IMG/VR virus record: IMGVR_UViG_3300017777_003723
Location: 2,752-66,751 of that record
Length of the DNA: 64,000 bases
Source of the DNA: a virus
Lineage: Duplodnaviria; Caudoviricetes
Reading direction: 5' to 3' (one strand)
Position 1 is the stretch's first letter; each line of letters begins with the position of its first letter. This document shows positions 1 to 64,000 of the stretch, piece after piece. The translations under genes and the position numbers were made by a program. A model generated the notes under the pieces. That model searched no databases. It was given only the letters and a program-made list of their open reading frames with translations, and was not told where the DNA came from.

Positions 1-179
1 CGCCGAACTCACCGCCCTGCTCTCCGCGGCGATGGCTGCGGAAGCGGCTAAGTCGTCGTTGACTGCTCCTCCGGTTGCGTAAGCTCCCTGCGGTCAACGT
101 AGGCAGAACAAGGCGGCATCTGGCTCTAAGCTAGGTGCCGCCCTTTCTGTTGACGGTAAACCTAAAGAGAAAGGCATCC

Positions 180-347
180 ATGGAACGGATTGCAAATGCA
201 GCCGCTGTGCTCGTGAAGCGCGGCGAGGTCAACCATCGGACGTACCGGTGGTGGCATCGGGAGGTTCGGATGGTCCTGAACGGCCATTACAAAGAGGACC
301 ACCTATGGTCCAAGCTGCACATCATCGCCGTGCTGTGCAACGACTGA
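180..347 (+). CDS. Hypothetical early protein (55 aa)
   Basis: ATG180 follows AGAAAGG; first of a run of co-oriented small genes. Confidence 0.6.
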   Translation: MERIANAAAVLVKRGEVNHRTYRWWHREVRMVLNGHYKEDHLWSKLHIIAVLCND

Positions 348-361
348 CCCCAAAACCACCC

Positions 362-667
362 ATGAGAGAAAATCTGTCACCCGGTCCGGCGATCATCAAC
401 CCGGAGGTCGTCAAGTCCGCCCTCCACAAGGCCGCGAAGAAGGTGGGTTACCACCAAGCGATGGCCCAAAAGGCTCGCGATAACGGAGACGGCAAGGAGG
501 CCGCTGACCACGCCATCAAGGCTCTTCAGATGGCTCTCATCATCGACCACACCCTCTTGCGGTACAGCTCGGCGTGGAACGAGTGCTACAACCACGCGGC
601 CCAGGAGTGGGACCGCCTCATCAATCCTGGCAAGGAATCGGCCTTGCCCGGCCTGGCCCGGAACTAA
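362..667 (+). CDS. Hypothetical helical protein (101 aa)
   Basis: ATG362 follows a C/A-rich leader; GC3-biased codons. Confidence 0.7.
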   Translation: MRENLSPGPAIINPEVVKSALHKAAKKVGYHQAMAQKARDNGDGKEAADHAIKALQMALIIDHTLLRYSSAWNECYNHAAQEWDRLINPGKESALPGLARN

Positions 668-675
668 GTCGCCGA

Positions 676-721
676 TTGAAGCCTCCCCTGCGGTCGCAGC
701 GATTGCAGCGGGAGCATTCAA
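676..721. repeat. Intergenic hairpin element, copy 1
   Basis: TTGAAGCCTCCC...GGGAGCATTCAA imperfect inverted repeat followed by CAACCAACAAACCAAAGG. Confidence 0.75.
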
Positions 722-753
722 CCGACGGTCAACCAACAAACCAAAGGCACATC

Positions 754-1002
754 ATGCGTCAGTCACAAGGCACTGTTGAATCCCTCGAAATGATGATTAG
801 CAAGGCGAAGCGGGCTGCCAACTGGCAGCTCCACAGCGGGAACATTCACGATGCACTCGTGAACGCGGAGCAGGCCGCGGAATGGGAAGTCGAACTGGCC
901 CAAGGAAAATTGGCCCGTCTCCGTGGCATCAAGATCACCGAAGAGGGCGACGAGGCGGTGCCCAAGGACACTGTGCCCAAGGGTTGGGCGACCGCAGGCT
1001 GA
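754..1002 (+). CDS. Hypothetical protein (82 aa)
   Basis: ATG754 follows AAAGG; GC3 bias. Confidence 0.7.
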   Translation: MRQSQGTVESLEMMISKAKRAANWQLHSGNIHDALVNAEQAAEWEVELAQGKLARLRGIKITEEGDEAVPKDTVPKGWATAG

Positions 1003-1006
1003 GCGG

Positions 1007-1047
1007 TTGAAGGCTCCCCTTCGGAGGTCCGGAGCGGGAGCATTCAA
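1007..1047. repeat. Intergenic hairpin element, copy 2
   Basis: TTGAAGGCTCCC-CTTCGG-AGGT-CCGGAG-C-GGGAGCATTCAA followed by CAACCAACCAAAGG. Confidence 0.75.
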
Positions 1048-1071
1048 TCTCGCAACCAACCAAAGGACAAA

Positions 1072-1368
1072 ATGAAGCCAAGAAAAGGAGAGATAGCGGA
1101 ACCGGAACCGAGGTTCGCCCTCGGCGACGTGTTAATCACGTCCAACGCGGCGTTACAACTGGACATGATGCAAGTGGCGCGTTCCATCCGTCGCCACGTT
1201 AGGGGCGATTGGGGGGACGTATGCACCGAGGACGAAAACGCGAACGATGTGGCCCTCGTGGATGGCGAGCGAATCGTCTCTGTCTACGGAGACGGAGCGT
1301 TCAAATTCTACATCATCACGGAGGCCGACCGCTCGGTCACCACGGTCCTGATGCCGGAGGATTACTGA
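1072..1368 (+). CDS. Small plasmid/ICE/phage leading-region family protein (GDWG...ITEADRS...LMPEDY)
   Basis: Motifs RHVRGDWGDV and YIITEADRSVTTVLMPEDY match a widespread mobile-element family of unknown function. Confidence 0.8.
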   Translation: MKPRKGEIAEPEPRFALGDVLITSNAALQLDMMQVARSIRRHVRGDWGDVCTEDENANDVALVDGERIVSVYGDGAFKFYIITEADRSVTTVLMPEDY

Positions 1369-1622
1369 TGACTGCCATGATTTGGAGAAAGCACCGGGCC
1401 ATCGGCGACTGGCAGCCTCCGACAACGGAGTGCTACCCGTACACGATCACGACCCTTCCCAAGAAGCGGTACGTCCTGACGCTGAGCCCATCGGAGACGG
1501 TGATGGGTGAGTGGTCCAACATCCGCGAGGCGAAGGCATTCGCTCAACAACACAGTGAAACAGCACTCCACCTCGGGGTGGAGTGGAAATACAAGGAGCT
1601 AGTGGAGGTAGAGGTGGCATGA
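1368..1622 (+). CDS. Hypothetical protein (84 aa)
   Basis: TGATG stop/start coupling with the upstream gene. Confidence 0.6.
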   Translation: MTAMIWRKHRAIGDWQPPTTECYPYTITTLPKKRYVLTLSPSETVMGEWSNIREAKAFAQQHSETALHLGVEWKYKELVEVEVA

Positions 1623-1774
1623 TCCACGACAGCCCGAGGGCATACACACGGTTCCGCATCCTGAAGCGTGGCGGGCTGGATGACAAACGAGCCAAGCTCT
1701 GCGCCGACAACTGGCAAAGCAGCAGCGTGATGGCCCTGCTCCGGAAGTGGGGGCAAGGGTTCTTCAAGACGTGA
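1619..1774 (+). CDS. Hypothetical protein (51 aa)
   Basis: ATGA coupling with the upstream gene. Confidence 0.5.
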   Translation: MIHDSPRAYTRFRILKRGGLDDKRAKLCADNWQSSSVMALLRKWGQGFFKT

Positions 1775-1884
1775 GACGTGAGACGGTGGTGAAGCACGGC
1801 GGCATCTGGAAACGGGTGCCGCCTTCTTCGTCCCCAGCACCAACGCATGGAGCGATTGCAGCAAACAACAAGAAAGGCTACACA

Positions 1885-2274
1885 GTGAATCCTACCACCA
1901 AGTCCGTGTTCGTGTTCAGTGCGGAGAAGGAGACGGCCGGAACGTTCAGGTACGCCGAATTCATCCCCTCCGGGGACAAGAAAGATGCAGTCATCACGTC
2001 TTTGTACGTGAAGAAGGGCAACCCGTTGGCCGGTAAGGCTACGCTGACGGCCACTCTGGAGGAGGACGACGGCTCTGCGGTGGCTCCTGCCCCCGGTGTG
2101 TACGTCCTCAAGTTCAACACGGAGAAGGAGACGGCCGGCACCCACCGGTTCGCCGAGGTGCCCGACTCCGGCGACAAGAAGGACGCCGTGCTCGGCACCC
2201 TGTATGTGAAGAAGGGCCACCCGTTGTCCGGAAAGGCGAAGCTCCGGGTGACGCTCTCTGAAGCGAAGAAGTAA
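1885..2274 (+). CDS. Protein with two tandem EKET-x-GT...LYVKK beta-rich repeats
   Basis: GTG1885 follows AGAAAGG; two ~50-aa repeats; strong codon bias. Confidence 0.8.
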   Translation: MNPTTKSVFVFSAEKETAGTFRYAEFIPSGDKKDAVITSLYVKKGNPLAGKATLTATLEEDDGSAVAPAPGVYVLKFNTEKETAGTHRFAEVPDSGDKKDAVLGTLYVKKGHPLSGKAKLRVTLSEAKK

Positions 2275-2281
2275 CGGCACC

Positions 2282-2320
2282 AAGGGCCGCATCCGCATCA
2301 GGTGGGTGCGGCCCTTCTTG
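2282..2320 (+). terminator. Probable intrinsic terminator
   Basis: AAGGGCCGCATCC/GGGTGCGGCCCTT hairpin followed by CTTGT, just after the stop at 2274. Confidence 0.65.
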
Positions 2321-2324
2321 TACC

Positions 2325-2621
2325 ATGAGAACTATCAGTGAGGACCAATGGTTTTGGGAGTTTAAGCCGATGCCCAACCCATTCCAGGGATGGAGCAATA
2401 TGTTCTTCGACGCATTCGGTGAGGATCTGGACTTCGTAAAGGCGATGCACGAACTCAACCCGCGGTGCATCTGGACGCAGATCGAGACGGACAACACCGA
2501 CGACGACGACTGCGTCAAGTCAATCATCACTCCCGGCTACCAATGTGGGGGAAGCCTTGGGTACTACATCACAGAGGTTCCGTTCGACGAGTCGGATGTA
2601 ACCGAGCTGACTGTTGATTAA
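2325..2621 (+). CDS. Hypothetical acidic protein (98 aa)
   Basis: ORF in the early gene run. Confidence 0.7.
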   Translation: MRTISEDQWFWEFKPMPNPFQGWSNMFFDAFGEDLDFVKAMHELNPRCIWTQIETDNTDDDDCVKSIITPGYQCGGSLGYYITEVPFDESDVTELTVD

Positions 2622-2624
2622 AAA

Positions 2625-2636
2625 TGTAACGTTACA
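2625..2636. promoter_or_regulatory. Palindromic operator-like site TGTAACGTTACA (perfect)
   Basis: Within ATGTAACGTTACAT; 4 nt before ATG2641. Confidence 0.8.
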
Positions 2637-2640
2637 TCTA

Positions 2641-2838
2641 ATGCGAAACCACATCCTAACGTTTCCGCTCTCGCTACGACTGGCCGGTATGGGCTGGGTT
2701 ATGCGGCAGGGAATCTTCGACCGCGAGCTACTGGAAAGCCCAAGTGGGCAGACGTGGCTCATCACCAAACGGCCGGGTCGGTTCATCGCTGAGCCGGTGC
2801 GGTCATCCGACAAACGAAACGCAGCAAACGATAAATGA
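2641..2838 (+). CDS. Hypothetical protein (65 aa)
   Basis: ORF coupled to the next gene. Confidence 0.55.
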   Translation: MRNHILTFPLSLRLAGMGWVMRQGIFDRELLESPSGQTWLITKRPGRFIAEPVRSSDKRNAANDK

Positions 2839-3143
2839 TTATGGACATCAAACAACCCACCCCCTTGCCGCCGTTCAATGCGGACCTATCCGCATACGGT
2901 TATCCTGGCGACCAAACCAACGGCCAACGCGCCGACCGTGCAGAGGCCGTGTTCAAAGAATACAAGCGTCTGCTCGGGGACGTGCAGCCTCCGGACTCGA
3001 TGGACGTGCAAGACCTCCTGAGTGACATCATGCACTGGGCACACCGCGAAGGTTACGACCTCACGCTCGGCACCGGTGACATCGCTGAACTAAGCGAAAA
3101 CGCATACGAACATTTCCTGCATGAGTGCGGAGGTGACCAATGA
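2835..3143 (+). CDS. Hypothetical protein (102 aa)
   Basis: Coupled ORF; DLLSDIMHW motif seen in small phage proteins. Confidence 0.7.
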   Translation: MIMDIKQPTPLPPFNADLSAYGYPGDQTNGQRADRAEAVFKEYKRLLGDVQPPDSMDVQDLLSDIMHWAHREGYDLTLGTGDIAELSENAYEHFLHECGGDQ

Positions 3144-3328
3144 AACACCTCCCCATCCTGAAACCGGGGTCCATTGACTACCAGTTCACCGAGGACGTGA
3201 ACCGACGGCAACGTTGGCGACGCTTCGTTCGTGATGCGATTGCCATTGGTTGGCCTTTCATTGTTCCAATCGCAATCGCGATTGGATTCCTGCTCGGCTA
3301 CGTAGTCGGGATTTCTCACCACCACTGA
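3140..3328 (+). CDS. Small membrane protein (62 aa)
   Basis: C-terminal hydrophobic stretch AIAIGWPFIVPIAIAIGFLLGYVVGI. Confidence 0.65.
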   Translation: MKHLPILKPGSIDYQFTEDVNRRQRWRRFVRDAIAIGWPFIVPIAIAIGFLLGYVVGISHHH

Positions 3329-3344
3329 ACCACAAACCAAACGT

Positions 3345-4178
3345 ATGAATCGTATCACAACAAACCCGCTCGGCATTCCGGGCGAAGCGACAGAAGAGGT
3401 CGAGTGCGACTGCGACGACATGAAACCCGGAGACCGGGTCGTCATCATCGGAGAGTTCTGTGACGCCACTAAGACAATGGTGGTCCTGCCGGTTGCGACC
3501 ATGCTGGAGCCTCGTCTCTTCGACTTCAAGAATGGGGTCGCCACCGAGCAAGAGTTGGCCAACGTGATTCGGGAGAAGATTGTTGAATTCTTCCAGCGAA
3601 AGATTGGTTGTGAGCCACCAAAAGAGTTGGTTGACCGGATGTTCGACGCGACCTTGGAGAGATTCAAGGTGCGGCAGTTCCGGTTCGATGACGGCACCGT
3701 CATCAACGAGTCGGAGATCGCCACCATCGGGTCGGAGGCTTGCGCTGGGAGCAAGTTGGAGGCGATGAAGTCGCTACCTCCCGACCATAAGCTCCATGGT
3801 ACAAAGGTGGTTCGCATCACCGATGTTGCGGCGTGGATTGCGGTCAAGCGCAGCCCCATCGTGGGCCACGTTGGAGGGGTGGAAGAGGACGGAACGGTGG
3901 TGAAAGGCAGGCCCATCCACGCACTGGAAGACATCACCAAGTTGACGAAGCCCCAGTGGGTGGTGTCGGAGGTCGTGTTTCCGGATGTGGACCCGGCGAT
4001 AGTCACCACTACCAACTGCAGCAAGTGCGGCTGTGTTTGCTACCGTCACAGCAAAGAGTCGGTCGCGTTCATGGCGTTGCCGAGTGTCTGCGTCCCATGC
4101 TTCGATGCCATGGACTTGAAGGGAATCGTGGCCGAGAAGAGGGCCAAGCGAGAAGGCGCGGACTCCTTCAGCGCATGA
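3345..4178 (+). CDS. Hypothetical protein with C-terminal Cys cluster (277 aa)
   Basis: CSKCGCVC...CVPC possible zinc ribbon. Confidence 0.7.
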   Translation: MNRITTNPLGIPGEATEEVECDCDDMKPGDRVVIIGEFCDATKTMVVLPVATMLEPRLFDFKNGVATEQELANVIREKIVEFFQRKIGCEPPKELVDRMFDATLERFKVRQFRFDDGTVINESEIATIGSEACAGSKLEAMKSLPPDHKLHGTKVVRITDVAAWIAVKRSPIVGHVGGVEEDGTVVKGRPIHALEDITKLTKPQWVVSEVVFPDVDPAIVTTTNCSKCGCVCYRHSKESVAFMALPSVCVPCFDAMDLKGIVAEKRAKREGADSFSA

Positions 4179-4522
4179 AGAACGAGGTACACAGGTGGCT
4201 AGAGGAGGAGTTGCTACTCCTAACGGTCACGCAAGGTAGCTGGGTGTGGTGCGTCCGGCCTTCAATCGGGATGCACAGCGACGATGTGGTCAATCTACGG
4301 AAGGCCGGGTTCAAGCTGTCCACGAAGCGGAACCAATACTTCCACGTCTCGACCAAGTTCCTGCCGGGAGAAATGGCGGAAGGACTCCACTCCGAACCCA
4401 TCCCGTTCCCGGTGGGGTACGTGAAGCGCAAGCCGGGTCCGAAGAAGGGCAGCAAGCAAGCCGCGGAGGCTCACGATGCACGAGTCGTATTGACCATGTT
4501 GTTGACGTCGGCTCCTGACTGA
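4175..4522 (+). CDS. Hypothetical basic protein (115 aa)
   Basis: ATGA coupling; MKNEVHRWLEEELLL start. Confidence 0.6.
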   Translation: MKNEVHRWLEEELLLLTVTQGSWVWCVRPSIGMHSDDVVNLRKAGFKLSTKRNQYFHVSTKFLPGEMAEGLHSEPIPFPVGYVKRKPGPKKGSKQAAEAHDARVVLTMLLTSAPD

Positions 4523-4657
4523 CCCCACACATCACACCTCTCGGTGGTACATCAAGCCGCGGTCGTCGTCGTCCTGTCGGGCGTCGGTGGCCGCGGCCTT
4601 TCCATGCCCCGCTGGGGTGACAGGAATCTTCAACTGATGCGAACTCGGTCCTCGGGC

Positions 4658-4669
4658 TGTGACGTTACA
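4658..4669. promoter_or_regulatory. Operator-like site TGTGACGTTACA
   Basis: 1 mismatch to the consensus; intergenic, upstream of the AAA gene. Confidence 0.75.
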
Positions 4670-4748
4670 GCGGTGCCATTGTGCCCCGCCGTCATGCCCT
4701 GTGGACCGAGCTGCGCGACAGCACAGCGAACAGACAAGCTAAGACGCT

Positions 4749-6344
4749 ATGAGCACTACCCTCACTACCTCCCCCCGTTCCGCATGGATGGCCACCACCG
4801 CTCCGACCATCGACAAGATCTTCAGACCGGCTTCCGGGAAACGTCCAGCCCAAGCGGCCTTGGTGGACCTCGTGTTCATCAACCTCACCGCAGTTGACTA
4901 CATAGAACTCGCCTCGCTCATTGAGTCGGACAAGTTCGAGGCGATAAAGATGGTCGCCGCCGCGGTGCAGACCGCGGACTTCACGCCGGTCGAAAAGTAC
5001 CTGGACGCGAGAGGCATCACCGTCCCCACCCCCGGACTCACTCCGGCTCCAGAGGAGGAGCCTACGGTGGTGGTCAAGCGCCGCTCGTCGAAACCCACCG
5101 CATCCACCGCATCTGCCAGTCCGGGCGAAGACGGCCCGTTAAAGCTCACCGGCGACCCCGAGGTGGACGCATTCATCCGGGTCAAACATGCAGAGCGGAT
5201 GGCAGCGAAGGCTGCGGCTGCTCCGAAGGGGATGTCCGAGGCCGAGGTGAAGACGCTCATCAGCGACACGTTGGCGTCCCTCCCCGGAGCCAAATTGGAC
5301 AAGCACGCCATCGCATCGGTGGCGGACGAACGGATCAACGGGTTCTTCGCGACATACAAGATGCCCACCGCGAAGGTGGCACTCGACCGGGTGGAGGCGG
5401 AGGCCACGGTATCCGCCATCCTCGGGGCTCAACTCGGCGAGGTGTTCACCCGTCTCGCCACCAGCGGGGCTGGCATGAAGACCGAGGAGGAGGCGTCTAC
5501 TGCCGTGCTCAGCGCGGCAACGGTCCCGGTTGTGGACCCGAGCTTCGTGGTCAGCGCCGACCATAAAAAGTGGATAGAGTTCATTGCCAGCCAAGCCAAG
5601 TCCAAGGGCGCAGCGAATCTGATGATTGCTGGACCCGCCGGGTGCGGGAAGTCGGAGTTCGCCCAGCACATCGCGGCAGTCTACAAGATGCCGCTCCTCA
5701 AGATGAACTGCCCGAACGTCCGGGAAGCCCGTGACTGGTTTGGGTACAAGGGGGCAAGCAACGGGTCAACGTACTGGAAGCGAAGCCAGTTCGAGTTGGC
5801 GGTCAGCACCGGCAACTGCGTCATCATGCTCGATGAAATCAACCGGGCCAACACCCATGTAACCAACACGCTGCTCCCCTTGTTGGACGACTTCCGGGCG
5901 TCGTTCGTCGAGGAATTGGGGTCCAAGGTCAAGGTCGGGCCGAACGTTATCTTCATCGGCACCATCAACATCGGGTTGCAATACACCGGCACGTTCACTC
6001 TGGACAAGGCGTTCAAGGACCGGTTCCCGGTTCTCTTGGAGATGTCGTACCTCCAGCCCGCCGAGGAAGCGGGCCTGCTCATCCACCGGGTCGGGGTGGA
6101 CAAGGACGTGGCCAAGCGCCTCGTGGATTTGGCCAACACCATCCGACAGAAGGCGTCCGGAATCGGAGGCGGTCTCAGCCATGGCATCGGCACACGGCAA
6201 CTGCTCGCCGCCGCCGAGGCTTACCTCGCCATCGGCAAGCCGGGCCTGCTCTGCACGATTGCGACCCACTACACCCAAGAAGGGGGAACCGACAGCGAAC
6301 GTGCCGCTGTATTGCAGATGATCGAAGGCAAGTTCCCCCGCTGA
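4749..6344 (+). CDS. MoxR/CbbQ/CobS-like AAA+ ATPase
   Basis: Walker A GPAGCGKS, Walker B IMLDEIN, and DKAFKDRF; adjacent to a VWA gene. Confidence 0.9.
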   Translation: MSTTLTTSPRSAWMATTAPTIDKIFRPASGKRPAQAALVDLVFINLTAVDYIELASLIESDKFEAIKMVAAAVQTADFTPVEKYLDARGITVPTPGLTPAPEEEPTVVVKRRSSKPTASTASASPGEDGPLKLTGDPEVDAFIRVKHAERMAAKAAAAPKGMSEAEVKTLISDTLASLPGAKLDKHAIASVADERINGFFATYKMPTAKVALDRVEAEATVSAILGAQLGEVFTRLATSGAGMKTEEEASTAVLSAATVPVVDPSFVVSADHKKWIEFIASQAKSKGAANLMIAGPAGCGKSEFAQHIAAVYKMPLLKMNCPNVREARDWFGYKGASNGSTYWKRSQFELAVSTGNCVIMLDEINRANTHVTNTLLPLLDDFRASFVEELGSKVKVGPNVIFIGTINIGLQYTGTFTLDKAFKDRFPVLLEMSYLQPAEEAGLLIHRVGVDKDVAKRLVDLANTIRQKASGIGGGLSHGIGTRQLLAAAEAYLAIGKPGLLCTIATHYTQEGGTDSERAAVLQMIEGKFPR

Positions 6345-6381
6345 TCCGTCCACTCACACAACCTACAACCAAAGGAACACG

Positions 6382-8601
6382 ATGGCCTACGAACATAACC
6401 CTGGAAAATACGACTACACCACCGAGAAGTCCCGCCCGAAGGAGTGGTGGGAGTACGAGCTGGACGAGGACGGCCCCGACATCAACGCGGGAGGCAAAGG
6501 CCATTCCCGGTCTGTCAGCAGCCGGTGGCAGCAACACCTCGGGCACAGCTACCAAGAGCAAAGCTGGTGGACCGGATACTCCAGCGGAAACAGCAAGGAG
6601 GAGCAGGTGGCCGCACTGAACAAACGCCGGCTGGAGAAGGCATCCCAGATGGTTGTCCGGCTGGCCAACACGGTCATCAACACGAACACGGACGATGATG
6701 GCAACCCCTTGAAGGCGGGAGAGAAAGTGCTCACGTTGAAGTGGGCCACCAAGGAGGAGGTGGCGGCTGGCAAGGCACTCAACACCCCCGTCAACAATGA
6801 CGTGCTCATATCTCCGGATTGGGTGCTAGAAAACACCGACCCGTCTCACGACGACATCGCTTGCGACGCCCTCGGGGGACAGGTGCTGCTCGGAGCCACC
6901 CTGAAACGCACCATGTCTGCGGGTCAGTTTGACTGGGCGATGAGCGACTTGGAGGCTGAGAAAATTCAGGCCGGCAAGGGCAAGGCTGACGCCATTGTCA
7001 AAGCAAGGATCGCAGCCGACGCGGCATACGTGGTGGAATGTGACGCCTTTGATGCATCATGTAAGATTGCGTCGGCCGCAAAAAAGAAAACCACGATGGC
7101 TCGGCCGGTTCAGAAGGGGGATAGTGAGTTGGACATCACCCCGTTCTTCAATGCCGGCGAGGCAGTACCTGTGCCGCTGAGCAAGTTCAGCAGGACTGTC
7201 TGGGAATCCATGGAACAGGCGTCGGCCAAGAAGAAGCTGCTCCAAGACTGGCCGGGCTTCTCCGGGTACATGAAGGCCCACGCCGACAAGACCAGTGCCG
7301 ACAAGCAAGAGGTTCAGGCGTACATCGAGGAGCAGATTGCATCCACCGAGAAGGGCTCGAAGTTCAAGGCGGTGGTGGCCGCGGCGCAATGGTCCATCCT
7401 GAACCAGCACAACCCGATCAGCATCGAGGACGAAGACGTTAGGTCGGCGGCTGCGGAGGTGGTCAGCACCTTGAGGCCGGCGATGGAGACGCCACACAAA
7501 AGATACGTAGCCGCAAAGGCGGCGATGAGTTCTCTCAAGAAACGGTTCGAGGTTCCGGAGGAGGTGCCCGGAGAAGACAAGCCCGAAGGTGGATTGCCAG
7601 ACATGGCCGACTCTTCGGTGATAGGTACAAGTCTGGTCCCGTCCGCCACCAAGGACCGCAACACACCCAACGACCAGAAGATGGATGGAGAGGACAAGCC
7701 GTCGTCACGTCCCGAGATCCCACCCTCGATGAGCGCTGACCCGAAGTTCCGCGTCAACAAGCGGTGGAGCCCTGACCCCATGAAAACGAAAGATAAATAT
7801 GACAAGGAGTGCAGGTTGGTCCGAGGGATGATTGATGGTATCTCCAAGGCCCTCATGTTCCGGGCAGATGTCCAAGCAACACCGCTCCACGGGTTGAAGT
7901 CCGGCGATCTGGACGAGGGTTCATTGGCGGACCTCGCGCTCCGAGAGGAACAGCCGAGGGTATGGCAGCGTGACGAGATCCAGACGGTCCATGACGTTGC
8001 GGTGTATCTGCTCATGGACGAGAGCGGGTCGATGGCGGGTGGCAGCTCGGGGAGAGACGCGGATGGTAACCCCATCCGACGGATTGAGTCTTGTCGTAGG
8101 GTGTGCATCGCCTTCTACGAGGCACTCTCCAGGCTGCGCGGCGTGAAGGTCGGCGTGTTTGGCCACACCACCAACGGGCACAACGATGTGGTCATCAACG
8201 AGTACGTCTCCCCCGACCACTGCAAACCTCAAGAGATGGCTAACGCCGAAGCGGTCTGCTGCAACATGGATGGGTTCGCGATTGAGTATGTGGTAGGACG
8301 GTTGGCCAAGGACTATCCACAAGTGAAGCAGCGCTATGTGTTCGTGCTCTCCGACGGCCAACCGTCTGGAGACAGTGATTACGGCGGAGCAGATGCGTTC
8401 AGTCACATGCTCAGCGTCAACAAGTGGGCGCGGTCCATGCACGGCACCCATGTCTACGGCCTTGGGCTGGACGGCGAGCCGACACTGGCAGCAGGCGAGC
8501 AGATGTATGGTAAGGGCCGGTTCGTCTGCCTCCCGAACGTCACTGGCGCTGTGCCGGTCATCACTGCCTTCCTCTCGAAAGTCTTGGCGAAGGCGGCTTG
8601 A
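6382..8601 (+). CDS. CobT-like VWA-domain protein, partner of the AAA+ ATPase
   Basis: MIDAS LLMDESGSM and VLSDGQPS; SGDLDEGSL segment typical of CobT/NorD-like proteins. Confidence 0.88.
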   Translation: MAYEHNPGKYDYTTEKSRPKEWWEYELDEDGPDINAGGKGHSRSVSSRWQQHLGHSYQEQSWWTGYSSGNSKEEQVAALNKRRLEKASQMVVRLANTVINTNTDDDGNPLKAGEKVLTLKWATKEEVAAGKALNTPVNNDVLISPDWVLENTDPSHDDIACDALGGQVLLGATLKRTMSAGQFDWAMSDLEAEKIQAGKGKADAIVKARIAADAAYVVECDAFDASCKIASAAKKKTTMARPVQKGDSELDITPFFNAGEAVPVPLSKFSRTVWESMEQASAKKKLLQDWPGFSGYMKAHADKTSADKQEVQAYIEEQIASTEKGSKFKAVVAAAQWSILNQHNPISIEDEDVRSAAAEVVSTLRPAMETPHKRYVAAKAAMSSLKKRFEVPEEVPGEDKPEGGLPDMADSSVIGTSLVPSATKDRNTPNDQKMDGEDKPSSRPEIPPSMSADPKFRVNKRWSPDPMKTKDKYDKECRLVRGMIDGISKALMFRADVQATPLHGLKSGDLDEGSLADLALREEQPRVWQRDEIQTVHDVAVYLLMDESGSMAGGSSGRDADGNPIRRIESCRRVCIAFYEALSRLRGVKVGVFGHTTNGHNDVVINEYVSPDHCKPQEMANAEAVCCNMDGFAIEYVVGRLAKDYPQVKQRYVFVLSDGQPSGDSDYGGADAFSHMLSVNKWARSMHGTHVYGLGLDGEPTLAAGEQMYGKGRFVCLPNVTGAVPVITAFLSKVLAKAA

Positions 8602-8636
8602 ACAAACCATCACATTATCGAAAAGGAACAACCACA

Positions 8637-9173
8637 ATGAGCCAGCAATTCAGGATAGTGAATGTCACGAAGCGTCAGTTCATCGACCCGGCATCGTTCG
8701 GCGCGCTGCCAACTCTGCTTAGCCTAGCGGCAGCCAAGCTCCCAGCCACCGCGTTGATGGTGCTTATCGCCAACTCGCTTGGTCAGGTCCGTCATTACGG
8801 ACGAGACGACCTCAAGCCCACCTCCGCGGTGCCGGGTAGCTGGGCCGGAGACATCATCATCATGGCCGGGGAGTACGCTGATCTATCATGCAGCGGAGAG
8901 GATGAGTGCAGGCTGGAGGATGCCAGCAACATCAACCTCTACAACAGGTGCGTACCCTTCCACGAGCAGATAACCAGCGAGGTGCCAGGGTCGGAGCAGA
9001 TCACCGACATCACGCCGAGCATCATGGCGGAGTTGATGAACGACCCCCAACTGGACACCGACCTTCGGGAGTCGATTAGCACATCCGGCTCCGAGAACGC
9101 CGAGGAGGCACTGGCAGCGGCTTGTCGTATCCGGTTGCTGGGCGAACACGGCATCAGTCTCCCTCCGGAATAA
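8637..9173 (+). CDS. Conserved hypothetical phage protein (178 aa)
   Basis: IVNVTKRQFIDP...GSWAGD motifs. Confidence 0.7.
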   Translation: MSQQFRIVNVTKRQFIDPASFGALPTLLSLAAAKLPATALMVLIANSLGQVRHYGRDDLKPTSAVPGSWAGDIIIMAGEYADLSCSGEDECRLEDASNINLYNRCVPFHEQITSEVPGSEQITDITPSIMAELMNDPQLDTDLRESISTSGSENAEEALAAACRIRLLGEHGISLPPE

Positions 9174-9209
9174 GGATCAACGATATGCGTCATCGAAAGG
9201 AGTTGTGCC

Positions 9210-9434
9210 ATGGACCCTGACAAACGAGAGGAGCTTGAGAAGAGGGCCGTCACCGACGCCATTGGGTTGATGCGAGGCTTGCAGGAAAACCTGACCAAGA
9301 GCTTGGACTGCCTGCCTTTGCTGGAGAATCAAGAAGCGGTCGTCACCCAATCGTTCATCGGTCTGTTCCGTGGGCTCTACGGATTAGAAGGACCGAAGCA
9401 CTCGCAACCAGCCGTGTCCACTGACAACAACTGA
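9210..9434 (+). CDS. Hypothetical protein (74 aa)
   Basis: ORF preceded by GGAG. Confidence 0.6.
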   Translation: MDPDKREELEKRAVTDAIGLMRGLQENLTKSLDCLPLLENQEAVVTQSFIGLFRGLYGLEGPKHSQPAVSTDNN

Positions 9435-9439
9435 TAAAT

Positions 9440-9592
9440 ATGCCTGCCAAAAGCATGGCCTGTCCGAAGTGCAAAAGCACCGTGAGCAGCGTCATCGACA
9501 AGCGATCATACACATCACGAACCGTACGCCGTCGCGTGTGCGACCAAGGCCATCGGTTCTCCACGAAGGAAGTCTCGACAACAGTCAATTAA
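9440..9592 (+). CDS. NrdR N-terminus-like zinc-ribbon protein (50 aa, absent from the ORF track)
   Basis: Manual translation MPAKSMACPKCKSTVSSVIDKRSYTSRTVRRRVCDQGHRFSTKEVSTTVN. Confidence 0.8.
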   Translation: MPAKSMACPKCKSTVSSVIDKRSYTSRTVRRRVCDQGHRFSTKEVSTTVN

Positions 9593-9632
9593 ACAGACTA
9601 AAAGAATTTGTTCAGTGAAACGAATCCAATCT

Positions 9633-9830
9633 ATGAAACCCTCCCACTCCGACTACCAGTTCCACACCCTTCTCTGCAATCTGCCTGACGCGGTGGTGGA
9701 CCGCTGTGACGGCGAGCTTTACGAGGCGGTGAAGGCCGCCGGTTACGACGTCGGCGTCCGCCAGCTCATCGACCGATGGAACTGCTGGGGAGGGACCGTC
9801 GGCGATTTCCTCTCCACCTTGCGCTCATGA
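9633..9830 (+). CDS. Hypothetical protein (65 aa)
   Basis: ORF coupled to the next gene. Confidence 0.55.
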   Translation: MKPSHSDYQFHTLLCNLPDAVVDRCDGELYEAVKAAGYDVGVRQLIDRWNCWGGTVGDFLSTLRS

Positions 9831-10285
9831 CACACGTCACGCTGAACACCGGGGACACCGTCACCCAACCCCGGTCCAAGGTCTTGCCCGGCACCATCGA
9901 GGCCATGCAGGTGCTGCTGCCCGCCGGCGGCAACCTCGGGAACGTAGCGGCCATGTTCTCTGCCTTCCGGGTGGAGATCACCAAGGACAGCGGTGCGGCT
10001 GCCTTCACCGTCTACCGGGGCCGCGAGCCGATTGTGCTCAACGTGGTCTGCTGGGATGCCGCCGCCTCGGCAGCCTCGTGGGCTTCTATCGAACACACCT
10101 ACCTAAGACTGGCCGAGGTAGGACAGAACCACCTTCTCGGGGTGGCGCTACCGGAGCGCCCGGCCACCACGCCGTGGCTCGGCACCGTGCTGAGTCCCTT
10201 CATAGGGACGCTCATCCGTGACGACATCCTCTGGCTCGGCGACTTCGAGCATTGCCTCGCCGTCGCGCTGAGCGAGGCCAAGTAA
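9827..10285 (+). CDS. Hypothetical protein (152 aa)
   Basis: ATGA coupling; strong GC3 bias; last gene of the + strand early block. Confidence 0.7.
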   Translation: MTHVTLNTGDTVTQPRSKVLPGTIEAMQVLLPAGGNLGNVAAMFSAFRVEITKDSGAAAFTVYRGREPIVLNVVCWDAAASAASWASIEHTYLRLAEVGQNHLLGVALPERPATTPWLGTVLSPFIGTLIRDDILWLGDFEHCLAVALSEAK

Positions 10286-10321
10286 CGCAACTGGCCACCG
10301 TTGCCCGACCTGCCCGTTGAC

Positions 10322-11311
10322 TCACTGGTTTTCTTCGTGACTCAAGTCGGCGTCCACCATCAATTCAATAAGCTCCTTGAAGCGGGTCTTGGGTTCCCAG
10401 CCTAGCTTTCCCTTCGCTTTTGAATAGTCACCTATCAACTGATTGACTTCGGTGGGACGAATGTATCGCGAATCAATCTCCACATGCGCCCTCCAGTCGA
10501 TGCCGACGCGCGAGAACGCCACATCCAAGCATTCCAGGATGCTATGGGTCTCGTTGGTAGCGACTACGTAGTCGTCCCCTTCGGGCTGTTGCAGCATCAG
10601 CCACATGGCCTCGACATATTCCTTGGCATAACCCCAGTCGCGCTTCGATTCTAGGTTGCCAAGCGCGAGCTTCTTCTGGAAGCCCAGCGCGATGCGTGCG
10701 GCTGCAAGCGTGATCTTCCGGGTCACGAACGTCTCACCGCGACGCGGGCTCTCATGGTTGAAGAGGATGCCGTTGCTGGCATGGATGCCATAGCTCTCGC
10801 GGTAATTCACCGTCGCCCAGTAAGCAAAAGCTTTGGCGCAGGCATACGGGCTCCGCGGATAGAACGGCGTCGTCTCCTTCTGCGGGACTTCCTGGACCAA
10901 GCCGAACATCTCGGACGAACTGGCTTGGTAGAAGCGCGGCCAGATGCCCACTAGACGGATGGCTTCCAGCAACCGGATGGTTCCGGTGGCGTTGATGTCG
11001 GTGGTGTATTCCGGCGCGTCAAAGCTATCCCGGACATGGCTCTGGGCCGCGAGGTTGTAGACTTCGTCCGGATGTATCTTGCCTAGAAGGCGCGTCAGGC
11101 TGCCCGTGTCGGACAGATCCCCGTGATGCAGATGCAGGTTGTGCTTCGGGTAATGCGAGCCGGAATAGATGCCGTCAAGCCGCGAGGTGTTGAGAGCAGA
11201 AGCGTGACGGATGATTCCGTGTACCTCATATCCCTTTTGCAAAAGTAGTTCTGCAAGATAGGAGCCATCCTGCCCATTGATGCCGGTGATGAGAGCTTTT
11301 TTGAGTGACAT
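10322..11311 (-). CDS. gmd: GDP-mannose 4,6-dehydratase
   Basis: [56 protein letters not shown]. Confidence 0.96.
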
Positions 11312-11333
11312 CTATTTTGACAGATGACGTAAA

Positions 11334-11582
11334 TCACCAAGCTTTGCAACTCCAGTGACGAGGAGTCGTCTTATCAGTCGCCGTATCGCAATTCATTCGG
11401 GCACGAAAACTCTTCCTTCGTTCTGGATTGTTTTTTTTGATAGTCATGTCAGGGTCACCAAACCTTACCTTGACCACATTACCCTTTTCGTTTTTGACAT
11501 ACACAGCGCTTTTCTTGCTTTCGCTTGGCGTGTAGAACGGTTTGTTGAGCGTCACCTTTTTCTTTGAAGTAGATGCTTTCAT
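11334..11582 (-). CDS. Small basic phage protein (FGDP...RRKSFRAR...C...WSC family)
   Basis: VRFGDPDMTIKKNNPERRKSFRARMNC...HWSCKAW is recognisable from aquatic phage genomes. Confidence 0.85.
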   Translation of the reverse strand: MKASTSKKKVTLNKPFYTPSESKKSAVYVKNEKGNVVKVRFGDPDMTIKKNNPERRKSFRARMNCDTATDKTTPRHWSCKAW

Positions 11583-11641
11583 GGATTTAATTTTACTACC
11601 TAATTATCTGTTGTGGATTCTGCTGCACTTGTTGGGAAGAT

Positions 11642-14600
11642 TCAACGGCGGCCCCTACGGCGGCCTCTACGGCCGCCACCCCTACGGACACTGACCCGAG
11701 CGCCTCTAGCACGATTACGGGAAGTGGACCTTGCTCCGGCAAGGCGGCGGGATGACCGCCCACCGCCACGCCTAAGCCTGACCGATGCGGCAGGAGTTGC
11801 AGCCGATGCCGACTGGCCAGACGAAGATGCAGCAAAACTGAGGTTGCTGTATTGACTGGCCGCAACTCCTCCCCTTCCGGGTCCACGGCGCAGGTTCACA
11901 GACCCACCCCTAGAACTCCCGGAACTCCCGGAACTCCCGGAACTCCCGGAACTGGTGCCAGCAACCTTGCGTTCGCGGGCAGGAGAAGTGTCCACGTCGT
12001 CCCCGCTCTGGTCCGGGAACATCGAAGCACCAAGCTGCCACGCGGCCAGCGTGGTGTCCCAAGCCTGCTTGCGGTCGCCGCTCAGCATGGCGGAGGCGTT
12101 CTGGTATTCCGCCGGAGTCATCACCTTGCCACCGTTCGCGCGCGTGGCCGGGTTCATGGCGGAGAAGTCTCGACGGGCAGCCGCGTTGGCGGCCACGTCG
12201 TTCATCCCTCGCTCATTCTTGTAGTAACCCACCAGACGGTCGTGCTGGGACCGCGCCTCAGCCATCGCGTTCGCGTAGGCCACCGGGTCTGCACCCTGCT
12301 TCGCCTTCTCGGCTGTGAACAAAGCCTCGGTCAGCTTCATCTTCATCCCGGTCGTCGGCCCCCAAGAGAAGTCGCCCCGTGCCTTCTGAACGTTCTGCGG
12401 GTTGGCGATGGTGTTGACCTCTTTGAAACCGATCACGCCGCCAGCGTTCTGCTTCGACGGGTTGAACCCAAGCGCTGTCCGGATGTCACCGACCGGACCC
12501 GCGAAGCGGTCAACCAAGCCCTTCACGATAACGTCCCAATCCTCCTTCGGCATTGTGAAGAACCCAGAAAACGCCCGGATTGTTTCAACTGCGAGCGTGA
12601 TGGGGAGGGCTTTGGATGCGACATCGAACCCCTTGCCGCCCTGCTGCACCTGAAGAATCGTCATCACCACATCCCCGAACATGGTCAGGTTCATGGCCAT
12701 CTCCGTGACGGCTCGCTTGGCAAAGCCTTGTTGTGTCCAGAAATCCTTGTCGGACGGGATCATCTTGCCGACAACCCTCAAGATGTGCCGGTCGATTCGG
12801 CCGGTGGTCTCGTGGGTAGTGACCCCGATCAGGAACGCCGCGAGCGCCAGCATCATCGCCGACGCGAACCCTTGATACAGCTTTGCCGAAGGTTTGTTCA
12901 CCCCCTTTGCGGTCCTGAAGAGGCCGGTAAACTTGCCTGTCTGGTCCATTATGTAGCCTCTCAAGGTGAACATGGCGGCCAATGTCCGGTCCGTCTTGAT
13001 GGCCTCGGCCCGGTTGGTTCCGGTGGGTGCGTTCACGTACCCGATCATCACCCGCTTCAAGCTGCGCGCCCACTCATCACCGAGTTCCCCACCGAAGAAC
13101 GGTTCGTCCTTGTTGGTGCCACCAGCGCTTCTTTGGTAGTAGTCCTTGAGCGCGTGCTCCAGCGGGATGCCGGCCATCTGGAGCATCTCTCGGAAGTCGG
13201 CCACATGGTTCAGCCGGTCGCTCTCGACCATCCGGGTGGAGAAATCCTCCGGCACGACCGTCTTGCTGGCCGCACCACCCGCAGCAATCCGGTCGCCGTG
13301 TTTGATGGCAGCCTCCTTCAACGTGGACTCTGCGCGGCGGAACGTGCCCAAGACCTCAGCGTTAAGCTCCGGGTCAGGCCCACCAGCGAGACCAATCTTG
13401 GACTCCACCCCGGTAAGCGCTCCGCCAGGAACCCTTAGCGCGCGGCGGATACCGACCCGCACTTTCCGAGGGACAAACGAGAAGGCGGTTGCGTCCTGAT
13501 GGTTCTCGAACTCAGCGGACTCCCGCCACGCTTTCAAGATGGGCTCAAGGACGTTGGACTTGTTGCCAAACCCAAGGTCGCGCTGCTCATCAATACCGTT
13601 CTGAATCCACTTGCGGTACAGCGATTCGGCCCACTGAAGGGTCGCTTTGTAGGCGGCCGGGTGATGCTTCTTCAACCACCGGACAGGTTGCTGCAACCCA
13701 GGGATAGATGCGAAGACGCGGGTGACGTGTTTGCCGATGATGCCCGTGATGGACTGGAGCGTCCGGATCAGCGCCCCCTTTCTGCCGAAGTCATTGAGCA
13801 TCGACTGCAGCTGGTAGTGAGCCATCTGCCCCTGCGTGATGTTCCTGATGCCGACCTTCGGGGCCATCAAGAACCCGCGCACGGCCAAGTGTATCGGTGC
13901 CATCATCGCGCGCACCGGCCAATAAGCCTTTGAAGGCTTCTTCATCAAGTTGGTGTTGAGCTGCTCCAACGCGGACACGACCATCTTCAACTGATGGACG
14001 GTCCACCCATGGGGGAGCGCGCTCTTATCGCCAACTCGGTCTCCGGGTTCGACCACGCTCAGCCGGACCTTCAACTCATGCAGTGCTTGGACCAACCCCT
14101 TCGCCATCTCCAGCTCGGCAGGCGCGACCGCGCGCATCTGGAGACCTTGGATGTCCCCGTTGGTGAGGCTGCCCATGTCGTAGAACACGCTCGGCAATTC
14201 GAGCAGACCGGCAGGTTTGTTGAACTCGGACTCACGGTTGAGTGACTCCACCTGAGACAGGATAGACGTGTCCTCGACGGCGGACAGCTGCTTCCTGACC
14301 CGCGCCATGTTCGCGTAGCCCTTCAGCTCTTGGCCAAGCTCCCGGATGATGTGCTCGCGCGGGCTCAGCCCGGTGCCCGCCGGGAACTTTGCCACCAACG
14401 CATCCACTAGTTCACCGACACTCTTGAACTTCTGCACGTACCCGCCCGCCTCGATGTCGGAGGCCAACGCCCGCTCGGTCCGGCGCATCACGGCGTCCTT
14501 CTTCAACGCCAGGTCATCACGCTGCGAGTCCAGTACATGCCAGGTCAGTGCGTCGTTGCGCTCAGCACGCGCGTTCCAGAACGCCACCGTCTTGTTCGTG

Positions 14601-17600
14601 CTGGAAGCGGTCAGGTCCGTGGACGTGTCGATGGCCGGCTCGTCCGCCATCTTGGCCAGGTCGGTGGACGCATCCTCTCCCTCTTGGCTCACAATCCGGG
14701 TGAAGTCGAAGTCGCCGACGCTACCAGCCTTGCGCGTCAGCACATCGCCCGCCGTGGTGGTCACGCGGGTTGCTTGGTCGGGGCGATATTGGACCCGCTG
14801 CAGAATGGCGCGCGAGTATTCGAGCTGACGCCGATACCACGCCATGTCCTCCGTCGTCACCTTCACGCCGGACGGAAGCAGCAATCCGACCTTCAGCGTG
14901 GACCCGAACTGGCGGCCAATGGTTCCGGCCGGGTTCTGCACCCGTGTACGGTAAAGGTCCATGTTGCCTCCAAGCTCGGGATGCGACGCCAGCGCGGCGC
15001 TCCTGAGCCTGGGCATCTCCACTCCAAGGAACCTGTCCTTCCCGCTGATGTTCAGGATGTCGCCCCGGATGTTGCGGTAGTCTGCCACCTTCGCGCGCGA
15101 CCACGCCCCGATGATTCCTCCAAGGTTGGTCGCCACTTGATCGATCTGCCCGATGAACGCGACCGAGTTCAGAGCTGACTGCACCCATGATGGAGCCTTC
15201 GTGGTGGCGTCATCCCCAGGCGTGCTGCTGTCATCGTTGAGCGTCGGCACATCGCGAAGCAGCGCCAGCTTTAGACCGCGATAGGTAGGCGTGTCGTACC
15301 CGAGGTCGGTCGGGGTAAGCCCGCTGATCCCGCTAGTGAAGTCGCGCAACGCTGAGTCGTATCCATCGACGTAGTGCTCGGCCGATTCCTGCCACTCCTT
15401 GATGGAGGTGATGGACTTCTCCGCGAAGGTCGGGCTCTCCATCCTGTCCGTCTCGATGGAGACAGCCGGCTGGTCCAGCACATCATTCAGAGCGAACGCC
15501 TTCAGCGTGACCTTGCTCTCGGATGCCGTCTTCACATTGGCCTCGGTCGCCACCATCGGCTTCAAGAATCCGAACAGCCCGTTCTCCGACAGGTTCCGGA
15601 TCTGCTTGAAGGCCGGCGATGCAGCCACCGAGTCGAACAGGTTGTCGCCAAGGCCCAGCGCGTCGAGGTCGGCCTTGATGTCCGCCGCCTCGCGCATCTG
15701 AGACGTAGCTTGAGCCGTCATCCGCTTCTGCTCGGAGAGCTTGGCCTTCACCAAGGTCTTGAACAAAGCCTTGGCCTCCTTCTTCTTCCCAGCACTAGCC
15801 GCCGTGGCGATCTCCGCCAACCGGTCCATCGGGATGTCCCCGCGCGCGTCATCCACCAGCGCGGCCACCGCCTCACGAAACGTGTCGTGGCTGGCCACCA
15901 GCTTGAAGATGGTGTCCAACGTGGGGTCCGACACGCCGAACGCGCCAGATTGGCCTTGCATGGGCAGCAGCGGGGCATCTCCGACAGGCTCGCGGAGCCA
16001 TTCAAGGATGCGCTTGCCGGCCTCATGGGCAGCGTTGGCCGACGGGGTTCCGATTGCCGGGTCAGGTGCAGCATCCACCACCTCGGCCAACCGGGTCGCG
16101 AACCGGGTCACAGCAGACCCGTTCTCCTTGACCCATTGGACATGTTGGGCAGACACCACGTCCCCGGTCAGCCCTTGCTCACCGGCCATGGCCCTACCTG
16201 CATCGGCCAGCACCAGCTCTGCGTAGCTCCCGGCCATCGACGAGTCGCGGGCACCGGACAACAGCTCATTGAGCGGCCCACGCTTCGCCGCTTCCTCAAC
16301 CGACCTCCGGTTCTTCAGGTTGGCCTTGGCGTGGTCGAACTGCTGCAGCACCGAGTTCACCGCGATGAACAGCCGGTTCGTCAACCCATCGTTCTCGGGC
16401 ATCCCCAGCTTCGTGGTCCAGTCTGAGTGGGCCAGGTCCGGGAACTCCTCCAACAGAGCGTTGAACGCCGCCATCGGCCCGACGAAGTTGTCGTGGACCT
16501 CCGGGATGGACAGCGCCCTACGCTTGGCTTCGGCGTCCGGCTTGGCCAGCTCCGCGAACCACATCTCGCTGGACCGGTCAGCCACCGACTGCCCGCCGTG
16601 CTCATGGACACCCAGCTTCTTGAGCTTGGCGCGGACCTTGACCAGCGCCTGCTCGTGCTCGGTGATGACAGCGTCGTAGCCACCCATCTCGGTCAGCATC
16701 TCGATGAGCGAGCCCAGCGTGCGTGCGCGTCCAGCCAGCCGGTTGTGCGTGGCAGCGGACCGCTCGAACTGCACCGCCTCCTGCATGGCCTGCGTGTTCG
16801 CCGGGTCATGGGCCACCCCAAGCGCTTTCAGCGTGGCCAAGAACTTGGAGTCGGTCGGGCCGGCGATCTTCTCCGGCTTGATGTCCCGGATGATCGCCTC
16901 GTCTTTGGCCTTCTCCCACAGACGGTTCAACATCGAGACCGCCTGCCGGTATTGCTTCCGGTTGTAGGCCATCCCGTCCAGCGCAGCCGCCCCCGACTTC
17001 AGCGCCTCCACCTTGTCGCTCCCCATGCGGGCGATCTCGGTGGCATCACTCACCGCTTCAGGCCCGATCTGATCGAGCCGGTCGAGGCTGAAGCTGAAGC
17101 TCTGCTTGCCGATGGCACGCTTCAGGTTGGCCGGCTTCGATGCAGCCTCGGTGGCTGGCTTCCTGGGAGCGAGCGAGTCAGGCGACGGAAGCTTGGCCTT
17201 GTAGAACGTGCCACCGCCGGCATCGAACATGGACACCATCGGCTTAAGCGCCTCATTGGTCCCGACCCGGTGGATGATCGGGTCATAGACACTCAGCTTG
17301 CCGTCCGGCCCCACCGCCACGTTCCGCTCGTTCACGTCAGCCAGCGCCACCACAGTCCCGTCCGGAAGACGGGTGAAATACATGTGCTCGAACACGTCGC
17401 CACCGAACGGAGTAGGGACATGGACGCGCTTGTACCCGTTCTCGTCGGCCCACTTCTGGAACATCTGCTCACGCCCCTTCGGGGTCATGTCGATCTTCCG
17501 GCCGTGCATGGCACCCAGATCATTCATCGGGTCACCGGCCAGTGGCTGCCGCACGATGAACTTGCCGTCCGACAACATCGCCACCACCTGGGTCGGCGTC

Positions 17601-20600
17601 ACGCCCGGCAGGTTCGACGAGTCCGATGCCCGCTGGGTGATGGGCAACGCCACGCCACCGCCATCGAAGAACTGGAGGCTGTCGTTCGGGTCATCGAACC
17701 CGACCTTCTTGCTGAGGTCGCCAAGGCTCAACGAGAGACGGACGACTTTGTAGACCTGGTCTCCGACCAAGAACGCTTCGGCCTCGGTGCCGCCACCAAG
17801 GCGTTCACCTCGCGCCTTGAAGGCCCGCTTGTATGCGGGGTGCTGGAGGATTGTGCCGGCGATGATGCTGCCCAATACCGGGTCGCTGCCTTTTTTAGAA
17901 AGGTCGTACAGCCAGTTGGTGATGTCCTTCAGGTCATACTGAGCATTCGGGTCGTTGAGGTGTTTGAACGCACCGCTCGTTTGAAGAAGTGAATGAAGCT
18001 CATCCGCAAAAGGCTTCCCTTTGAACTTTGTACCTCCAGAATTTTCTACGGTTTCGGCGTCAGTGATCCTCTTATCCCAATCATTGATGAGTGTGGATAG
18101 TGGATGCTCGAAGAACTCCTTCGCTTTGGCCGCGTTCCACAGCGGGACGAACTCGCGGAACCCTTCGACGGCCGCACGAAGCTCCGGGTCTGCGATGTTG
18201 CTAAGCTCTCCCGTCAGCGTGCGTTTTACGGCCTCGCTGGCGGCGTAGTGGACGCCGTGCTGGGCTACGATTTTAGACCAATCGCCGCCGCTGCTCCTGG
18301 ATTCCGCAGCAAGGACTCGTTGAACAACCTCGTTCGCTCGTCGTTGGACCTCACGATTGCGGCTGACCGTAGCCGCCGCGGCCGGTCCTTCTTTGCCTGC
18401 TCCAGCAGCGCCGCGAACAGCGCCGCTTTGTGTGCCTCGCGGGATGGCGACGGCTCCGGTGACGGGGTCTCGCTGCTCGTTGGTGTAGGGTTCTCGGCTG
18501 GCATATCGTTCCTTCAGTGTGGACCCGGTCCGCTTCTTGGAGTAGTCGCGGAGGATCTCGACGATCTGGTCTTGCAGCTTCTCGTAGTCCTTGGCCCGGC
18601 TCCGCAAGGACGGACCTTGCTGGCGGAAGTAGTTGATGATGCGGTTCAGGAAGTCTCTCACCAAATCGGCCAACTTCTTGAACAGGGCCGGGTCTTTCTC
18701 GGCCAACTTCTTGAACGTGCTCGTGTCGCCGAACGCCTCACCCAGCAGATCGCTGACAACCTCGTCGTCCAGGTCGGTTCCAGACACGCCGGCAGCGTCA
18801 GCGGACCGCTGCACATCCCCCATCATCGACTGGAACTCACCGGACTTCAGACCGGCGACGAACACCTTCGCCAGCTTCTTGTGCAGTTCCGGGGCTATGG
18901 ACTTGATCTCATGGCCAAGCTCGTGGCCGAACGCGGTCAGCACGATTTGTCCACCCTTGAGGTGGTCGGAGAGGAAGATGTTGCCGCTGGTGTGGACGGC
19001 CTTGAAGACCGGACCTTCCGGCTGGTTGACGAAGATGACGCGAGCACCCCACAACGTCTCCAGCGCGTCCTTCAGTTCTTGCGGGAACCCCAGTTCGCTC
19101 AGCGTGGCTCGCGACGGCTGGATGTTCTGCGCGATGCGCTCGTTGCCAGTGGCCCCAACCAACTCGACGAGGCTTTGGATGGCCTTGACATCCGACTCCG
19201 TGATGGAGCTTCCCGGAGCGAGAGGCTCGACCGGGTTGGACGGGACGAAGGCAGGCTGGCCGGATGCGCCGAGTGAGAAGCGAGCGTCACCCCCAGACTC
19301 CAGATAAAGATCCGAGTATTCTCCCTGAAGCCGACCAAGCTTTGCAGCCAACACCGCCGCGCCACTGTCGTCAAACTTCTTTAGGTCCGACACGAGCTTG
19401 GCAAGCTCATCCGGATACCTAATCTTTAGGTGATCGTAAAAGTTGACAAAATTCGACTCAGCGGTTCCGCCTGAGTCCGTGACGCGCACCATGCCAAGAG
19501 GGTCCGTTTCAATCTTGTATGTCTTGGCACCAAAGTATTCAGACTTCCCAAGCTCAGAAGATGGAGTTGTCGCTGCGGAAATAGCCTCATGTATCCGCAG
19601 CGCGTTGTCATCAACCAGGTCATCCGTAGGTGTCGCGCCGTCTTCAGAAGACACCTTTACAGCGAGGTCGTTGTATAGATGGTTCGAGCTTACCGGAACA
19701 TCAAGCTGGTCAATCAGGTCTCGCGTTTTAGCGATTTCCAACTCCAGCTCCTTCATCCGCTTTCCGCGGACATTGTCCCGCTCCAGCGAGAAGCTTACAC
19801 CCGACGAAGCTTCACCCCGACCGCCGGAGCCGGCAGGGGGTGAGGCTTGGGTTGCGCCGGGAACTCGGGCTCCACCGGCGTCTGCCGCGGCAGGCTTCCG
19901 CGGATGTCCTTCTCCAGACGCCGGAAGGACTCCTCCAATGATCGGGACGCCCGCTTTGCCAGCACCGCCGCTTCTGCTTGTGTTCTCATATTTCTCGGTG
20001 TCGCTCGCAACCTCTTCGGCGTGACGGTAAAGCTCCCGCGCAAACAGTCCAGTCTGCCTTGCGGTCAATACGACCCCGTGTTCGTCGTAGATCTGCTTCG
20101 CAAAATCGTTGACCAACTTGCGCGCCACAGGGGCGTTGTCGGCCAACCAGTCGCGCGCATCGCCGTCGTTTTCAAGAAACCAAGCGGCCATCAGATCCGT
20201 CACCCGGTTCTTCTCGAAGAATCGAGATGCCAGATCCCCGGTATCTTCCGAGCCGTCGCCCTCATCGCCAAACTTCGAGACGGATTGCTTGGCCTCGGAG
20301 TCGCGCACCCGGACCGCCTCGTCACGGACCGACCCGCCAGACTGCTCGAAGTCGGCGCTCGCGGCGGCTGTCTCTTGGGACTTTCCAACCTGCCTCGCCC
20401 GCGCTTCAGCCTCCGTGACGAGAGCCTCCATCTGCTCCTGCGTGAGCCTACCTTTGGATTCTGGAAGCACTTGCTCCGCCCCTTTGTTCAGGCGGATGGC
20501 GTACACCGGTTCCATCTCCGGGTTCTCCCGGAGGAAGTTGGCGAGCCCGACGGAAGCCTTCGCCCCCGGCACCATCGTCTGGGCCTTCCGGCTGACGCCA

Positions 20601-23119
20601 AGCTTCTTCGCCCCAGAGGTTGAGCCGTACACCGGCAACGCCACAAAAGGCAGGTCCGTGTTGCTCGGGTCGTGGAAGATGATGAACCGACGGGTGCTCT
20701 TGCTGGCCGCCCCGTCCTCGTTGGTCGCCCCGGCCATCATCGCCTGTGCGACTTCGTGGGTGTTCTGTTTCCAATCCTCGTAAGGCTTGGGCTTTCCGTC
20801 CTCGTCCAACTCACCGACCAGCGCGGCCACCGTGGACAACGCTGGCGTCTTGTCGTAGGTCTTTGACGGAATACTTTTCAGCTCACGCCTGAGCACTTCG
20901 AGTTCGTCTACAACGCGCTTGCGATACGCCGGGTCATCATTGACCGACTTTCTCTCCGCCTCGAACTTTCGCAGCTCAGACTCTTGGGCTGGAGAAAGCT
21001 CCGCCCCCTGGAGCTTGGCCTCCATCGCCCTCTCCACCTTCGGAGCGGCATCACTCAGTCCCAGGAGCCGCTCATATCGGGCAATGCGAGCGTTGATCTC
21101 CTTGGCTGCGTATTGCCCGTCCGGGAAGTCCAGCCCAAGCTTATCGCTGATGAGTGGACCTTGCTCTACCACGGGCGCATCGGTCTCCTCGGCGAGAGAG
21201 GGTGCGCCCTTGGCGATCTGACGAAGGCGTTGACGTTCCTGCTCCTCGTCGCCGGCACGCGCGGCCTTGAGGCGGGCCATCAGGTCGGACGACGGGGAGA
21301 ACTGGTCGGGAGCCTCGTCCTTTGGAGACGCCGCAACCTGTGCGCCACGACGCTCAGCCAGCCCGCCAAGGCGTCCGGCCGCAGAGGTGGTCACTTGACC
21401 ACGTCGCAACCTGACCGCGGCGTCCACGGGTGTCTCGCCTTCAGCCGGCACAGACTCGCTCAAGCCTTGGTCTGACTGTGACGTTACAGCGTTGGCGCGC
21501 GGAGAAGGAGCTTCCTGCGGCTCAGCTTGCGCCTCTGCCCGCACCGGCATTTCAGAACCCGGTTGCTCATTGGAGCCGGTGGTGGTTCCAGGAAGAAGTT
21601 TGGATGCAGCGGCGGCGGCCTTTTCACCCTGCCCTTGTGCCGCCTTCAGCGAGTTCTCCAGGTCGTCCAGCTTGGTGGCGTGCTCCGCGCGGGCACGCAT
21701 CTCCGGGATGTCGGAGGTGATGACTTTCTCGGAGGTGTCCCGGTGGAACACTGTTTCGACCGGGAACGGGAACTTACCGCCTTCGGACTGCTTCGCGTAG
21801 GCCGCACGAATCTCACCCTTGGACAGCGACGAACCGTGCGAGCGCGAGGTTGCCAACGCCAGCGCCACGTTCATCGCGGTGTGCTTCAACAGTTCCTCGG
21901 TCGGGTGCTCTGACGCCGCAATCTCAGGGGCGGCGTGAGCAAGAAGGAATGCGTTCGCGAGAAGCTGACCGCCGCTGAACTCAAGAGCCTTCTGCATGGT
22001 CTCGTCGTCCAGAAAACCGGGGTATCTCTTGCGGATTTCTGCGGTGACAAGTCCGGGGTGCCGCTCGAATGTTTCTAGCACCAACTTCCTGCCTCCAGTG
22101 ATAACGCTCGACACACCTTTCGCTGCGAGCTGCCGGCCGATTGAGTCGATAGCCGGAAGTACCAAAGCCACGAGCCCGGATTCCGCCGTAGCGTTAAGGT
22201 CGCCACCCGTGTCGTGGTATGCCTGCGCGGCCATGGGTGCAGCAAAGGCTGATGCGCCTGCGAGGTAGCTCAGCGCGGACGGAAGACCAGCCGTCAAAGC
22301 AGCGCCTTCGATTGCAGCGCCAGCAGGTGCAGCCAATGCCATCGGCAAAAGCACCTTGCCCACGGACTGGATCTCACTGATTCCCAAGTCTCTTTCCCTA
22401 GGAAGCTCATTGCCCTTCAGTGCCTCCCAAATCGGCACCTTGCCGCCCTCGCTCTCTGTCGGGACATACCCAGTGGGGTCGCCGCCCATCGGGTCAACCG
22501 CACCGGCCATGCCTTTTGCGAACATGCCCGCCAACGCACCCCCCACATTCCCGATGTAGTTGGCCGCCACGCCAGCCCCTTCAGCCACCCCCTCGTACGG
22601 GCTATTGGTCAGCAGCTTATCAACCTTCCGGGCCGCCATGTCGGTGTCCGTCTTTTGCGCGAGGATGGACAACCCGATCGGCAGCTTGCGGTCCGCGAAC
22701 CGGGCCACGTTGCCGCCCTCCATCGGGTAAGAGTTCTCCGGCATGTCCGCCGTCGAGAACTGGTCATCCGGCAGGTAGATCTTCCTGATCTCTGACTCGT
22801 GGTGGGGGACCGTGTAGTTCGGGGTGATGTCCCCGGCGTCGTATTCCCTCGCCTCAGCGGGAGAGATGCCCGGCATCCCGGTCTTCAACGCCTCAGCCAT
22901 CGCCACCTTGAACGGCGTGACCTCGGGCGCGGACTGGTTCCACTTCATCTGGGCCTTCAGCGCCAACCGCTGCGGCATGGCGTCGAAGTCCTGCCGAAAC
23001 TCAGGAACATCGAGGAACTCTGGGTGAGTCTCGCCGATGCGCTGCGTCAGGGCATCGTCGTCCAAAGCGGCGTATTCGCCCCCGAACGACTTGAAATAAT
23101 CGAGGACGTTGTTCGCCAT
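11642..23119 (-). CDS. Giant polyvalent virion/ejection-type protein (3825 aa) with kinase-like and HExxH domains
   Basis: Last of three ejection-like genes; FSL linkers; HELGH at ~18910-18925; kinase motifs at ~17270-17810; Arg/Gly-rich C-terminus. Confidence 0.85.
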   Translation of the reverse strand: MANNVLDYFKSFGGEYAALDDDALTQRIGETHPEFLDVPEFRQDFDAMPQRLALKAQMKWNQSAPEVTPFKVAMAEALKTGMPGISPAEAREYDAGDITPNYTVPHHESEIRKIYLPDDQFSTADMPENSYPMEGGNVARFADRKLPIGLSILAQKTDTDMAARKVDKLLTNSPYEGVAEGAGVAANYIGNVGGALAGMFAKGMAGAVDPMGGDPTGYVPTESEGGKVPIWEALKGNELPRERDLGISEIQSVGKVLLPMALAAPAGAAIEGAALTAGLPSALSYLAGASAFAAPMAAQAYHDTGGDLNATAESGLVALVLPAIDSIGRQLAAKGVSSVITGGRKLVLETFERHPGLVTAEIRKRYPGFLDDETMQKALEFSGGQLLANAFLLAHAAPEIAASEHPTEELLKHTAMNVALALATSRSHGSSLSKGEIRAAYAKQSEGGKFPFPVETVFHRDTSEKVITSDIPEMRARAEHATKLDDLENSLKAAQGQGEKAAAAASKLLPGTTTGSNEQPGSEMPVRAEAQAEPQEAPSPRANAVTSQSDQGLSESVPAEGETPVDAAVRLRRGQVTTSAAGRLGGLAERRGAQVAASPKDEAPDQFSPSSDLMARLKAARAGDEEQERQRLRQIAKGAPSLAEETDAPVVEQGPLISDKLGLDFPDGQYAAKEINARIARYERLLGLSDAAPKVERAMEAKLQGAELSPAQESELRKFEAERKSVNDDPAYRKRVVDELEVLRRELKSIPSKTYDKTPALSTVAALVGELDEDGKPKPYEDWKQNTHEVAQAMMAGATNEDGAASKSTRRFIIFHDPSNTDLPFVALPVYGSTSGAKKLGVSRKAQTMVPGAKASVGLANFLRENPEMEPVYAIRLNKGAEQVLPESKGRLTQEQMEALVTEAEARARQVGKSQETAAASADFEQSGGSVRDEAVRVRDSEAKQSVSKFGDEGDGSEDTGDLASRFFEKNRVTDLMAAWFLENDGDARDWLADNAPVARKLVNDFAKQIYDEHGVVLTARQTGLFARELYRHAEEVASDTEKYENTSRSGGAGKAGVPIIGGVLPASGEGHPRKPAAADAGGARVPGATQASPPAGSGGRGEASSGVSFSLERDNVRGKRMKELELEIAKTRDLIDQLDVPVSSNHLYNDLAVKVSSEDGATPTDDLVDDNALRIHEAISAATTPSSELGKSEYFGAKTYKIETDPLGMVRVTDSGGTAESNFVNFYDHLKIRYPDELAKLVSDLKKFDDSGAAVLAAKLGRLQGEYSDLYLESGGDARFSLGASGQPAFVPSNPVEPLAPGSSITESDVKAIQSLVELVGATGNERIAQNIQPSRATLSELGFPQELKDALETLWGARVIFVNQPEGPVFKAVHTSGNIFLSDHLKGGQIVLTAFGHELGHEIKSIAPELHKKLAKVFVAGLKSGEFQSMMGDVQRSADAAGVSGTDLDDEVVSDLLGEAFGDTSTFKKLAEKDPALFKKLADLVRDFLNRIINYFRQQGPSLRSRAKDYEKLQDQIVEILRDYSKKRTGSTLKERYASREPYTNEQRDPVTGAVAIPRGTQSGAVRGAAGAGKEGPAAAATVSRNREVQRRANEVVQRVLAAESRSSGGDWSKIVAQHGVHYAASEAVKRTLTGELSNIADPELRAAVEGFREFVPLWNAAKAKEFFEHPLSTLINDWDKRITDAETVENSGGTKFKGKPFADELHSLLQTSGAFKHLNDPNAQYDLKDITNWLYDLSKKGSDPVLGSIIAGTILQHPAYKRAFKARGERLGGGTEAEAFLVGDQVYKVVRLSLSLGDLSKKVGFDDPNDSLQFFDGGGVALPITQRASDSSNLPGVTPTQVVAMLSDGKFIVRQPLAGDPMNDLGAMHGRKIDMTPKGREQMFQKWADENGYKRVHVPTPFGGDVFEHMYFTRLPDGTVVALADVNERNVAVGPDGKLSVYDPIIHRVGTNEALKPMVSMFDAGGGTFYKAKLPSPDSLAPRKPATEAASKPANLKRAIGKQSFSFSLDRLDQIGPEAVSDATEIARMGSDKVEALKSGAAALDGMAYNRKQYRQAVSMLNRLWEKAKDEAIIRDIKPEKIAGPTDSKFLATLKALGVAHDPANTQAMQEAVQFERSAATHNRLAGRARTLGSLIEMLTEMGGYDAVITEHEQALVKVRAKLKKLGVHEHGGQSVADRSSEMWFAELAKPDAEAKRRALSIPEVHDNFVGPMAAFNALLEEFPDLAHSDWTTKLGMPENDGLTNRLFIAVNSVLQQFDHAKANLKNRRSVEEAAKRGPLNELLSGARDSSMAGSYAELVLADAGRAMAGEQGLTGDVVSAQHVQWVKENGSAVTRFATRLAEVVDAAPDPAIGTPSANAAHEAGKRILEWLREPVGDAPLLPMQGQSGAFGVSDPTLDTIFKLVASHDTFREAVAALVDDARGDIPMDRLAEIATAASAGKKKEAKALFKTLVKAKLSEQKRMTAQATSQMREAADIKADLDALGLGDNLFDSVAASPAFKQIRNLSENGLFGFLKPMVATEANVKTASESKVTLKAFALNDVLDQPAVSIETDRMESPTFAEKSITSIKEWQESAEHYVDGYDSALRDFTSGISGLTPTDLGYDTPTYRGLKLALLRDVPTLNDDSSTPGDDATTKAPSWVQSALNSVAFIGQIDQVATNLGGIIGAWSRAKVADYRNIRGDILNISGKDRFLGVEMPRLRSAALASHPELGGNMDLYRTRVQNPAGTIGRQFGSTLKVGLLLPSGVKVTTEDMAWYRRQLEYSRAILQRVQYRPDQATRVTTTAGDVLTRKAGSVGDFDFTRIVSQEGEDASTDLAKMADEPAIDTSTDLTASSTNKTVAFWNARAERNDALTWHVLDSQRDDLALKKDAVMRRTERALASDIEAGGYVQKFKSVGELVDALVAKFPAGTGLSPREHIIRELGQELKGYANMARVRKQLSAVEDTSILSQVESLNRESEFNKPAGLLELPSVFYDMGSLTNGDIQGLQMRAVAPAELEMAKGLVQALHELKVRLSVVEPGDRVGDKSALPHGWTVHQLKMVVSALEQLNTNLMKKPSKAYWPVRAMMAPIHLAVRGFLMAPKVGIRNITQGQMAHYQLQSMLNDFGRKGALIRTLQSITGIIGKHVTRVFASIPGLQQPVRWLKKHHPAAYKATLQWAESLYRKWIQNGIDEQRDLGFGNKSNVLEPILKAWRESAEFENHQDATAFSFVPRKVRVGIRRALRVPGGALTGVESKIGLAGGPDPELNAEVLGTFRRAESTLKEAAIKHGDRIAAGGAASKTVVPEDFSTRMVESDRLNHVADFREMLQMAGIPLEHALKDYYQRSAGGTNKDEPFFGGELGDEWARSLKRVMIGYVNAPTGTNRAEAIKTDRTLAAMFTLRGYIMDQTGKFTGLFRTAKGVNKPSAKLYQGFASAMMLALAAFLIGVTTHETTGRIDRHILRVVGKMIPSDKDFWTQQGFAKRAVTEMAMNLTMFGDVVMTILQVQQGGKGFDVASKALPITLAVETIRAFSGFFTMPKEDWDVIVKGLVDRFAGPVGDIRTALGFNPSKQNAGGVIGFKEVNTIANPQNVQKARGDFSWGPTTGMKMKLTEALFTAEKAKQGADPVAYANAMAEARSQHDRLVGYYKNERGMNDVAANAAARRDFSAMNPATRANGGKVMTPAEYQNASAMLSGDRKQAWDTTLAAWQLGASMFPDQSGDDVDTSPARERKVAGTSSGSSGSSGSSGSSRGGSVNLRRGPGRGGVAASQYSNLSFAASSSGQSASAATPAASVRLRRGGGRSSRRLAGARSTSRNRARGARVSVRRGGGRRGRRRGRR
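11913..11948. repeat. 9-bp tandem repeat (GAACTCCCG)x4
   Basis: Encodes SSG repeats in the giant protein's tail. Confidence 0.9.
21477..21488. promoter_or_regulatory. Operator-like site TGTGACGTTACA (intragenic)
   Basis: 1 mismatch; lies in GACTGTGACGTTACAG, identical to the portal copy. Confidence 0.55.
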
Positions 23120-23131
23120 GAGTCAGTTGGG

Positions 23132-24139
23132 TCAGTTGAAGACGCGGCGGAACCCGTCCAGTGAAGGAGCCTCGGGAGGAGGACGGACGGTTGCGGTGCG
23201 GATAGGCCCGCTCGCCGGCATTGAAGCGCTCGGCATCGGACCCGCGGAACGGCCATCGAACATGATCTGGCCACCGGCTGCCCCGCGATAGCCGATCTTC
23301 GCGTAGCTATCCGACATGGCCTTGGTCTGCCCCTCTAGCTCCCTCAACGCCTGCTGGATTTGGAACGTGGCCTGACCGGCACGAAAGGCGTCGTCGTTAT
23401 ACTTGCGAGCCTTTGCCGCAACCTGCGATGCCGCAAGCTTACCTTCAAGATCGTCCGGTTTGATTACCTTAGCCGCGTCCTTCTTTGGAGTGTAAACGCC
23501 ACGTCCGTTGTCCCAGTCCATCACTCCGGCGTTCACGTCTTTGTCAGCCGTTGCGTGCAGTGAGTGAGTGAGACCTTCCCACTGGTTCAGGTCAGACTCC
23601 AGAGTGGACCTGCGAGATTGCAGCGCCTTCAGCTCGTTCGCGAGGTTGCCAGTGATGTCCGTGTCAACACCGTCAGGTATGCCGGCAGCTCGTCGAGCGG
23701 CGGCGGCAATCTGCGTGGCCTGGATGCGAGCATCCGCTGAAACGTCAGCGTTGCGCGCACCCATCCTGGCTTTCTCCAACCCTAAGTCGTAGGCCGAGTC
23801 GATGCCGTACCGCTTCAGTTGGTCCTGCGCGTCGAGCTGGTCACGCTGGAATGCGCGCGTCTCGTTGAACTGGCGAGCAGACTCGGCGTTCCTTTGCGCC
23901 GCTACCTGGGCTTGTATCTGGCCGATGATGAAGTTGCGGTCGGAGTTGTCCGCCGCCTGCTCTGCCCCCTGCACCCCGCCGTAGGAGTCGCCATAGACAT
24001 ACTGGCCGCGGCTACCGCCACCTCCGTCGCCTCCGCCGGGCATCCGGTACGGCGAGTCAACCACGGTGGAGCCGCGAAGGTAGGACGCCGAGTTCGGGTT
24101 CCATCGGACACCGGACAGGTCGTTCGAGTCGTAGGCCAT
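23132..24139 (-). CDS. Putative internal virion/ejection protein (335 aa)
   Basis: Gly/Ala/Gln-rich helical protein directly upstream of the giant gene. Confidence 0.65.
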   Translation of the reverse strand: MAYDSNDLSGVRWNPNSASYLRGSTVVDSPYRMPGGGDGGGGSRGQYVYGDSYGGVQGAEQAADNSDRNFIIGQIQAQVAAQRNAESARQFNETRAFQRDQLDAQDQLKRYGIDSAYDLGLEKARMGARNADVSADARIQATQIAAAARRAAGIPDGVDTDITGNLANELKALQSRRSTLESDLNQWEGLTHSLHATADKDVNAGVMDWDNGRGVYTPKKDAAKVIKPDDLEGKLAASQVAAKARKYNDDAFRAGQATFQIQQALRELEGQTKAMSDSYAKIGYRGAAGGQIMFDGRSAGPMPSASMPASGPIRTATVRPPPEAPSLDGFRRVFN

Positions 24140-24149
24140 AAGCGGTTAC

Positions 24150-25022
24150 TTAGTATCCAGCCGAGAAGGCGTTAGGTAGCGGGTTCCCTCTGGCGTCGGT
24201 GTCTGAGCCGGAATCACCACGGCGCTTTCCGAGGCCATAGAACGTGTTGGAGAGGTTCTGCTGGCTGAGCTGTGCCAAGGCTTGCTGGAGCTGGGTGAGC
24301 TGCCGAGCACGCTCGTCACCCACCATCAGGGTCTGACCGGCCGGAGCCATGGCCAACTTGGCGCGTTGCCCCGTGAGCCCTAGCCGCATCTGGGTGACGT
24401 AGGCGGCGTCGTTGCGCTGCTGCTCCGCGTCATCCATCGCAGCCTTGGCATTGATGTCAGCGCCCTTGTCTAAGGCGAGCCGCTGGATGTAGCTGCCGGT
24501 TCCGAGCGACCGTCCTCCACCTCCCTGAGCCATCTGGTTGACGCTCAGCATCCTGGACGCATCACCGCGAGCGCGGTCCGCCACCCCGGACAGGGCCTGT
24601 GCCCGGTAGTTCCGGATGTTCGACAAGATGCCAGAGAGATCACCATTGAAAACGGAGTCGATGGAACCGATGTCCTCGCCGGTGGTCCGCTTTACGGTGG
24701 GCGCAGCCGCACCTACCGCCGCCGAGTAGTTGTCCAACCCTGTCTGACTACCCGCCTTCAAGGCGTCGAAGCCAGTGAACAGTCCGTTGAGCCGTTCATC
24801 CACCGGTGTCGATTTCACGTTCGACACCGTGCTGAACGGGTTGGTCGGGTCCACGGTTCCGCCAGCCCCGCTCATTGTGTGGACCGCGGGAGGAAGTTTG
24901 TAGGCAGGGGCACCCCATCCGCCGCGGCCGTAGTTTCCAGAGGTCGCGGTCTGGTAGTCCACGGGCGCTCCGTTGTTGGTCTGGTAGCGGGCCAGTTGCG
25001 GATTCCAGGTAAGGTTTGCCAT
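24150..25022 (-). CDS. Putative internal virion/ejection (pilot-like) protein (290 aa)
   Basis: Gly/Ala/Gln-rich composition and position. Confidence 0.65.
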   Translation of the reverse strand: MANLTWNPQLARYQTNNGAPVDYQTATSGNYGRGGWGAPAYKLPPAVHTMSGAGGTVDPTNPFSTVSNVKSTPVDERLNGLFTGFDALKAGSQTGLDNYSAAVGAAAPTVKRTTGEDIGSIDSVFNGDLSGILSNIRNYRAQALSGVADRARGDASRMLSVNQMAQGGGGRSLGTGSYIQRLALDKGADINAKAAMDDAEQQRNDAAYVTQMRLGLTGQRAKLAMAPAGQTLMVGDERARQLTQLQQALAQLSQQNLSNTFYGLGKRRGDSGSDTDARGNPLPNAFSAGY

Positions 25023-25048
25023 GGTGATTGGGTGGGCTTTCGCCCTTG

Positions 25049-25060
25049 TGTAACGCGACA
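25049..25060. promoter_or_regulatory. Degenerate operator-like site TGTAACGCGACA
   Basis: 2 mismatches; intergenic, upstream of the ejection genes. Confidence 0.5.
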
Positions 25061-25064
25061 GAGT

Positions 25065-25319
25065 TCAACAGTGACCGGCCCGCCTGTCAATGGAACGTGG
25101 CTGCTTCTTCTGGTTGTAATGCGGCAACGGGAAGATGCCCGACCCCTTTTTGACCCGGAACTTCTGCATCTCCCATTTGCCGTCGGCCACGAGGTGCTGG
25201 ATCAGCCGTCTCGCGTGGGGGTGGGACAGGTCTTCTTCCTTTGCCCACTGGGCGGAGGTCTTCCATCCGACAGGAACAGTCTCCGGGTTCCGCTCCGAGT
25301 CTCGCTTGAGGATGCCCAT
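25065..25319 (-). CDS. Small winged-helix-like protein (84 aa)
   Basis: GWKTSAQWAKEEDLSHPHARRLIQHLVADGKWE resembles a wHTH. Confidence 0.55.
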   Translation of the reverse strand: MGILKRDSERNPETVPVGWKTSAQWAKEEDLSHPHARRLIQHLVADGKWEMQKFRVKKGSGIFPLPHYNQKKQPRSIDRRAGHC

Positions 25320-25322
25320 AGA

Positions 25323-26426
25323 TTAGTGGCGGAACATGGCGGTCCCCAAGCTGGTCCCATCCTCGATCGAGATGTTGACCATCTGGAACAGGCCGGTCCG
25401 GCTGATGAATCGAACGAGGTAGCCATGGGTCCAGCCCGTCGGGTTGGTGTTCATCCAGAGCGGCTGCAGCTTGCACAAGCAGCCAGGGTTCCATGCCGCG
25501 ATGAGTCCCACCGCGGGGAGTTTGCGGGGGGTGAACGCAGCCCTGTGGGTATCAAAGAACACGACGTTGCCACCCGTTTTACCCAGCGCCATGCGGCCGG
25601 CATCCACCGCGTTCGAGATCTTGTGGACGTAGAACAGTTTATCGAGCCGCACCCACCCTTGGATGTTGCACCCGGTATGGAGGTGTCCTTGCCGGTAGTA
25701 AGTGATGCCTCGCTCTTTCAGGCCAAGCCGATGCTCGGCACAGAACGTTCGGCGCAGCATCTCCACGTCTCGATGGTGCGCCAGCTTCTGGGTGAGCGCG
25801 TATCGCTCCACCCGCCACTCATGGTTGCCCTCCAGATAGTGGATGTCCGCGCGCTTCGCAGACTTCTGGATACGGTTGAGCAGGTCGTTGGTGGCCGCCA
25901 AGTCGTCCTCGTAGCTGTCGGCCGTCTCAGCGACGTAGCCAAGGGCGTGGTGTTCACCCAGGAAGCCCCCACAATCCATGATGTCCCCGCCCAAGAACAC
26001 CCGGTCAGGGTTGAGCCCCTTCAGGTCGGACTCGAACGCTGCAAATGCGGCCGGGTCATGCTTGTTGCCGTGGATGTCCGAGACGATGACCTCCACGAAG
26101 TCGCCCTTGAGCCTCGGTCTAGGCTTGGCCGAAGCCGGCGTGAACTTCACCGCGGCGGCCTTGTTGATTGTGCCCACCGCCTCTGCGAGCCGACGTTTGT
26201 AGGACGCCACCTGGGCGCGCAACGTGGACACCTCCGACAGCAACGCGGCAGCGGTCAGGTTGGCTGGAACAGCCGGAGGAACTCCACTGTCCCGCGGGCC
26301 GTCACCTCTCCGTCGTGGTTGCTCTGGTAGATCACGGCCGGAATCTTTGTCGTCCGGCCGCACCCGACCCGCAGGAACCCCACATTCAAGACTCTCACCA
26401 AGACGTTGCCGTGGTGTTTTTGCCAT
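25323..26426 (-). CDS. Calcineurin-like metallophosphoesterase with N-terminal coiled coil
   Basis: VSDIHG, GGDIMD, EGNHE, and DTHR in place of the usual GHTH. Confidence 0.88.
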   Translation of the reverse strand: MAKTPRQRLGESLECGVPAGRVRPDDKDSGRDLPEQPRRRGDGPRDSGVPPAVPANLTAAALLSEVSTLRAQVASYKRRLAEAVGTINKAAAVKFTPASAKPRPRLKGDFVEVIVSDIHGNKHDPAAFAAFESDLKGLNPDRVFLGGDIMDCGGFLGEHHALGYVAETADSYEDDLAATNDLLNRIQKSAKRADIHYLEGNHEWRVERYALTQKLAHHRDVEMLRRTFCAEHRLGLKERGITYYRQGHLHTGCNIQGWVRLDKLFYVHKISNAVDAGRMALGKTGGNVVFFDTHRAAFTPRKLPAVGLIAAWNPGCLCKLQPLWMNTNPTGWTHGYLVRFISRTGLFQMVNISIEDGTSLGTAMFRH

Positions 26427-26463
26427 AAAGTTCCTGGTTTCACCGGTTCAGCAGCCATCTTTT

Positions 26464-26733
26464 TCACGGGGTTGTAGTGGTGGGTGTGGTTGGCTTCTGG
26501 CTCTCCGCTGACCGTGAATCGTTCGATGTGCGGACCGAGTTGAGCGCGTTGCCGATGCCCATCTGGACCTGCTGTCTCCATTTCTCCATCTCCACGTCAT
26601 GCCACTCCCCGTACTTCACCATCGACGGGAAGTTGGACTTGAACCACTCGACGGATTTGGGCAGAGGCGGCAACGCCAAGACGTTGAGCGAGCCCGGTGA
26701 GGCGGAGATCCGATTGATGGGTTTGCTGTCCAT
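26464..26733 (-). CDS. Hypothetical protein (89 aa)
   Basis: Operon-spaced ORF after the nozzle-like gene. Confidence 0.6.
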   Translation of the reverse strand: MDSKPINRISASPGSLNVLALPPLPKSVEWFKSNFPSMVKYGEWHDVEMEKWRQQVQMGIGNALNSVRTSNDSRSAESQKPTTPTTTTP

Positions 26734-26745
26734 GAGTCAGGTCCG

Positions 26746-28827
26746 TCAGATTTCCGGGCACTTCGACCGTCCACCGACCAAGAAGTAAGCAGCCCCAAAG
26801 CACACCCCTCCACCGGTGCCTTCGACTTTCAGCTCGTAGTAGAGGTGGCGGCCCTGGAACCACATCGGCCAGTTGACCGTCCGGGCCGGGGAAGTCGCGG
26901 TTCCGTCGCCGGTCGCTGGGCACATCAGCTTTCGCGGAGACATCGCCGTCCACTGCACCGCGCACCCTGCGCCTCCCTGGTTTGAGTCAGCGGCGGTGGC
27001 AGAGATGCCGATCCGGAGATGGAGGTTGCTTGGGACCGTCTGCTGTTCGGCGTAGAACTCCACGTCGAGCTGCTTCAGCTCCTTCAGGTCGGCCGGGGAG
27101 CGGAAAGCCATCGGGCCTGACCGGAGGATTGTGATGTAACCGTCCTGACGGTAGGTGGCGCATGGGGTGAACGCCGTACAGATTTCGTGGTAGTAGGCCC
27201 CTCCGTCCTGCTTCAAACAGAAGTCCGCTGCCGAGGCCATGACCAGCTTGGCGTCCACAGAGCACTCCTTGCACTCCGCGTCCAGCCCCGCCGCGTTCAA
27301 CGCCGCGCAGAGAGCGCCGTCCGGGTTGGTGTCCCACACGTCCTCGACCGCCTTGCCATCGACATAGATGAGCTTCGAGGTGTAGGCCGGGGTCGTCGTT
27401 GTGGAGCACCCGGAAGGCGTGACATTTCCACAAGCCACCCCCTCCTTGACCGACGGGGCCAGGAATTCCGCAAGCGCAGCCAGGTCAGCATCGGAGCACC
27501 AGCACTCCTCCTTCACCTTGATGTCGATGTCCGGCCGAAGGTCGGGTGCGTGGCTGGCAAACGCAGTGAACCCGTGGGTGATGAGGTCGGCGTTCTGGTA
27601 CTCCACGTTGAACGCCATCGTCCGGGTGGGCATTGCCCCGGTCTTCTCCACCCACGACACGCGGTACTCCTTGCTGGGCGGATGGTAGCAAGCGACGTGG
27701 CTCTCGCAGGCATTGAGGTCGATGGTGTCGTAGATAGGCAACGAGGCGAGGTGCATCCACGGCACGCGATGCGGCTTCGGGACGAACAGATTGAACGAGT
27801 AGATGCCGTCCCGACCGAGGTAGTAGTGGTCGTCACCCGTGGAAGCCAAGGTGTTCGGAAACGCCAAGCACGCCTCGCCCGTCTCCGGCTGGGTGTATGC
27901 CTGCCGGAAGTTGAACACCGCGTCCCCTCCGATCACGGAGACCTGCCAGATCGACCGGGTGGTGTAGATGAGCAGGTAGTCCTGCAGCTCGCGGAAGCGG
28001 AGGATGCGCTCCCCATAGCCTAAGTCCTGGAATCCAGCGATGGACGAGTTCCCCGGTGTGAACGCCAATGGAGTGTTGAGACCGCTCCAAACCACGCGAT
28101 GCGGCACCCGGTCCCCATCCATGACCACATCCCCGAAGAAAGTGATCCCTTTCCACGAGTAGACCGTGCCGCATCGACTCAGCCCGATCTCCTCCAGCGA
28201 GCCGATTGTCTGCACAGCCTGCATAGCGCACCCGAAGTTCGGCTGGTCGAAGAACCACACCAGAGGCGGGTCGAAGTTGTTCGTGAAGATGACCGCGTCG
28301 TTGGTCTGGGCCGCCTGCCATCGCCGCTCCGAAAGCCCGGTCTCCGCTTCTCCGCCGTAAGCGTCCGCCACCAACTTCCAGTTCTCCTTGCGGAACCTGG
28401 AGCAGTAGATGCGGTTTTGTGTGGCAGCGAGCAGCCGGCGGACCCCGTTCGTGGAGACCGCCTCGAACAACATCGTGATGGGTTGGCGGTCGCCTGACCG
28501 GACCTGGACGCTGGTGGAGCACTGGTTGTCCGGAGGCGGGTACGCCTGCACTTTCGAGCTGTCAGACGCCTTCGGGGTCAGCTCGTTGTAGTAGTTCTGC
28601 CGGCCGATGAGCTGGTCATGGAGGTCGGCGTTCTGGTAGGAGTCCGGCGTCAGCTCGCCCAGCAACCGGCTAAAGCCCTGGCGTCGGCACGGCTTGCCCG
28701 ACCCGGCCACAGAGACGTTCTGCCTCCAGCGCCAGTCACCCCATCGAACCTCGGAAGGTAGCGACCGGGTGTCGAGCCTCCCAGTGAACGGAGCCCACGG
28801 GATTGTTTTGACGCATTCTCCAGCCAT
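26746..28827 (-). CDS. Probable tail nozzle/tubular protein B (P22 gp10/T7 gp12-like position)
   Basis: 693 aa, beta-propeller-like, with RVVWSGLNTP and GIYSFN segments; synteny. Confidence 0.7.
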   Translation of the reverse strand: MAGECVKTIPWAPFTGRLDTRSLPSEVRWGDWRWRQNVSVAGSGKPCRRQGFSRLLGELTPDSYQNADLHDQLIGRQNYYNELTPKASDSSKVQAYPPPDNQCSTSVQVRSGDRQPITMLFEAVSTNGVRRLLAATQNRIYCSRFRKENWKLVADAYGGEAETGLSERRWQAAQTNDAVIFTNNFDPPLVWFFDQPNFGCAMQAVQTIGSLEEIGLSRCGTVYSWKGITFFGDVVMDGDRVPHRVVWSGLNTPLAFTPGNSSIAGFQDLGYGERILRFRELQDYLLIYTTRSIWQVSVIGGDAVFNFRQAYTQPETGEACLAFPNTLASTGDDHYYLGRDGIYSFNLFVPKPHRVPWMHLASLPIYDTIDLNACESHVACYHPPSKEYRVSWVEKTGAMPTRTMAFNVEYQNADLITHGFTAFASHAPDLRPDIDIKVKEECWCSDADLAALAEFLAPSVKEGVACGNVTPSGCSTTTTPAYTSKLIYVDGKAVEDVWDTNPDGALCAALNAAGLDAECKECSVDAKLVMASAADFCLKQDGGAYYHEICTAFTPCATYRQDGYITILRSGPMAFRSPADLKELKQLDVEFYAEQQTVPSNLHLRIGISATAADSNQGGAGCAVQWTAMSPRKLMCPATGDGTATSPARTVNWPMWFQGRHLYYELKVEGTGGGVCFGAAYFLVGGRSKCPEI

Positions 28828-28839
28828 GAGTGGGTTGGG

Positions 28840-29889
28840 TTACCAAGTGATGGTGACCTTGCCGGTCTTGCCGCTTGTCGCAGCGACCGTGGTGGTGCCA
28901 GTCGAAGCGCCGTTGCCACCGGTGCCGATGTTGGTTTCGACGGGAGTAGTTCCACCACCAGTACCACCAGTGCCTTGGCGCGTACCGCTGACAAGCACGG
29001 TGGACCCGGCGGTTCCAGCGGTTCCATTGGCGCGAGTGACGCTAGTGGTTGTACCGTTAGCGGTGCCTCCGGTTCCAGCCGCCCCACCAGGAGCACCAAC
29101 CACCGCCCCTCCTGACCCATTTGCGCCCCCAAGCGCTGAGAGCAGGACCGTGGAGCTTCGGATGATGGCAGAGCCTCCAGTGTCAACGGAGACGGACAAC
29201 ACCTCTCCGGGCGTGACAGGTATGGTTCCGTGTGCGTATTCACCACCACCACCACCACCACCCGCAGACAGCCCGAAAGATGGAGACGAGAACGGAGGGT
29301 TTCCTGAAGCTCCACCGTTTCCACCATTGCCCCAAATAGCCGCAGTGATGTTGTAGACACCTGTTGGTACAGTGAACGATCCAGTGAAGGTAAGGCTCTG
29401 GGTATTCCCAGCCCCGGTGGAGTTAGAGTACCCGCTATCGTAGCTGCTGAACGCGCTTTCTCCGGATGCGTCGTATGACTTTACCCAGTAGTTGTAGACC
29501 GACCCGACAGCGACCGTGGTGTCGTCGTAGCTGGTCGTGGCCGTGGTTCCAATCAGCGTGGCGGCGGAAGAGTTCGTGGTGGTTCCGCGGTAGATCCGGT
29601 ATCCAGCCGCACCGGTGACGCCGGACCACGACACCGTCACCTTGTTGGCGAAGCTGCCATCCGAGGCTGACACGCTCCCCGGCACAGCAAGCGTCCCCAC
29701 CGACATCCCGATCCACGCCTTGAAGTCATCCGTCGGGGTGCCGTCCGGCTTGATGGCCCACGCCGCCATGTTGTAGAGGTAGATCGCCAGCTTGGTCGGG
29801 ACACCGAGCAGCTTCTCGCACCACGAAGCGTTGGCGGCCGGGATGATGGCCTTGAACTGGTCCGGTGTGTATGGAGGTGTGGTTGCCAT
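28840..29889 (-). CDS. Virion protein with FN3 domain and Gly-rich C-terminus
   Basis: VTVSWSGVTGAAGYRIYR...YNYWVKS FN3 motif; GGGGGGEY. Confidence 0.8.
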   Translation of the reverse strand: MATTPPYTPDQFKAIIPAANASWCEKLLGVPTKLAIYLYNMAAWAIKPDGTPTDDFKAWIGMSVGTLAVPGSVSASDGSFANKVTVSWSGVTGAAGYRIYRGTTTNSSAATLIGTTATTSYDDTTVAVGSVYNYWVKSYDASGESAFSSYDSGYSNSTGAGNTQSLTFTGSFTVPTGVYNITAAIWGNGGNGGASGNPPFSSPSFGLSAGGGGGGGEYAHGTIPVTPGEVLSVSVDTGGSAIIRSSTVLLSALGGANGSGGAVVGAPGGAAGTGGTANGTTTSVTRANGTAGTAGSTVLVSGTRQGTGGTGGGTTPVETNIGTGGNGASTGTTTVAATSGKTGKVTITW

Positions 29890-29892
29890 TGG

Positions 29893-29904
29893 TGTATCGT
29901 TACA
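29893..29904. promoter_or_regulatory. Operator-like site TGTATCGTTACA
   Basis: 1 mismatch; overlaps the glycosyltransferase stop, 3 nt before ATG29889. Confidence 0.75.
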
Positions 29905-32341
29905 TTTTTAGCTGCGCTTTCAATCTTTCCCGGCGGGCTTTATCCAGCGACCACTCGTTCACGCCTCCACCAGCTCCAAACGGTGTCGTGAACACCTCCC
30001 CACCACCACACGGACCGCCCCACTTCTGTTCGTAGTAGAGCCGGCCCTCATGGGCACCGTCGGCCACCGGGTTGCTCCCGTCGGCACGGGTCATCTTCTT
30101 TAGCGTGCTGCTTCCCGTTTCCTGGTGGCGCGGCGAGCAGTCAGCAATCACAGCAGAAACCCCGGACAGCCCGTTTCGGCGGGAGGCGTCCACGTCCTCG
30201 TAATATGCTGGCCAGAAGTTCTCATCGAACAGTCCAAACCTTTCCACCCCTCTCCGTGTGATGGCGAAACAGGAGTACCCGTAGCCGAGGATCAAGTCGT
30301 GGTCCGCCTGAAGGGATTCGATGGAATCTTTGAACCGCTGGGCCTCCCCAGGCGGAAACATCACATCATCATTGGAGATGACTATCGAGCTGGCGTTCGG
30401 GTTCAGCCGGATGATTTCGTTCCAACCGCCGGCGCATCCGAGATTGGTGCCGGCTTCCACCACGGTCCACCCGTCAGGAGCAACAGCAGCTCCTCGTGGC
30501 CCGTTGTTGAGGACCATCTTCGTGCCGAAGACATCGCCCACACCGCGAGCCAACTCGCCGATCAGGTCTTGGCGGTTGTAGGTCACCACCCCGAAGACGA
30601 TCCCGACTTGCGCGGCGACAGCTCCCTTCACGTCGGCAGGCCGACCGCACCCATCGCTGTAAGTGGAGTGGTCGTTCCCTGTGTGGTCGGCGAGCGACGG
30701 AGCACAAGCGATGATTGGGACGCCGAGGTCACCGAGCGCGATAGCCCAGGTCCGGTCCTGGAAGTGGTTCGGGTACGGGAACCCGGTCGCTGGCAGCTTG
30801 TCCGTCAACGTTCTGTCGATTGCGAAGCATTGGGTTCCCCAGAACTTGTCAGGCAACACCACTTCACCATCCTGCATCGAGTTCCAGTTGATGAACGTGG
30901 CCGCCTTCGGCCAGTGGTGGGACCGGAGCCATTCCGCTACCTTGACCCTGAAGCCATCCACCACCACCACGTCGTCCTCGACGAACAAGGTGTAGCGTGC
31001 GGACGGATTCGATGTATCCAGCGCCCGCCGGCAGTCCTCGTACATTTCGATGTGCTGCTGATGGACCACCTTGACGCCAAGCTTGGCCACTTCCTCCAAC
31101 GCTGCGATGTGGGCAGTAGCCTGGACCATCGTTGGCCGGTAGGAGTTGATGACCGTGATGAGCCTGGCCGGGACGCCTCCCGCGATAAGGCTTTTGACGG
31201 TCTCCATGACCATTACAGCGGCGGTCTCCGGCAATCCGGACAATTTCCGCGCTGAGTTCCGGCACGTCGTAGGGACGACCACGTCAAAAACAGGAGGCGC
31301 AGCACCGACCGACTCAAGGATTCGGTAAAACTTCCAGATGGTCTCCTGGATGGTGAACGGGTTGGCCTGTGCAACAGCGGCCTCGGACATCCCCTCGATG
31401 GAGCCGTCGCGTTTCACGGCCCGCATTGCGTTCACCATGTCCACGAATGACGGCTCGCACCATTCCCCGTTGCCTTCGCAGTGGTCGCCGGCAGGGATCT
31501 CCTCGTGAGGGATGGCGATACCGTGCGGATTGCTCGCCGACGGGCTGAAATACTCGGTCAACCCGCCGTAAGACGGGCTGATGACGGGCCGCCCACAAGC
31601 CATCGCCTCCAGCGGCATCAACCCGAATCCTTCACCCCTGGAAAGGTTGATGAAGCAGCTGATCGTCCCATACCAATCAGCCACCTCCGACTCGGAAAGC
31701 CTGGCTTTGGTCACTAGCACGCGAGGGTCCGGCACAAAGTCGCCGATGGTGTCGTCTGCGAACACCTTCACCTTGAGCCGAACGTCCGGGTCTTCTGGGA
31801 ACGCCGTCAAAAACGCATTGATCGAAGCCTCGATACCCTTTCGGCTCGCTCCGTTCTTTGGGCGACCAGCGGCCCCGAAACAGATTGGACCCACCGGCAG
31901 CGGCTTCGGACTGAAGAAGCTGCTGTCGTACCCCAACGGGCAGACCACGATCGGGACCGTGACGCCGGACGCGATGAAGCCGTCCTTGTTCCATTGGCAC
32001 GGCACCACCACCAGCTCGGCCCGGTTCAAGAACTCCACCGAATGAGGCTTGAGCCGGGTGCTCTCCCACATCGTGAAATAGACGGTCCGCTTTCCGAAAG
32101 TAGGCACCGTGTGCGGTGGTCCGAAGATGACCTCCCATGGTTCTGGCTGCGGCTCTGCAACAATCCTTGCGCTGATGTCCACCGGGGTCCGACCCATCTT
32201 CTCGTTCACCGATTTCGGTCGGATGACCACAGGGACACCAAGTTCACCCAATCCGCGGACCAGTTGCGTCAGCAGCAGCCCGTAACTGGTGTGCGAGGAC
32301 AGCTCCGAGACGATCACCACCCTTGGCGTGCGGTTGTTCAA
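29900..32341 (-). CDS. Multidomain glycosyltransferase (GT4-type plus two GT2-like domains)
   Basis: YFTMWES, SRGEGFGLMPLEAMACG (GT4); LFVEDDVV and ISNDDV...FWPAYYEDVD (GT2-like). Confidence 0.9.
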   Translation of the reverse strand: MNNRTPRVVIVSELSSHTSYGLLLTQLVRGLGELGVPVVIRPKSVNEKMGRTPVDISARIVAEPQPEPWEVIFGPPHTVPTFGKRTVYFTMWESTRLKPHSVEFLNRAELVVVPCQWNKDGFIASGVTVPIVVCPLGYDSSFFSPKPLPVGPICFGAAGRPKNGASRKGIEASINAFLTAFPEDPDVRLKVKVFADDTIGDFVPDPRVLVTKARLSESEVADWYGTISCFINLSRGEGFGLMPLEAMACGRPVISPSYGGLTEYFSPSASNPHGIAIPHEEIPAGDHCEGNGEWCEPSFVDMVNAMRAVKRDGSIEGMSEAAVAQANPFTIQETIWKFYRILESVGAAPPVFDVVVPTTCRNSARKLSGLPETAAVMVMETVKSLIAGGVPARLITVINSYRPTMVQATAHIAALEEVAKLGVKVVHQQHIEMYEDCRRALDTSNPSARYTLFVEDDVVVVDGFRVKVAEWLRSHHWPKAATFINWNSMQDGEVVLPDKFWGTQCFAIDRTLTDKLPATGFPYPNHFQDRTWAIALGDLGVPIIACAPSLADHTGNDHSTYSDGCGRPADVKGAVAAQVGIVFGVVTYNRQDLIGELARGVGDVFGTKMVLNNGPRGAAVAPDGWTVVEAGTNLGCAGGWNEIIRLNPNASSIVISNDDVMFPPGEAQRFKDSIESLQADHDLILGYGYSCFAITRRGVERFGLFDENFWPAYYEDVDASRRNGLSGVSAVIADCSPRHQETGSSTLKKMTRADGSNPVADGAHEGRLYYEQKWGGPCGGGEVFTTPFGAGGGVNEWSLDKARRERLKAQLKM

Positions 32342-32342
32342 C

Positions 32343-33458
32343 TCAATAGTAATAGAGGCATGGGTTGGTGCTTATAGACTTACAGATGAGGCCCGGCAAA
32401 GTGGCGTAGATGTTCGGGAGAAGGTCGGCATCATCTGCCGCGAAAAATAACCCGCAACTGGTCAAACCAGCGATGTAGGTATGGGTGGTGGTGGCGGCGT
32501 TGGTGCAGCTGGCGGTGAGGACATCCGGGATGGACAGCGCGATTCCAACGATGATTCCACCAGAGGCTTTGAAGTTGGTCGCCACCGTCTCCGGGTTCGG
32601 GGTGCAGATGTTCTCCATCCCGTCTGTGAGGAGGATCATCACCTTGCGGGCCGAGAGCCGGCCGTTGTTGTTCAGCTCGACCTTCGCCGTGTCCAATCCA
32701 CCCCCGATTCCAGTCGCGCAATTCACCTGTCCAGCGCCAGGGTTGATGGGTTTTGTGTAACAGTCAGCCCAATTTGGAGTCACCTCGTCGATGGCCGCCA
32801 GGATGGACGCTTTGCTGGTCGAAAGACCGATATGGAGCGTTGTGGATGGCGTCCTGGTGACCTGGCCTCCGTAGTTCGACCAGACACCGGCGAAGCTGAC
32901 CACTGAGACACGGTCCCTGCTGAAGTCCACGTTCTTCACAAATGACTTGGCCGCCGCGATTGTGCGCTCCATGCGGTTCTTTCCGTCAACGCCGATAGAA
33001 CCCGGTCCCATGCTCCCGCTTCGATCGAAGACGATGACGATGTCTAGCAAGTGAGTAGCGACACACGCCTCAGTGACCTGGATCTGTGCAAAGTCAGTCT
33101 CACCTCGGTAGGTCGCCTTGATGGTGGCCACTCCGACATGCACCCCTGTCGTATCCCCAAAGCTGACCGCTGCGATGACGGGGTCGAACGAGGACCATGT
33201 CGCCTTTCCGGTCACGTCCTTCTTGCGGCCATCAGAGAATTTCAGGCGGGCCGTGAACGGGTAGATGCTCCCGACACTGATGACCCCGGACGCCGGGACG
33301 ACCTCCAGCCCGGTGATGGCTACGCCAGGGCACTCGCCAGGATTGTCTACCGCCTGCTCCGGGTCGGCACAGATGACCGGCGCTGCGTCATCGCACTTCG
33401 TCTTCGTGGTTGAGCCAGGCAGAACGCAAGCGGCAACCTTGGGAGATGGGAGGCTCAT
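32343..33458 (-). CDS. Ig-like (Big_2) plus VWA virion-module protein
   Basis: VTGKATWSSFDPVIAAV Ig signature; MIDAS FDRSGSM; ILLTDG. Confidence 0.85.
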   Translation of the reverse strand: MSLPSPKVAACVLPGSTTKTKCDDAAPVICADPEQAVDNPGECPGVAITGLEVVPASGVISVGSIYPFTARLKFSDGRKKDVTGKATWSSFDPVIAAVSFGDTTGVHVGVATIKATYRGETDFAQIQVTEACVATHLLDIVIVFDRSGSMGPGSIGVDGKNRMERTIAAAKSFVKNVDFSRDRVSVVSFAGVWSNYGGQVTRTPSTTLHIGLSTSKASILAAIDEVTPNWADCYTKPINPGAGQVNCATGIGGGLDTAKVELNNNGRLSARKVMILLTDGMENICTPNPETVATNFKASGGIIVGIALSIPDVLTASCTNAATTTHTYIAGLTSCGLFFAADDADLLPNIYATLPGLICKSISTNPCLYYY

Positions 33459-35116
33459 TTGGTGAACGTCACGGTGTCGAGGACACTGTTGCCAAGGCCG
33501 ATGAACTCCGACTTCAACGAGGAACAGGTGGCCGTGAGCCTCAGCGCCCCGAAGCTGCTGCTGTTGCGGACCTCAGAACCAGCAAGAGGAGTACCGAACC
33601 CGGTCAACCCGTGACCTCCGCTTCCGCACACGATGTAGGGCAACCCAGCAACGACGAGTCGTTCGTAGTTGTGGCTGTGCCCGTTCAAGACCAGGTCGAT
33701 CCCGAGCGATTTGTAGTCCCATCGCAACTGCGTTTTGCCCGGTGTATAAGCAGAACCGCTTGTGTATGGCGGGTGATGGAACACCAACACCTTCCACTTG
33801 GCCGTGGAGAGCGCCACCCGTTGGGCAAGTATCGCCTGCCGGACGGAAAGCTCGTCGTTCCCAAGCGCGTCCGTCAGGACTCCGGCCGTGTTGATGGCGG
33901 AGTTCATCATAAAGAAATGGACCGGGCCGTGGATGAAATCGTAGTCGCTCTCCGTCGAGGCATTCGTTTTCGGCAAGGTGAAATAGTCGAAGTACGGCGC
34001 ACCAGCGATACCGCCGACCACGGTGTCCAGGTCGTGGTTCCCAGGCACCGGCCAGAACTTGTTCTTGGTCGCTGCCATCTCTCCTGCCCAAAGAGGCTGC
34101 GAGCCCGCGTAAGGGTAGATGAAGCTTCTGTATTGGGAACCGATGTTGTTGTCGATGTCCGCGGCAGAGCCTGTGCTGTAATTGTTGTCGCCACCGGTCA
34201 GGATGAACTCAGGCTTCCACGACTTCACGAGCACAGCCACGTTGTGCGAGTCGGAGCCTCCATCACCGTAGTCCGAGACGAACGCGAACACGGTCGGCGC
34301 ACTCTCCGCGGCGACGGATGGGTAGTGGTTGTCGATGGAACACCACCGCTGGTTCCGGACCCTCGCCTCGGCAGGGTTGATCGGCTCGTCAGGCTGCTGC
34401 CTCAGCTCCTCACGGCACTCCCAGAGCAGATCAGAGTTCGCTTCAGCGAAGGCGGCCCGTCGAAGCTCCAGCTTCTGCCGGTCGCATCCGAAATCCTGCT
34501 CGTAAGCCATCTGCACGTAGCACTTCACCGCGCCCTCGAACTGAGGGTCGTCCAGGACACTGTCGTCGTCGATCCAGAGAGTCTTCTTGCCCTCCCACTC
34601 CACCACCAAAGATTCATCGCTCTGCAGCCAAGGAGCCACCACCAGTCGGGACTGGTCGATGGCCCACACACCGCAGATAGAGCGACCAAACGCGGAGTCT
34701 GTGGACTGCTCCGGGTATCTGTATCCCAGCGGCAGGGCCGGGAGTCCGACGTTGTCCGGTTCGTTCACGTAGGTCGCCACCAACCCGGTTGACCAACTCT
34801 GAAGTTCAGCCATGTCAACCGACCTGAGCGCCACGACAAAGCAATCAGAATTGCCGTCGGATGAACGCAGCGTATAGACACGCTTGACCACCCCCTTGGG
34901 CCTCTCAGCGATGATAGTGGTGGCGCACTTGAAGTAGGTGGAGCACTGCGGGTAGACCGAAACGTTGGTCTGCTTCAGGCATTCGTTGTGGCGATAGACG
35001 GTCACCATCGCCGACTGGTACATCGCAGCGACCTGGCTAGTCAGGTTCTCTGGCACCCCGTTGGGCCATATCTGCGAGTTCAGTTTCGCCTGGAGCGCCT
35101 GGAAAGATTGAGCCAC
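33455..35116 (-). CDS. Head-tail adaptor-position protein fused to a purple-acid-phosphatase-like metallophosphoesterase
   Basis: C-terminal SDYG, GGDNNY, PGNHD, FHHPPY and NGHSHNYER motifs; N-terminal ~270 aa called adaptor from synteny only. Confidence 0.8.
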   Translation of the reverse strand: MAQSFQALQAKLNSQIWPNGVPENLTSQVAAMYQSAMVTVYRHNECLKQTNVSVYPQCSTYFKCATTIIAERPKGVVKRVYTLRSSDGNSDCFVVALRSVDMAELQSWSTGLVATYVNEPDNVGLPALPLGYRYPEQSTDSAFGRSICGVWAIDQSRLVVAPWLQSDESLVVEWEGKKTLWIDDDSVLDDPQFEGAVKCYVQMAYEQDFGCDRQKLELRRAAFAEANSDLLWECREELRQQPDEPINPAEARVRNQRWCSIDNHYPSVAAESAPTVFAFVSDYGDGGSDSHNVAVLVKSWKPEFILTGGDNNYSTGSAADIDNNIGSQYRSFIYPYAGSQPLWAGEMAATKNKFWPVPGNHDLDTVVGGIAGAPYFDYFTLPKTNASTESDYDFIHGPVHFFMMNSAINTAGVLTDALGNDELSVRQAILAQRVALSTAKWKVLVFHHPPYTSGSAYTPGKTQLRWDYKSLGIDLVLNGHSHNYERLVVAGLPYIVCGSGGHGLTGFGTPLAGSEVRNSSSFGALRLTATCSSLKSEFIGLGNSVLDTVTFTK

Positions 35117-35125
35117 TGGCTTTGG

Positions 35126-35554
35126 TTACGAGATTGTTTCGGTGGTCTTCTTGGGGCGGCCCCGCTTCCCGCGAGTCGGGCTATCTACGGAGTCTTCAGT
35201 CACGCTAGGCTCATCGGCCGCAGGCGCTGCATCCGCCTCTTGGCCTTTCGGCGGGGTTATGATGCTGTGCGGTGACAGCGGTTCCTGACTTTCTTGCGTG
35301 CTCGGCGAGGGCGAGGAGAGTTGCCTCAAATTCGGTTTTTTTTTGAGCAGCTCGCCGTAGCGTTCCACGGATAGAGGCACCACCCCCAGGATCTTTTGTT
35401 CGACGCAGTCGTCCAGCTCCTTGATGGTCAACTCGTCATCGGTGGCGAGCACGGCCGTCTCCTCCCCCAACGGCACAAACGGAACCTTCGCCCCGTTGGA
35501 GAGCCAGATGGCGTTGTTGGGGACTTTCTTCAGGAAGTGGCGGAGCGTGCTCAT
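35126..35554 (-). CDS. Post-capsid gene with C-terminal AT-hook-like KRGRPKK (142 aa)
   Basis: ATG35554; contains an A9 run at 35336-35344. Confidence 0.75.
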   Translation of the reverse strand: MSTLRHFLKKVPNNAIWLSNGAKVPFVPLGEETAVLATDDELTIKELDDCVEQKILGVVPLSVERYGELLKKKPNLRQLSSPSPSTQESQEPLSPHSIITPPKGQEADAAPAADEPSVTEDSVDSPTRGKRGRPKKTTETIS

Positions 35555-35563
35555 TGGCTGATA

Positions 35564-35575
35564 TGTAGCGTTACA
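35564..35575. promoter_or_regulatory. Operator-like site TGTAGCGTTACA
   Basis: 1 mismatch; 9 nt before ATG35554. Confidence 0.7.
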
Positions 35576-35598
35576 ACTCAGGCGGCAGGCCGGCAACT

Positions 35599-35629
35599 AA
35601 AAAGGGGTGCCGCAGTGAAGCGGCACCCC
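35599..35629 (-). terminator. Intrinsic terminator after the major capsid gene
   Basis: Minus strand GGGGTGCCGC-TTCACT-GCGGCACCCC-TTTTT. Confidence 0.88.
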
Positions 35630-35642
35630 CTGCAAGGTGCTT

Positions 35643-35654
35643 TGTGACGTTACA
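35643..35654. promoter_or_regulatory. Operator-like site TGTGACGTTACA
   Basis: 1 mismatch; lies between the capsid stop and the terminator. Confidence 0.75.
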
Positions 35655-35656
35655 TC

Positions 35657-37369
35657 TTAGGTCGTGAAGCCGGCGAAGTTCTTCACGATGTAGGAGTTCT
35701 TCGGGCACTCCACGATGGCGGTGGCCGTCTGGCTGGTCAGTGTGCGGATCTGCGTCGGGTTCTCCATGACGCAGGCAAACGTGCTGTCGATGCGGGCGAG
35801 CTGCTCCAGCTCACCGGTGCGATACACCTTCCGGTTGGTCGCGAGGACCGCCGGGTAGATGGTGCCACCTTTGCCCAGATCCAGCACCATGAGGTAACGG
35901 CCGCTGGTGGTGTCCGGGGTGGACAGGCTGGAGAACACGTTGCGGAGGTCGTCGAACGTCTCGTGAGCGATGACGTTGAGCATGACGCCGTTGGGCATCG
36001 GGAGCTTGTAGCTCATCCAGGTGAACCCGAGCGGGGCCATCGCCGAGTCGGAGTCCTGGTCGGTGAGCTGCATGTTCACGTTGTCCACGCCGTACTTGGC
36101 TTTGGCGTAGGTCACGAACTGCTTGCGGAAGTCGTTCGCCGTGTTGATGTCCGTGTAAACGTCGATGTTTCGGGCCGACGCGGAGCCGTGGCTCTGGCGG
36201 GAACGATAGACGTTGTAGATGATCGTCTCCAGGAACGTGGTCAGGCTCAGCGTGGCCCCTTGACGGTCCGTGACTTGGCTGCAAGCCCGGAGCTGCTCCT
36301 CGACACCGACGATGTCGGCGCGGTAGGCGATGAGCTTTCCACCGGTGCCGGGGTCGATGGACGCGCCACTGACCGAGGTGATCTGCTCCAGCGAGCCCCA
36401 GTTGGTGAGGGTCTGGTTGGCGCTCCCGGCGCGGCCGAACAAGAACTGGTGGACGAACTGCTTCTGGTCCTCCATCTCGTCCTGCTTGTTCCGTTCAGCG
36501 AGCGGCAAGTCAGCGAACTCAGCGAACCAGGCGTTGTCAGCCAACAGCTTCTTCTGGACTTCCAGGTACTGGTCGTCCACGCAGCGGGTCCGCCGGCTGG
36601 TCTGGAAGAAGAACGGGACCAGTTTCGTGGCGTTGTAGTTCGCCGGGTTCTTGCACCACTGCTCAACGTCGTTGACGTTGTTGACGCCGACCACGGCGAT
36701 GCCTGCGGTGGGCGTGGTGTCGTAGGCCGACGCGGAGCCCGCATTGCGGTCCACGATCAGGATGTCCACGTAGGTTCCGTCGGTCGCCAGTGCGCTGTCC
36801 TTGATGCGCCATTGGCCGATCTGGGCCGTGGAGTCACCGGACGCTTTGTTCAGGATGAACAGCGAGTGGCCGCCCTTGCCGCCGACATCACCCAGGAACT
36901 GAGCGGAGTCGATGTAGGTTCCGTAGCCAGGAGTCACACGGACCACGCGGTCGCCGCCAGCAACCGAGGTGAGCGGGCCGGTGCTTCCGACAGTGTAGGA
37001 ACCCGTGGCGTAGCCGTTGGTGACGGCCCAATAATCGGTGTTCACCACCGACATCTGGCGACCAAGGATGTAAGGACGGACGAGGGATGCGCTGCGATCC
37101 CGGCGCTCGACGTTGACCAACTTGCCCATACCGGGCTTGTTGCTGGTCATGATCCAGTCGTAGAAGCCATTGCGGCGGATGCCGCAAGCAGCCATCTCGA
37201 ACTGGTGCTTCAGGAGGCTGTTGAGTTCGTTCCAGGACGAGCCGTCCGTGAACAACGCCTTCATCTGGTCAGGCGTGAGCGTGCTGATTTTGGCCTTGGT
37301 CAGAGTCCCACAAGTGTCGTAGGTGTTCGTGACCGCGACCGAGCATGTATCAAGGAATGGTGTAGGCAT
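35657..37369 (-). CDS. Probable major capsid protein (570 aa)
   Basis: Strongest codon bias in the window; follows scaffold and portal; followed by a terminator. Confidence 0.8.
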   Translation of the reverse strand: MPTPFLDTCSVAVTNTYDTCGTLTKAKISTLTPDQMKALFTDGSSWNELNSLLKHQFEMAACGIRRNGFYDWIMTSNKPGMGKLVNVERRDRSASLVRPYILGRQMSVVNTDYWAVTNGYATGSYTVGSTGPLTSVAGGDRVVRVTPGYGTYIDSAQFLGDVGGKGGHSLFILNKASGDSTAQIGQWRIKDSALATDGTYVDILIVDRNAGSASAYDTTPTAGIAVVGVNNVNDVEQWCKNPANYNATKLVPFFFQTSRRTRCVDDQYLEVQKKLLADNAWFAEFADLPLAERNKQDEMEDQKQFVHQFLFGRAGSANQTLTNWGSLEQITSVSGASIDPGTGGKLIAYRADIVGVEEQLRACSQVTDRQGATLSLTTFLETIIYNVYRSRQSHGSASARNIDVYTDINTANDFRKQFVTYAKAKYGVDNVNMQLTDQDSDSAMAPLGFTWMSYKLPMPNGVMLNVIAHETFDDLRNVFSSLSTPDTTSGRYLMVLDLGKGGTIYPAVLATNRKVYRTGELEQLARIDSTFACVMENPTQIRTLTSQTATAIVECPKNSYIVKNFAGFTT

Positions 37370-37404
37370 TTGTTGTAGCCGCCACTCACCGCTCCATGCG
37401 GGTC

Positions 37405-37416
37405 TGTGACGTTACA
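37405..37416. promoter_or_regulatory. Operator-like site TGTGACGTTACA
   Basis: 1 mismatch; scaffold-capsid intergenic region. Confidence 0.78.
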
Positions 37417-37425
37417 ACAACGCTA

Positions 37426-38796
37426 TCAACCGTAGAGCTGCTTCTGTATCATCTCAGAGAAATCGTCCTTTGGCCCGGCACCCTTCTTGTCCGTGGAGAC
37501 TTTCTCGTCGCCCATCGAGGGCGGGTTCTTGCGCGCCGGAGCCTTTGTTTCAGGCTCTTTCCTCGCCTCGCCCGGCTTCGCCTCTGGCACGGATTCCGGT
37601 TCCTTCCACCCATGCTTTCTCGCCACCGACAAGGCCGCTGAACGCTTCTTCTCGATGGTGGATGAGAGTTTCTCCCTGCCGTCCCTGAGTAACATCGGCC
37701 TGACCAGCTCGGGATGCAGCCACGGAGTATAACACCCCGTGCGTTCCCTGTCGGACATCGCGTTCCACTCTTCCAGCGTCGCGAACTGCCGGGTCACCCC
37801 ATCGGCCATCTTCCAATACATGCTCTCAGGGCTCTCCGTGCGGGCTGCGAGCATCTCCTTCTCGTAGCCGGACACTTTGACCATCAGGGAGGCGTGCAGC
37901 GGGTTGTCCTTCGAGGCCCTGTGCGGAGTGGCCGGGGTGAGCAGTTGCTCGGCGGTGGCCATCAAAGAAGCGGTCTCGCCACCGACAGCCTCCACCGCCT
38001 CTGCGGCCACAGGGTCGGCCTCGGACAGCTCATCGAACGTCTTCACCTTGACCCCGGCCGCTTCAAAGATGGCTTTGGCTCCCAGGTTCGCGGCCCTGGT
38101 CGCGTTACCGTCGATGCGCTCGGCCGTGGTTCGCTTTGTCTCGGCAGCGGTGTGGGCGGCCAGCTTCCGGGTGACCTTCTCGTCCGCGATCATCTCGGTC
38201 TCCGAGTGGCGGAACTCGTCACCATCGCTCCATGACGGCGTGGAGGTCGAGTAGAACTCCTCGTGCTCGTCGTCCTCGCCGTCGAAGTCTTTGCCTGGGT
38301 TCGCCCTCTGCCACTTGGCCAGGTAGTCCTTCTCCGCCTTCAGGAAGGCGCGGTATTCGCCCTCCCGGCCCTTCATGTCCTGGCTTTGCTCCGCCATGAA
38401 CTTGGCGACCCGGAGAGCGTGCTTGTCCCCTGCGGTGAGGTCGGCGTCCGGGTCCGCCTTGGCCTCGGGCTGTTGCTTCGCCGCCTTCGCTGCCAACCGT
38501 TCAGCCACGTCGTCCGCCAGCTTGGCGGTGTCGATGACCGGAGCGGGTTTTTCCTCGGGCTTCCTGACCTCCGGCTTTTTCGGCTCTACGTCGGCCGGCT
38601 TCTTGACCGGCTCTGGCTTCTCCTTCTTGTCCTCATCGGCTTTGGAGTCGTCAGGAGCAGCGACCACCTTCTCCTCCTTCTTTTCAGGAGCCGCAGGCTT
38701 CTTCTCCGGAGGCTTCCCGTAGCCCAAACCATCCATGATGGATGCGGCCAGGTCGTCGATGTTCTCGGCAGGTTTTTCGGTGTCTTTATCGGGCAT
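37426..38796 (-). CDS. Probable scaffolding protein (456 aa)
   Basis: Highly charged K/E/P-rich helical protein between portal and capsid; ends DFSEMIQKQLYG. Confidence 0.75.
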   Translation of the reverse strand: MPDKDTEKPAENIDDLAASIMDGLGYGKPPEKKPAAPEKKEEKVVAAPDDSKADEDKKEKPEPVKKPADVEPKKPEVRKPEEKPAPVIDTAKLADDVAERLAAKAAKQQPEAKADPDADLTAGDKHALRVAKFMAEQSQDMKGREGEYRAFLKAEKDYLAKWQRANPGKDFDGEDDEHEEFYSTSTPSWSDGDEFRHSETEMIADEKVTRKLAAHTAAETKRTTAERIDGNATRAANLGAKAIFEAAGVKVKTFDELSEADPVAAEAVEAVGGETASLMATAEQLLTPATPHRASKDNPLHASLMVKVSGYEKEMLAARTESPESMYWKMADGVTRQFATLEEWNAMSDRERTGCYTPWLHPELVRPMLLRDGREKLSSTIEKKRSAALSVARKHGWKEPESVPEAKPGEARKEPETKAPARKNPPSMGDEKVSTDKKGAGPKDDFSEMIQKQLYG

Positions 38797-38828
38797 AAAT
38801 GGCGGATACCCTTCTCTCGAAGAGGTTG

Positions 38829-38840
38829 TGTAACGTTACA
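38829..38840. promoter_or_regulatory. Operator-like site TGTAACGTTACA (perfect)
   Basis: Intergenic, upstream of the scaffold gene. Confidence 0.8.
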
Positions 38841-38848
38841 TTTTGTGC

Positions 38849-39469
38849 TCAGTCACGAAGCTTGATGACGATGCCCCCGCTGTTGTAGTGGAGCCTCGCG
38901 TACCACTGATAGGCGTGGGTGGAGAACCACTCGGCGACCGCGCGCTGTACATCGTCTCCGTTGTAGTCGTCCACGAAGATGAACTTGGGGTCGGCGGTTG
39001 CAGCCAACTTCATGTCGGCCAATGCGTTCTCGTAGTCATGGGCCGCATCCACCACCACGAAGTCGGTGGCCGGAAGCTCCTTGAGGTCGCGGAGGTTCTG
39101 GATGCGAAGATGAGGGGTAGCAAAATGGCGCTTCTTCATCAGCTTCACGAAGACCCGGTACGGTTCCCACAACGCCCCGTCCGGCGTGGTGGCCGATTCA
39201 AACGTGTCGATCCCCGTGTAACTCGCACCGCTGGCGGATATGTAGGCGTCGGCAGCGGAGCCAGCACGGCAACCAAGCTCGATCATCGAAGCCGGCATAA
39301 GCGTCTTGGCCACCGCCCAGAAGCTCCGATACTTCTGCGTGAACTGCTCCTGGTTCTTTCGGTAGAACTCGCTGTCGTATTGCGTGAAGACGCTGTGCAG
39401 GTCGTCAGGCCGCCATTGGCACTGTTCCAGGTTCAGGTTGAACTCCGATTGAAACGCAGCTTTGGTCAT
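38849..39469 (-). CDS. Class I SAM-dependent methyltransferase (Methyltransf_24-like)
   Basis: IELGCRAG, YTGID, VVDAAHDYENALAD, FVDDY. Confidence 0.85.
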   Translation of the reverse strand: MTKAAFQSEFNLNLEQCQWRPDDLHSVFTQYDSEFYRKNQEQFTQKYRSFWAVAKTLMPASMIELGCRAGSAADAYISASGASYTGIDTFESATTPDGALWEPYRVFVKLMKKRHFATPHLRIQNLRDLKELPATDFVVVDAAHDYENALADMKLAATADPKFIFVDDYNGDDVQRAVAEWFSTHAYQWYARLHYNSGGIVIKLRD

Positions 39470-39852
39470 GGCCTGAAGGCAAGTTTACGGAACAGCATCT
39501 CAACGTCGGTGCCGGTGGCAGAGCTGAAGAAGTCGAGCATCGAGACGGCAGCCAAGTAGCGGCTCGCCTCATGGGCGTTGTCCATGGACTCATCCTCATG
39601 TCCAGACTGGCCCCCCCCCATGATAGAGATGTCGCTGCACCTCTCGGCCCCGGCCGTGGCTATCCTGACTTGGTAGTGGGCCTCAAGCACCGAACGGAAC
39701 ATCTGACCCGGTCGCAGGGTCAACCATTGCTGGATCTCCTTGACCTCCGCCGGGGTAAGCGGCTCCAGCCGCAATGCCGGCTGCAGGGTTGAGTGGCGCT
39801 TCCTGCTGGAAGCCTCCGGCATCACTTGCTCCTGCTGTTCCTGGTCCGCCAT
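39466..39852 (-). CDS. Small post-portal protein (128 aa), overlapping the portal 3' end
   Basis: Coupled to the methyltransferase start; its own start is uncertain. Confidence 0.6.
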   Translation of the reverse strand: MADQEQQEQVMPEASSRKRHSTLQPALRLEPLTPAEVKEIQQWLTLRPGQMFRSVLEAHYQVRIATAGAERCSDISIMGGGQSGHEDESMDNAHEASRYLAAVSMLDFFSSATGTDVEMLFRKLAFRP

Positions 39853-42127
39853 TTGTCAGTCCCTTGAGTGTTTCGATCAGCTTCGCCACGACTTGCTGGT
39901 TGCTCTGCCCGAGCGCCACGGACTGCTGCACGGCCTGAGCCAGCGGAGCGAACATCTTGTCGCTCACCTCTTTCATCATGCCCTCCGTGTTTGATTCGAT
40001 GGATTGCTCCACGAAAGCCCGGATCTGTTGTACCATCGCAGCCATCTGCTGCTGATGAGGGTCAGTTTGTGACGGGTCGGACTGTGACGTTACAGTACCC
40101 ATTTTCAAGCGGTAACTGCGCGGCAGCCCGGCCATCTCTGCCCATTGATTGAACAGGCCGACGAGCTGTTCCGGCCCCGCGGCTTGCGCGAGCTGCGGTA
40201 TCAGCGGGGCAAGCATCTGGACCATCTGGTTCGCTACGGCCCCGTTGTTGGAGCGGTTGGCCCCGTCACGGCTTGCTGCGAAATACTCCACCTGCATCGC
40301 CATCGCCGTCCGATTGCCGCTGACTTTGAAGTGATCGGATGAGGATTCAGCGTCGTTCACTGTGAGCCCCATCTTCTCCAACTGCTCCCTGGTGATGCGG
40401 TCCGCCGACACGTAACCGTAGACCTCCTCGCTCCCGTGCTCCATCGCACAGTAGTAGAGCTGCCTCTTCCACGCCTCGATAGCGCGGTCGATGGCAAGGC
40501 CGGTGTATTCAAGCCGGGTGGACGTGTTGGTGGCGATGAGCCTCACCTCCTCGGCGCTCTGCTCGTGGTTTGCCGCCGAACCGACCTCCTGGGAAGACAT
40601 CACAAAGCATCGCTCCATGATGTTCAAAGCCATGCTGATGGCGTTCATCACCCCTACCGTCTCTCGCTGCGGTAGCTGCACGGTATGGATCGACTCCGAT
40701 ATGTCCGTCTGCTGCGCCCGGAACCGCTTGCCGCTCATCGGCACCATCCGCAGCGTGTTGAACGACGTGTCGTTGATGTCCTTCAGCGAGCTGATGACCT
40801 TCTCGTCCACCATGTCCGAGTCGTAGAACGTCAGGTTGGCAAAGTTCTGGCGCACCGACACGACCAACTGCGTGAGCAGGTTGCTGACGAGGTATTCCCA
40901 CGGAGCCGCCTCCTGGATGAGCGACGGCGAGATAAGCCGGGAATCATCAGGGTCGTACCCCCAGTAAGTGATCCCGCACGTCGTGAGCGGTTCGCAGTAG
41001 AGGACGGTGTTGTCCGCCGCCACCAAAAACCGGAACCACACCGGGCTATCGTAGTTACCCAAGCCGTAATCGGACGGGATGATCCGCTCGTGGTGTTCAG
41101 TGACCACCACTCCGGAGTCCTCGTATGACGAGCTGAACATGGTCATGTTCTTCTGCTCGCGGTCGTTCTCGCTAAAGCCGGGGCTCAAGTGAGGCGGCTG
41201 CAACGTGCATGGGTAGACCGTGTCGAAATAGACGCTGTGCGCTGACTTCCAGTCCGCCCCGAGGTGGATGGCTTCCGTGTTCCAAAGTTCCGTCGAACCC
41301 ATGAGGTCGCGGTACGGGATGATCCGCCAGTAGCCGGCAAACTGACACCCGGTGTCCGTGTTGAAGCTGGAGATCGGGTGGGACAAGTCGTAGTACGCTC
41401 GCGCCGGATGCGGAAGGCGGTATCGGACCCCCTCCTTCACCAACTCGCCATCCTGCTCCTCCTTGAACCAGCTCTCCTGCGGGAACATGAGCTGGTTCGG
41501 GTACTGGCAACACTTGAGGATGGCCTGCTGCAGCAAGTTCCGGTAATCGAACCAGGTCGAAACCGTCTCCACGTAATCGGTGAGCAACTCGCACCGAGCC
41601 ATGTTCTGGGGCGTGGATTTGCGCGCGTCGTACTTGAACAACGGATACTGCATCCGGTCGTTGGTCAACTTGGCCACGCGGGTCTTCGTGGTGGAAGCCG
41701 CCAACGGGACGATGACGTTCAAGAACCGAGGAAGGTTCAGCACCTTCTCGGTCTTGTTGGTCTTCGGATCTGTCCTGTCCACGAGGAGGTGGGTAAGTGC
41801 CCACTCCTCCACGATCTTCTTGTTGCCATCCTTGCTAAAGTCGCGGCCCGCCAAAGTCCGCATCAACGCTGCATCCTGCGCCCGCATCGGAGTCTCCCAC
41901 AACAAGTCGATGGCGTGATAGACCTTGTAGTTGTCGAAGTTGAAGTTTCTCCCCTGCTGGATGCGGTCAAAGATACGGCTCGTCAGCTTCTTGATTTTGC
42001 CGTCCTTGTCTGCATAGGCGCGAGCAAACTTGGCCTTCAGGGTTTCCTGGGTGATTTTGGCCTTCTCTAGTTTGGCGAGGCTGACGGGCATCGTGTCGTG
42101 GTGTAGACCGCGTTCACTCAGCGGCAA
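39683..42127 (-). CDS. Probable portal protein (~800 aa; start may be ATG42091)
   Basis: Size, position before the scaffold, and Gln-rich C-terminal barrel-like region. Confidence 0.78.
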   Translation of the reverse strand: MPLSERGLHHDTMPVSLAKLEKAKITQETLKAKFARAYADKDGKIKKLTSRIFDRIQQGRNFNFDNYKVYHAIDLLWETPMRAQDAALMRTLAGRDFSKDGNKKIVEEWALTHLLVDRTDPKTNKTEKVLNLPRFLNVIVPLAASTTKTRVAKLTNDRMQYPLFKYDARKSTPQNMARCELLTDYVETVSTWFDYRNLLQQAILKCCQYPNQLMFPQESWFKEEQDGELVKEGVRYRLPHPARAYYDLSHPISSFNTDTGCQFAGYWRIIPYRDLMGSTELWNTEAIHLGADWKSAHSVYFDTVYPCTLQPPHLSPGFSENDREQKNMTMFSSSYEDSGVVVTEHHERIIPSDYGLGNYDSPVWFRFLVAADNTVLYCEPLTTCGITYWGYDPDDSRLISPSLIQEAAPWEYLVSNLLTQLVVSVRQNFANLTFYDSDMVDEKVISSLKDINDTSFNTLRMVPMSGKRFRAQQTDISESIHTVQLPQRETVGVMNAISMALNIMERCFVMSSQEVGSAANHEQSAEEVRLIATNTSTRLEYTGLAIDRAIEAWKRQLYYCAMEHGSEEVYGYVSADRITREQLEKMGLTVNDAESSSDHFKVSGNRTAMAMQVEYFAASRDGANRSNNGAVANQMVQMLAPLIPQLAQAAGPEQLVGLFNQWAEMAGLPRSYRLKMGTVTSQSDPSQTDPHQQQMAAMVQQIRAFVEQSIESNTEGMMKEVSDKMFAPLAQAVQQSVALGQSNQQVVAKLIETLKGLTNGGPGTAGASDAGGFQQEAPLNPAAGIAAGAAYPGGGQGDPAMVDPATGSDVPFGA
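40083..40094. promoter_or_regulatory. Operator-like site TGTGACGTTACA (intragenic)
   Basis: 1 mismatch; inside the portal CDS. Confidence 0.55.
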
Positions 42128-42763
42128 TCACTGGGCGACCTTGACCTTGTAGGTCGCACTTGCCGGGTCGATGGTCCCGGCAGTCGTATTGAAAGCCCTC
42201 ACAGTGACGGTGCCCGTCGCTGAGACAAAGGCCGAGAACACGATTCCGGAGGTGGGTGCAGCCGGCAAGCCGATCATCACAGAGTCGTTCACGGCCGCAC
42301 CAGCGACCGCGATGGTCAGGTCTGCCGATGCCAACGTGGCCATCGACGGGAAGTCCAGAGCCGCAGAGGCTGTGATGATGCGAGGCGCTGAGATCGGGTT
42401 CTGGTACAGACGTTCCACTTTGACGACCTGGTAGGCGTCCGTGGTGAACTTGTCGAAGTAGAACCGGTTCGCGTTGGTGACGTAGCTCGCGGCAACCAGT
42501 GATACCGAATTGTCCGCATAGAGCATCGACAACGTCCCGCTAGAGGAAGCCGGCAGCGTTGTGACACCGCCAGCAAACTCGAAGAGAGAGCCATCCGGCT
42601 TGACCGTGAGAAACGGAAGGATCTGCACCTTCAGTGTGCCCTGGATTGAGTAGGCCAGAGGTGCGCCAGGCGTCTGCCCGAAAGCGCTACCGAGCCCGGT
42701 GATGAGGAAAGCTGCGGCAATCAAGAGCCGCACAGCGAACGAGAGGATTGACTTGGACTTCAT
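42128..42763 (-). CDS. Signal-peptide-bearing protein with C-terminal phage beta-sandwich domain (211 aa)
   Basis: MKSKSILSFAVRLLIAAAFLITGLGSAFG signal; LDFPSMA...VTVRAFN...DPASATY domain. Confidence 0.75.
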   Translation of the reverse strand: MKSKSILSFAVRLLIAAAFLITGLGSAFGQTPGAPLAYSIQGTLKVQILPFLTVKPDGSLFEFAGGVTTLPASSSGTLSMLYADNSVSLVAASYVTNANRFYFDKFTTDAYQVVKVERLYQNPISAPRIITASAALDFPSMATLASADLTIAVAGAAVNDSVMIGLPAAPTSGIVFSAFVSATGTVTVRAFNTTAGTIDPASATYKVKVAQ

Positions 42764-42822
42764 GGTCTTGGTTGGTTGGTCAGTTGGTCAGTTGGTTGGT
42801 GTGTCGATGTTTGCTGCTCTGT

Positions 42823-42834
42823 TGTATCGTTACA
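42823..42834. promoter_or_regulatory. Operator-like site TGTATCGTTACA
   Basis: 1 mismatch; intergenic. Confidence 0.75.
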
Positions 42835-42928
42835 GCGCTACGAGTCAACAAGGGATGAGCTGCGACCGAAGATTGCAGATCAGCGCATCGCGGGCGGGGC
42901 TGGTATGGTCTTGTTGAGCTGGCATCCA

Positions 42929-43375
42929 CTAGTAAAGTACCCAGTCCAGACCAATAGCGCCATCAGCGACAGCCTCCTTGAAAGAGGCCAGGGTTTGCGT
43001 TTGGGGTTCATAGGCGAGTAGTTCTCCGGTGTCCAAGAGGACGGCGTTGGTCAGATGGGTTCCCGGCCCAGGCAGCCCGTTGAAGGTGCTGGACGGATAG
43101 ATGGTGATCTTTGCCACGGCGAAGGCGACCCCAGCCTTCGAGTCCGAAAGACCGTTGGCGTAGCCGGCCATCGCCTTGGCGAACATGGACCAGTCATCGC
43201 AATCCACGGCCTCGGCGAAGCCGGGTAGCTGGAGGCCCGAAAGGTATCCCGAGAAATCATTCTCCAGCCAAGCGCGGGATGGGCAGTTCACCTCGGAGTC
43301 GAGAGCAGGCAGCAGCTCGGTGAACCCCTCGGCGACCAGGGCTTCGCGGAACACTTTGGATGGGACCGTTTTCAT
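42929..43375 (-). CDS. Papain/transglutaminase-like cysteine peptidase (DCDD...H...EPQ)
   Basis: VDCDDWS, GTHLTN and YEPQT provide a putative Cys-His-Glu triad; directly after the spanins. Confidence 0.7.
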   Translation of the reverse strand: MKTVPSKVFREALVAEGFTELLPALDSEVNCPSRAWLENDFSGYLSGLQLPGFAEAVDCDDWSMFAKAMAGYANGLSDSKAGVAFAVAKITIYPSSTFNGLPGPGTHLTNAVLLDTGELLAYEPQTQTLASFKEAVADGAIGLDWVLY

Positions 43376-43623
43376 TTGGTCTCGATGGACTCCACAATCT
43401 TGTCGGCCACGGCGCGTCGGTAGCGCATGTAGAGTGCATCGCTCATGTACCAGCCATCTTTGTCGGGCGTGAAGACGGTCGCAGCCTTGATCCGGACCAC
43501 CGCATCGTCACTTGCCACGATCACGACCTGCCTTCGAGCGCAGCCGCTCAAGAGTATCGAGGTCAGCGAGGCCGCTAGCAGAAGCATCCGGAGCGGTTCC
43601 AGTCGGGGTCGAGGCGATGTCAT
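43372..43623 (-). CDS. Putative o-spanin (Rz1-like lipoprotein)
   Basis: Lipobox LLSG-C after a hydrophobic segment; overlaps the i-spanin. Confidence 0.75.
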   Translation of the reverse strand: MTSPRPRLEPLRMLLLAASLTSILLSGCARRQVVIVASDDAVVRIKAATVFTPDKDGWYMSDALYMRYRRAVADKIVESIETK

Positions 43624-43759
43624 TGGCAGCAATGTCGATACGTCGTTGTCGGGCGGTCTCGGGGTCTTCAGCCCTGTCTTGGCGGCTCTTGATCCACCGC
43701 GCAAGAGCAGGAGATAGAGCCGCCAAGATGCTCAAAAAAGCCCCGATGATGGTGGTCAC
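43508..43759 (-). CDS. Putative i-spanin (Rz-like)
   Basis: N-terminal transmembrane segment plus charged helix; overlapped by the lipoprotein gene. Confidence 0.7.
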   Translation of the reverse strand: MTTIIGAFLSILAALSPALARWIKSRQDRAEDPETARQRRIDIAANDIASTPTGTAPDASASGLADLDTLERLRSKAGRDRGK

Positions 43760-43935
43760 ACTTTGTTCGCCGTGGCCTTACGGGCGGCGAGGTAGCCCCA
43801 GAACACGGAGACGATGCCGGCCACCGCACCAACGAGGGTCTCTGCGCCGGCGGAATCAGTAAAACCTTTGGCGACGAGAGCACCGGCACCAATCTTCAGG
43901 ATGGACCGGATGAAGGACTGAGTCGTTTCGTTCAT
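43756..43935 (-). CDS. Small two-TM holin-like protein (59 aa, absent from the ORF track)
   Basis: Manual translation MNETTQSFIRSILKIGAGALVAKGFTDSAGAETLVGAVAGIVSVFWGYLAARKATANKV. Confidence 0.75.
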   Translation of the reverse strand: MNETTQSFIRSILKIGAGALVAKGFTDSAGAETLVGAVAGIVSVFWGYLAARKATANKV

Positions 43936-44165
43936 TTTTTGTTTTTGTTGAGTGTTTTATTGCGGTCGAGGAGGTCTTTTTTGAGCCGGACAACGTACCA
44001 AATGAGCCCTACGACGGCGGCGCATAGGCCGACGATATGGGTGGCGAAAGTGACAATCACGTCGGCGCTGTGCAGCGTCGCCAGGACGCTGCCTCCACCG
44101 ACCGGCAGAGATGCTTTGAAAGTGTCCATCACGAAGACTCCCCAGGGCTTGTTTCCAGTATCCAT
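43932..44165 (-). CDS. Holin/antiholin-like membrane protein (77 aa)
   Basis: TM HIVGLCAAVVGLIWYVV followed by a basic tail. Confidence 0.65.
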   Translation of the reverse strand: MDTGNKPWGVFVMDTFKASLPVGGGSVLATLHSADVIVTFATHIVGLCAAVVGLIWYVVRLKKDLLDRNKTLNKNKK

Positions 44166-44222
44166 TGAATCCTCCTTTTGTTGTTTCTGTGCGGCACGGC
44201 CCGCTCACGGACCCGTGCTGTT

Positions 44223-44540
44223 TTACGGTACGCTGGGAAGAGGCATAGGCACGGGGTAGGACGGAATCTTCCTCGCCTCTTCATCGGCGTCGGCGAGCGC
44301 GTGGGCAAACTGGCTGACCTTGCTCCACATCTCGTCGCCGAGAAATGGCTGCAACTGGGCCTCGTTAGCGGAAACTTGGAAGAAGTTCTTCGCCTCGTTG
44401 GTGCCGTCCGCGTACACGACGGCTTCGGAGTACCGGAAGATCCCGCTCACGGCCCGGTCGAACGGGCGGATGGTGATCTCGATGGCGACGAGCTTACGAG
44501 CCCTGTCGATTTCTTCCCGCAGTGGTAGTTCTTTGGGCAT
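44223..44540 (-). CDS. Hypothetical protein (105 aa), possibly tail-fibre associated
   Basis: ORF downstream of the fibre and glycosyltransferase genes. Confidence 0.6.
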   Translation of the reverse strand: MPKELPLREEIDRARKLVAIEITIRPFDRAVSGIFRYSEAVVYADGTNEAKNFFQVSANEAQLQPFLGDEMWSKVSQFAHALADADEEARKIPSYPVPMPLPSVP

Positions 44541-44552
44541 ATTGACTCCTCC

Positions 44553-44780
44553 TCACTCGGCACGGCTCGGCTGGGCAGCTTGGGCCTCCAACATCTCGAT
44601 GTGGCGCAAGACACCCTGGAGGTGGGCGAACGCGGTCTGATGCTCGGCGCGGGTCAGCGGAGCTTTCTGAAGGAATCCATCCAGGGCATTGATTGCGTCG
44701 AAGATGGCGGGCGTGACCTGCGGAAGGCGCTGCGCCTGCTGCTGGGGTTGTTGGGACTGTGGGGCTATGTTTTCGCTCAT
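44553..44780 (-). CDS. Hypothetical protein (75 aa)
   Basis: Preceded by GAGGAG. Confidence 0.6.
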   Translation of the reverse strand: MSENIAPQSQQPQQQAQRLPQVTPAIFDAINALDGFLQKAPLTRAEHQTAFAHLQGVLRHIEMLEAQAAQPSRAE

Positions 44781-44797
44781 GTTCTGCTGTGTTGTTG

Positions 44798-45736
44798 TTA
44801 CTGACCGGACAATTCCAAAGCTGCGAGAAGCTCCCGCCTCATGCGGGCTTTGGTAAAATGTGCCACCGAAGCGGCGGCTGCAACTTGTTTAACTTTGAGG
44901 CCGGGGTCGTTTAAGGCGAAGCGAAGCACTTCTTCTGCTTCTTCTATCTTCACGTCTGCCCATTTGCCCAATCCAACTGCGAAGTAACCGCTGGCAAAAA
45001 CCTCGGTATGCGGAATGATGTACGAGTTCTCTGGCGTCACAAAGTCAACTAGCCCGCCGTGGCAAGGGGTGACCAATGGGAGGCCATGTGCCAGCGCCTT
45101 GTGCTGGAAAAGCCCCCAGCCTTCTCCACTGCAAAGATTCAGGAAAAGTTTCCCCGAACGGAACCATGCTTCGTGGTCTTCGGTTGAAGCCCAAGTGAAG
45201 TCCATCTTGTCGCCGCACCCGGGAAAAACAGATGGGTCGTCCGAACGGACCGAATAAGCCTCTCCGGTGGCGTGCAGCAGATCCACCACCTTGTCCAATC
45301 GCTTGCGGAAGATCGGTGACGCAGCTCCACCCGCCAGCAACTTGTCCCTGCTGCCTGGACCTTCGATGATCTCAACGTAGGGAGGCACCACATGGGCGGT
45401 GATGCCCGCTTCGGCGAAGACATCGCGACACCAGGTGCATGGCACCATGACGACATCGAAGCGTCGCAGGAATTCGGCCTGCCTTTTGTTCAAGCAGTCC
45501 GTCTCCCACATGGTGTAGATGGCGGTTTTGTTTCCCTTGCGGGCGGCTGGATAGTCGGAACTTCCGTAACCCATGGGAACCACGTACAGCTCCACCGCGG
45601 GTTCGGCGACAAGGTTGTGAGGATTGAAGAGTCCGACAGACCCGGCAAGCCTATCGCCAAGCGCCGCTTCGATGCAACGAAGCACGTCGCCATAGCCTCC
45701 TGGGTTGTCTCGTCCTATGAGCACTATTTCGTTCAT
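44798..45736 (-). CDS. GT4-type glycosyltransferase (312 aa)
   Basis: IYTMWET and SGEGWGLFQHKALAHG; paralogous to the N-terminal domain of 29900-32341. Confidence 0.85.
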   Translation of the reverse strand: MNEIVLIGRDNPGGYGDVLRCIEAALGDRLAGSVGLFNPHNLVAEPAVELYVVPMGYGSSDYPAARKGNKTAIYTMWETDCLNKRQAEFLRRFDVVMVPCTWCRDVFAEAGITAHVVPPYVEIIEGPGSRDKLLAGGAASPIFRKRLDKVVDLLHATGEAYSVRSDDPSVFPGCGDKMDFTWASTEDHEAWFRSGKLFLNLCSGEGWGLFQHKALAHGLPLVTPCHGGLVDFVTPENSYIIPHTEVFASGYFAVGLGKWADVKIEEAEEVLRFALNDPGLKVKQVAAAASVAHFTKARMRRELLAALELSGQ

Positions 45737-45742
45737 GTCTTT

Positions 45743-48700
45743 TTAGTTATAGAGTGCAACCTTATACGCTACGGTGCCGACGGTAATGACACAGAATTTC
45801 TGTATTTGGAAAGAGCCAGTGCCTCCGGGGACCTCTGTGACACCTAAAGCTAATTGTCCGTTTAGGGCTGTGTCACCGCTGACGGAAAGCCTCTTACCGG
45901 AGGCAGCAGCTGTGCCTATGCCAACATTGGTACCATCATCTCGGATGACGCTGGATGTCAGCGCCGTACCTGATGTGAACCGAGCGACATACCCGGCCGC
46001 ACCAGTAAGCCCAGCGCCGTCTCCGGTGTTCGTGCCGGACAGGTTCGAGCCGGTGACGGTGCCCGATGCCACCACCGACGTGGGAGTGATGGCCCCGAGC
46101 GTGAGCGTGATGGCTGGCGTGGTCGTGTTGGTAGCAACCGAACCTGTAATGCCGTTTGCACTGGAGACAGAGACGAGCGTGACCGTGCCTGCACTGGGTG
46201 TCGTCCACGTCGGAGCACTTGCCCCACCAGAAGTAAGCACCTGTCCAGAAGTGCCGGCGGCCGTGATTGCAGTCGCACCGACGCCGGATTGGTAATGGAC
46301 GCCTCCTGCAACGCCGCCTGCGATGTTGGTCGCCGTGGTCGCGGATGCGGCGGTGCCTGAGATGCTGATGCCCCAAGTACCGCTTGCGTCTCCGCCCGTG
46401 CGGGTTGGCACATTAAGCGAAGCCCTAAATCCTGTGGCGTTATTCTTACGAATATAGTCATCGCCCGATGAGTAGAATACCGTGTCTCCTGTCGCACCGC
46501 TGGCTCCGTGCGACATATTCAGGTAAACGAAAAAACCGTATGTACCAATAATGTTTCCGCTGTGGTCGCGGTAAACAATCGTGTGGGCGGTCGCCGCCGT
46601 CGTGGGGTTGTTGAAGCCGCTGATAGAACCAGCAGTGCCACCGATGCTCAAACTCGAAGCGGTGCCGGTGAGTCCGGTGCCTGCCCCTGAGATTGTCGTA
46701 GCCGTGAGTCCTCCAACAAGCGTTAGCCCTCCAGCCGTGCTCAACGTCATCGCCAGCACAGTCGCTTGCGTGTTGGTTGATTTCTGCCCGTTGTAGAAGA
46801 ATGTTTGTCCGCTACTATCCGTAAAAATGTACGTGGTTCCGTGTATTGTGCCGCTTCCAGTCCATCGGCGAAGGTCCAGCCCCGGTTCAGCAACTCCGTT
46901 GAGAGAAGCTCCGATGATAGCTCCTCCGCCTTCTCCGGTGTACGTCGCGTGAACGGCCCAAACTGACCCTTTAGCATGGACAGGAAAGTAAGGCGTCCCT
47001 ACACCAACGCCGATACCTGCCGTGTTGATTCTGGCTCCGGCAACACCCGCTACGACCAATGCCAAAGTCCCGGCTGCGGTACGAGCGATGCCTGTGCTGG
47101 TCTCGCCGTAGAACGAGTAACCGGGTGCTGCCAAGGTTCCGTCCGACCATTTGATTTGGTAACCGGAGCCGCTCAAGAGATGGCCCGATAGCGTGCCTCC
47201 AGTCAGCGGAAGGGCGTAGCTGGAGTAGTTGTTGCTTCCTAAGATCGTATGCCAAGCGGTGTAAGATCCACTGCCTCCTACGTTGGTCGGGTTGCCGCTG
47301 CGGGTGTAGAGAGCGCCTGCAGCGTAGTCTCCGTAGATTTGAGTAATTGTGTCCGCTCCCCCTTGGATCACCAACAACTGACCCCATGAGAGAGAATTGG
47401 GGCGGTTCGCTTCGGTGTTTTGGATGCGATAAGAACCAGCAGCAGTCAGCGTGTTGAGGTCGACACCGGGAATACCGCCGACCTTCATGGCATTAGCCAA
47501 CCTCGCCGAAGGAATGGTACCGGCGTTCAGGTTGCCGGCGTCTTGGTAGAAGCTACCGAGCTGCCCATTCAGGTACTGGACGTTGAGATTCGAGACGAGC
47601 GTTGTCGAAGCAACTACCAACGGAGCCGTACCGGTAGCTACCGACGAATAGAACTGGTCCGTTGTTCCAATCCCACGCGCCACCGATAGAGTTTTCGTGG
47701 TGCCTGTACCGACAACAGCGCCTACGACAATCGGAGCCGTAAAGGCCGGACAATCAGGGCCGTAAGCGTAGATTGAGATAGGCCCGGCGCTGGTGACATC
47801 CGAGACGTAGATGTCCAGGTATCCTGCTGCGTCGCCGGAATTACCAGTGACTCGGACTTGAGATACAATGTATGCACCGTACACACCGCCCTTGACGATG
47901 CTTATCTGACCTGACTGTCCCCAGCCGTTGGAGTTCCATACTAACTCCAGATTGTCCCACTTGTTGTTGTAGGAGGCGATTATCCGAAGAACGCCGCCAC
48001 CGATGACGTAAGTAGTGAAGACCCGATACCAACCCACGGTGGTCGGGGTGAAGGTCGTGTATTTCTCGACAAACAGAGAGCCGTTGACTTGGCTTGAAAA
48101 GGTTCCCGTGGTCCCCGTGATACCGCTGGAGGCCGTGATGGCTCCCAGCACGTCCAAAGCTACGGTCGGGGTCTTGCCGATGCCGACCCGCTTGCTGTTG
48201 TCGATACGGACCGCCATCCCTGAGGTCACGCCAAACTCAAGACCGTAGAGGTCAAAGCTCGGCCCAAACGCAATGTAACCAATGTCGGTAAAGTCAATCT
48301 TTCTACCCAACTTCCAGGTGGCGGTCTGCCAATCGCTGCCGTTGGCGTTCCGGATGAGGGTTGTCCGCAGACTATCGGCATTGCCGGTGGTCGCCGACTG
48401 CACCAACCCTAAAAGCGTGTTGCCTGCGGTTCCTCCTAGAGCCCCGAGAGGTTGAGATATGCCGCTTGAGACGGTCAAGCCGCTAGCATTTATGGTCGCG
48501 GCGCTGACTGTGCCGGTGAACGTAGGAGAAACTGTCCCAGAAGGACCGCCAGTGCCGCTTGACGTACCTCCAAGCAAAGTAGCTACACCAGTCCCAAGAC
48601 CCGTAAGGCTTCCGACGGCGGGAGTGATGGTGACATTCGACGCGGTGGTCGCACGCCCCTTGGCGTCGAAGTTTATCACCGGCACCTGCGTTGAGCTTCC

Positions 48701-50323
48701 GTAAAATGCTGACGTGATTCCTATGTTCACGAGCGTCGTGGCGACCCCGCCCGCAACGGTAGTGATGTCGCCCGTCAGAGCGGGCATCCGGGCTGCCAAA
48801 AGTGTACCGGCATTGAGGTTCCCAGCGTTTTGGTAGAATGACCCAGCCTGACCGTTAAGGAGACCTACGTTGAGATTCGAGCACAACGTCGTAGAGGTGA
48901 CGTTGAACGGTGCTGTCCCCGTAGCGAGTGTGGATGAGAACTGGCCGGCTATCTGAGCCGTGGCCCCCATCACGATGTTATTGTTGGACTGGATGAAAAG
49001 TGAGTAAGCGACCCCTACTTGGTTGTAAAAAGCCAGCTCGCCTGCGGTAGATAAAATCTGCCAAACAAAAGCGTTTGTGTCCCGCCTGCAGACTCCGAAC
49101 CCACCCGCTGACCCTGACACGTTCACGCCACCGGTCACGTTCACGCCAGTAGCGTTTATGGTCGCGGCAGAGGTGAGCCCTGTGACGGTCAACGTAGTGT
49201 CGCAGGTGACTGACCCGTATGCCCGGAGAGCGCCCGCAGAACTGATCGTGAGGTGTGTGGCAAACGTGTTGTAGGCGTCGTTTGTTTGCAGCAACCTAAG
49301 CGTTCCGCCTTCGCAGTCTATCCACTTGTTCGTCGTGCCTGACTGGTCGGTCTCACGTAGGATGATTCCGGGCTGGCTATCTTGGATTGTGAGCTTGTTG
49401 TTTATGGTCAGCCCACCGGTCAACGTCCCAAGCCCGGTGATGCCGGAATAAGCACCAGAGAGGCGCGCAGAGAGTAGCGTACCCGCGTTGAGGTTGCTCG
49501 CATCCCGGTAGAATGCACCATTCTGCCCACCAAGGAACTCCGCGTTGAGGTTCGACACCATCGTCGTCGAAGCAATGCTGAACGGGGCCGTGCCTGTGAC
49601 TAGTGAAGACACCAACTGCTTGGTGACGGTCACTCTCTGGTCGTACCCGATCGAGAGAGGATTTAGGTTGACGTAATTACCGTTGTTCAACCCCACAATC
49701 TTCGAGATCTGGAGCGGCCCTGTGGTGATGGCCACGTTGGTCGTGAACGTCAGACGCCAGTAGCGAGGTTGCCCTGCGTCTGCCTGTGCCACGTAGACCA
49801 GACTGCCGTTTGAGCTAGATTGGCTGGTTCCTACCGTCGCAAACGTGATGTTGTTCACGCTGCTTTCCACCAACAGGGTGAAGGAAATACTCTGCCCGCT
49901 CCAGATGTCCGTGGTGATGATACAGTTCGGTCTGTACCAAGTACCCCCGATGTCTATGACAACCCTCTTCTTGGTTATCCCGGCAGAATACTCTGCGGTG
50001 CTTATTGCTACAACACCGTTGATGGCTGAACTGTCGAGACAGGCATCCCAGTTGGTTGTATCGGCTGACCAAGCAGAGCCATTCCACTTTTCCTGACTAC
50101 CGTATGTGCGGTGACGGAAGCAGTCAGGAGCGTTGATGCTCCGAGACAAGGCATACACGAACTCCATCAACGACTTCGGGCCTTGATACTCGTTTGCGCT
50201 TGGCCCAGAGCCCACTTCAACAGATGAAGTCCCTATGACAACGTCGTTGGCATTAATGACGTCTCCCGAAGGCAGCGTTTGAAGCTGCCCGGTTATGCTG
50301 ACAAGAGGAATTCGATTAGCCAT
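45743..50323 (-). CDS. Long mosaic tail fibre (1526 aa)
   Basis: Three GTAP...SNLN...NAGT repeats; knob-like DLNTL...WGQLLV...ITQIY segment; T/G/S-rich. Confidence 0.88.
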   Translation of the reverse strand: MANRIPLVSITGQLQTLPSGDVINANDVVIGTSSVEVGSGPSANEYQGPKSLMEFVYALSRSINAPDCFRHRTYGSQEKWNGSAWSADTTNWDACLDSSAINGVVAISTAEYSAGITKKRVVIDIGGTWYRPNCIITTDIWSGQSISFTLLVESSVNNITFATVGTSQSSSNGSLVYVAQADAGQPRYWRLTFTTNVAITTGPLQISKIVGLNNGNYVNLNPLSIGYDQRVTVTKQLVSSLVTGTAPFSIASTTMVSNLNAEFLGGQNGAFYRDASNLNAGTLLSARLSGAYSGITGLGTLTGGLTINNKLTIQDSQPGIILRETDQSGTTNKWIDCEGGTLRLLQTNDAYNTFATHLTISSAGALRAYGSVTCDTTLTVTGLTSAATINATGVNVTGGVNVSGSAGGFGVCRRDTNAFVWQILSTAGELAFYNQVGVAYSLFIQSNNNIVMGATAQIAGQFSSTLATGTAPFNVTSTTLCSNLNVGLLNGQAGSFYQNAGNLNAGTLLAARMPALTGDITTVAGGVATTLVNIGITSAFYGSSTQVPVINFDAKGRATTASNVTITPAVGSLTGLGTGVATLLGGTSSGTGGPSGTVSPTFTGTVSAATINASGLTVSSGISQPLGALGGTAGNTLLGLVQSATTGNADSLRTTLIRNANGSDWQTATWKLGRKIDFTDIGYIAFGPSFDLYGLEFGVTSGMAVRIDNSKRVGIGKTPTVALDVLGAITASSGITGTTGTFSSQVNGSLFVEKYTTFTPTTVGWYRVFTTYVIGGGVLRIIASYNNKWDNLELVWNSNGWGQSGQISIVKGGVYGAYIVSQVRVTGNSGDAAGYLDIYVSDVTSAGPISIYAYGPDCPAFTAPIVVGAVVGTGTTKTLSVARGIGTTDQFYSSVATGTAPLVVASTTLVSNLNVQYLNGQLGSFYQDAGNLNAGTIPSARLANAMKVGGIPGVDLNTLTAAGSYRIQNTEANRPNSLSWGQLLVIQGGADTITQIYGDYAAGALYTRSGNPTNVGGSGSYTAWHTILGSNNYSSYALPLTGGTLSGHLLSGSGYQIKWSDGTLAAPGYSFYGETSTGIARTAAGTLALVVAGVAGARINTAGIGVGVGTPYFPVHAKGSVWAVHATYTGEGGGAIIGASLNGVAEPGLDLRRWTGSGTIHGTTYIFTDSSGQTFFYNGQKSTNTQATVLAMTLSTAGGLTLVGGLTATTISGAGTGLTGTASSLSIGGTAGSISGFNNPTTAATAHTIVYRDHSGNIIGTYGFFVYLNMSHGASGATGDTVFYSSGDDYIRKNNATGFRASLNVPTRTGGDASGTWGISISGTAASATTATNIAGGVAGGVHYQSGVGATAITAAGTSGQVLTSGGASAPTWTTPSAGTVTLVSVSSANGITGSVATNTTTPAITLTLGAITPTSVVASGTVTGSNLSGTNTGDGAGLTGAAGYVARFTSGTALTSSVIRDDGTNVGIGTAAASGKRLSVSGDTALNGQLALGVTEVPGGTGSFQIQKFCVITVGTVAYKVALYN

Positions 50324-50324
50324 A

Positions 50325-52064
50325 TCAGGTCAGTTTAACGGTCGCATCAAAGCGCAGAGCCATTTTGGTCGTGCTCATGGCGCGTCCGACAACAGCGAGA
50401 TAATTTGTTGAAGGCGCGGTGGTGGTCAAAGCGCCGGGAGTTACACTAGACAAGTAATAAGGCGCGCCCGGTGTTAATCCGCCTGATTGACCAGTCACAG
50501 CATCCCACTGAGTTGTAGTTGCTGCCATGACGCCTGCAAAGGCGATAGCCCCAGAAGCACTCGCCGAAATGGAAGTGGAGCTAACCAAACCGATGACTTG
50601 CGCTTGAGGTGACGACGTTGCATCCGCCAGCTTAACTTGGTCTGTCGTGGTATGAGCGTAGACTGCGCGACAAATAGCAATGGCAACTGTTTCGGCATTC
50701 ATAAAAGTGTCTTCTAACACCGTAGTAGAAGACACCGTACCCGAAGTCACGCGACCATAGGTATCTACTGTGACCGCTTGGTAAGTGCCGGGAGTAGCTA
50801 CGCCCGAAGCCAAGTCGATTACCGGAGCGCCTGCAACACCGTCTCCGTTTGTCACAACAGTGCGACCTGACGTGCCTGCAATACTGCGAAGAATAAACGC
50901 ATCGGTAGCGGTCGAGTAAAGTCCACCGCCACCGGTCAGAGCCGCGATGCTGGTCAAACCCGCATCCACCGGTTGAGCACCGATGTCCGAGGGAACTGCT
51001 GTCGCGCCCACTGTTGCCCGGCCATAGGTATCGACAGTGACCTTGGTGTAGGTGCCAGGTGTGACGATGCCTGAAACAAGGTCGATGCTGTCTACGTTAG
51101 CTACAATTCGACCCGCCGTGCCGACTACGTCAAGCGTATTGCCTGACTTGGTCAAACCATTACCTGCGACAACCTGACCAAGCGCCGAAGATTGCGTGAA
51201 CACCAACACAGTGGTGCCAACAACAATCGGGTCGTTAGTGGTCAACGTCCAACCCGTGTCTGCCCAAAGAGTGCCTTCGTTGACCCAGAAGGTTGCGCCA
51301 CCGGTGACTTCACCTGATGCGCTGTCAAAATCAGTTGCGCGAGTCCAAGTACTAGTCGAGGCAATGTAGACGCCGTTCTCTGCGCCAGCCGTCTGGTCCG
51401 TCAACAACACGCGATTGCCCGAGGCAGTAACGACGCCGTCGATGGTCAGCAGCGTGCCAGTGCTGATATTGATGTTGGCGGTCGATTTGACCCGGACGGA
51501 ATCGCGGACCCGTTGACCGGCTGCGATTGCATCAACGTACTGCTTGGTCGCGGCTTGCAACGCAGACGCAGGGTCAGCGGCCAGCGTCGTGGTCCCAGTG
51601 AACACCGCGTTGTTGATGGGCGCGTAGATGGCGTTTACCAGCGCGGTGATGTCGCCAGCGACCACAGCCGTCGTTCCGCTCACGCGACCATAAGTATCGC
51701 GTGCAAGTTTTGCGAACGTTCCAGCCCCAGAATCCGCCAACGTGTTTAGGTCGAGCGTGATGTCGCCTGCCGTTCCAGCAGGGTTCGTGACCGTCAGTCG
51801 CGTTTGAACCGCGACCTGCCGCATCGTGAAGACGTTAGCGGCAGTACGACAAGCAAGGCCCAAGGTGCCGCTCAAGGAATGCAGAGACGCAGCATCGGCA
51901 GAATACGCCTGCACGTCTGACCCAATGGCAACACCTAGATTCGTCCGAGCCGCACCAGAAGTAGTGGCTCCAGTGCCGCCCAAGTTAAGGTCGAGGAAAT
52001 CGCCCGTTTGGAAATTGGCGAGCTGCCCAGCAGAAGTAACTCGAATAGGTATTACAGCAGCCAT
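50325..52064 (-). CDS. Tail fibre/fibre-associated protein (579 aa)
   Basis: TIDGV...RVLLTDQT..ENGVY domain and VTVDTYGRV repeats. Confidence 0.85.
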   Translation of the reverse strand: MAAVIPIRVTSAGQLANFQTGDFLDLNLGGTGATTSGAARTNLGVAIGSDVQAYSADAASLHSLSGTLGLACRTAANVFTMRQVAVQTRLTVTNPAGTAGDITLDLNTLADSGAGTFAKLARDTYGRVSGTTAVVAGDITALVNAIYAPINNAVFTGTTTLAADPASALQAATKQYVDAIAAGQRVRDSVRVKSTANINISTGTLLTIDGVVTASGNRVLLTDQTAGAENGVYIASTSTWTRATDFDSASGEVTGGATFWVNEGTLWADTGWTLTTNDPIVVGTTVLVFTQSSALGQVVAGNGLTKSGNTLDVVGTAGRIVANVDSIDLVSGIVTPGTYTKVTVDTYGRATVGATAVPSDIGAQPVDAGLTSIAALTGGGGLYSTATDAFILRSIAGTSGRTVVTNGDGVAGAPVIDLASGVATPGTYQAVTVDTYGRVTSGTVSSTTVLEDTFMNAETVAIAICRAVYAHTTTDQVKLADATSSPQAQVIGLVSSTSISASASGAIAFAGVMAATTTQWDAVTGQSGGLTPGAPYYLSSVTPGALTTTAPSTNYLAVVGRAMSTTKMALRFDATVKLT

Positions 52065-52072
52065 AATGATCC

Positions 52073-52969
52073 TTACAGTTTTACACTTGAATTAAAGCTA
52101 ATCCTAAATGTGGTTGAGCTTAGGGCCAAGCCAACGGGCACGATGTAGCCGACGCTGGGGGCGAAGGGAGTGATTGCCCCCGTGGAGGTGAGAAAGTAGA
52201 TCTGCCCTGGAGCGAGACCGCCCACCATCCCGGTCGCGTCGCCCCAAGCCAGCGCTGGCATGGTCAGGTTCAAGTCGGTCTGGACCCGACCGGCAACGCC
52301 CTGAAGGAGAGTGTCTTCGTATAGGAGACCAATCGGGACATTGTACGGTGAAGCATTGGTGGCCCTTCGCAGTTGGCCCGCAATCAAGCAGACGGCCATC
52401 CCCATCGTGAGTGTGCCGGGGTGGTCTGAGACATAGCTGACAGTCCTATCGGGTTCAGTCGAACCCTTCCTGATTAGACGGCCAGAAAGTGTATCCAGTG
52501 CGATTGAGTCCGAATCGTCAGCCGGGAAAGTTGAGTCCTGGTCGTAGAGAAACCACCCTCGATTAAAGACATCCCCAACGAGTGTGTTGTCTATGTAATA
52601 GAGAGTGTCGTGGTGGAGATTCACCGCCGCCTTCGCTGCGGGCCGGCTTGGTTGGTATTCGTTCGCTGGAAGGACACCGTTCCACTCCCCTTCGTTCGGG
52701 CCGTTCTCGAAGTGGTCAACGCGACTTACCGCGCCGCTACGGGTGATGTATTGCGCGAGATAGATGTAGGCTGGTTGGTCCGGGGAACTAATCGCGAGCG
52801 CCAGCATGTCCGACTTACGGACAGTGATGTACCTGGTGGAGTTGTTCGGGAGCGTCACCACGCCTCCCTGGTAATGGTAATCGCCCGACGGGAAGCTCAC
52901 GACGAATGGAGCAATCTCGACTTTAAGCGTCCCGACAATCGGGTTTGTTTTGAATACCTTGTCTTGCAC
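52073..52969 (-). CDS. Virion structural protein (298 aa)
   Basis: C-terminal GL.PG..Y.L...G...AP...VG.A.S domain shared with the 579-aa protein. Confidence 0.75.
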   Translation of the reverse strand: MQDKVFKTNPIVGTLKVEIAPFVVSFPSGDYHYQGGVVTLPNNSTRYITVRKSDMLALAISSPDQPAYIYLAQYITRSGAVSRVDHFENGPNEGEWNGVLPANEYQPSRPAAKAAVNLHHDTLYYIDNTLVGDVFNRGWFLYDQDSTFPADDSDSIALDTLSGRLIRKGSTEPDRTVSYVSDHPGTLTMGMAVCLIAGQLRRATNASPYNVPIGLLYEDTLLQGVAGRVQTDLNLTMPALAWGDATGMVGGLAPGQIYFLTSTGAITPFAPSVGYIVPVGLALSSTTFRISFNSSVKL

Positions 52970-52975
52970 GCCAGG

Positions 52976-53239
52976 TTATTCAACCGCTGCCACCATCGGG
53001 ACCGCCTTTTTCTTCGCCAGCGCGGTGACACCAGCAGGGACAGCTGCTTTCTCTGCCTCCTCCTGGGCTGCGCTCTCAGCGGACTCGTCTTTCACGATAG
53101 CGCTGGCATCAGTGATGGTCTTCAGGCCGTCAGCCCCGGTGGACACGGTTCCGGTCAGCTCGATTGTGGCTTGTGTGCCGTCATCCATGTCGGAGATGGC
53201 AGATGCGATTGCGTCAATACAGGTGCTTTTGTAGTCCAT
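52976..53239 (-). CDS. Hypothetical protein (87 aa), first gene of the late operon
   Basis: ORF divergent from the terminase. Confidence 0.65.
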   Translation of the reverse strand: MDYKSTCIDAIASAISDMDDGTQATIELTGTVSTGADGLKTITDASAIVKDESAESAAQEEAEKAAVPAGVTALAKKKAVPMVAAVE

Positions 53240-53275
53240 GATGTTGTTCCCGGTTGCCTAGTTGTAGATTCTGGA

Positions 53276-53287
53276 TGTAACGTTACA
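53276..53287. promoter_or_regulatory. Operator-like site TGTAACGTTACA (perfect)
   Basis: Centre of the divergent late-operon/terminase gap. Confidence 0.82.
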
Positions 53288-53316
53288 CAACAGCCGTTTC
53301 AGGCTGCAAGCTGCGA

Positions 53317-54885
53317 ATGCCAACCACCGAATCAGGGCTATGGGTGCCAAATTTGTCGCCCAAGCAGATGGATGTCTATAACTGCAAGGACCGCTATGTC
53401 CTGGTCACAGGGCCACGCCTGACCGGAAAGACCGTCCCCACCATGCACCGGCTCATCAGCCATGCCTGGGAGACGCCGGACGCACGGATCGGGATGTTCA
53501 CCAAGACCATCAAGGCCGGCAAAGGCGGCGTCTGGTCCGACCTGACCGGCTTCACCATGCGGGAGTGGCTGGATGCCGGCCTGGTGGCGGAGGATGGCAA
53601 GGACTTCGGCTACACGAAGCAGCCTGGAGAGGACAAGAACCGACCAGCCGGCCCACGCATCGACGGCTCCACCCGGATGCACTACTTCACGATGCGTAAC
53701 TACTGGGGAGGCGAGTCCCGCATCGAGCTGCACTCATTGGACTTCGACGACGACATCGCCGAGAAGCTGCTCAACACCCGGTTCTCGTGCATCTACTTCG
53801 CGGAGTTGCAGAACTTCCACTCCCGCTCCGTGTTCGACCTATCCATCCAGCAGCTGCGGAACTACGGCCTCCCCTACGAGTGCCACCAATGGATCAGCGA
53901 CACCAACCCGCCCGAGGAGGGCATCGACCATTTCGCCTACGAGATCTGGTATCGAGAACGAGTGATGGAGTCGTTCCCGGAGTATTGCCGGAACGACGAC
54001 GACCGCACCCGGTTCCGTCGCCGTCAGGCCGGGCTCAAGCTTTTCGAGTTCGGGTTTGAAGACAACCCGTTCGTTGACCCGCAGCAGATCGCGGACCTCA
54101 AAGCCACCTATTGGGGGAAGGCTGACGAGTACGACCGGTTCGTGCTCGGGAAGTGGACGAAGACCGGTAGGTCGGGTCGATGGTTCCCAGGGTTCAAGAC
54201 CGAACTCCATGTCGTCGGACAGTGCGAAGGGTCGGACCCGGATCATTGGGACTACCTGAACCCGTCCCCCAAGACCTCCACCCTCTACTGCGGATTCGAC
54301 ACCGGCCAGGTCAACCACGCCGCCGTCATCATGCAGAAGCGCATCGGCAAGGATGGCGATGTCCACTGGGACGTTATCGACGAGCTGGTGTCGCTGAAAG
54401 AGGACATGCTGCTCGTCGAGTTTGCTGAACTCTTCGTCGAGAAGATGGATTCACTGGAGGCCCACCTTGGCAGGAAGATCCGGTGGGTGAGCTGGTCGGA
54501 CAGTTCCCTTGAGGCGTTCCGTTCCACCAGCCCTCAGACCGAAGCGGCCATCGTGGAGGGGGCTAGCAACAACCGGCTCAGCCTTCAGTTTGCCTACGAG
54601 GCCAAAAGCCCCAACGCCATGAGGAAGCGGCTGCAGCTTGTGGCGTCGATGGTCTCCGAGAATCGCATCCACGTCTCGGCCCATTGCACCTACGCCGCCC
54701 AGATGTTCCGTGAGCTGTGCCGGCCGAACAACCGGAACACCAACCTGCTCATCCCTCGCGGCGAACCCAACAAGCACATCTGGGACGCCATCAGCTACGT
54801 CATCTACTCAGAGATGGCAGCAGACGTTGGAGGGAGTTCTCCCGACGAAGGGAAGCGCCCGCAGATCTTTGAGGTGGAGATTTGA
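53317..54885 (+). CDS. terL: Terminase large subunit
   Basis: LSPKQ adenine motif, Walker A GPRLTGKT, Walker B variant IYFAEL, DTNP coupling motif, nuclease CGFDTG and WDAISY. Confidence 0.88.
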   Translation: MPTTESGLWVPNLSPKQMDVYNCKDRYVLVTGPRLTGKTVPTMHRLISHAWETPDARIGMFTKTIKAGKGGVWSDLTGFTMREWLDAGLVAEDGKDFGYTKQPGEDKNRPAGPRIDGSTRMHYFTMRNYWGGESRIELHSLDFDDDIAEKLLNTRFSCIYFAELQNFHSRSVFDLSIQQLRNYGLPYECHQWISDTNPPEEGIDHFAYEIWYRERVMESFPEYCRNDDDRTRFRRRQAGLKLFEFGFEDNPFVDPQQIADLKATYWGKADEYDRFVLGKWTKTGRSGRWFPGFKTELHVVGQCEGSDPDHWDYLNPSPKTSTLYCGFDTGQVNHAAVIMQKRIGKDGDVHWDVIDELVSLKEDMLLVEFAELFVEKMDSLEAHLGRKIRWVSWSDSSLEAFRSTSPQTEAAIVEGASNNRLSLQFAYEAKSPNAMRKRLQLVASMVSENRIHVSAHCTYAAQMFRELCRPNNRNTNLLIPRGEPNKHIWDAISYVIYSEMAADVGGSSPDEGKRPQIFEVEI

Positions 54886-54888
54886 AAG

Positions 54889-54965
54889 TGGGAGCAGGGG
54901 TCGGATTTGAACCGACGGCCTCCGCGTTATGAGCGCGACGATCTGCCAGACTGATCTACCCTGCC
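54889..54965 (-). tRNA. tRNA with CAT anticodon (Met/fMet-like), CCA encoded
   Basis: GGCAGGG TA GATC AGTCTGGCA GATC G TCGCG CTCATAA CGCGG AGGCC GTCGG TTCAAAT CCGAC CCCTGCT C CCA folds into a complete cloverleaf. Confidence 0.93.
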
Positions 54966-54973
54966 GGCGGTTG

Positions 54974-54985
54974 TGTAACGTTACA
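54974..54985. promoter_or_regulatory. Operator-like site TGTAACGTTACA (perfect)
   Basis: Within GTGTAACGTTACAC; 8 nt upstream of the tRNA 5' end. Confidence 0.8.
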
Positions 54986-54996
54986 CTGTGGCGGAG

Positions 54997-55326
54997 TCAA
55001 TCCCTCATGTTCCTTGCCCCGTCGGTGAGCAGCTTCTCGAACATCAGCTCGTAGCGCGCGGACGCGGACCAGTGGGCCTTCTTCTTGTGTCGGAGGTAGC
55101 GCACCGCGTTCTTTGGGTGCATCAGGTCCACTCCACAGGCTGAGGCGAACGCGAACGCGGCGCACACCTTCATCCCGCACCAGGTCGCCCGTCGCGAGAC
55201 CCGGTCCACCATCCGGACGCTCATGCCGGCCTTCTTGGCGATCTCCTCGCGGGTCAGCGGATGCCGTCCGCGGTGAGCGAAAGCCCGGCACATGAACGGC
55301 GGGAACTTGTCGAGCGGGGTCTTCAT
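54997..55326 (-). CDS. HTH (XRE-like) protein (109 aa)
   Basis: LTREEIAKKAGMSVRMVDRV. Confidence 0.75.
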   Translation of the reverse strand: MKTPLDKFPPFMCRAFAHRGRHPLTREEIAKKAGMSVRMVDRVSRRATWCGMKVCAAFAFASACGVDLMHPKNAVRYLRHKKKAHWSASARYELMFEKLLTDGARNMRD

Positions 55327-55514
55327 GTGGCCGGTGCGGCTTGCGACTCTGCCGCAACTTCCGTGAGTGTCACGCCGGGGGGTAACTGATTCCGAAGCGC
55401 AACGAACATCGTTACGAACGTTTCAACGGTGAGGCCAAAAGGTTTGAGCGCGGCCATGGCTTCAGCGTATTCGGTCGCTTCGGCGGCGGTGAGTTTACAG
55501 GCTTTGGAGGACAT
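55323..55514 (-). CDS. Hypothetical protein (63 aa)
   Basis: Coupled ORF. Confidence 0.55.
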   Translation of the reverse strand: MSSKACKLTAAEATEYAEAMAALKPFGLTVETFVTMFVALRNQLPPGVTLTEVAAESQAAPAT

Positions 55515-55526
55515 GGATATGGGTTC

Positions 55527-56042
55527 CTACTTAACGGCCGCCATCTTCTTGGTCACGGCCGCCACCATCTCCTCCGGTGAAGGCACCGCCCCAGGGATGA
55601 CGATTGGCTTGTGGTCGGCCAGTGCCCGAGCAACAGGGTTGACGGACGCCACGAACGATTTCGCTTTGTTGGTTGGCGCTTGGTTCGAGGCGATGGACTT
55701 GACGTGGTCGATGATGGCGGTCCCGAGACTGACCATCTGGTCGGTCAACATCTGGCGATGCTCATCGTACCGCATCAGCACGTCCGGCTTGACGTGGGCT
55801 CCACTGGACACGACGACATCCAGCCACTCTGCCCATTGCTGGTTGCGCTTCGAGATCAGCTCGAACTCGCGCCACCACTTCACCAGCACCAGCTCAGCGA
55901 TTCCGGCGCTGGCCAGTGCCCGGATCAGCTCGCCTGAGTTCCGCGCGTGCTCGTCGCGGATGTCCATGCCGAGCGCCTGCGCGGGGCCGTCGATAGATTT
56001 GCCGTCCACCACGACGGCGAGTTCAGTGGATGGGGTGTTCAC
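55527..56042 (-). CDS. Hypothetical protein (171 aa), candidate small terminase
   Basis: GTG56042 is coupled to the upstream stop; helical and near terL, so the function is a guess. Confidence 0.55.
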   Translation of the reverse strand: MNTPSTELAVVVDGKSIDGPAQALGMDIRDEHARNSGELIRALASAGIAELVLVKWWREFELISKRNQQWAEWLDVVVSSGAHVKPDVLMRYDEHRQMLTDQMVSLGTAIIDHVKSIASNQAPTNKAKSFVASVNPVARALADHKPIVIPGAVPSPEEMVAAVTKKMAAVK

Positions 56043-56491
56043 AGCTTGAGACCGGCGTTGCGTTGAAGGGGTTTCGGCCAGCCGATCTCTCCATCTGTCC
56101 GCTCGTTGAGCCAGCACGTCGCCGCCGGGATGCCAACCTTCGCCGGCATGAAGCACCCGCATCCTGCCATTTCTGTTTTACCGAAAACGGTGGTGGTGGC
56201 GTTCTCCTGTCCACAGGTCTTGCGGAGGTCGTCGTAGAACGGGCACTTGGTCGCGCAGAAGCGGATGCGTTGGCGACCGAGCTTGGCGATTCGGCCCGGT
56301 GAGAACACCAATCCAGCCATGCCCCACGCCGCCGCCGTGAGGTCGCTGGCGCAATTTTTACCAGCGAGGCGGCACCGGAATCTGACCGCCGAGAACACCG
56401 CTGAGGCGACCAGTTTGGCGCGGTCCAATCGCTTCCTGAGCCGGCGTCCTGTGCTACGGATTGTGCTGAAGTGACCCATTTCTCGGACCAT
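56039..56491 (-). CDS. Hypothetical Cys-rich membrane-associated protein (150 aa)
   Basis: CATKCPF...C...GCGC...C cluster. Confidence 0.6.
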   Translation of the reverse strand: MVREMGHFSTIRSTGRRLRKRLDRAKLVASAVFSAVRFRCRLAGKNCASDLTAAAWGMAGLVFSPGRIAKLGRQRIRFCATKCPFYDDLRKTCGQENATTTVFGKTEMAGCGCFMPAKVGIPAATCWLNERTDGEIGWPKPLQRNAGLKL

Positions 56492-56492
56492 T

Positions 56493-56504
56493 TGTAACGC
56501 AACA
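56493..56504. promoter_or_regulatory. Degenerate operator-like site TGTAACGCAACA
   Basis: 2 mismatches; abuts start codon 56491. Confidence 0.5.
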
Positions 56505-56573
56505 GTTTACGCGCAGCAATCTCTTTCCTAAGTGTATGGATGGGAGGTTTTTGAAACGATTTTGCACGGAAAT

Positions 56574-56585
56574 TGTAACGCTACA
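56574..56585. promoter_or_regulatory. Operator-like site TGTAACGCTACA
   Basis: 1 mismatch; inside the putative attP, upstream of int. Confidence 0.65.
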
Positions 56586-56725
56586 AATAGGGACTGACAG
56601 TCCCCGTAGTCTGCCATTTAGCCACCTCCATGACGACTTTTTAACGTTGATTAGCAACCACTTACACTTAATCACTCCACCCAGACTTGCTTGTGTGCTA
56701 GTTTTTGTGCTAATCCTATTTCCTG

Positions 56726-58033
56726 ATGAAATCCTCACCTTTAGGAACGAAACCTCAAACAACGCCGGACGGTAGACCGGCCCCACTGCGCGGAGACAAT
56801 GTTTTTGTAAAGGCACTCGACGGCAGGAGACGGCCCATCCGTGGGCTCTGGGTCCGCAACGGACGGTACTACGCACAGCTCTCGGTCATGGACCACGCAC
56901 TGGGCAAACCCAGGGCCAAGCGCATCGCGTTGAAGGACGCCAGCACTGTCGCTGAGGCGGTGGTGGCGATGCAGGACGTGATGAAGCTCCGTCGCGACGG
57001 CGAGCTAGCTATGTCAGCGAAGGCCCCGACGTTCTCGGTTGCGGCCGATCACTACCTGGAGTTCGAGGCGTCACTCCACGACGGTAAGCGAGAGAGCACT
57101 CTAAAAGGGGAGCGGAAGTGTGTCCGCTCGTTGAAAACCAGCTTTGGCGGGTTCACGCTGGACCGCATCACCCCAGCCGCGGTCAAGGCACACATGGGCC
57201 GCCGGCAGTCCGTGGACAAGGTCTGCGGCAGAACGGTGAACCACGAGTTGGTCATCCTTGGGAACGTGGTCAAGCACGCGGAGACCGTCTTCGGCGTCAA
57301 GGTGAGGCCGCTAGATGGGGTGAAGCGCCTACCCTACAAAGCTGACAAGAAGCCTCTCACCGACGACGAGGAGATTGACGCATTGAGGGGTTGGTCGATT
57401 GGCCATCTAAAGAACGGCCACCTCTTGTCCGATTTCGTGGGGTTCTTGGCGGCGACCGGTGCCCGTCGATCGGAGGGGCTGCTCGTGGCGTGGGCGGATG
57501 TGGACATGGAACTGAAGCGCGTCCTGATCGGCGGTTACCGGAGGAGCAAAAACGGCGATACCCGATGGGTGGACATGAGCCCATCATTGGAGGGACTGCT
57601 CGTGGAGATGGCGTCCCGGAAAGACCCGGAGAGCAAGTGGTTGTTCCCGTCAGCGATGGCTGGAGCCGCGGAGGACATTCCAGCCAAATGCCTGGAGCAT
57701 TCGTTCAGAACGGCGCGCGTCGCCACCGGCGCGAAGCGCGTCACCGGGTTCCACGCCATGCGCCACTACTTCGCGAGCAAGTGCGTCATGGCCGGCATCG
57801 ACTACATGACCATCGCGGCGTGGCTAGGGCACAAGGACGGCGGCATCCTCGTCGGCAAGGTCTATGGTCACCTGAACAACAGCCACCGGCAGAAAATGGC
57901 GGCTAAGCTGGGGGCTTATACCAATGCGGAAAAAATATCGACCGCAATCGAGTCAGCCGATCTTCGGCCCGCCACGATGACCCCCGATGGCGCGTCCTCA
58001 AAACCGAAAGCGACAGCCGCTTCCGGTTTGTAA
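56726..58033 (+). CDS. int: Tyrosine recombinase/integrase
   Basis: TGARRSE, RSKNG, FHAMRHYF, LGH, VYGH catalytic set; N-terminal IRGLWVRNGRYYAQL. Confidence 0.95.
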   Translation: MKSSPLGTKPQTTPDGRPAPLRGDNVFVKALDGRRRPIRGLWVRNGRYYAQLSVMDHALGKPRAKRIALKDASTVAEAVVAMQDVMKLRRDGELAMSAKAPTFSVAADHYLEFEASLHDGKRESTLKGERKCVRSLKTSFGGFTLDRITPAAVKAHMGRRQSVDKVCGRTVNHELVILGNVVKHAETVFGVKVRPLDGVKRLPYKADKKPLTDDEEIDALRGWSIGHLKNGHLLSDFVGFLAATGARRSEGLLVAWADVDMELKRVLIGGYRRSKNGDTRWVDMSPSLEGLLVEMASRKDPESKWLFPSAMAGAAEDIPAKCLEHSFRTARVATGAKRVTGFHAMRHYFASKCVMAGIDYMTIAAWLGHKDGGILVGKVYGHLNNSHRQKMAAKLGAYTNAEKISTAIESADLRPATMTPDGASSKPKATAASGL

Positions 58034-58380
58034 GCCTGCAAGTCGTTCATCGACCGATTCAGGTCATCAGTGATGACCGTTAGGCACGCCTTTTTGACGC
58101 GCTGAACAGCAACAATCACGGGTTCGATGGCGGCATTGTCCAGCCTCTTGGTGAGGATGAGCACAATGCCGCTTTTGCCGTTCTTGAGCCCGCGAGCGCT
58201 CAAGCTGGGGACATAGCCGATCCTGTCGGCGACCTCGCGGATCTCGTCGGCCGTCTCTTGAGACAGGCCAGGCTGGTGGTTGATCGCCAGCGAGCAGGAC
58301 ATCGCGGACCATCCACTCTTCTCAGCCAAATCCTTAATGGTGACTCTTTTACCTCCAGGGGGTTTGATTTTTCTGGTCAT
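57916..58380 (-). CDS. Truncated LacI-family transcriptional regulator (154 aa)
   Basis: VTIKDLAEKSGWSAMSCSLAIN HTH and GYVPSLSARGL hinge; ligand domain only ~85 aa. Confidence 0.9.
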   Translation of the reverse strand: MTRKIKPPGGKRVTIKDLAEKSGWSAMSCSLAINHQPGLSQETADEIREVADRIGYVPSLSARGLKNGKSGIVLILTKRLDNAAIEPVIVAVQRVKKACLTVITDDLNRSMNDLQAYKPEAAVAFGFEDAPSGVIVAGRRSADSIAVDIFSALV

Positions 58381-58658
58381 GGCTTGGCCTGTTCAGGTAC
58401 TCCATCTGGTGTACCCATGTTTTTGATCAGCCTCCGGCGCATAGCGGTCTGGAATTTTAGCGCAGAAGTGGCGCGTTTACCGGCCATCGTGTCCAGCACC
58501 GTCGGCAAAAACAGCATCAACGACTCGATGACCAAGGTGGACCTCGACGCCCCGGTCGCTTCCTCGGCGAGCCTGAGAAGTTCCTCAACGTCAGGTTTTA
58601 AGCGGACTCCAACGAACGAAAGCGTGGGCGCTTTCTGCTGATTTGGTTTTTTTTTCAA
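58377..58658 (-). CDS. Ribbon-helix-helix (CopG/Arc-like) regulator
   Basis: FVGVRLKPDVEELL...GASRSTLVIESL. Confidence 0.78.
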   Translation of the reverse strand: MKKKPNQQKAPTLSFVGVRLKPDVEELLRLAEEATGASRSTLVIESLMLFLPTVLDTMAGKRATSALKFQTAMRRRLIKNMGTPDGVPEQAKP

Positions 58659-58826
58659 CTGGTTTCCTTTCGGTTTTTCCTGCGATTCACGCAGCTATTT
58701 ATGCCTTGGGCGTAAATCTGTTAAACCCAATCCAGTGGCGCGTCAACCGTTTTACCTTGTTGCAGAATTTATTTTGGTTAACTTTTTGGCGTCGCAGGAA
58801 AACCACCACTCGTCCCCTTTGTCACA

Positions 58827-59063
58827 ATGTCCTCCGCCGTAACCAAAAAGACCGCTGGCCGCCCCCAGAAGAACCGTCCGGACACCTACTTTGGCCTGAA
58901 ACCTGCACCGGACGTTTATTTATTGATTGCGCGCGAAATCAACCGGAGGGGATTCAAGATGCCGTGCGGTGGGTGGGCTTACGGGGCGGTCAAGATGGTC
59001 TTGGAGGATTGCATCCGCAACCACCTCGGCCCCGTCGTGAGGAAAAGTGCAAAGGCGGTCTAA
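58827..59063 (+). CDS. Small basic protein, possible Cro/RHH-like regulator
   Basis: First gene of the rightward operon, divergent from the RHH and LacI genes. Confidence 0.55.
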   Translation: MSSAVTKKTAGRPQKNRPDTYFGLKPAPDVYLLIAREINRRGFKMPCGGWAYGAVKMVLEDCIRNHLGPVVRKSAKAV

Positions 59064-59075
59064 AGGGGGCTCGAT

Positions 59076-59354
59076 ATGACTGACCACAAGCCGGTTGAGG
59101 TATCGTTGAGCATCCCGGATTCAGCCTATGGGCCGTTTCGTGAAGCCGCAAACAGGGCGTTCCGTTACCGAGAGGAGTTCATGTCCCGGATTCCCGGCGC
59201 TGGCGTGGTGGATTTCGATTCCGAAGCCTACGCCATGGCCTTGGCCGAAGCATGGCTGTCGTCGGAGGTCGGTAGGTTCTTCCAAGACTCCACGGCCCGA
59301 TTGAACATGGAGGCCGAGCAATGGCGACTCCGCACCGAAGGGGTCATCGCGTGA
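59076..59354 (+). CDS. Hypothetical protein (92 aa)
   Basis: Operon-spaced ORF. Confidence 0.6.
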   Translation: MTDHKPVEVSLSIPDSAYGPFREAANRAFRYREEFMSRIPGAGVVDFDSEAYAMALAEAWLSSEVGRFFQDSTARLNMEAEQWRLRTEGVIA

Positions 59355-59569
59355 CACCAAAGCCCTCCGTGAACCTTCTCCTCCCGCTCGTTCCGATGAT
59401 GCGCTGGAACACTTGGCTCAAGTGCATCGGCGTCGGGCACCGGACCGGGGCCATGTGGCGGGCCAAGGGGTGGGTGCGGCCGGACCGGGTCATCAACAGC
59501 CGCAACTACATCTCCGCCGCCGCGGTGGAGTCCTTCGCCAAATCCGTCGAAGCTGGAAAATTCAAGTGA
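59351..59569 (+). CDS. Excisionase/MerR-like HTH protein
   Basis: WLKCIGVGHRTGAMWRAKGWVRP...YISAAAVESF; near int. Confidence 0.65.
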   Translation: MTPKPSVNLLLPLVPMMRWNTWLKCIGVGHRTGAMWRAKGWVRPDRVINSRNYISAAAVESFAKSVEAGKFK

Positions 59570-59630
59570 CCCCCTCCCGTCCGCGCAGAGGGGCCAAGTG
59601 GCCCTAGATCTGCCCGACTCTGCCGTTTTC

Positions 59631-59642
59631 TGTAACGTTACA
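59631..59642. promoter_or_regulatory. Operator-like site TGTAACGTTACA (perfect)
   Basis: 24 nt before ATG59667. Confidence 0.8.
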
Positions 59643-59666
59643 CATCCACGACAACACCCACTAAAA

Positions 59667-60737
59667 ATGCACGAAATCGCCGAAATTGAGATTGATGCGG
59701 TAGTCCCGGACGCGCTTGCCGTCATGGAGCGCGCCGCCATCGACAGCCAAGTTTCCACCGCCAAGAAGTACCCGCGGTCGCTGTCCATGGTGAAGGCCAA
59801 GATGCTGAGTTTTGCCACTCTTGACCAAGAGACCGCGTCGGGCTGTTTCTTCACCCTGCCGGCGCGCAAAGGTGGAGACGGCAAATCCATCCAAGGGCCG
59901 TCCATCCGAATGGCTGAGATTGCGCTGGCCACCTACCAGAACCTCCGCGCTGGAGCCCGCGTCATCGCCGACGACGGCAAGATCATCACGGCTCAGGGCG
60001 TCTGCCACGATCTGGAGAACAACGTGAGCATCTCCGTCGAGGTGAAGCGCCGCGTCACCACGAAGGAAGGCCGCAGGTTCAGCGACGACATGGTCGTGAT
60101 GACCGGAAACGCGGCGTGCTCCATCGCGCTCCGGAACGCCACGTTCAGAGTCGTGCCTTTGGCCTTGGTGAAGCCAGTCTACGAGCAGGCCAAGAAGGTT
60201 GCCATCGGAGACGCGAAGACGCTGGTGTCTCGCCGAGCGGATGCGTTGGCCCACTTCACCAAGATGGGCGTGAAGAAGGAGCAAGTGTTCGCCGTGCTTG
60301 GCGTCAATGCTCTGGAAGACATCACCCTCGACCACCTTGCAGAACTCATCGGTTACGCGACCGCCATCAAGGAAGGCGACACCAGCATCGACGAGGTTTT
60401 CTCGAAGGAGGCCAAGCCCCTGCCTCCATTCCTGGCTCCGGTTCCCTCTCCTGCCGTTGAACCTGCGGCAAAGGCGGCAGACGCCATGCAGTTCATCGCG
60501 CCTCCCCCCTCCGAGGCTCCGAAGAACGAGGTGATGGTCCAACTCGCCGGCCACATGCTCAAGGATGGGGTGACGGAGGCCGAGTTGATGCAGCACATCC
60601 AGACCGGCTACGCCGACTGCGATAGCCTCGGGAGCCTTGATGAAGTCAACGAGGTCAAGCCGAGCGTCATCAACTCGGTGCTCCGCAAATGGTCCCTCGT
60701 CGTCAAGGCGATCAAGACCCCGAAAGCCTCCGAATGA
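59667..60737 (+). CDS. Putative single-strand annealing/recombination protein
   Basis: TAKKYPR, GPSIRMAE, DLENN and GNAACSIALRNA motifs; adjacent to the exonuclease and SSB. Confidence 0.7.
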   Translation: MHEIAEIEIDAVVPDALAVMERAAIDSQVSTAKKYPRSLSMVKAKMLSFATLDQETASGCFFTLPARKGGDGKSIQGPSIRMAEIALATYQNLRAGARVIADDGKIITAQGVCHDLENNVSISVEVKRRVTTKEGRRFSDDMVVMTGNAACSIALRNATFRVVPLALVKPVYEQAKKVAIGDAKTLVSRRADALAHFTKMGVKKEQVFAVLGVNALEDITLDHLAELIGYATAIKEGDTSIDEVFSKEAKPLPPFLAPVPSPAVEPAAKAADAMQFIAPPPSEAPKNEVMVQLAGHMLKDGVTEAELMQHIQTGYADCDSLGSLDEVNEVKPSVINSVLRKWSLVVKAIKTPKASE

Positions 60738-61609
60738 GTGCCATCCCGTTCACCACTGGATCGGACGGAGTCTTCTACGACGTTCCATCGGCCGACTACT
60801 TCGCCGAGCCGGCGCTGAGCCACTCGTTGATGAAGGAGATGTCTCCGACCCCGGCGCATGGGTTGGCCTACATGCTGACGTACAGGGAGCCGAAGCCCGC
60901 CCACATCATCGGGACGTTGACACACAGCCTCATCCTTGAGCCTGAGAAGCCGCTTCCCGGCATCGCCCTCCAACCAGAGGAGTACCCTGACGGGAAGACC
61001 ACGAAGAAGTGGAGCGGCAACGCCACCTACTGCCGTGACTGGAAGAAGGAGCAGTTGAGCAAAGGTCTCATCGTGCTACCAAAGACCGGCAGGGACAGCT
61101 ACGAGGAGATTGTCGGGATGTCCCAGGCAGCGTCACGCCACCCACTCGTCCGTGAGTACCTATCGGAAGGCACCAGCGAGGTCAGCTTGTTCACCCACCT
61201 CAACACCACCTACGGTCCGGTTCGCGGAAAAGGCCGGCTGGACTTCGTGCCGAAGTCGAAGCGGCTCATCGACTTCAAGACAACGCAGGACGCCAGCGAA
61301 GAGGAGTTCTCAAAGGCGCTCGTGAACTTCCGCTACGCCTCTCAGGCGGCGTGGTATCTCAACCTCTGGGACCGCTTGTGCGGGTCTGAGGATAAACGCA
61401 GCGAGTTCGTGTTCTTCGCCATCGAGAAGACCCCCCCTTACCTGGTGGCGGCCTACACACTGGATGAGGAGGCACTGCGTTGGGGTTACTCCCTGTGCCT
61501 GACGGACATGGACACCTACGCCAAGTGCAGTCGGGACGGAGTATGGCCAGGCTACCCGCAAAATCTGCGGAAGCTCAGCCTGCCGGGTTTTATGAAACGC
61601 AAACTGTAA
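60734..61609 (+). CDS. PD-(D/E)XK exonuclease (RecE/DUF3799-like)
   Basis: KGRLDF, IDFKTT, YASQAAWY, FFAIEKTPPY. Confidence 0.88.
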   Translation: MSAIPFTTGSDGVFYDVPSADYFAEPALSHSLMKEMSPTPAHGLAYMLTYREPKPAHIIGTLTHSLILEPEKPLPGIALQPEEYPDGKTTKKWSGNATYCRDWKKEQLSKGLIVLPKTGRDSYEEIVGMSQAASRHPLVREYLSEGTSEVSLFTHLNTTYGPVRGKGRLDFVPKSKRLIDFKTTQDASEEEFSKALVNFRYASQAAWYLNLWDRLCGSEDKRSEFVFFAIEKTPPYLVAAYTLDEEALRWGYSLCLTDMDTYAKCSRDGVWPGYPQNLRKLSLPGFMKRKL

Positions 61610-61616
61610 CGTTACA
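61605..61616. promoter_or_regulatory. Operator-like site TGTAACGTTACA (perfect)
   Basis: Contains the exonuclease TAA stop and abuts the SSB ATG. Confidence 0.82.
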
Positions 61617-62057
61617 ATGAAGAAACCAATCGCAACATTCATCGGTCGCGTCGCATCTGACGCCCGCACATTGACCGGGAGGTCCGGCAAGTCGTTCATC
61701 GCGTTCACCCTTGTCGGTGACGAGCAGTTGTTTGGAGAGAAGCGATACCGGCAACGGACCGACATCAAGCTTCAAGCCAGAGAGATGGAACAAGCGTTGG
61801 CAGACATCAAGGAAGGGGCACTCGTCTGCGTCTCCGGAGAGGTGTCTTCCAATGTGTACGAGAGCAAGCGCGAGGCAGGCAAGTGGATGTCCAATGTGGA
61901 GATCTACACGTTCTACTATTCAGTCGAGCAGCACGCCGACGGTGGTGGTGGAGCGCCAGCAAGACCGGCCCCGGTCGTGAACGCTGGAAACCCTGTTCGG
62001 AGACCTGCGGCCACGCCCCCGGCCACGCCCCCGGCCGACGACGACGTTCCGTTCTGA
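61617..62057 (+). CDS. ssb: Single-stranded DNA-binding protein
   Basis: FIGRVASD OB-fold start, Gly/Pro linker and DDDVPF tail. Confidence 0.9.
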   Translation: MKKPIATFIGRVASDARTLTGRSGKSFIAFTLVGDEQLFGEKRYRQRTDIKLQAREMEQALADIKEGALVCVSGEVSSNVYESKREAGKWMSNVEIYTFYYSVEQHADGGGGAPARPAPVVNAGNPVRRPAATPPATPPADDDVPF

Positions 62058-62084
62058 CCCCACCCCGGCCTTTTCGCACCGACT

Positions 62085-62459
62085 ATGATTGAAGGACACA
62101 AAGACCCCATGATCTGCACCCCGGCACAAACTTCGTTTATCGCCGCATTCAGGCAACAGCAGTCCGACGTTCACGCCACCGCCGTCAGCAAGGGGTGGTG
62201 GGACCAAGCCAGGAACGATGGCGAGGCGATTGCGCTGATGCACTCGGAACTGTCCGAGGCGCTTGAGGGGCTGCGACAGGGCAACCCTCCGGACGACAAG
62301 GTTCCCGAGTTCCGGGCCGTCGAGGCGGAGCTTGCCGATGTGGTCATCCGTATCATGGACATGGCTCACGCCCGAGGGTGGCGTGTCGCCGAGGCCGTCG
62401 TCGCAAAGGCGGAAATGAACAAGGGGCGCACCGCGAAGCACGGCGGGAAGAAGTTCTGA
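62085..62459 (+). CDS. MazG-like nucleotide pyrophosphohydrolase
   Basis: ALMHSELSEALE...ELADVVIRIMD...HGGKKF. Confidence 0.88.
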   Translation: MIEGHKDPMICTPAQTSFIAAFRQQQSDVHATAVSKGWWDQARNDGEAIALMHSELSEALEGLRQGNPPDDKVPEFRAVEAELADVVIRIMDMAHARGWRVAEAVVAKAEMNKGRTAKHGGKKF

Positions 62460-62462
62460 CCC

Positions 62463-63158
62463 ATGGACCCCTACTACCAAGCCGAAGGCATCACGCTATT
62501 CTACGGAGACGCGGCAAACATGGTGCCTCGGCTTGGTAGGTTCGGGCTCTTGCTCACTGACCCACCCTACGGGATCAACCACGACCGCGACAAGGGAGCC
62601 TCATCGGTTGGCCGTCGGTCCAACCTTGGGCCAGCAAAGGCTTGGGACGTGAAGCGGTGGGACAAGAGCCCCCCGGACCGATGGGTTCTGGAGATGATGG
62701 TCAGCCGCGCCGACCAGTCCATCATCTGGGGGGGTAATTTCATGCGGCTCCCCCCGACTGCTGGGTGGCTGGTGTGGGACAAAGACAACTCTGGAGACTT
62801 CGCTGACGCTGAGTTGGCGTGGACGAACATCGACATGCCGGTCCGGAAGCTGACCTACCGCTGGAACGGCATGATACAGCAGGACATGAAGAACAAGGAG
62901 ACCAAGTGGCATCCTGCCCAGAAGCCGCTCGCGTTGATGCGCTGGTGTATCGGGCACGCCACCAGTCCGTTGTCCATCCTGGACCCTTATTGCGGGAGCG
63001 GAAGCACACTGATTGCAGCCCGCGACCTCGGCATTCAGGCAATCGGGATAGAAGCCGACAAAGACTACTGCGACATCGTGGTGGAAAGGTTGAAAGAGCG
63101 AGTCCTCCCGCTCTACGGCCCGCTGAGGCCGGAAGCGGAGGAGGAACTACTCGTATGA
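62463..63158 (+). CDS. Orphan beta-class N6A/N4C DNA methyltransferase
   Basis: TDPPYG precedes HPAQKP and LDPYCGSGST. Confidence 0.9.
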   Translation: MDPYYQAEGITLFYGDAANMVPRLGRFGLLLTDPPYGINHDRDKGASSVGRRSNLGPAKAWDVKRWDKSPPDRWVLEMMVSRADQSIIWGGNFMRLPPTAGWLVWDKDNSGDFADAELAWTNIDMPVRKLTYRWNGMIQQDMKNKETKWHPAQKPLALMRWCIGHATSPLSILDPYCGSGSTLIAARDLGIQAIGIEADKDYCDIVVERLKERVLPLYGPLRPEAEEELLV

Positions 63159-63547
63159 GCCGGAATCCGTTGATGCCGTATGAAGCACTCAAGAAAAGGT
63201 TCCCGAACGCCAGCGCCGCATTTCTCGCCGCCAACACGGCCGGTCAGCTACCCCGTGAAGCTCATCGTGTTCCACAAAGTCCCGAGCCTCAACGCCCTGT
63301 TCGCGATGAACCCGTGGAAAAGAAGGCGCGAGAAAGAAGCCACCCAGGTCGCTTTCGCGTCAGCGTTGTCAGCTACCGCACGCGGCTCATAGACCCGGAC
63401 AACCTGACCCCGAAATACTTCATCGACGCAGCCCGTTATGCCGGATTGATACCGGATGATTCAGCAGAACACATCGAACTATCAGTGACCCAGAAGAAGG
63501 ACTCCGCAAACCCGCGCACAGAAATCACGATCGAGGAGATAAAATGA
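63155..63547 (+). CDS. RusA-like endodeoxyribonuclease
   Basis: DPDNL...FIDAARYAGLIPDDS...RTEITIEE acidic motif set. Confidence 0.75.
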   Translation: MSRNPLMPYEALKKRFPNASAAFLAANTAGQLPREAHRVPQSPEPQRPVRDEPVEKKARERSHPGRFRVSVVSYRTRLIDPDNLTPKYFIDAARYAGLIPDDSAEHIELSVTQKKDSANPRTEITIEEIK

Positions 63548-64000
63548 CCTCAGAGCCACAAATGTCTTACGAAAAAGCCTGGAACCCACGCGGAGAAAGG
63601 GCATCAGCAATCGACCTCTCCAAGCTCGATCAACTCCCCCCTCATTCGACAGAAGCCGAACAAGGCGTGCTCGGCTGCATCCTTCTTTCTCCGAAGGAAT
63701 GCCTCGGAATGTGTCTTGAGCAGGCTGGGTCGGACGCGGAGATGTTCTACGACCTGCGCCACCAAGCGTTGTACGAGGTGCTTCTCACCATGTATGACGA
63801 GCGGGGCGGAAATGGGATTGACCTCATCACGGTGCAACAGAGGTTGAAGGACATCAAGCAACTGGACGGTGCCGGCGGCCTCGCCTACTTGAGCAGCCTG
63901 ATGGATGCCGTGCCCAGCGCGGCAAACCTCCCCCACTATCTGGATACGGTCATCGAGAAAAGTGTTCTGCGGAAGATGGTGCAGGTCTGCACAAACGTCC
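63544..64000 (+). CDS. dnaB: Replicative DNA helicase N-terminal domain (runs off the window)
   Basis: Manual translation LPPHSTEAEQGVLGCILL...FYDLRHQ...IDLITVQQRL...GGLAYLSSL...VPSAAN. Confidence 0.92.
   Translation, partial: MTSEPQMSYEKAWNPRGERASAIDLSKLDQLPPHSTEAEQGVLGCILLSPKECLGMCLEQAGSDAEMFYDLRHQALYEVLLTMYDERGGNGIDLITVQQRLKDIKQLDGAGGLAYLSSLMDAVPSAANLPHYLDTVIEKSVLRKMVQVCTNV

Follow-up and report, generated by a model that had tools for sequence, protein, structure and literature searches.

Seventeen dispersed palindromes as putative operators for a truncated LacI-family protein of a freshwater temperate phage

The genome of a freshwater temperate phage (∼67 kb) carries a short palindrome, TGTAACGTTACA, at many places, which raises the question of what protein reads it and what the sites do. 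We analyzed a stretch of 64,000 nt of this genome (the window, whose numbering is used throughout). A rescan recovered all 17 coordinates and sequences listed in a first-pass annotation of this DNA. Fifteen copies have at most 1 mismatch, against 0.01 expected from dinucleotide shuffles (the annotation had estimated fewer than 0.1), and 17 have at most 2 mismatches, against 0.77 expected. The pattern TGTNNCGNNACA retrieves precisely these 17 sites and none besides (1.08 expected), and when all possible 12-mer palindromes were scanned, TGTAACGTTACA ranked top with 15 copies versus a maximum of 7 over 100 shuffles. The 2,751 bases of the record beyond the window hold no further site at ≤1 mismatch. 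The sites are as follows, together with a terminator that has a copy of the motif on either side.

2625-2636: perfect copy, 3 nt past the stop of 2325-2621 and 4 nt 5' of ATG 2641
4658-4669: TGTGACGTTACA, in a 570-nt gap, 79 nt 5' of ATG 4749 of a 531-aa AAA-ATPase-like gene
21477-21488: TGTGACGTTACA, intragenic, in a 3825-aa virion-protein ORF
25049-25060: TGTAACGCGACA, two mismatches, 4 nt past the stop of 25065-25319 (minus strand) and 26 nt 5' of ATG 25022 (minus strand)
29893-29904: TGTATCGTTACA, its TAA the stop of 29900-32341 (minus strand), 3 nt 5' of ATG 29889 (minus strand)
35564-35575: TGTAGCGTTACA, just 3' of the capsid terminator and 9 nt 5' of an in-frame ATG of gene 35126-35596 (minus strand)
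35602-35631, minus strand: strong intrinsic terminator (12-bp stem and T run), 3' of the putative capsid gene
35643-35654: TGTGACGTTACA, 2 nt past the stop of the putative major capsid gene (570 aa; 35657-37369, minus strand)
37405-37416: TGTGACGTTACA, 35 nt 5' of the capsid ATG 37369 (minus strand) and 9 nt past the stop of 37426-38796
38829-38840: perfect copy, 32 nt 5' of ATG 38796 (minus strand) and 8 nt past the stop of 38849-39469
40083-40094: TGTGACGTTACA, intragenic, in the 814-aa ORF 39683-42127 (minus strand)
42823-42834: TGTATCGTTACA, 59 nt 5' of ATG 42763 (minus strand)
53276-53287: perfect copy, in the divergent gap between late operon ATG 53239 (minus strand) and terminase ATG 53317 (plus strand), 29 nt from the latter
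54974-54985: perfect copy, 11 nt past the stop of a 109-aa HTH gene and 8 nt 5' of tRNA-Met (54889-54965, minus strand)
56493-56504: TGTAACGCAACA, two mismatches, 1 nt 5' of ATG 56491 (minus strand)
56574-56585: TGTAACGCTACA, 140 nt 5' of integrase ATG 56726 (plus strand)
59631-59642: perfect copy, 24 nt 5' of ATG 59667 of the gene preceding the exonuclease gene (phrog_3657)
61605-61616: perfect copy, its TAA the stop of the exonuclease gene (60689-61609), abutting ATG 61617 of an SSB-like gene

All 17 sites fit an even palindrome with a central CG and a conserved core of 12 bp. Isolated TGTAAC half-sites are not enriched (8 versus 7.6 expected) and the RNA hairpin energy of the motif is negligible (0 to -1.8 kcal/mol), which argues that the unit is a DNA palindrome suited to a dimeric protein. 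AACGTT is likewise not enriched outside the 17 sites, and a hand tally of the orientation of the variant half relative to the sense strand gave no significant bias (7-8 versus 3).

We then evaluated the placement of the sites relative to genes. With generous ORF calls, 94% of the genome is coding, and against this baseline 13 of the 17 sites are at least 50% noncoding (binomial P = 2e-13). Sites 35564 and 59631 overlap coding sequence solely in non-ATG 5' extensions, 9 and 24 nt 5' of in-frame ATGs, so that the boundary count rises to 15 of 17, the figure given in the first-pass annotation, and only 21477 and 40083 are truly intragenic. The motif lies 0 to 140 nt from start codons, with many sites at 0 to 36 nt and the closest at 61605 (0 nt), 56493 (1 nt), 29893 (3 nt), and 2625 (4 nt); some sites are found at gene 3' ends or within ORFs. 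The earlier remarks that copies abut start codons, overlap stop codons (the TAA at 61605 and 29893), bracket the putative capsid gene (35643 and 37405), and mark the terminase/late divergent gap (53276) and the 5' end of the tRNA (54974) are all borne out, as is the lack of a copy in the switch gap at 58659-58826. No motif site lies near the promoter of the candidate reader gene described below. We saw no sigma-70-like promoters near the sites with a scoring whose promoter type may not be that of the host, and the flanks contain no conserved -35 or -10 partner. A contig from an RNA library covers site 61605, so transcription may pass this site in at least some conditions; such contigs cannot reveal strand or state.

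The best candidate for the reader of these sites is a small LacI-type protein, hereafter mini-LacI, encoded next to a second potential DNA-binding protein.

57916-58380, minus strand: mini-LacI, candidate reader, 154 aa; LacI HTH at residues 14-59, hinge SLSARGLK, one alpha/beta subdomain
58377-58658, minus strand: RHH/CopG-like gene, 93 aa; ATGA overlap with the mini-LacI gene; rival reader or switch repressor

The mini-LacI gene sits in the lysogeny module beside the integrase, and its ATGA overlap with the RHH gene indicates cotranscription. The protein matches the LacI HTH (PF00356) with 31.5 bits (Pfam cutoff, 27), and a six-frame search, in which it scored 33.6 bits, revealed no other LacI HTH anywhere in the record. 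Its HTH and hinge can be aligned to solved LacI-family regulators, SLSARGLK falling opposite AARSL of one of them. An AF2 model (pLDDT 77) comprises the HTH, the hinge, and a four-strand alpha/beta domain, with a short hinge helix (residues 60-66) modelled at low confidence, as expected without DNA, and the folds that it matches best are those of DNA-bound LacI, CcpA, RbsR, and PurR. In family members, a Leu of the hinge helix inserts at the central CpG. Only ∼85 residues follow the hinge and no Peripla_BP match was found, the effector domain being absent, so mini-LacI is a truncated derivative rather than a canonical LacI/GalR member. The C-subdomain, which supplies most of the usual dimer interface in the family, is missing. 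The recognition helix is also atypical (SAMSCSLAIN), with a Leu at the position that we take to correspond to Arg22 of LacI. Homologues are present in L012, P0004, P0006, P0020, P0078, and P0051, all of them above the LacI HTH cutoff.

The form of the motif agrees with such a reader. LacI-family motifs are even palindromes for 1251 of 1303 regulators and have a central CG for 1173 of them (∼90%) (PMC4052901). Sites of this family usually span 16 to 22 bp and lie 30 to 140 nt upstream of genes, and most local LacI regulators autoregulate (PMC4052901). Here, the core is 12 bp and many sites are within 36 nt of a start codon. The phage protein shares the HTH, a similar hinge sequence, and the even central-CG palindrome with LacI, PurR, CcpA, and RbsR, but it keeps only about one subdomain of their ∼270-aa, two-subdomain, periplasmic-binding-protein-like effector and dimerization domain and, unlike them, has 17 candidate targets in a 67-kb phage.

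We next compared related phages, of which three, including the one studied here, are informative for covariation of the gene and the motif. This phage has both the mini-LacI gene and the intact motif. L012 encodes a mini-LacI homologue (32% identical) directly after its integrase. The palindrome that ranks top in L012, TGTAGCGCTACA, is altered symmetrically in the two half-sites, and a count as high as its own was reached in 6 of 300 shuffles. The L012 sites lie 5' of the terminase, in the integrase gap, and, as a pair, before the homologue of the gene preceding the exonuclease gene, positions that correspond to 53276, 56493/56574, and 59631. G001 is collinear with this phage over 66 kb; we found no LacI HTH in it and, in a scan over palindromes, no outlier, although at an estimated completeness of 83% a relocated gene may have escaped the search. 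Instead, it contains relics with 2 to 3 mismatches at homologous boundaries, every one of them disrupted in TGT, CG, or ACA, and 10 of 15 matches of this type are intergenic (P = 1e-4). Examples are TGTAACGATGTA at the boundary homologous to 25049, TGTGACGTTGCA at the position aligned with 37405, and TGTAACGGCAAA at the place equivalent to 59631, while 53276 aligns in register both with TGTAGCGCTACA in L012 and with the G001 relic CGTAAAGATACA. Among the relatives, the motif is present as a symmetric variant in L012 and only as degenerate relics in G001. Since the 109-aa HTH protein and the 78-aa product of the first rightward gene are both kept in G001, these other HTH genes do not track the motif. 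Intact palindromes follow the presence of the mini-LacI gene across the three phages. This comparison of sequences suggests that the truncated LacI-type regulator encoded by the phage docks at the 17 palindromes. G001 also retains 11 of 12 bases of site 29893 despite diverged flanks, and this 11-mer could reflect a second reader.

Other proteins might read the same sites. Short central-CG palindromes, such as the MetJ met-box AGACGTCT, are among the possible targets of RHH dimers, and the 93-aa protein has RHH-like features and fold, which we treat as leads, and shares an operon with mini-LacI. Its gene is missing from G001, as is the intact motif, so G001 alone cannot separate the two proteins and only L012 does: it combines the related palindrome with a mini-LacI, yet tblastn detected no RHH homologue and no leftward gene precedes its mini-LacI. 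Moreover, the switch gap beside the RHH gene contains a different, 11-nt inverted repeat that would be a more natural RHH target. We therefore consider it unlikely that the RHH protein is the reader, alone or with mini-LacI. A LacI-family or other regulator of the host could also bind a motif of this general form and couple phage expression to host physiology, in which case mini-LacI would be a competitor or unrelated. However, intact sites are confined to the two phages that have mini-LacI and are decayed in the collinear G001 that lacks it, and the altered motif of L012 goes with a diverged phage protein, which makes a host reader improbable on the evidence of three phages. The earlier suggestion of a host LacI protein that ties the phage to sugar status is weakened, as the motif is altered or decays along with the phage gene and the phage protein has no sugar-binding domain.

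The placement of the motif also invites readings without a repressor. Many sites lie 0 to 36 nt 5' of start codons, one (35564) comes after a terminator and 9 nt ahead of a gene, another is 8 nt ahead of a tRNA, and no sigma-70-type promoters were seen nearby, as if the motif were a promoter element, recognized by a phage-specific sigma factor, by an activator, or by a virion RNA polymerase, that gives rise to short-leader or leaderless transcripts. A language-model lead tentatively groups the product of the 570-aa gene (35657-37369) with crAss/SU10-type capsid proteins, and phage-specific transcription is known in the crAss/SU10-like group. Nevertheless, the motif is perfectly symmetric, its flanks lack a conserved -35/-10 partner, it stands anywhere from 0 to 140 nt ahead of the ATG with some sites at 3' ends or in ORFs, and G001 keeps the same genes while the sites decay. 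Six-frame searches found no sigma-70 r2 or r4 domain, although divergent factors could escape them; an RNA polymerase family was not detected either, and the large ORFs match no Pfam family. The lack of sigma r2/r4 matches, the symmetry, and the 0- to 140-nt spread speak against a phage promoter set, and overall a promoter role has a low probability. A nonregulatory role, as replication iterons, in partition or condensation, as a recombination hotspot, or as a methylation or restriction target, appears very improbable. Such roles would fit with the DNA methyltransferase encoded by the phage and with unrelated IMG/VR contigs (L017, L018, L023, and L024) in which the same palindrome and GTTACA half-sites form clustered arrays within ORFs; one array-bearing ORF resembles a replisome organizer, as judged by eye from its N-terminal sequence. 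In this phage, by contrast, the sites are scattered singly across 59 kb and form no iteron cluster, the nearest pairs being 79 to 81 bp apart, and replication-origin iterons were rejected for want of a tight cluster at one locus. Sub-motifs are not enriched beyond the sites, and L012, where the related motif occurs, has no homologue of the methyltransferase gene. ParB_N (PF02195) gave no match at E ≤ 1 in six frames, where positive controls did match, and a ParB/KorB-type lattice was rejected since no ParB_N/KorB-type protein is encoded.

On balance, we consider that the 17 palindromes are probably operators for a dimer of the truncated LacI-family protein. The first-pass annotation had proposed that one regulator, most simply mini-LacI, uses them as distributed roadblocks. 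The data support the 17 sites acting as one distributed operator set, and a LacI HTH, a LacI-like hinge, and the covariation of gene and motif in three phages stand behind mini-LacI as its reader; beyond this, we infer that the protein binds and dimerizes and, from the placement of the sites, that it represses and roadblocks transcription. Each HTH of the dimer would read one TGTAAC half-site, and the hinge helices, like those of PurR, LacI, and CcpA, would insert at the central CpG. Without a sugar-binding domain, occupancy is proposed to track the level of the protein or a protein antagonist rather than a small molecule. Within the family, elongation is roadblocked by PurR at purB, by CcpA at internal cre sites, and by LacI at O2. 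We propose that sites at a few control points, namely, in the divergent gap between the late operon and terminase, in the integrase gap, and at the start of the recombination genes, would be conventional operators. The boundary sites that lie within the long late operon or ahead of the tRNA would be elongation roadblocks or local repressors. Together, the bound sites would silence lytic genes in the lysogen or control when they are expressed.

Mobile genomes with comparable layouts place this system in context. The operators of KorB (OB) on the IncP plasmid RK2 are likewise a palindrome repeated as a global lattice, but here there is no ParB_N, the sites concentrate at boundaries instead of being evenly spaced, and the candidate reader is of the LacI type. 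In phage P1 (C1) and the Streptomyces phage phiC31, a single immunity repressor serves many dispersed operators in separate operons; the P1 operators are asymmetric 17-mers and the conserved inverted repeats of phiC31 are 17 bp long. Both repressor families differ from mini-LacI. In L5 and other Cluster A phages, one phage repressor has ∼20 to 30 sites genome-wide, most of which lie in short gaps between genes without a link to promoters and a few of which are true operators, and the motif coevolves with the repressor among relatives (PMC6550527, PMC9283540). The likeness to stoperators drawn in the first-pass annotation holds for this layout, with many spread sites in short intergenic gaps, no promoter link, and a motif that covaries with the candidate repressor. 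It does not extend to the sites themselves, since L5 stoperators are asymmetric 13-bp sequences aligned with the direction of transcription and bound by a monomer (PMC6550527), whereas those described here are symmetric 12-bp palindromes with a LacI-type candidate reader, to which the L5 repressor is unrelated. Stoperators are also characterized by a repressor-dependent block to elongation, which the sites described here may share. What would be new is that distributed operators with a stoperator-like layout are palindromic and LacI-type. If true, this would be a new version of a known phage habit, the control of a whole genome through one repeated operator.

The 12-bp palindrome TGTAACGTTACA was found in the window at 15 sites with at most one mismatch (0.01 expected) and at 17 sites with at most two (0.77 expected), and the coordinates listed in the first-pass annotation were all correct. 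The degenerate pattern TGTNNCGNNACA recovered exactly the same 17 sites (1.08 expected); therefore, the sites vary only at positions 4-5 and 8-9, the central CG and the outer TGT/ACA arms being invariant. We counted each possible 12-mer palindrome at ≤1 mismatch, with 100 dinucleotide shuffles as a control, and TGTAACGTTACA ranked first with a count of 15, compared to a maximum of 7 across the shuffles. An extra two-mismatch copy at base 859 of the phage record (G000), outside the window, is TTTAACGATACA; its TGT arm is broken, and it is probably not a working site.

We then looked into the positions of the sites relative to genes. Under generous ORF calls (coding fraction, 94%), 13 of the 17 sites were at least half noncoding (P = 2e-13). 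Two further sites lie only in non-ATG 5' ORF extensions, 9 and 24 nt upstream of in-frame ATGs, which agrees with the 15 of 17 sites placed at gene boundaries from the sequence alone; the truly intragenic sites are 21477 and 40083. The gaps that accommodate the sites are very short, and the overlap with stop codons and the abutment to start codons noted earlier were also borne out: at sites 61605 and 29893, the TAA of the motif is the stop codon of the upstream gene and the next ATG comes 0 and 3 nt past the motif, and at sites 56493 and 2625, an ATG comes 1 and 4 nt past it. Another group of sites is located 24 to 36 nt ahead of start codons. The putative capsid gene is bracketed as described: one site precedes its ATG by 35 nt, and another lies 2 nt past its stop. 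Beyond the latter come, in order, the late block's sole strong intrinsic terminator and an additional site located 9 nt ahead of the following gene. The switch gap (58659-58826) holds no copy of the motif, as the first-pass annotation had stated.

Several observations bear on the nature of the element. Isolated half-sites were not in excess (8 observed versus 7.6 expected), which excludes a half-site or monomer reading, and neither the inner AACGTT nor other sub-words were enriched outside the 17 sites. As RNA, the 12-mer has essentially no folding energy (0 to -1.8 kcal/mol), and a role as an RNA structure was rejected on this ground. The flanks of the sites share no additional conserved sequence, no sigma-70-type promoters accompany them, and a tally of the variant sites gave no significant sense-strand asymmetry. 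Since half-sites, sub-words, RNA folding, flanks, and promoters were all negative, the functional unit is the complete DNA palindrome, which points to a dimeric DNA-binding protein rather than to an element acting as RNA, a word for methylation, or a promoter composed of separate boxes.

The window spans bases 2752-66751 of an IMG/VR virus record of 66,751 bp (completeness estimate, 88%), which, judged by its predicted genes, has the content of a temperate tailed phage. Near-identical copies of the record are present in freshwater metagenomes from several studies, and no blastn match to a 4.6-kb stretch of the phage was found among GenBank phages.

Main features of the window
53317-54885, terminase-like gene (weak PHROG match)
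56726-58033, plus strand, tyrosine integrase
57916-58380, minus strand, mini-LacI, 154 aa (Pfam LacI helix-turn-helix, 31.5 bits versus a cut-off of 27)
58377-58658, minus strand, RHH/CopG-like gene, 93 aa, upstream of the mini-LacI gene with an ATGA overlap
Encoded in the window: exonuclease, SSB-like protein, and DNA methyltransferase
End of the window: DnaB N-terminal domain
Leftward, 43 kb: structural block, including a 3825-aa ORF
570-aa protein, placed nearest to clusters of crAss/SU10-type major capsid proteins by a language model (a lead)

A six-frame search of the record revealed a single LacI-type helix-turn-helix, that of mini-LacI. This helix-turn-helix and the adjoining hinge (SLSARGLK) align with solved LacI-family regulators, and the AF2 model of the protein (pLDDT 77) has a head of three helices, then a short hinge helix, and a single alpha/beta subdomain of four strands, its best structural matches being DNA-bound LacI, CcpA, RbsR, and PurR. 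The effector domain of ∼270 aa is absent. The chemistry is LacI-like; since the domain that defines the LacI/GalR family is missing, we do not file mini-LacI as a canonical member. In a survey of 1303 LacI-family regulators, 1251 had even palindromes and 1173 had a central CG (PMC4052901); TGTAACGTTACA has this form, with a shorter conserved core.

The RHH and mini-LacI genes are transcribed leftward as a pair from the divergent gap 58659-58826 and adjoin the integrase, which by gene order is the classical immunity position. The gap contains a perfect 11-nt inverted repeat, TTTTCCTGCGA and TCGCAGGAAAA (58675-58685 and 58792-58802), with one arm 16 nt ahead of the RHH start codon and the other 24 nt ahead of that of the first rightward gene. 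This repeat, distinct from the 12-mer, is a candidate for switch operators or shared leader elements and would be a natural target for the RHH protein. The integrase and mini-LacI ORFs are convergent and overlap by 118 nt (57916-58033); the same pair overlaps by 4 nt in L012, a related fragment.

A few relatives were found through capsid and terminase searches. The terminase-based scan yielded only G001, a collinear relative, in the metagenome collection and no match in the genome collection. The capsid-based genome scan returned one 11.7-kb MAG contig labeled Bdellovibrionota, which had no immunity region and no outlier palindrome; this match is too weak to name a host. A word-indexed protein search with mini-LacI matched only the query, and IMG/VR gave no close relatives for it or for P0004, one of its homologues, while the mini-LacI of L012 matched only itself. 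An exhaustive HMMER search recovered a handful of relatives of ∼150 aa (P0004, P0006, P0020, P0078, and P0051), all from Logan or ENA assemblies; a family of predicted ∼150-aa mini-LacI proteins exists in metagenomes.

L012 (16.9 kb; terminase 58% identical) encodes a mini-LacI directly after its integrase, 32% identical to that of this phage and scoring over the Pfam cut-off. Among the 12-mer palindromes of L012, TGTAGCGCTACA ranks first; it has 4 sites at ≤1 mismatch, and a count as high was reached in 6 of 300 shuffles. Relative to TGTAACGTTACA, the identical change occurs in both half-sites, so symmetry is preserved, and of the 4096 12-mer palindromes that can exist, only 19 are as near to TGTAACGTTACA. 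One site lies 26 nt before the terminase ATG, one in the gap upstream of the integrase, and two ahead of the gene homologous to the one just before the exonuclease gene; these places are those of window sites 53276, 56493/56574, and 59631.

G001 (66,278 bp; capsid 75% and terminase 78% identical) lacks both the mini-LacI and RHH genes, its integrase being followed almost directly by the first rightward gene. No LacI helix-turn-helix was found in any frame of this incomplete record, whose syntenic locus is without the mini-LacI gene. TGTAACGTTACA does not occur in G001 at ≤1 mismatch, nor does an outlier palindrome of any kind (top count 3, as in shuffles). Looser matching revealed degenerate copies at homologous boundaries.

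Degenerate copies in G001
TGTGACGTTGCA, aligning with window 37405, ahead of the capsid gene
TGTATCGTTACG, aligning with window 29893, ahead of the gene homologous to window gene 28840-29889 (349 aa)
TGTAACGATGTA, corresponding to window 25049
AGTGACGATACA, corresponding to window 35564
TGTAACGGCAAA, before the homologue of the gene with ATG at 59667, corresponding to window 59631
CGTAAAGATACA, in the terminase gap

Matches at ≤3 mismatches numbered 15 in G001, not above chance (13.6 expected), but 10 of these 15 were intergenic (P = 1e-4). Every boundary copy breaks a TGT, CG, or ACA position kept by all 17 window sites. In a three-way alignment of the terminase gap, the versions of the window, L012, and G001 are in register, 26 to 30 nt before the ATG. 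The simplest reading of this comparison, which comprises three informative genomes (this phage, L012, and G001), is that the network is ancestral to the group, is sharp and shifts with an encoded mini-LacI, and decays on loss of the gene. Unlike mini-LacI, neither the 109-aa helix-turn-helix protein (54997-55326), kept in G001 and L012, nor the 78-aa product of the first rightward gene, retained in G001, tracks the motif pattern.

Other words were noted in G001. CTGTAA occurs 90 times on both strands of the whole 66-kb record (∼54 expected), and the 8-mer CTGTAATT, which has TGTAA in common with the palindrome half-site, occurs 21 times, mostly within genes, and once in this phage. A single inverted pair, CACTGTAATT-N6-AATTACAGTG, is found at 52777-52802 of G001.

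The RHH protein might itself read the palindromes, its gene being missing from G001 just as that of mini-LacI is, and only the absence of an RHH homologue from L012 by tblastn separates the two; we consider this unlikely. The G001 relic aligned to 29893 keeps 11 of 12 bases between diverged flanks, which leaves room for a second reader. A host regulator as the reader of the palindromes appears improbable to us. We are similarly doubtful that the palindrome is a promoter element for a phage factor, as no sigma factor or RNA polymerase family was detected in the phage and the palindrome is both symmetric and variably spaced from start codons. A nonregulatory DNA function is very improbable: no ParB_N domain was found, the sites are not clustered, and the methyltransferase gene is missing from L012.

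A pair-pattern scan of IMG/VR returned 9 unrelated contigs, with no relative of the phage and no mini-LacI in the DNA examined. L017, L018, L023, and L024 contain tight clusters of TGTAACGTTACA or its half-sites, the others variant words or tandem repeats. The arrays, in which TGTAACGTTACA is mixed with GTTACA half-sites (L023, 4680-4810; L024, 2950-3080; L017, 7785-7896; L018, 5820-5930), resemble origin iterons; those of L023 and L024 lie inside ORFs, and the product of the L023 ORF resembles a replisome organiser as judged by N-terminal sequence alone. Since unrelated contigs carry such arrays, the same word is used by other DNA-binding systems.

We propose that the palindromes are occupied by mini-LacI dimers. 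In L012, sites occur at three control points only (the gap between the divergent late and terminase genes, the gap at the integrase, and the start of the recombination genes), and these look like the core regulon. This phage has 9 or 10 more along its late block and another ahead of the tRNA. Members of the LacI family that bind downstream of a promoter are known to block elongation, examples being PurR at purB, CcpA at internal cre sites, and LacI at O2, which makes roadblocking at boundaries inside operons plausible; the sites there would act as elongation roadblocks. As mini-LacI lacks an effector pocket, release would come through a falling protein level or a protein antagonist. Whether control is by repression or by activation, and whether it serves lysogeny or timing, are matters of inference. 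Contigs from RNA libraries cover parts of the early and late regions, and one spans site 61605; the sequencing runs consist of assembled contigs only, in which no weight was given to gaps in coverage, to contigs that end close to sites, or to depth, and they support no conclusion about the state of expression.

Some further features of the phage were recorded. Contigs from DNA run X6 match the window only as far as 54894 or 54935, both within the tRNA-Met gene (54889-54965), and continue into unrelated sequence; an att junction or a host tRNA could explain this break, and it suggests that attP may lie in the tRNA rather than in the gap near 56.5 kb proposed by the first-pass annotation. A Shine-Dalgarno sequence is largely missing across the gene starts of the window, and leaders are A/C-rich (e.g., CAACCAACCAAAGGACAAA-ATG), which points to a host with Shine-Dalgarno-independent initiation. 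Two similar GC-rich hairpins with terminator-like scores (112-142 and 1798-1823) occur in the early region, both stems starting with GGCGGCATCTGG and finishing with GGTGCCGCC. Where the early block meets the structural block, there is a full-length GDP-mannose 4,6-dehydratase gene (10322-11311, minus strand; Pfam E = 1e-139), and an 813-aa ORF (29900-32341) has glycosyltransferase matches.

Distributed networks of a single repressor are best known in actinophages, as stoperators, and in a few model phages. The stoperators of Cluster A mycobacteriophages are the closest known system in layout, and to that extent the likeness drawn earlier stands; it fails on their defining features, since stoperators are asymmetric, oriented sites bound by a monomeric repressor (PMC6550527), which the palindromes here are not. 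In open-access papers, we found no description of a LacI-type phage repressor with dispersed operators. We tentatively propose that a small, unnamed family of ∼150-aa LacI-derived proteins (helix-turn-helix, hinge, one subdomain, no effector pocket) serves as genome-wide silencers of temperate phages. Each lineage would have a private 12-bp palindrome at the places where its genes meet, in some cases serving also as a stop codon, and the network would decay after gene loss, making it an independent, symmetric-site counterpart of actinophage stoperators in a temperate phage with a crAss/SU10-type capsid infecting freshwater bacteria. The layout of a distributed network would be found on a different scaffold, the head of LacI lacking the sensor domain, and in a lineage of uncultured freshwater phages. 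If true, LacI-type DNA-binding heads would be reusable as effector-independent phage silencers, TGTAACGTTACA and TGTAGCGCTACA with their proteins would be natural orthogonal pairs of small repressor and 12-bp operator for study or as genetic parts, and these phages would offer a clear case in which a regulator and the network of its operators change jointly, up to the decay of that network once the gene is lost.
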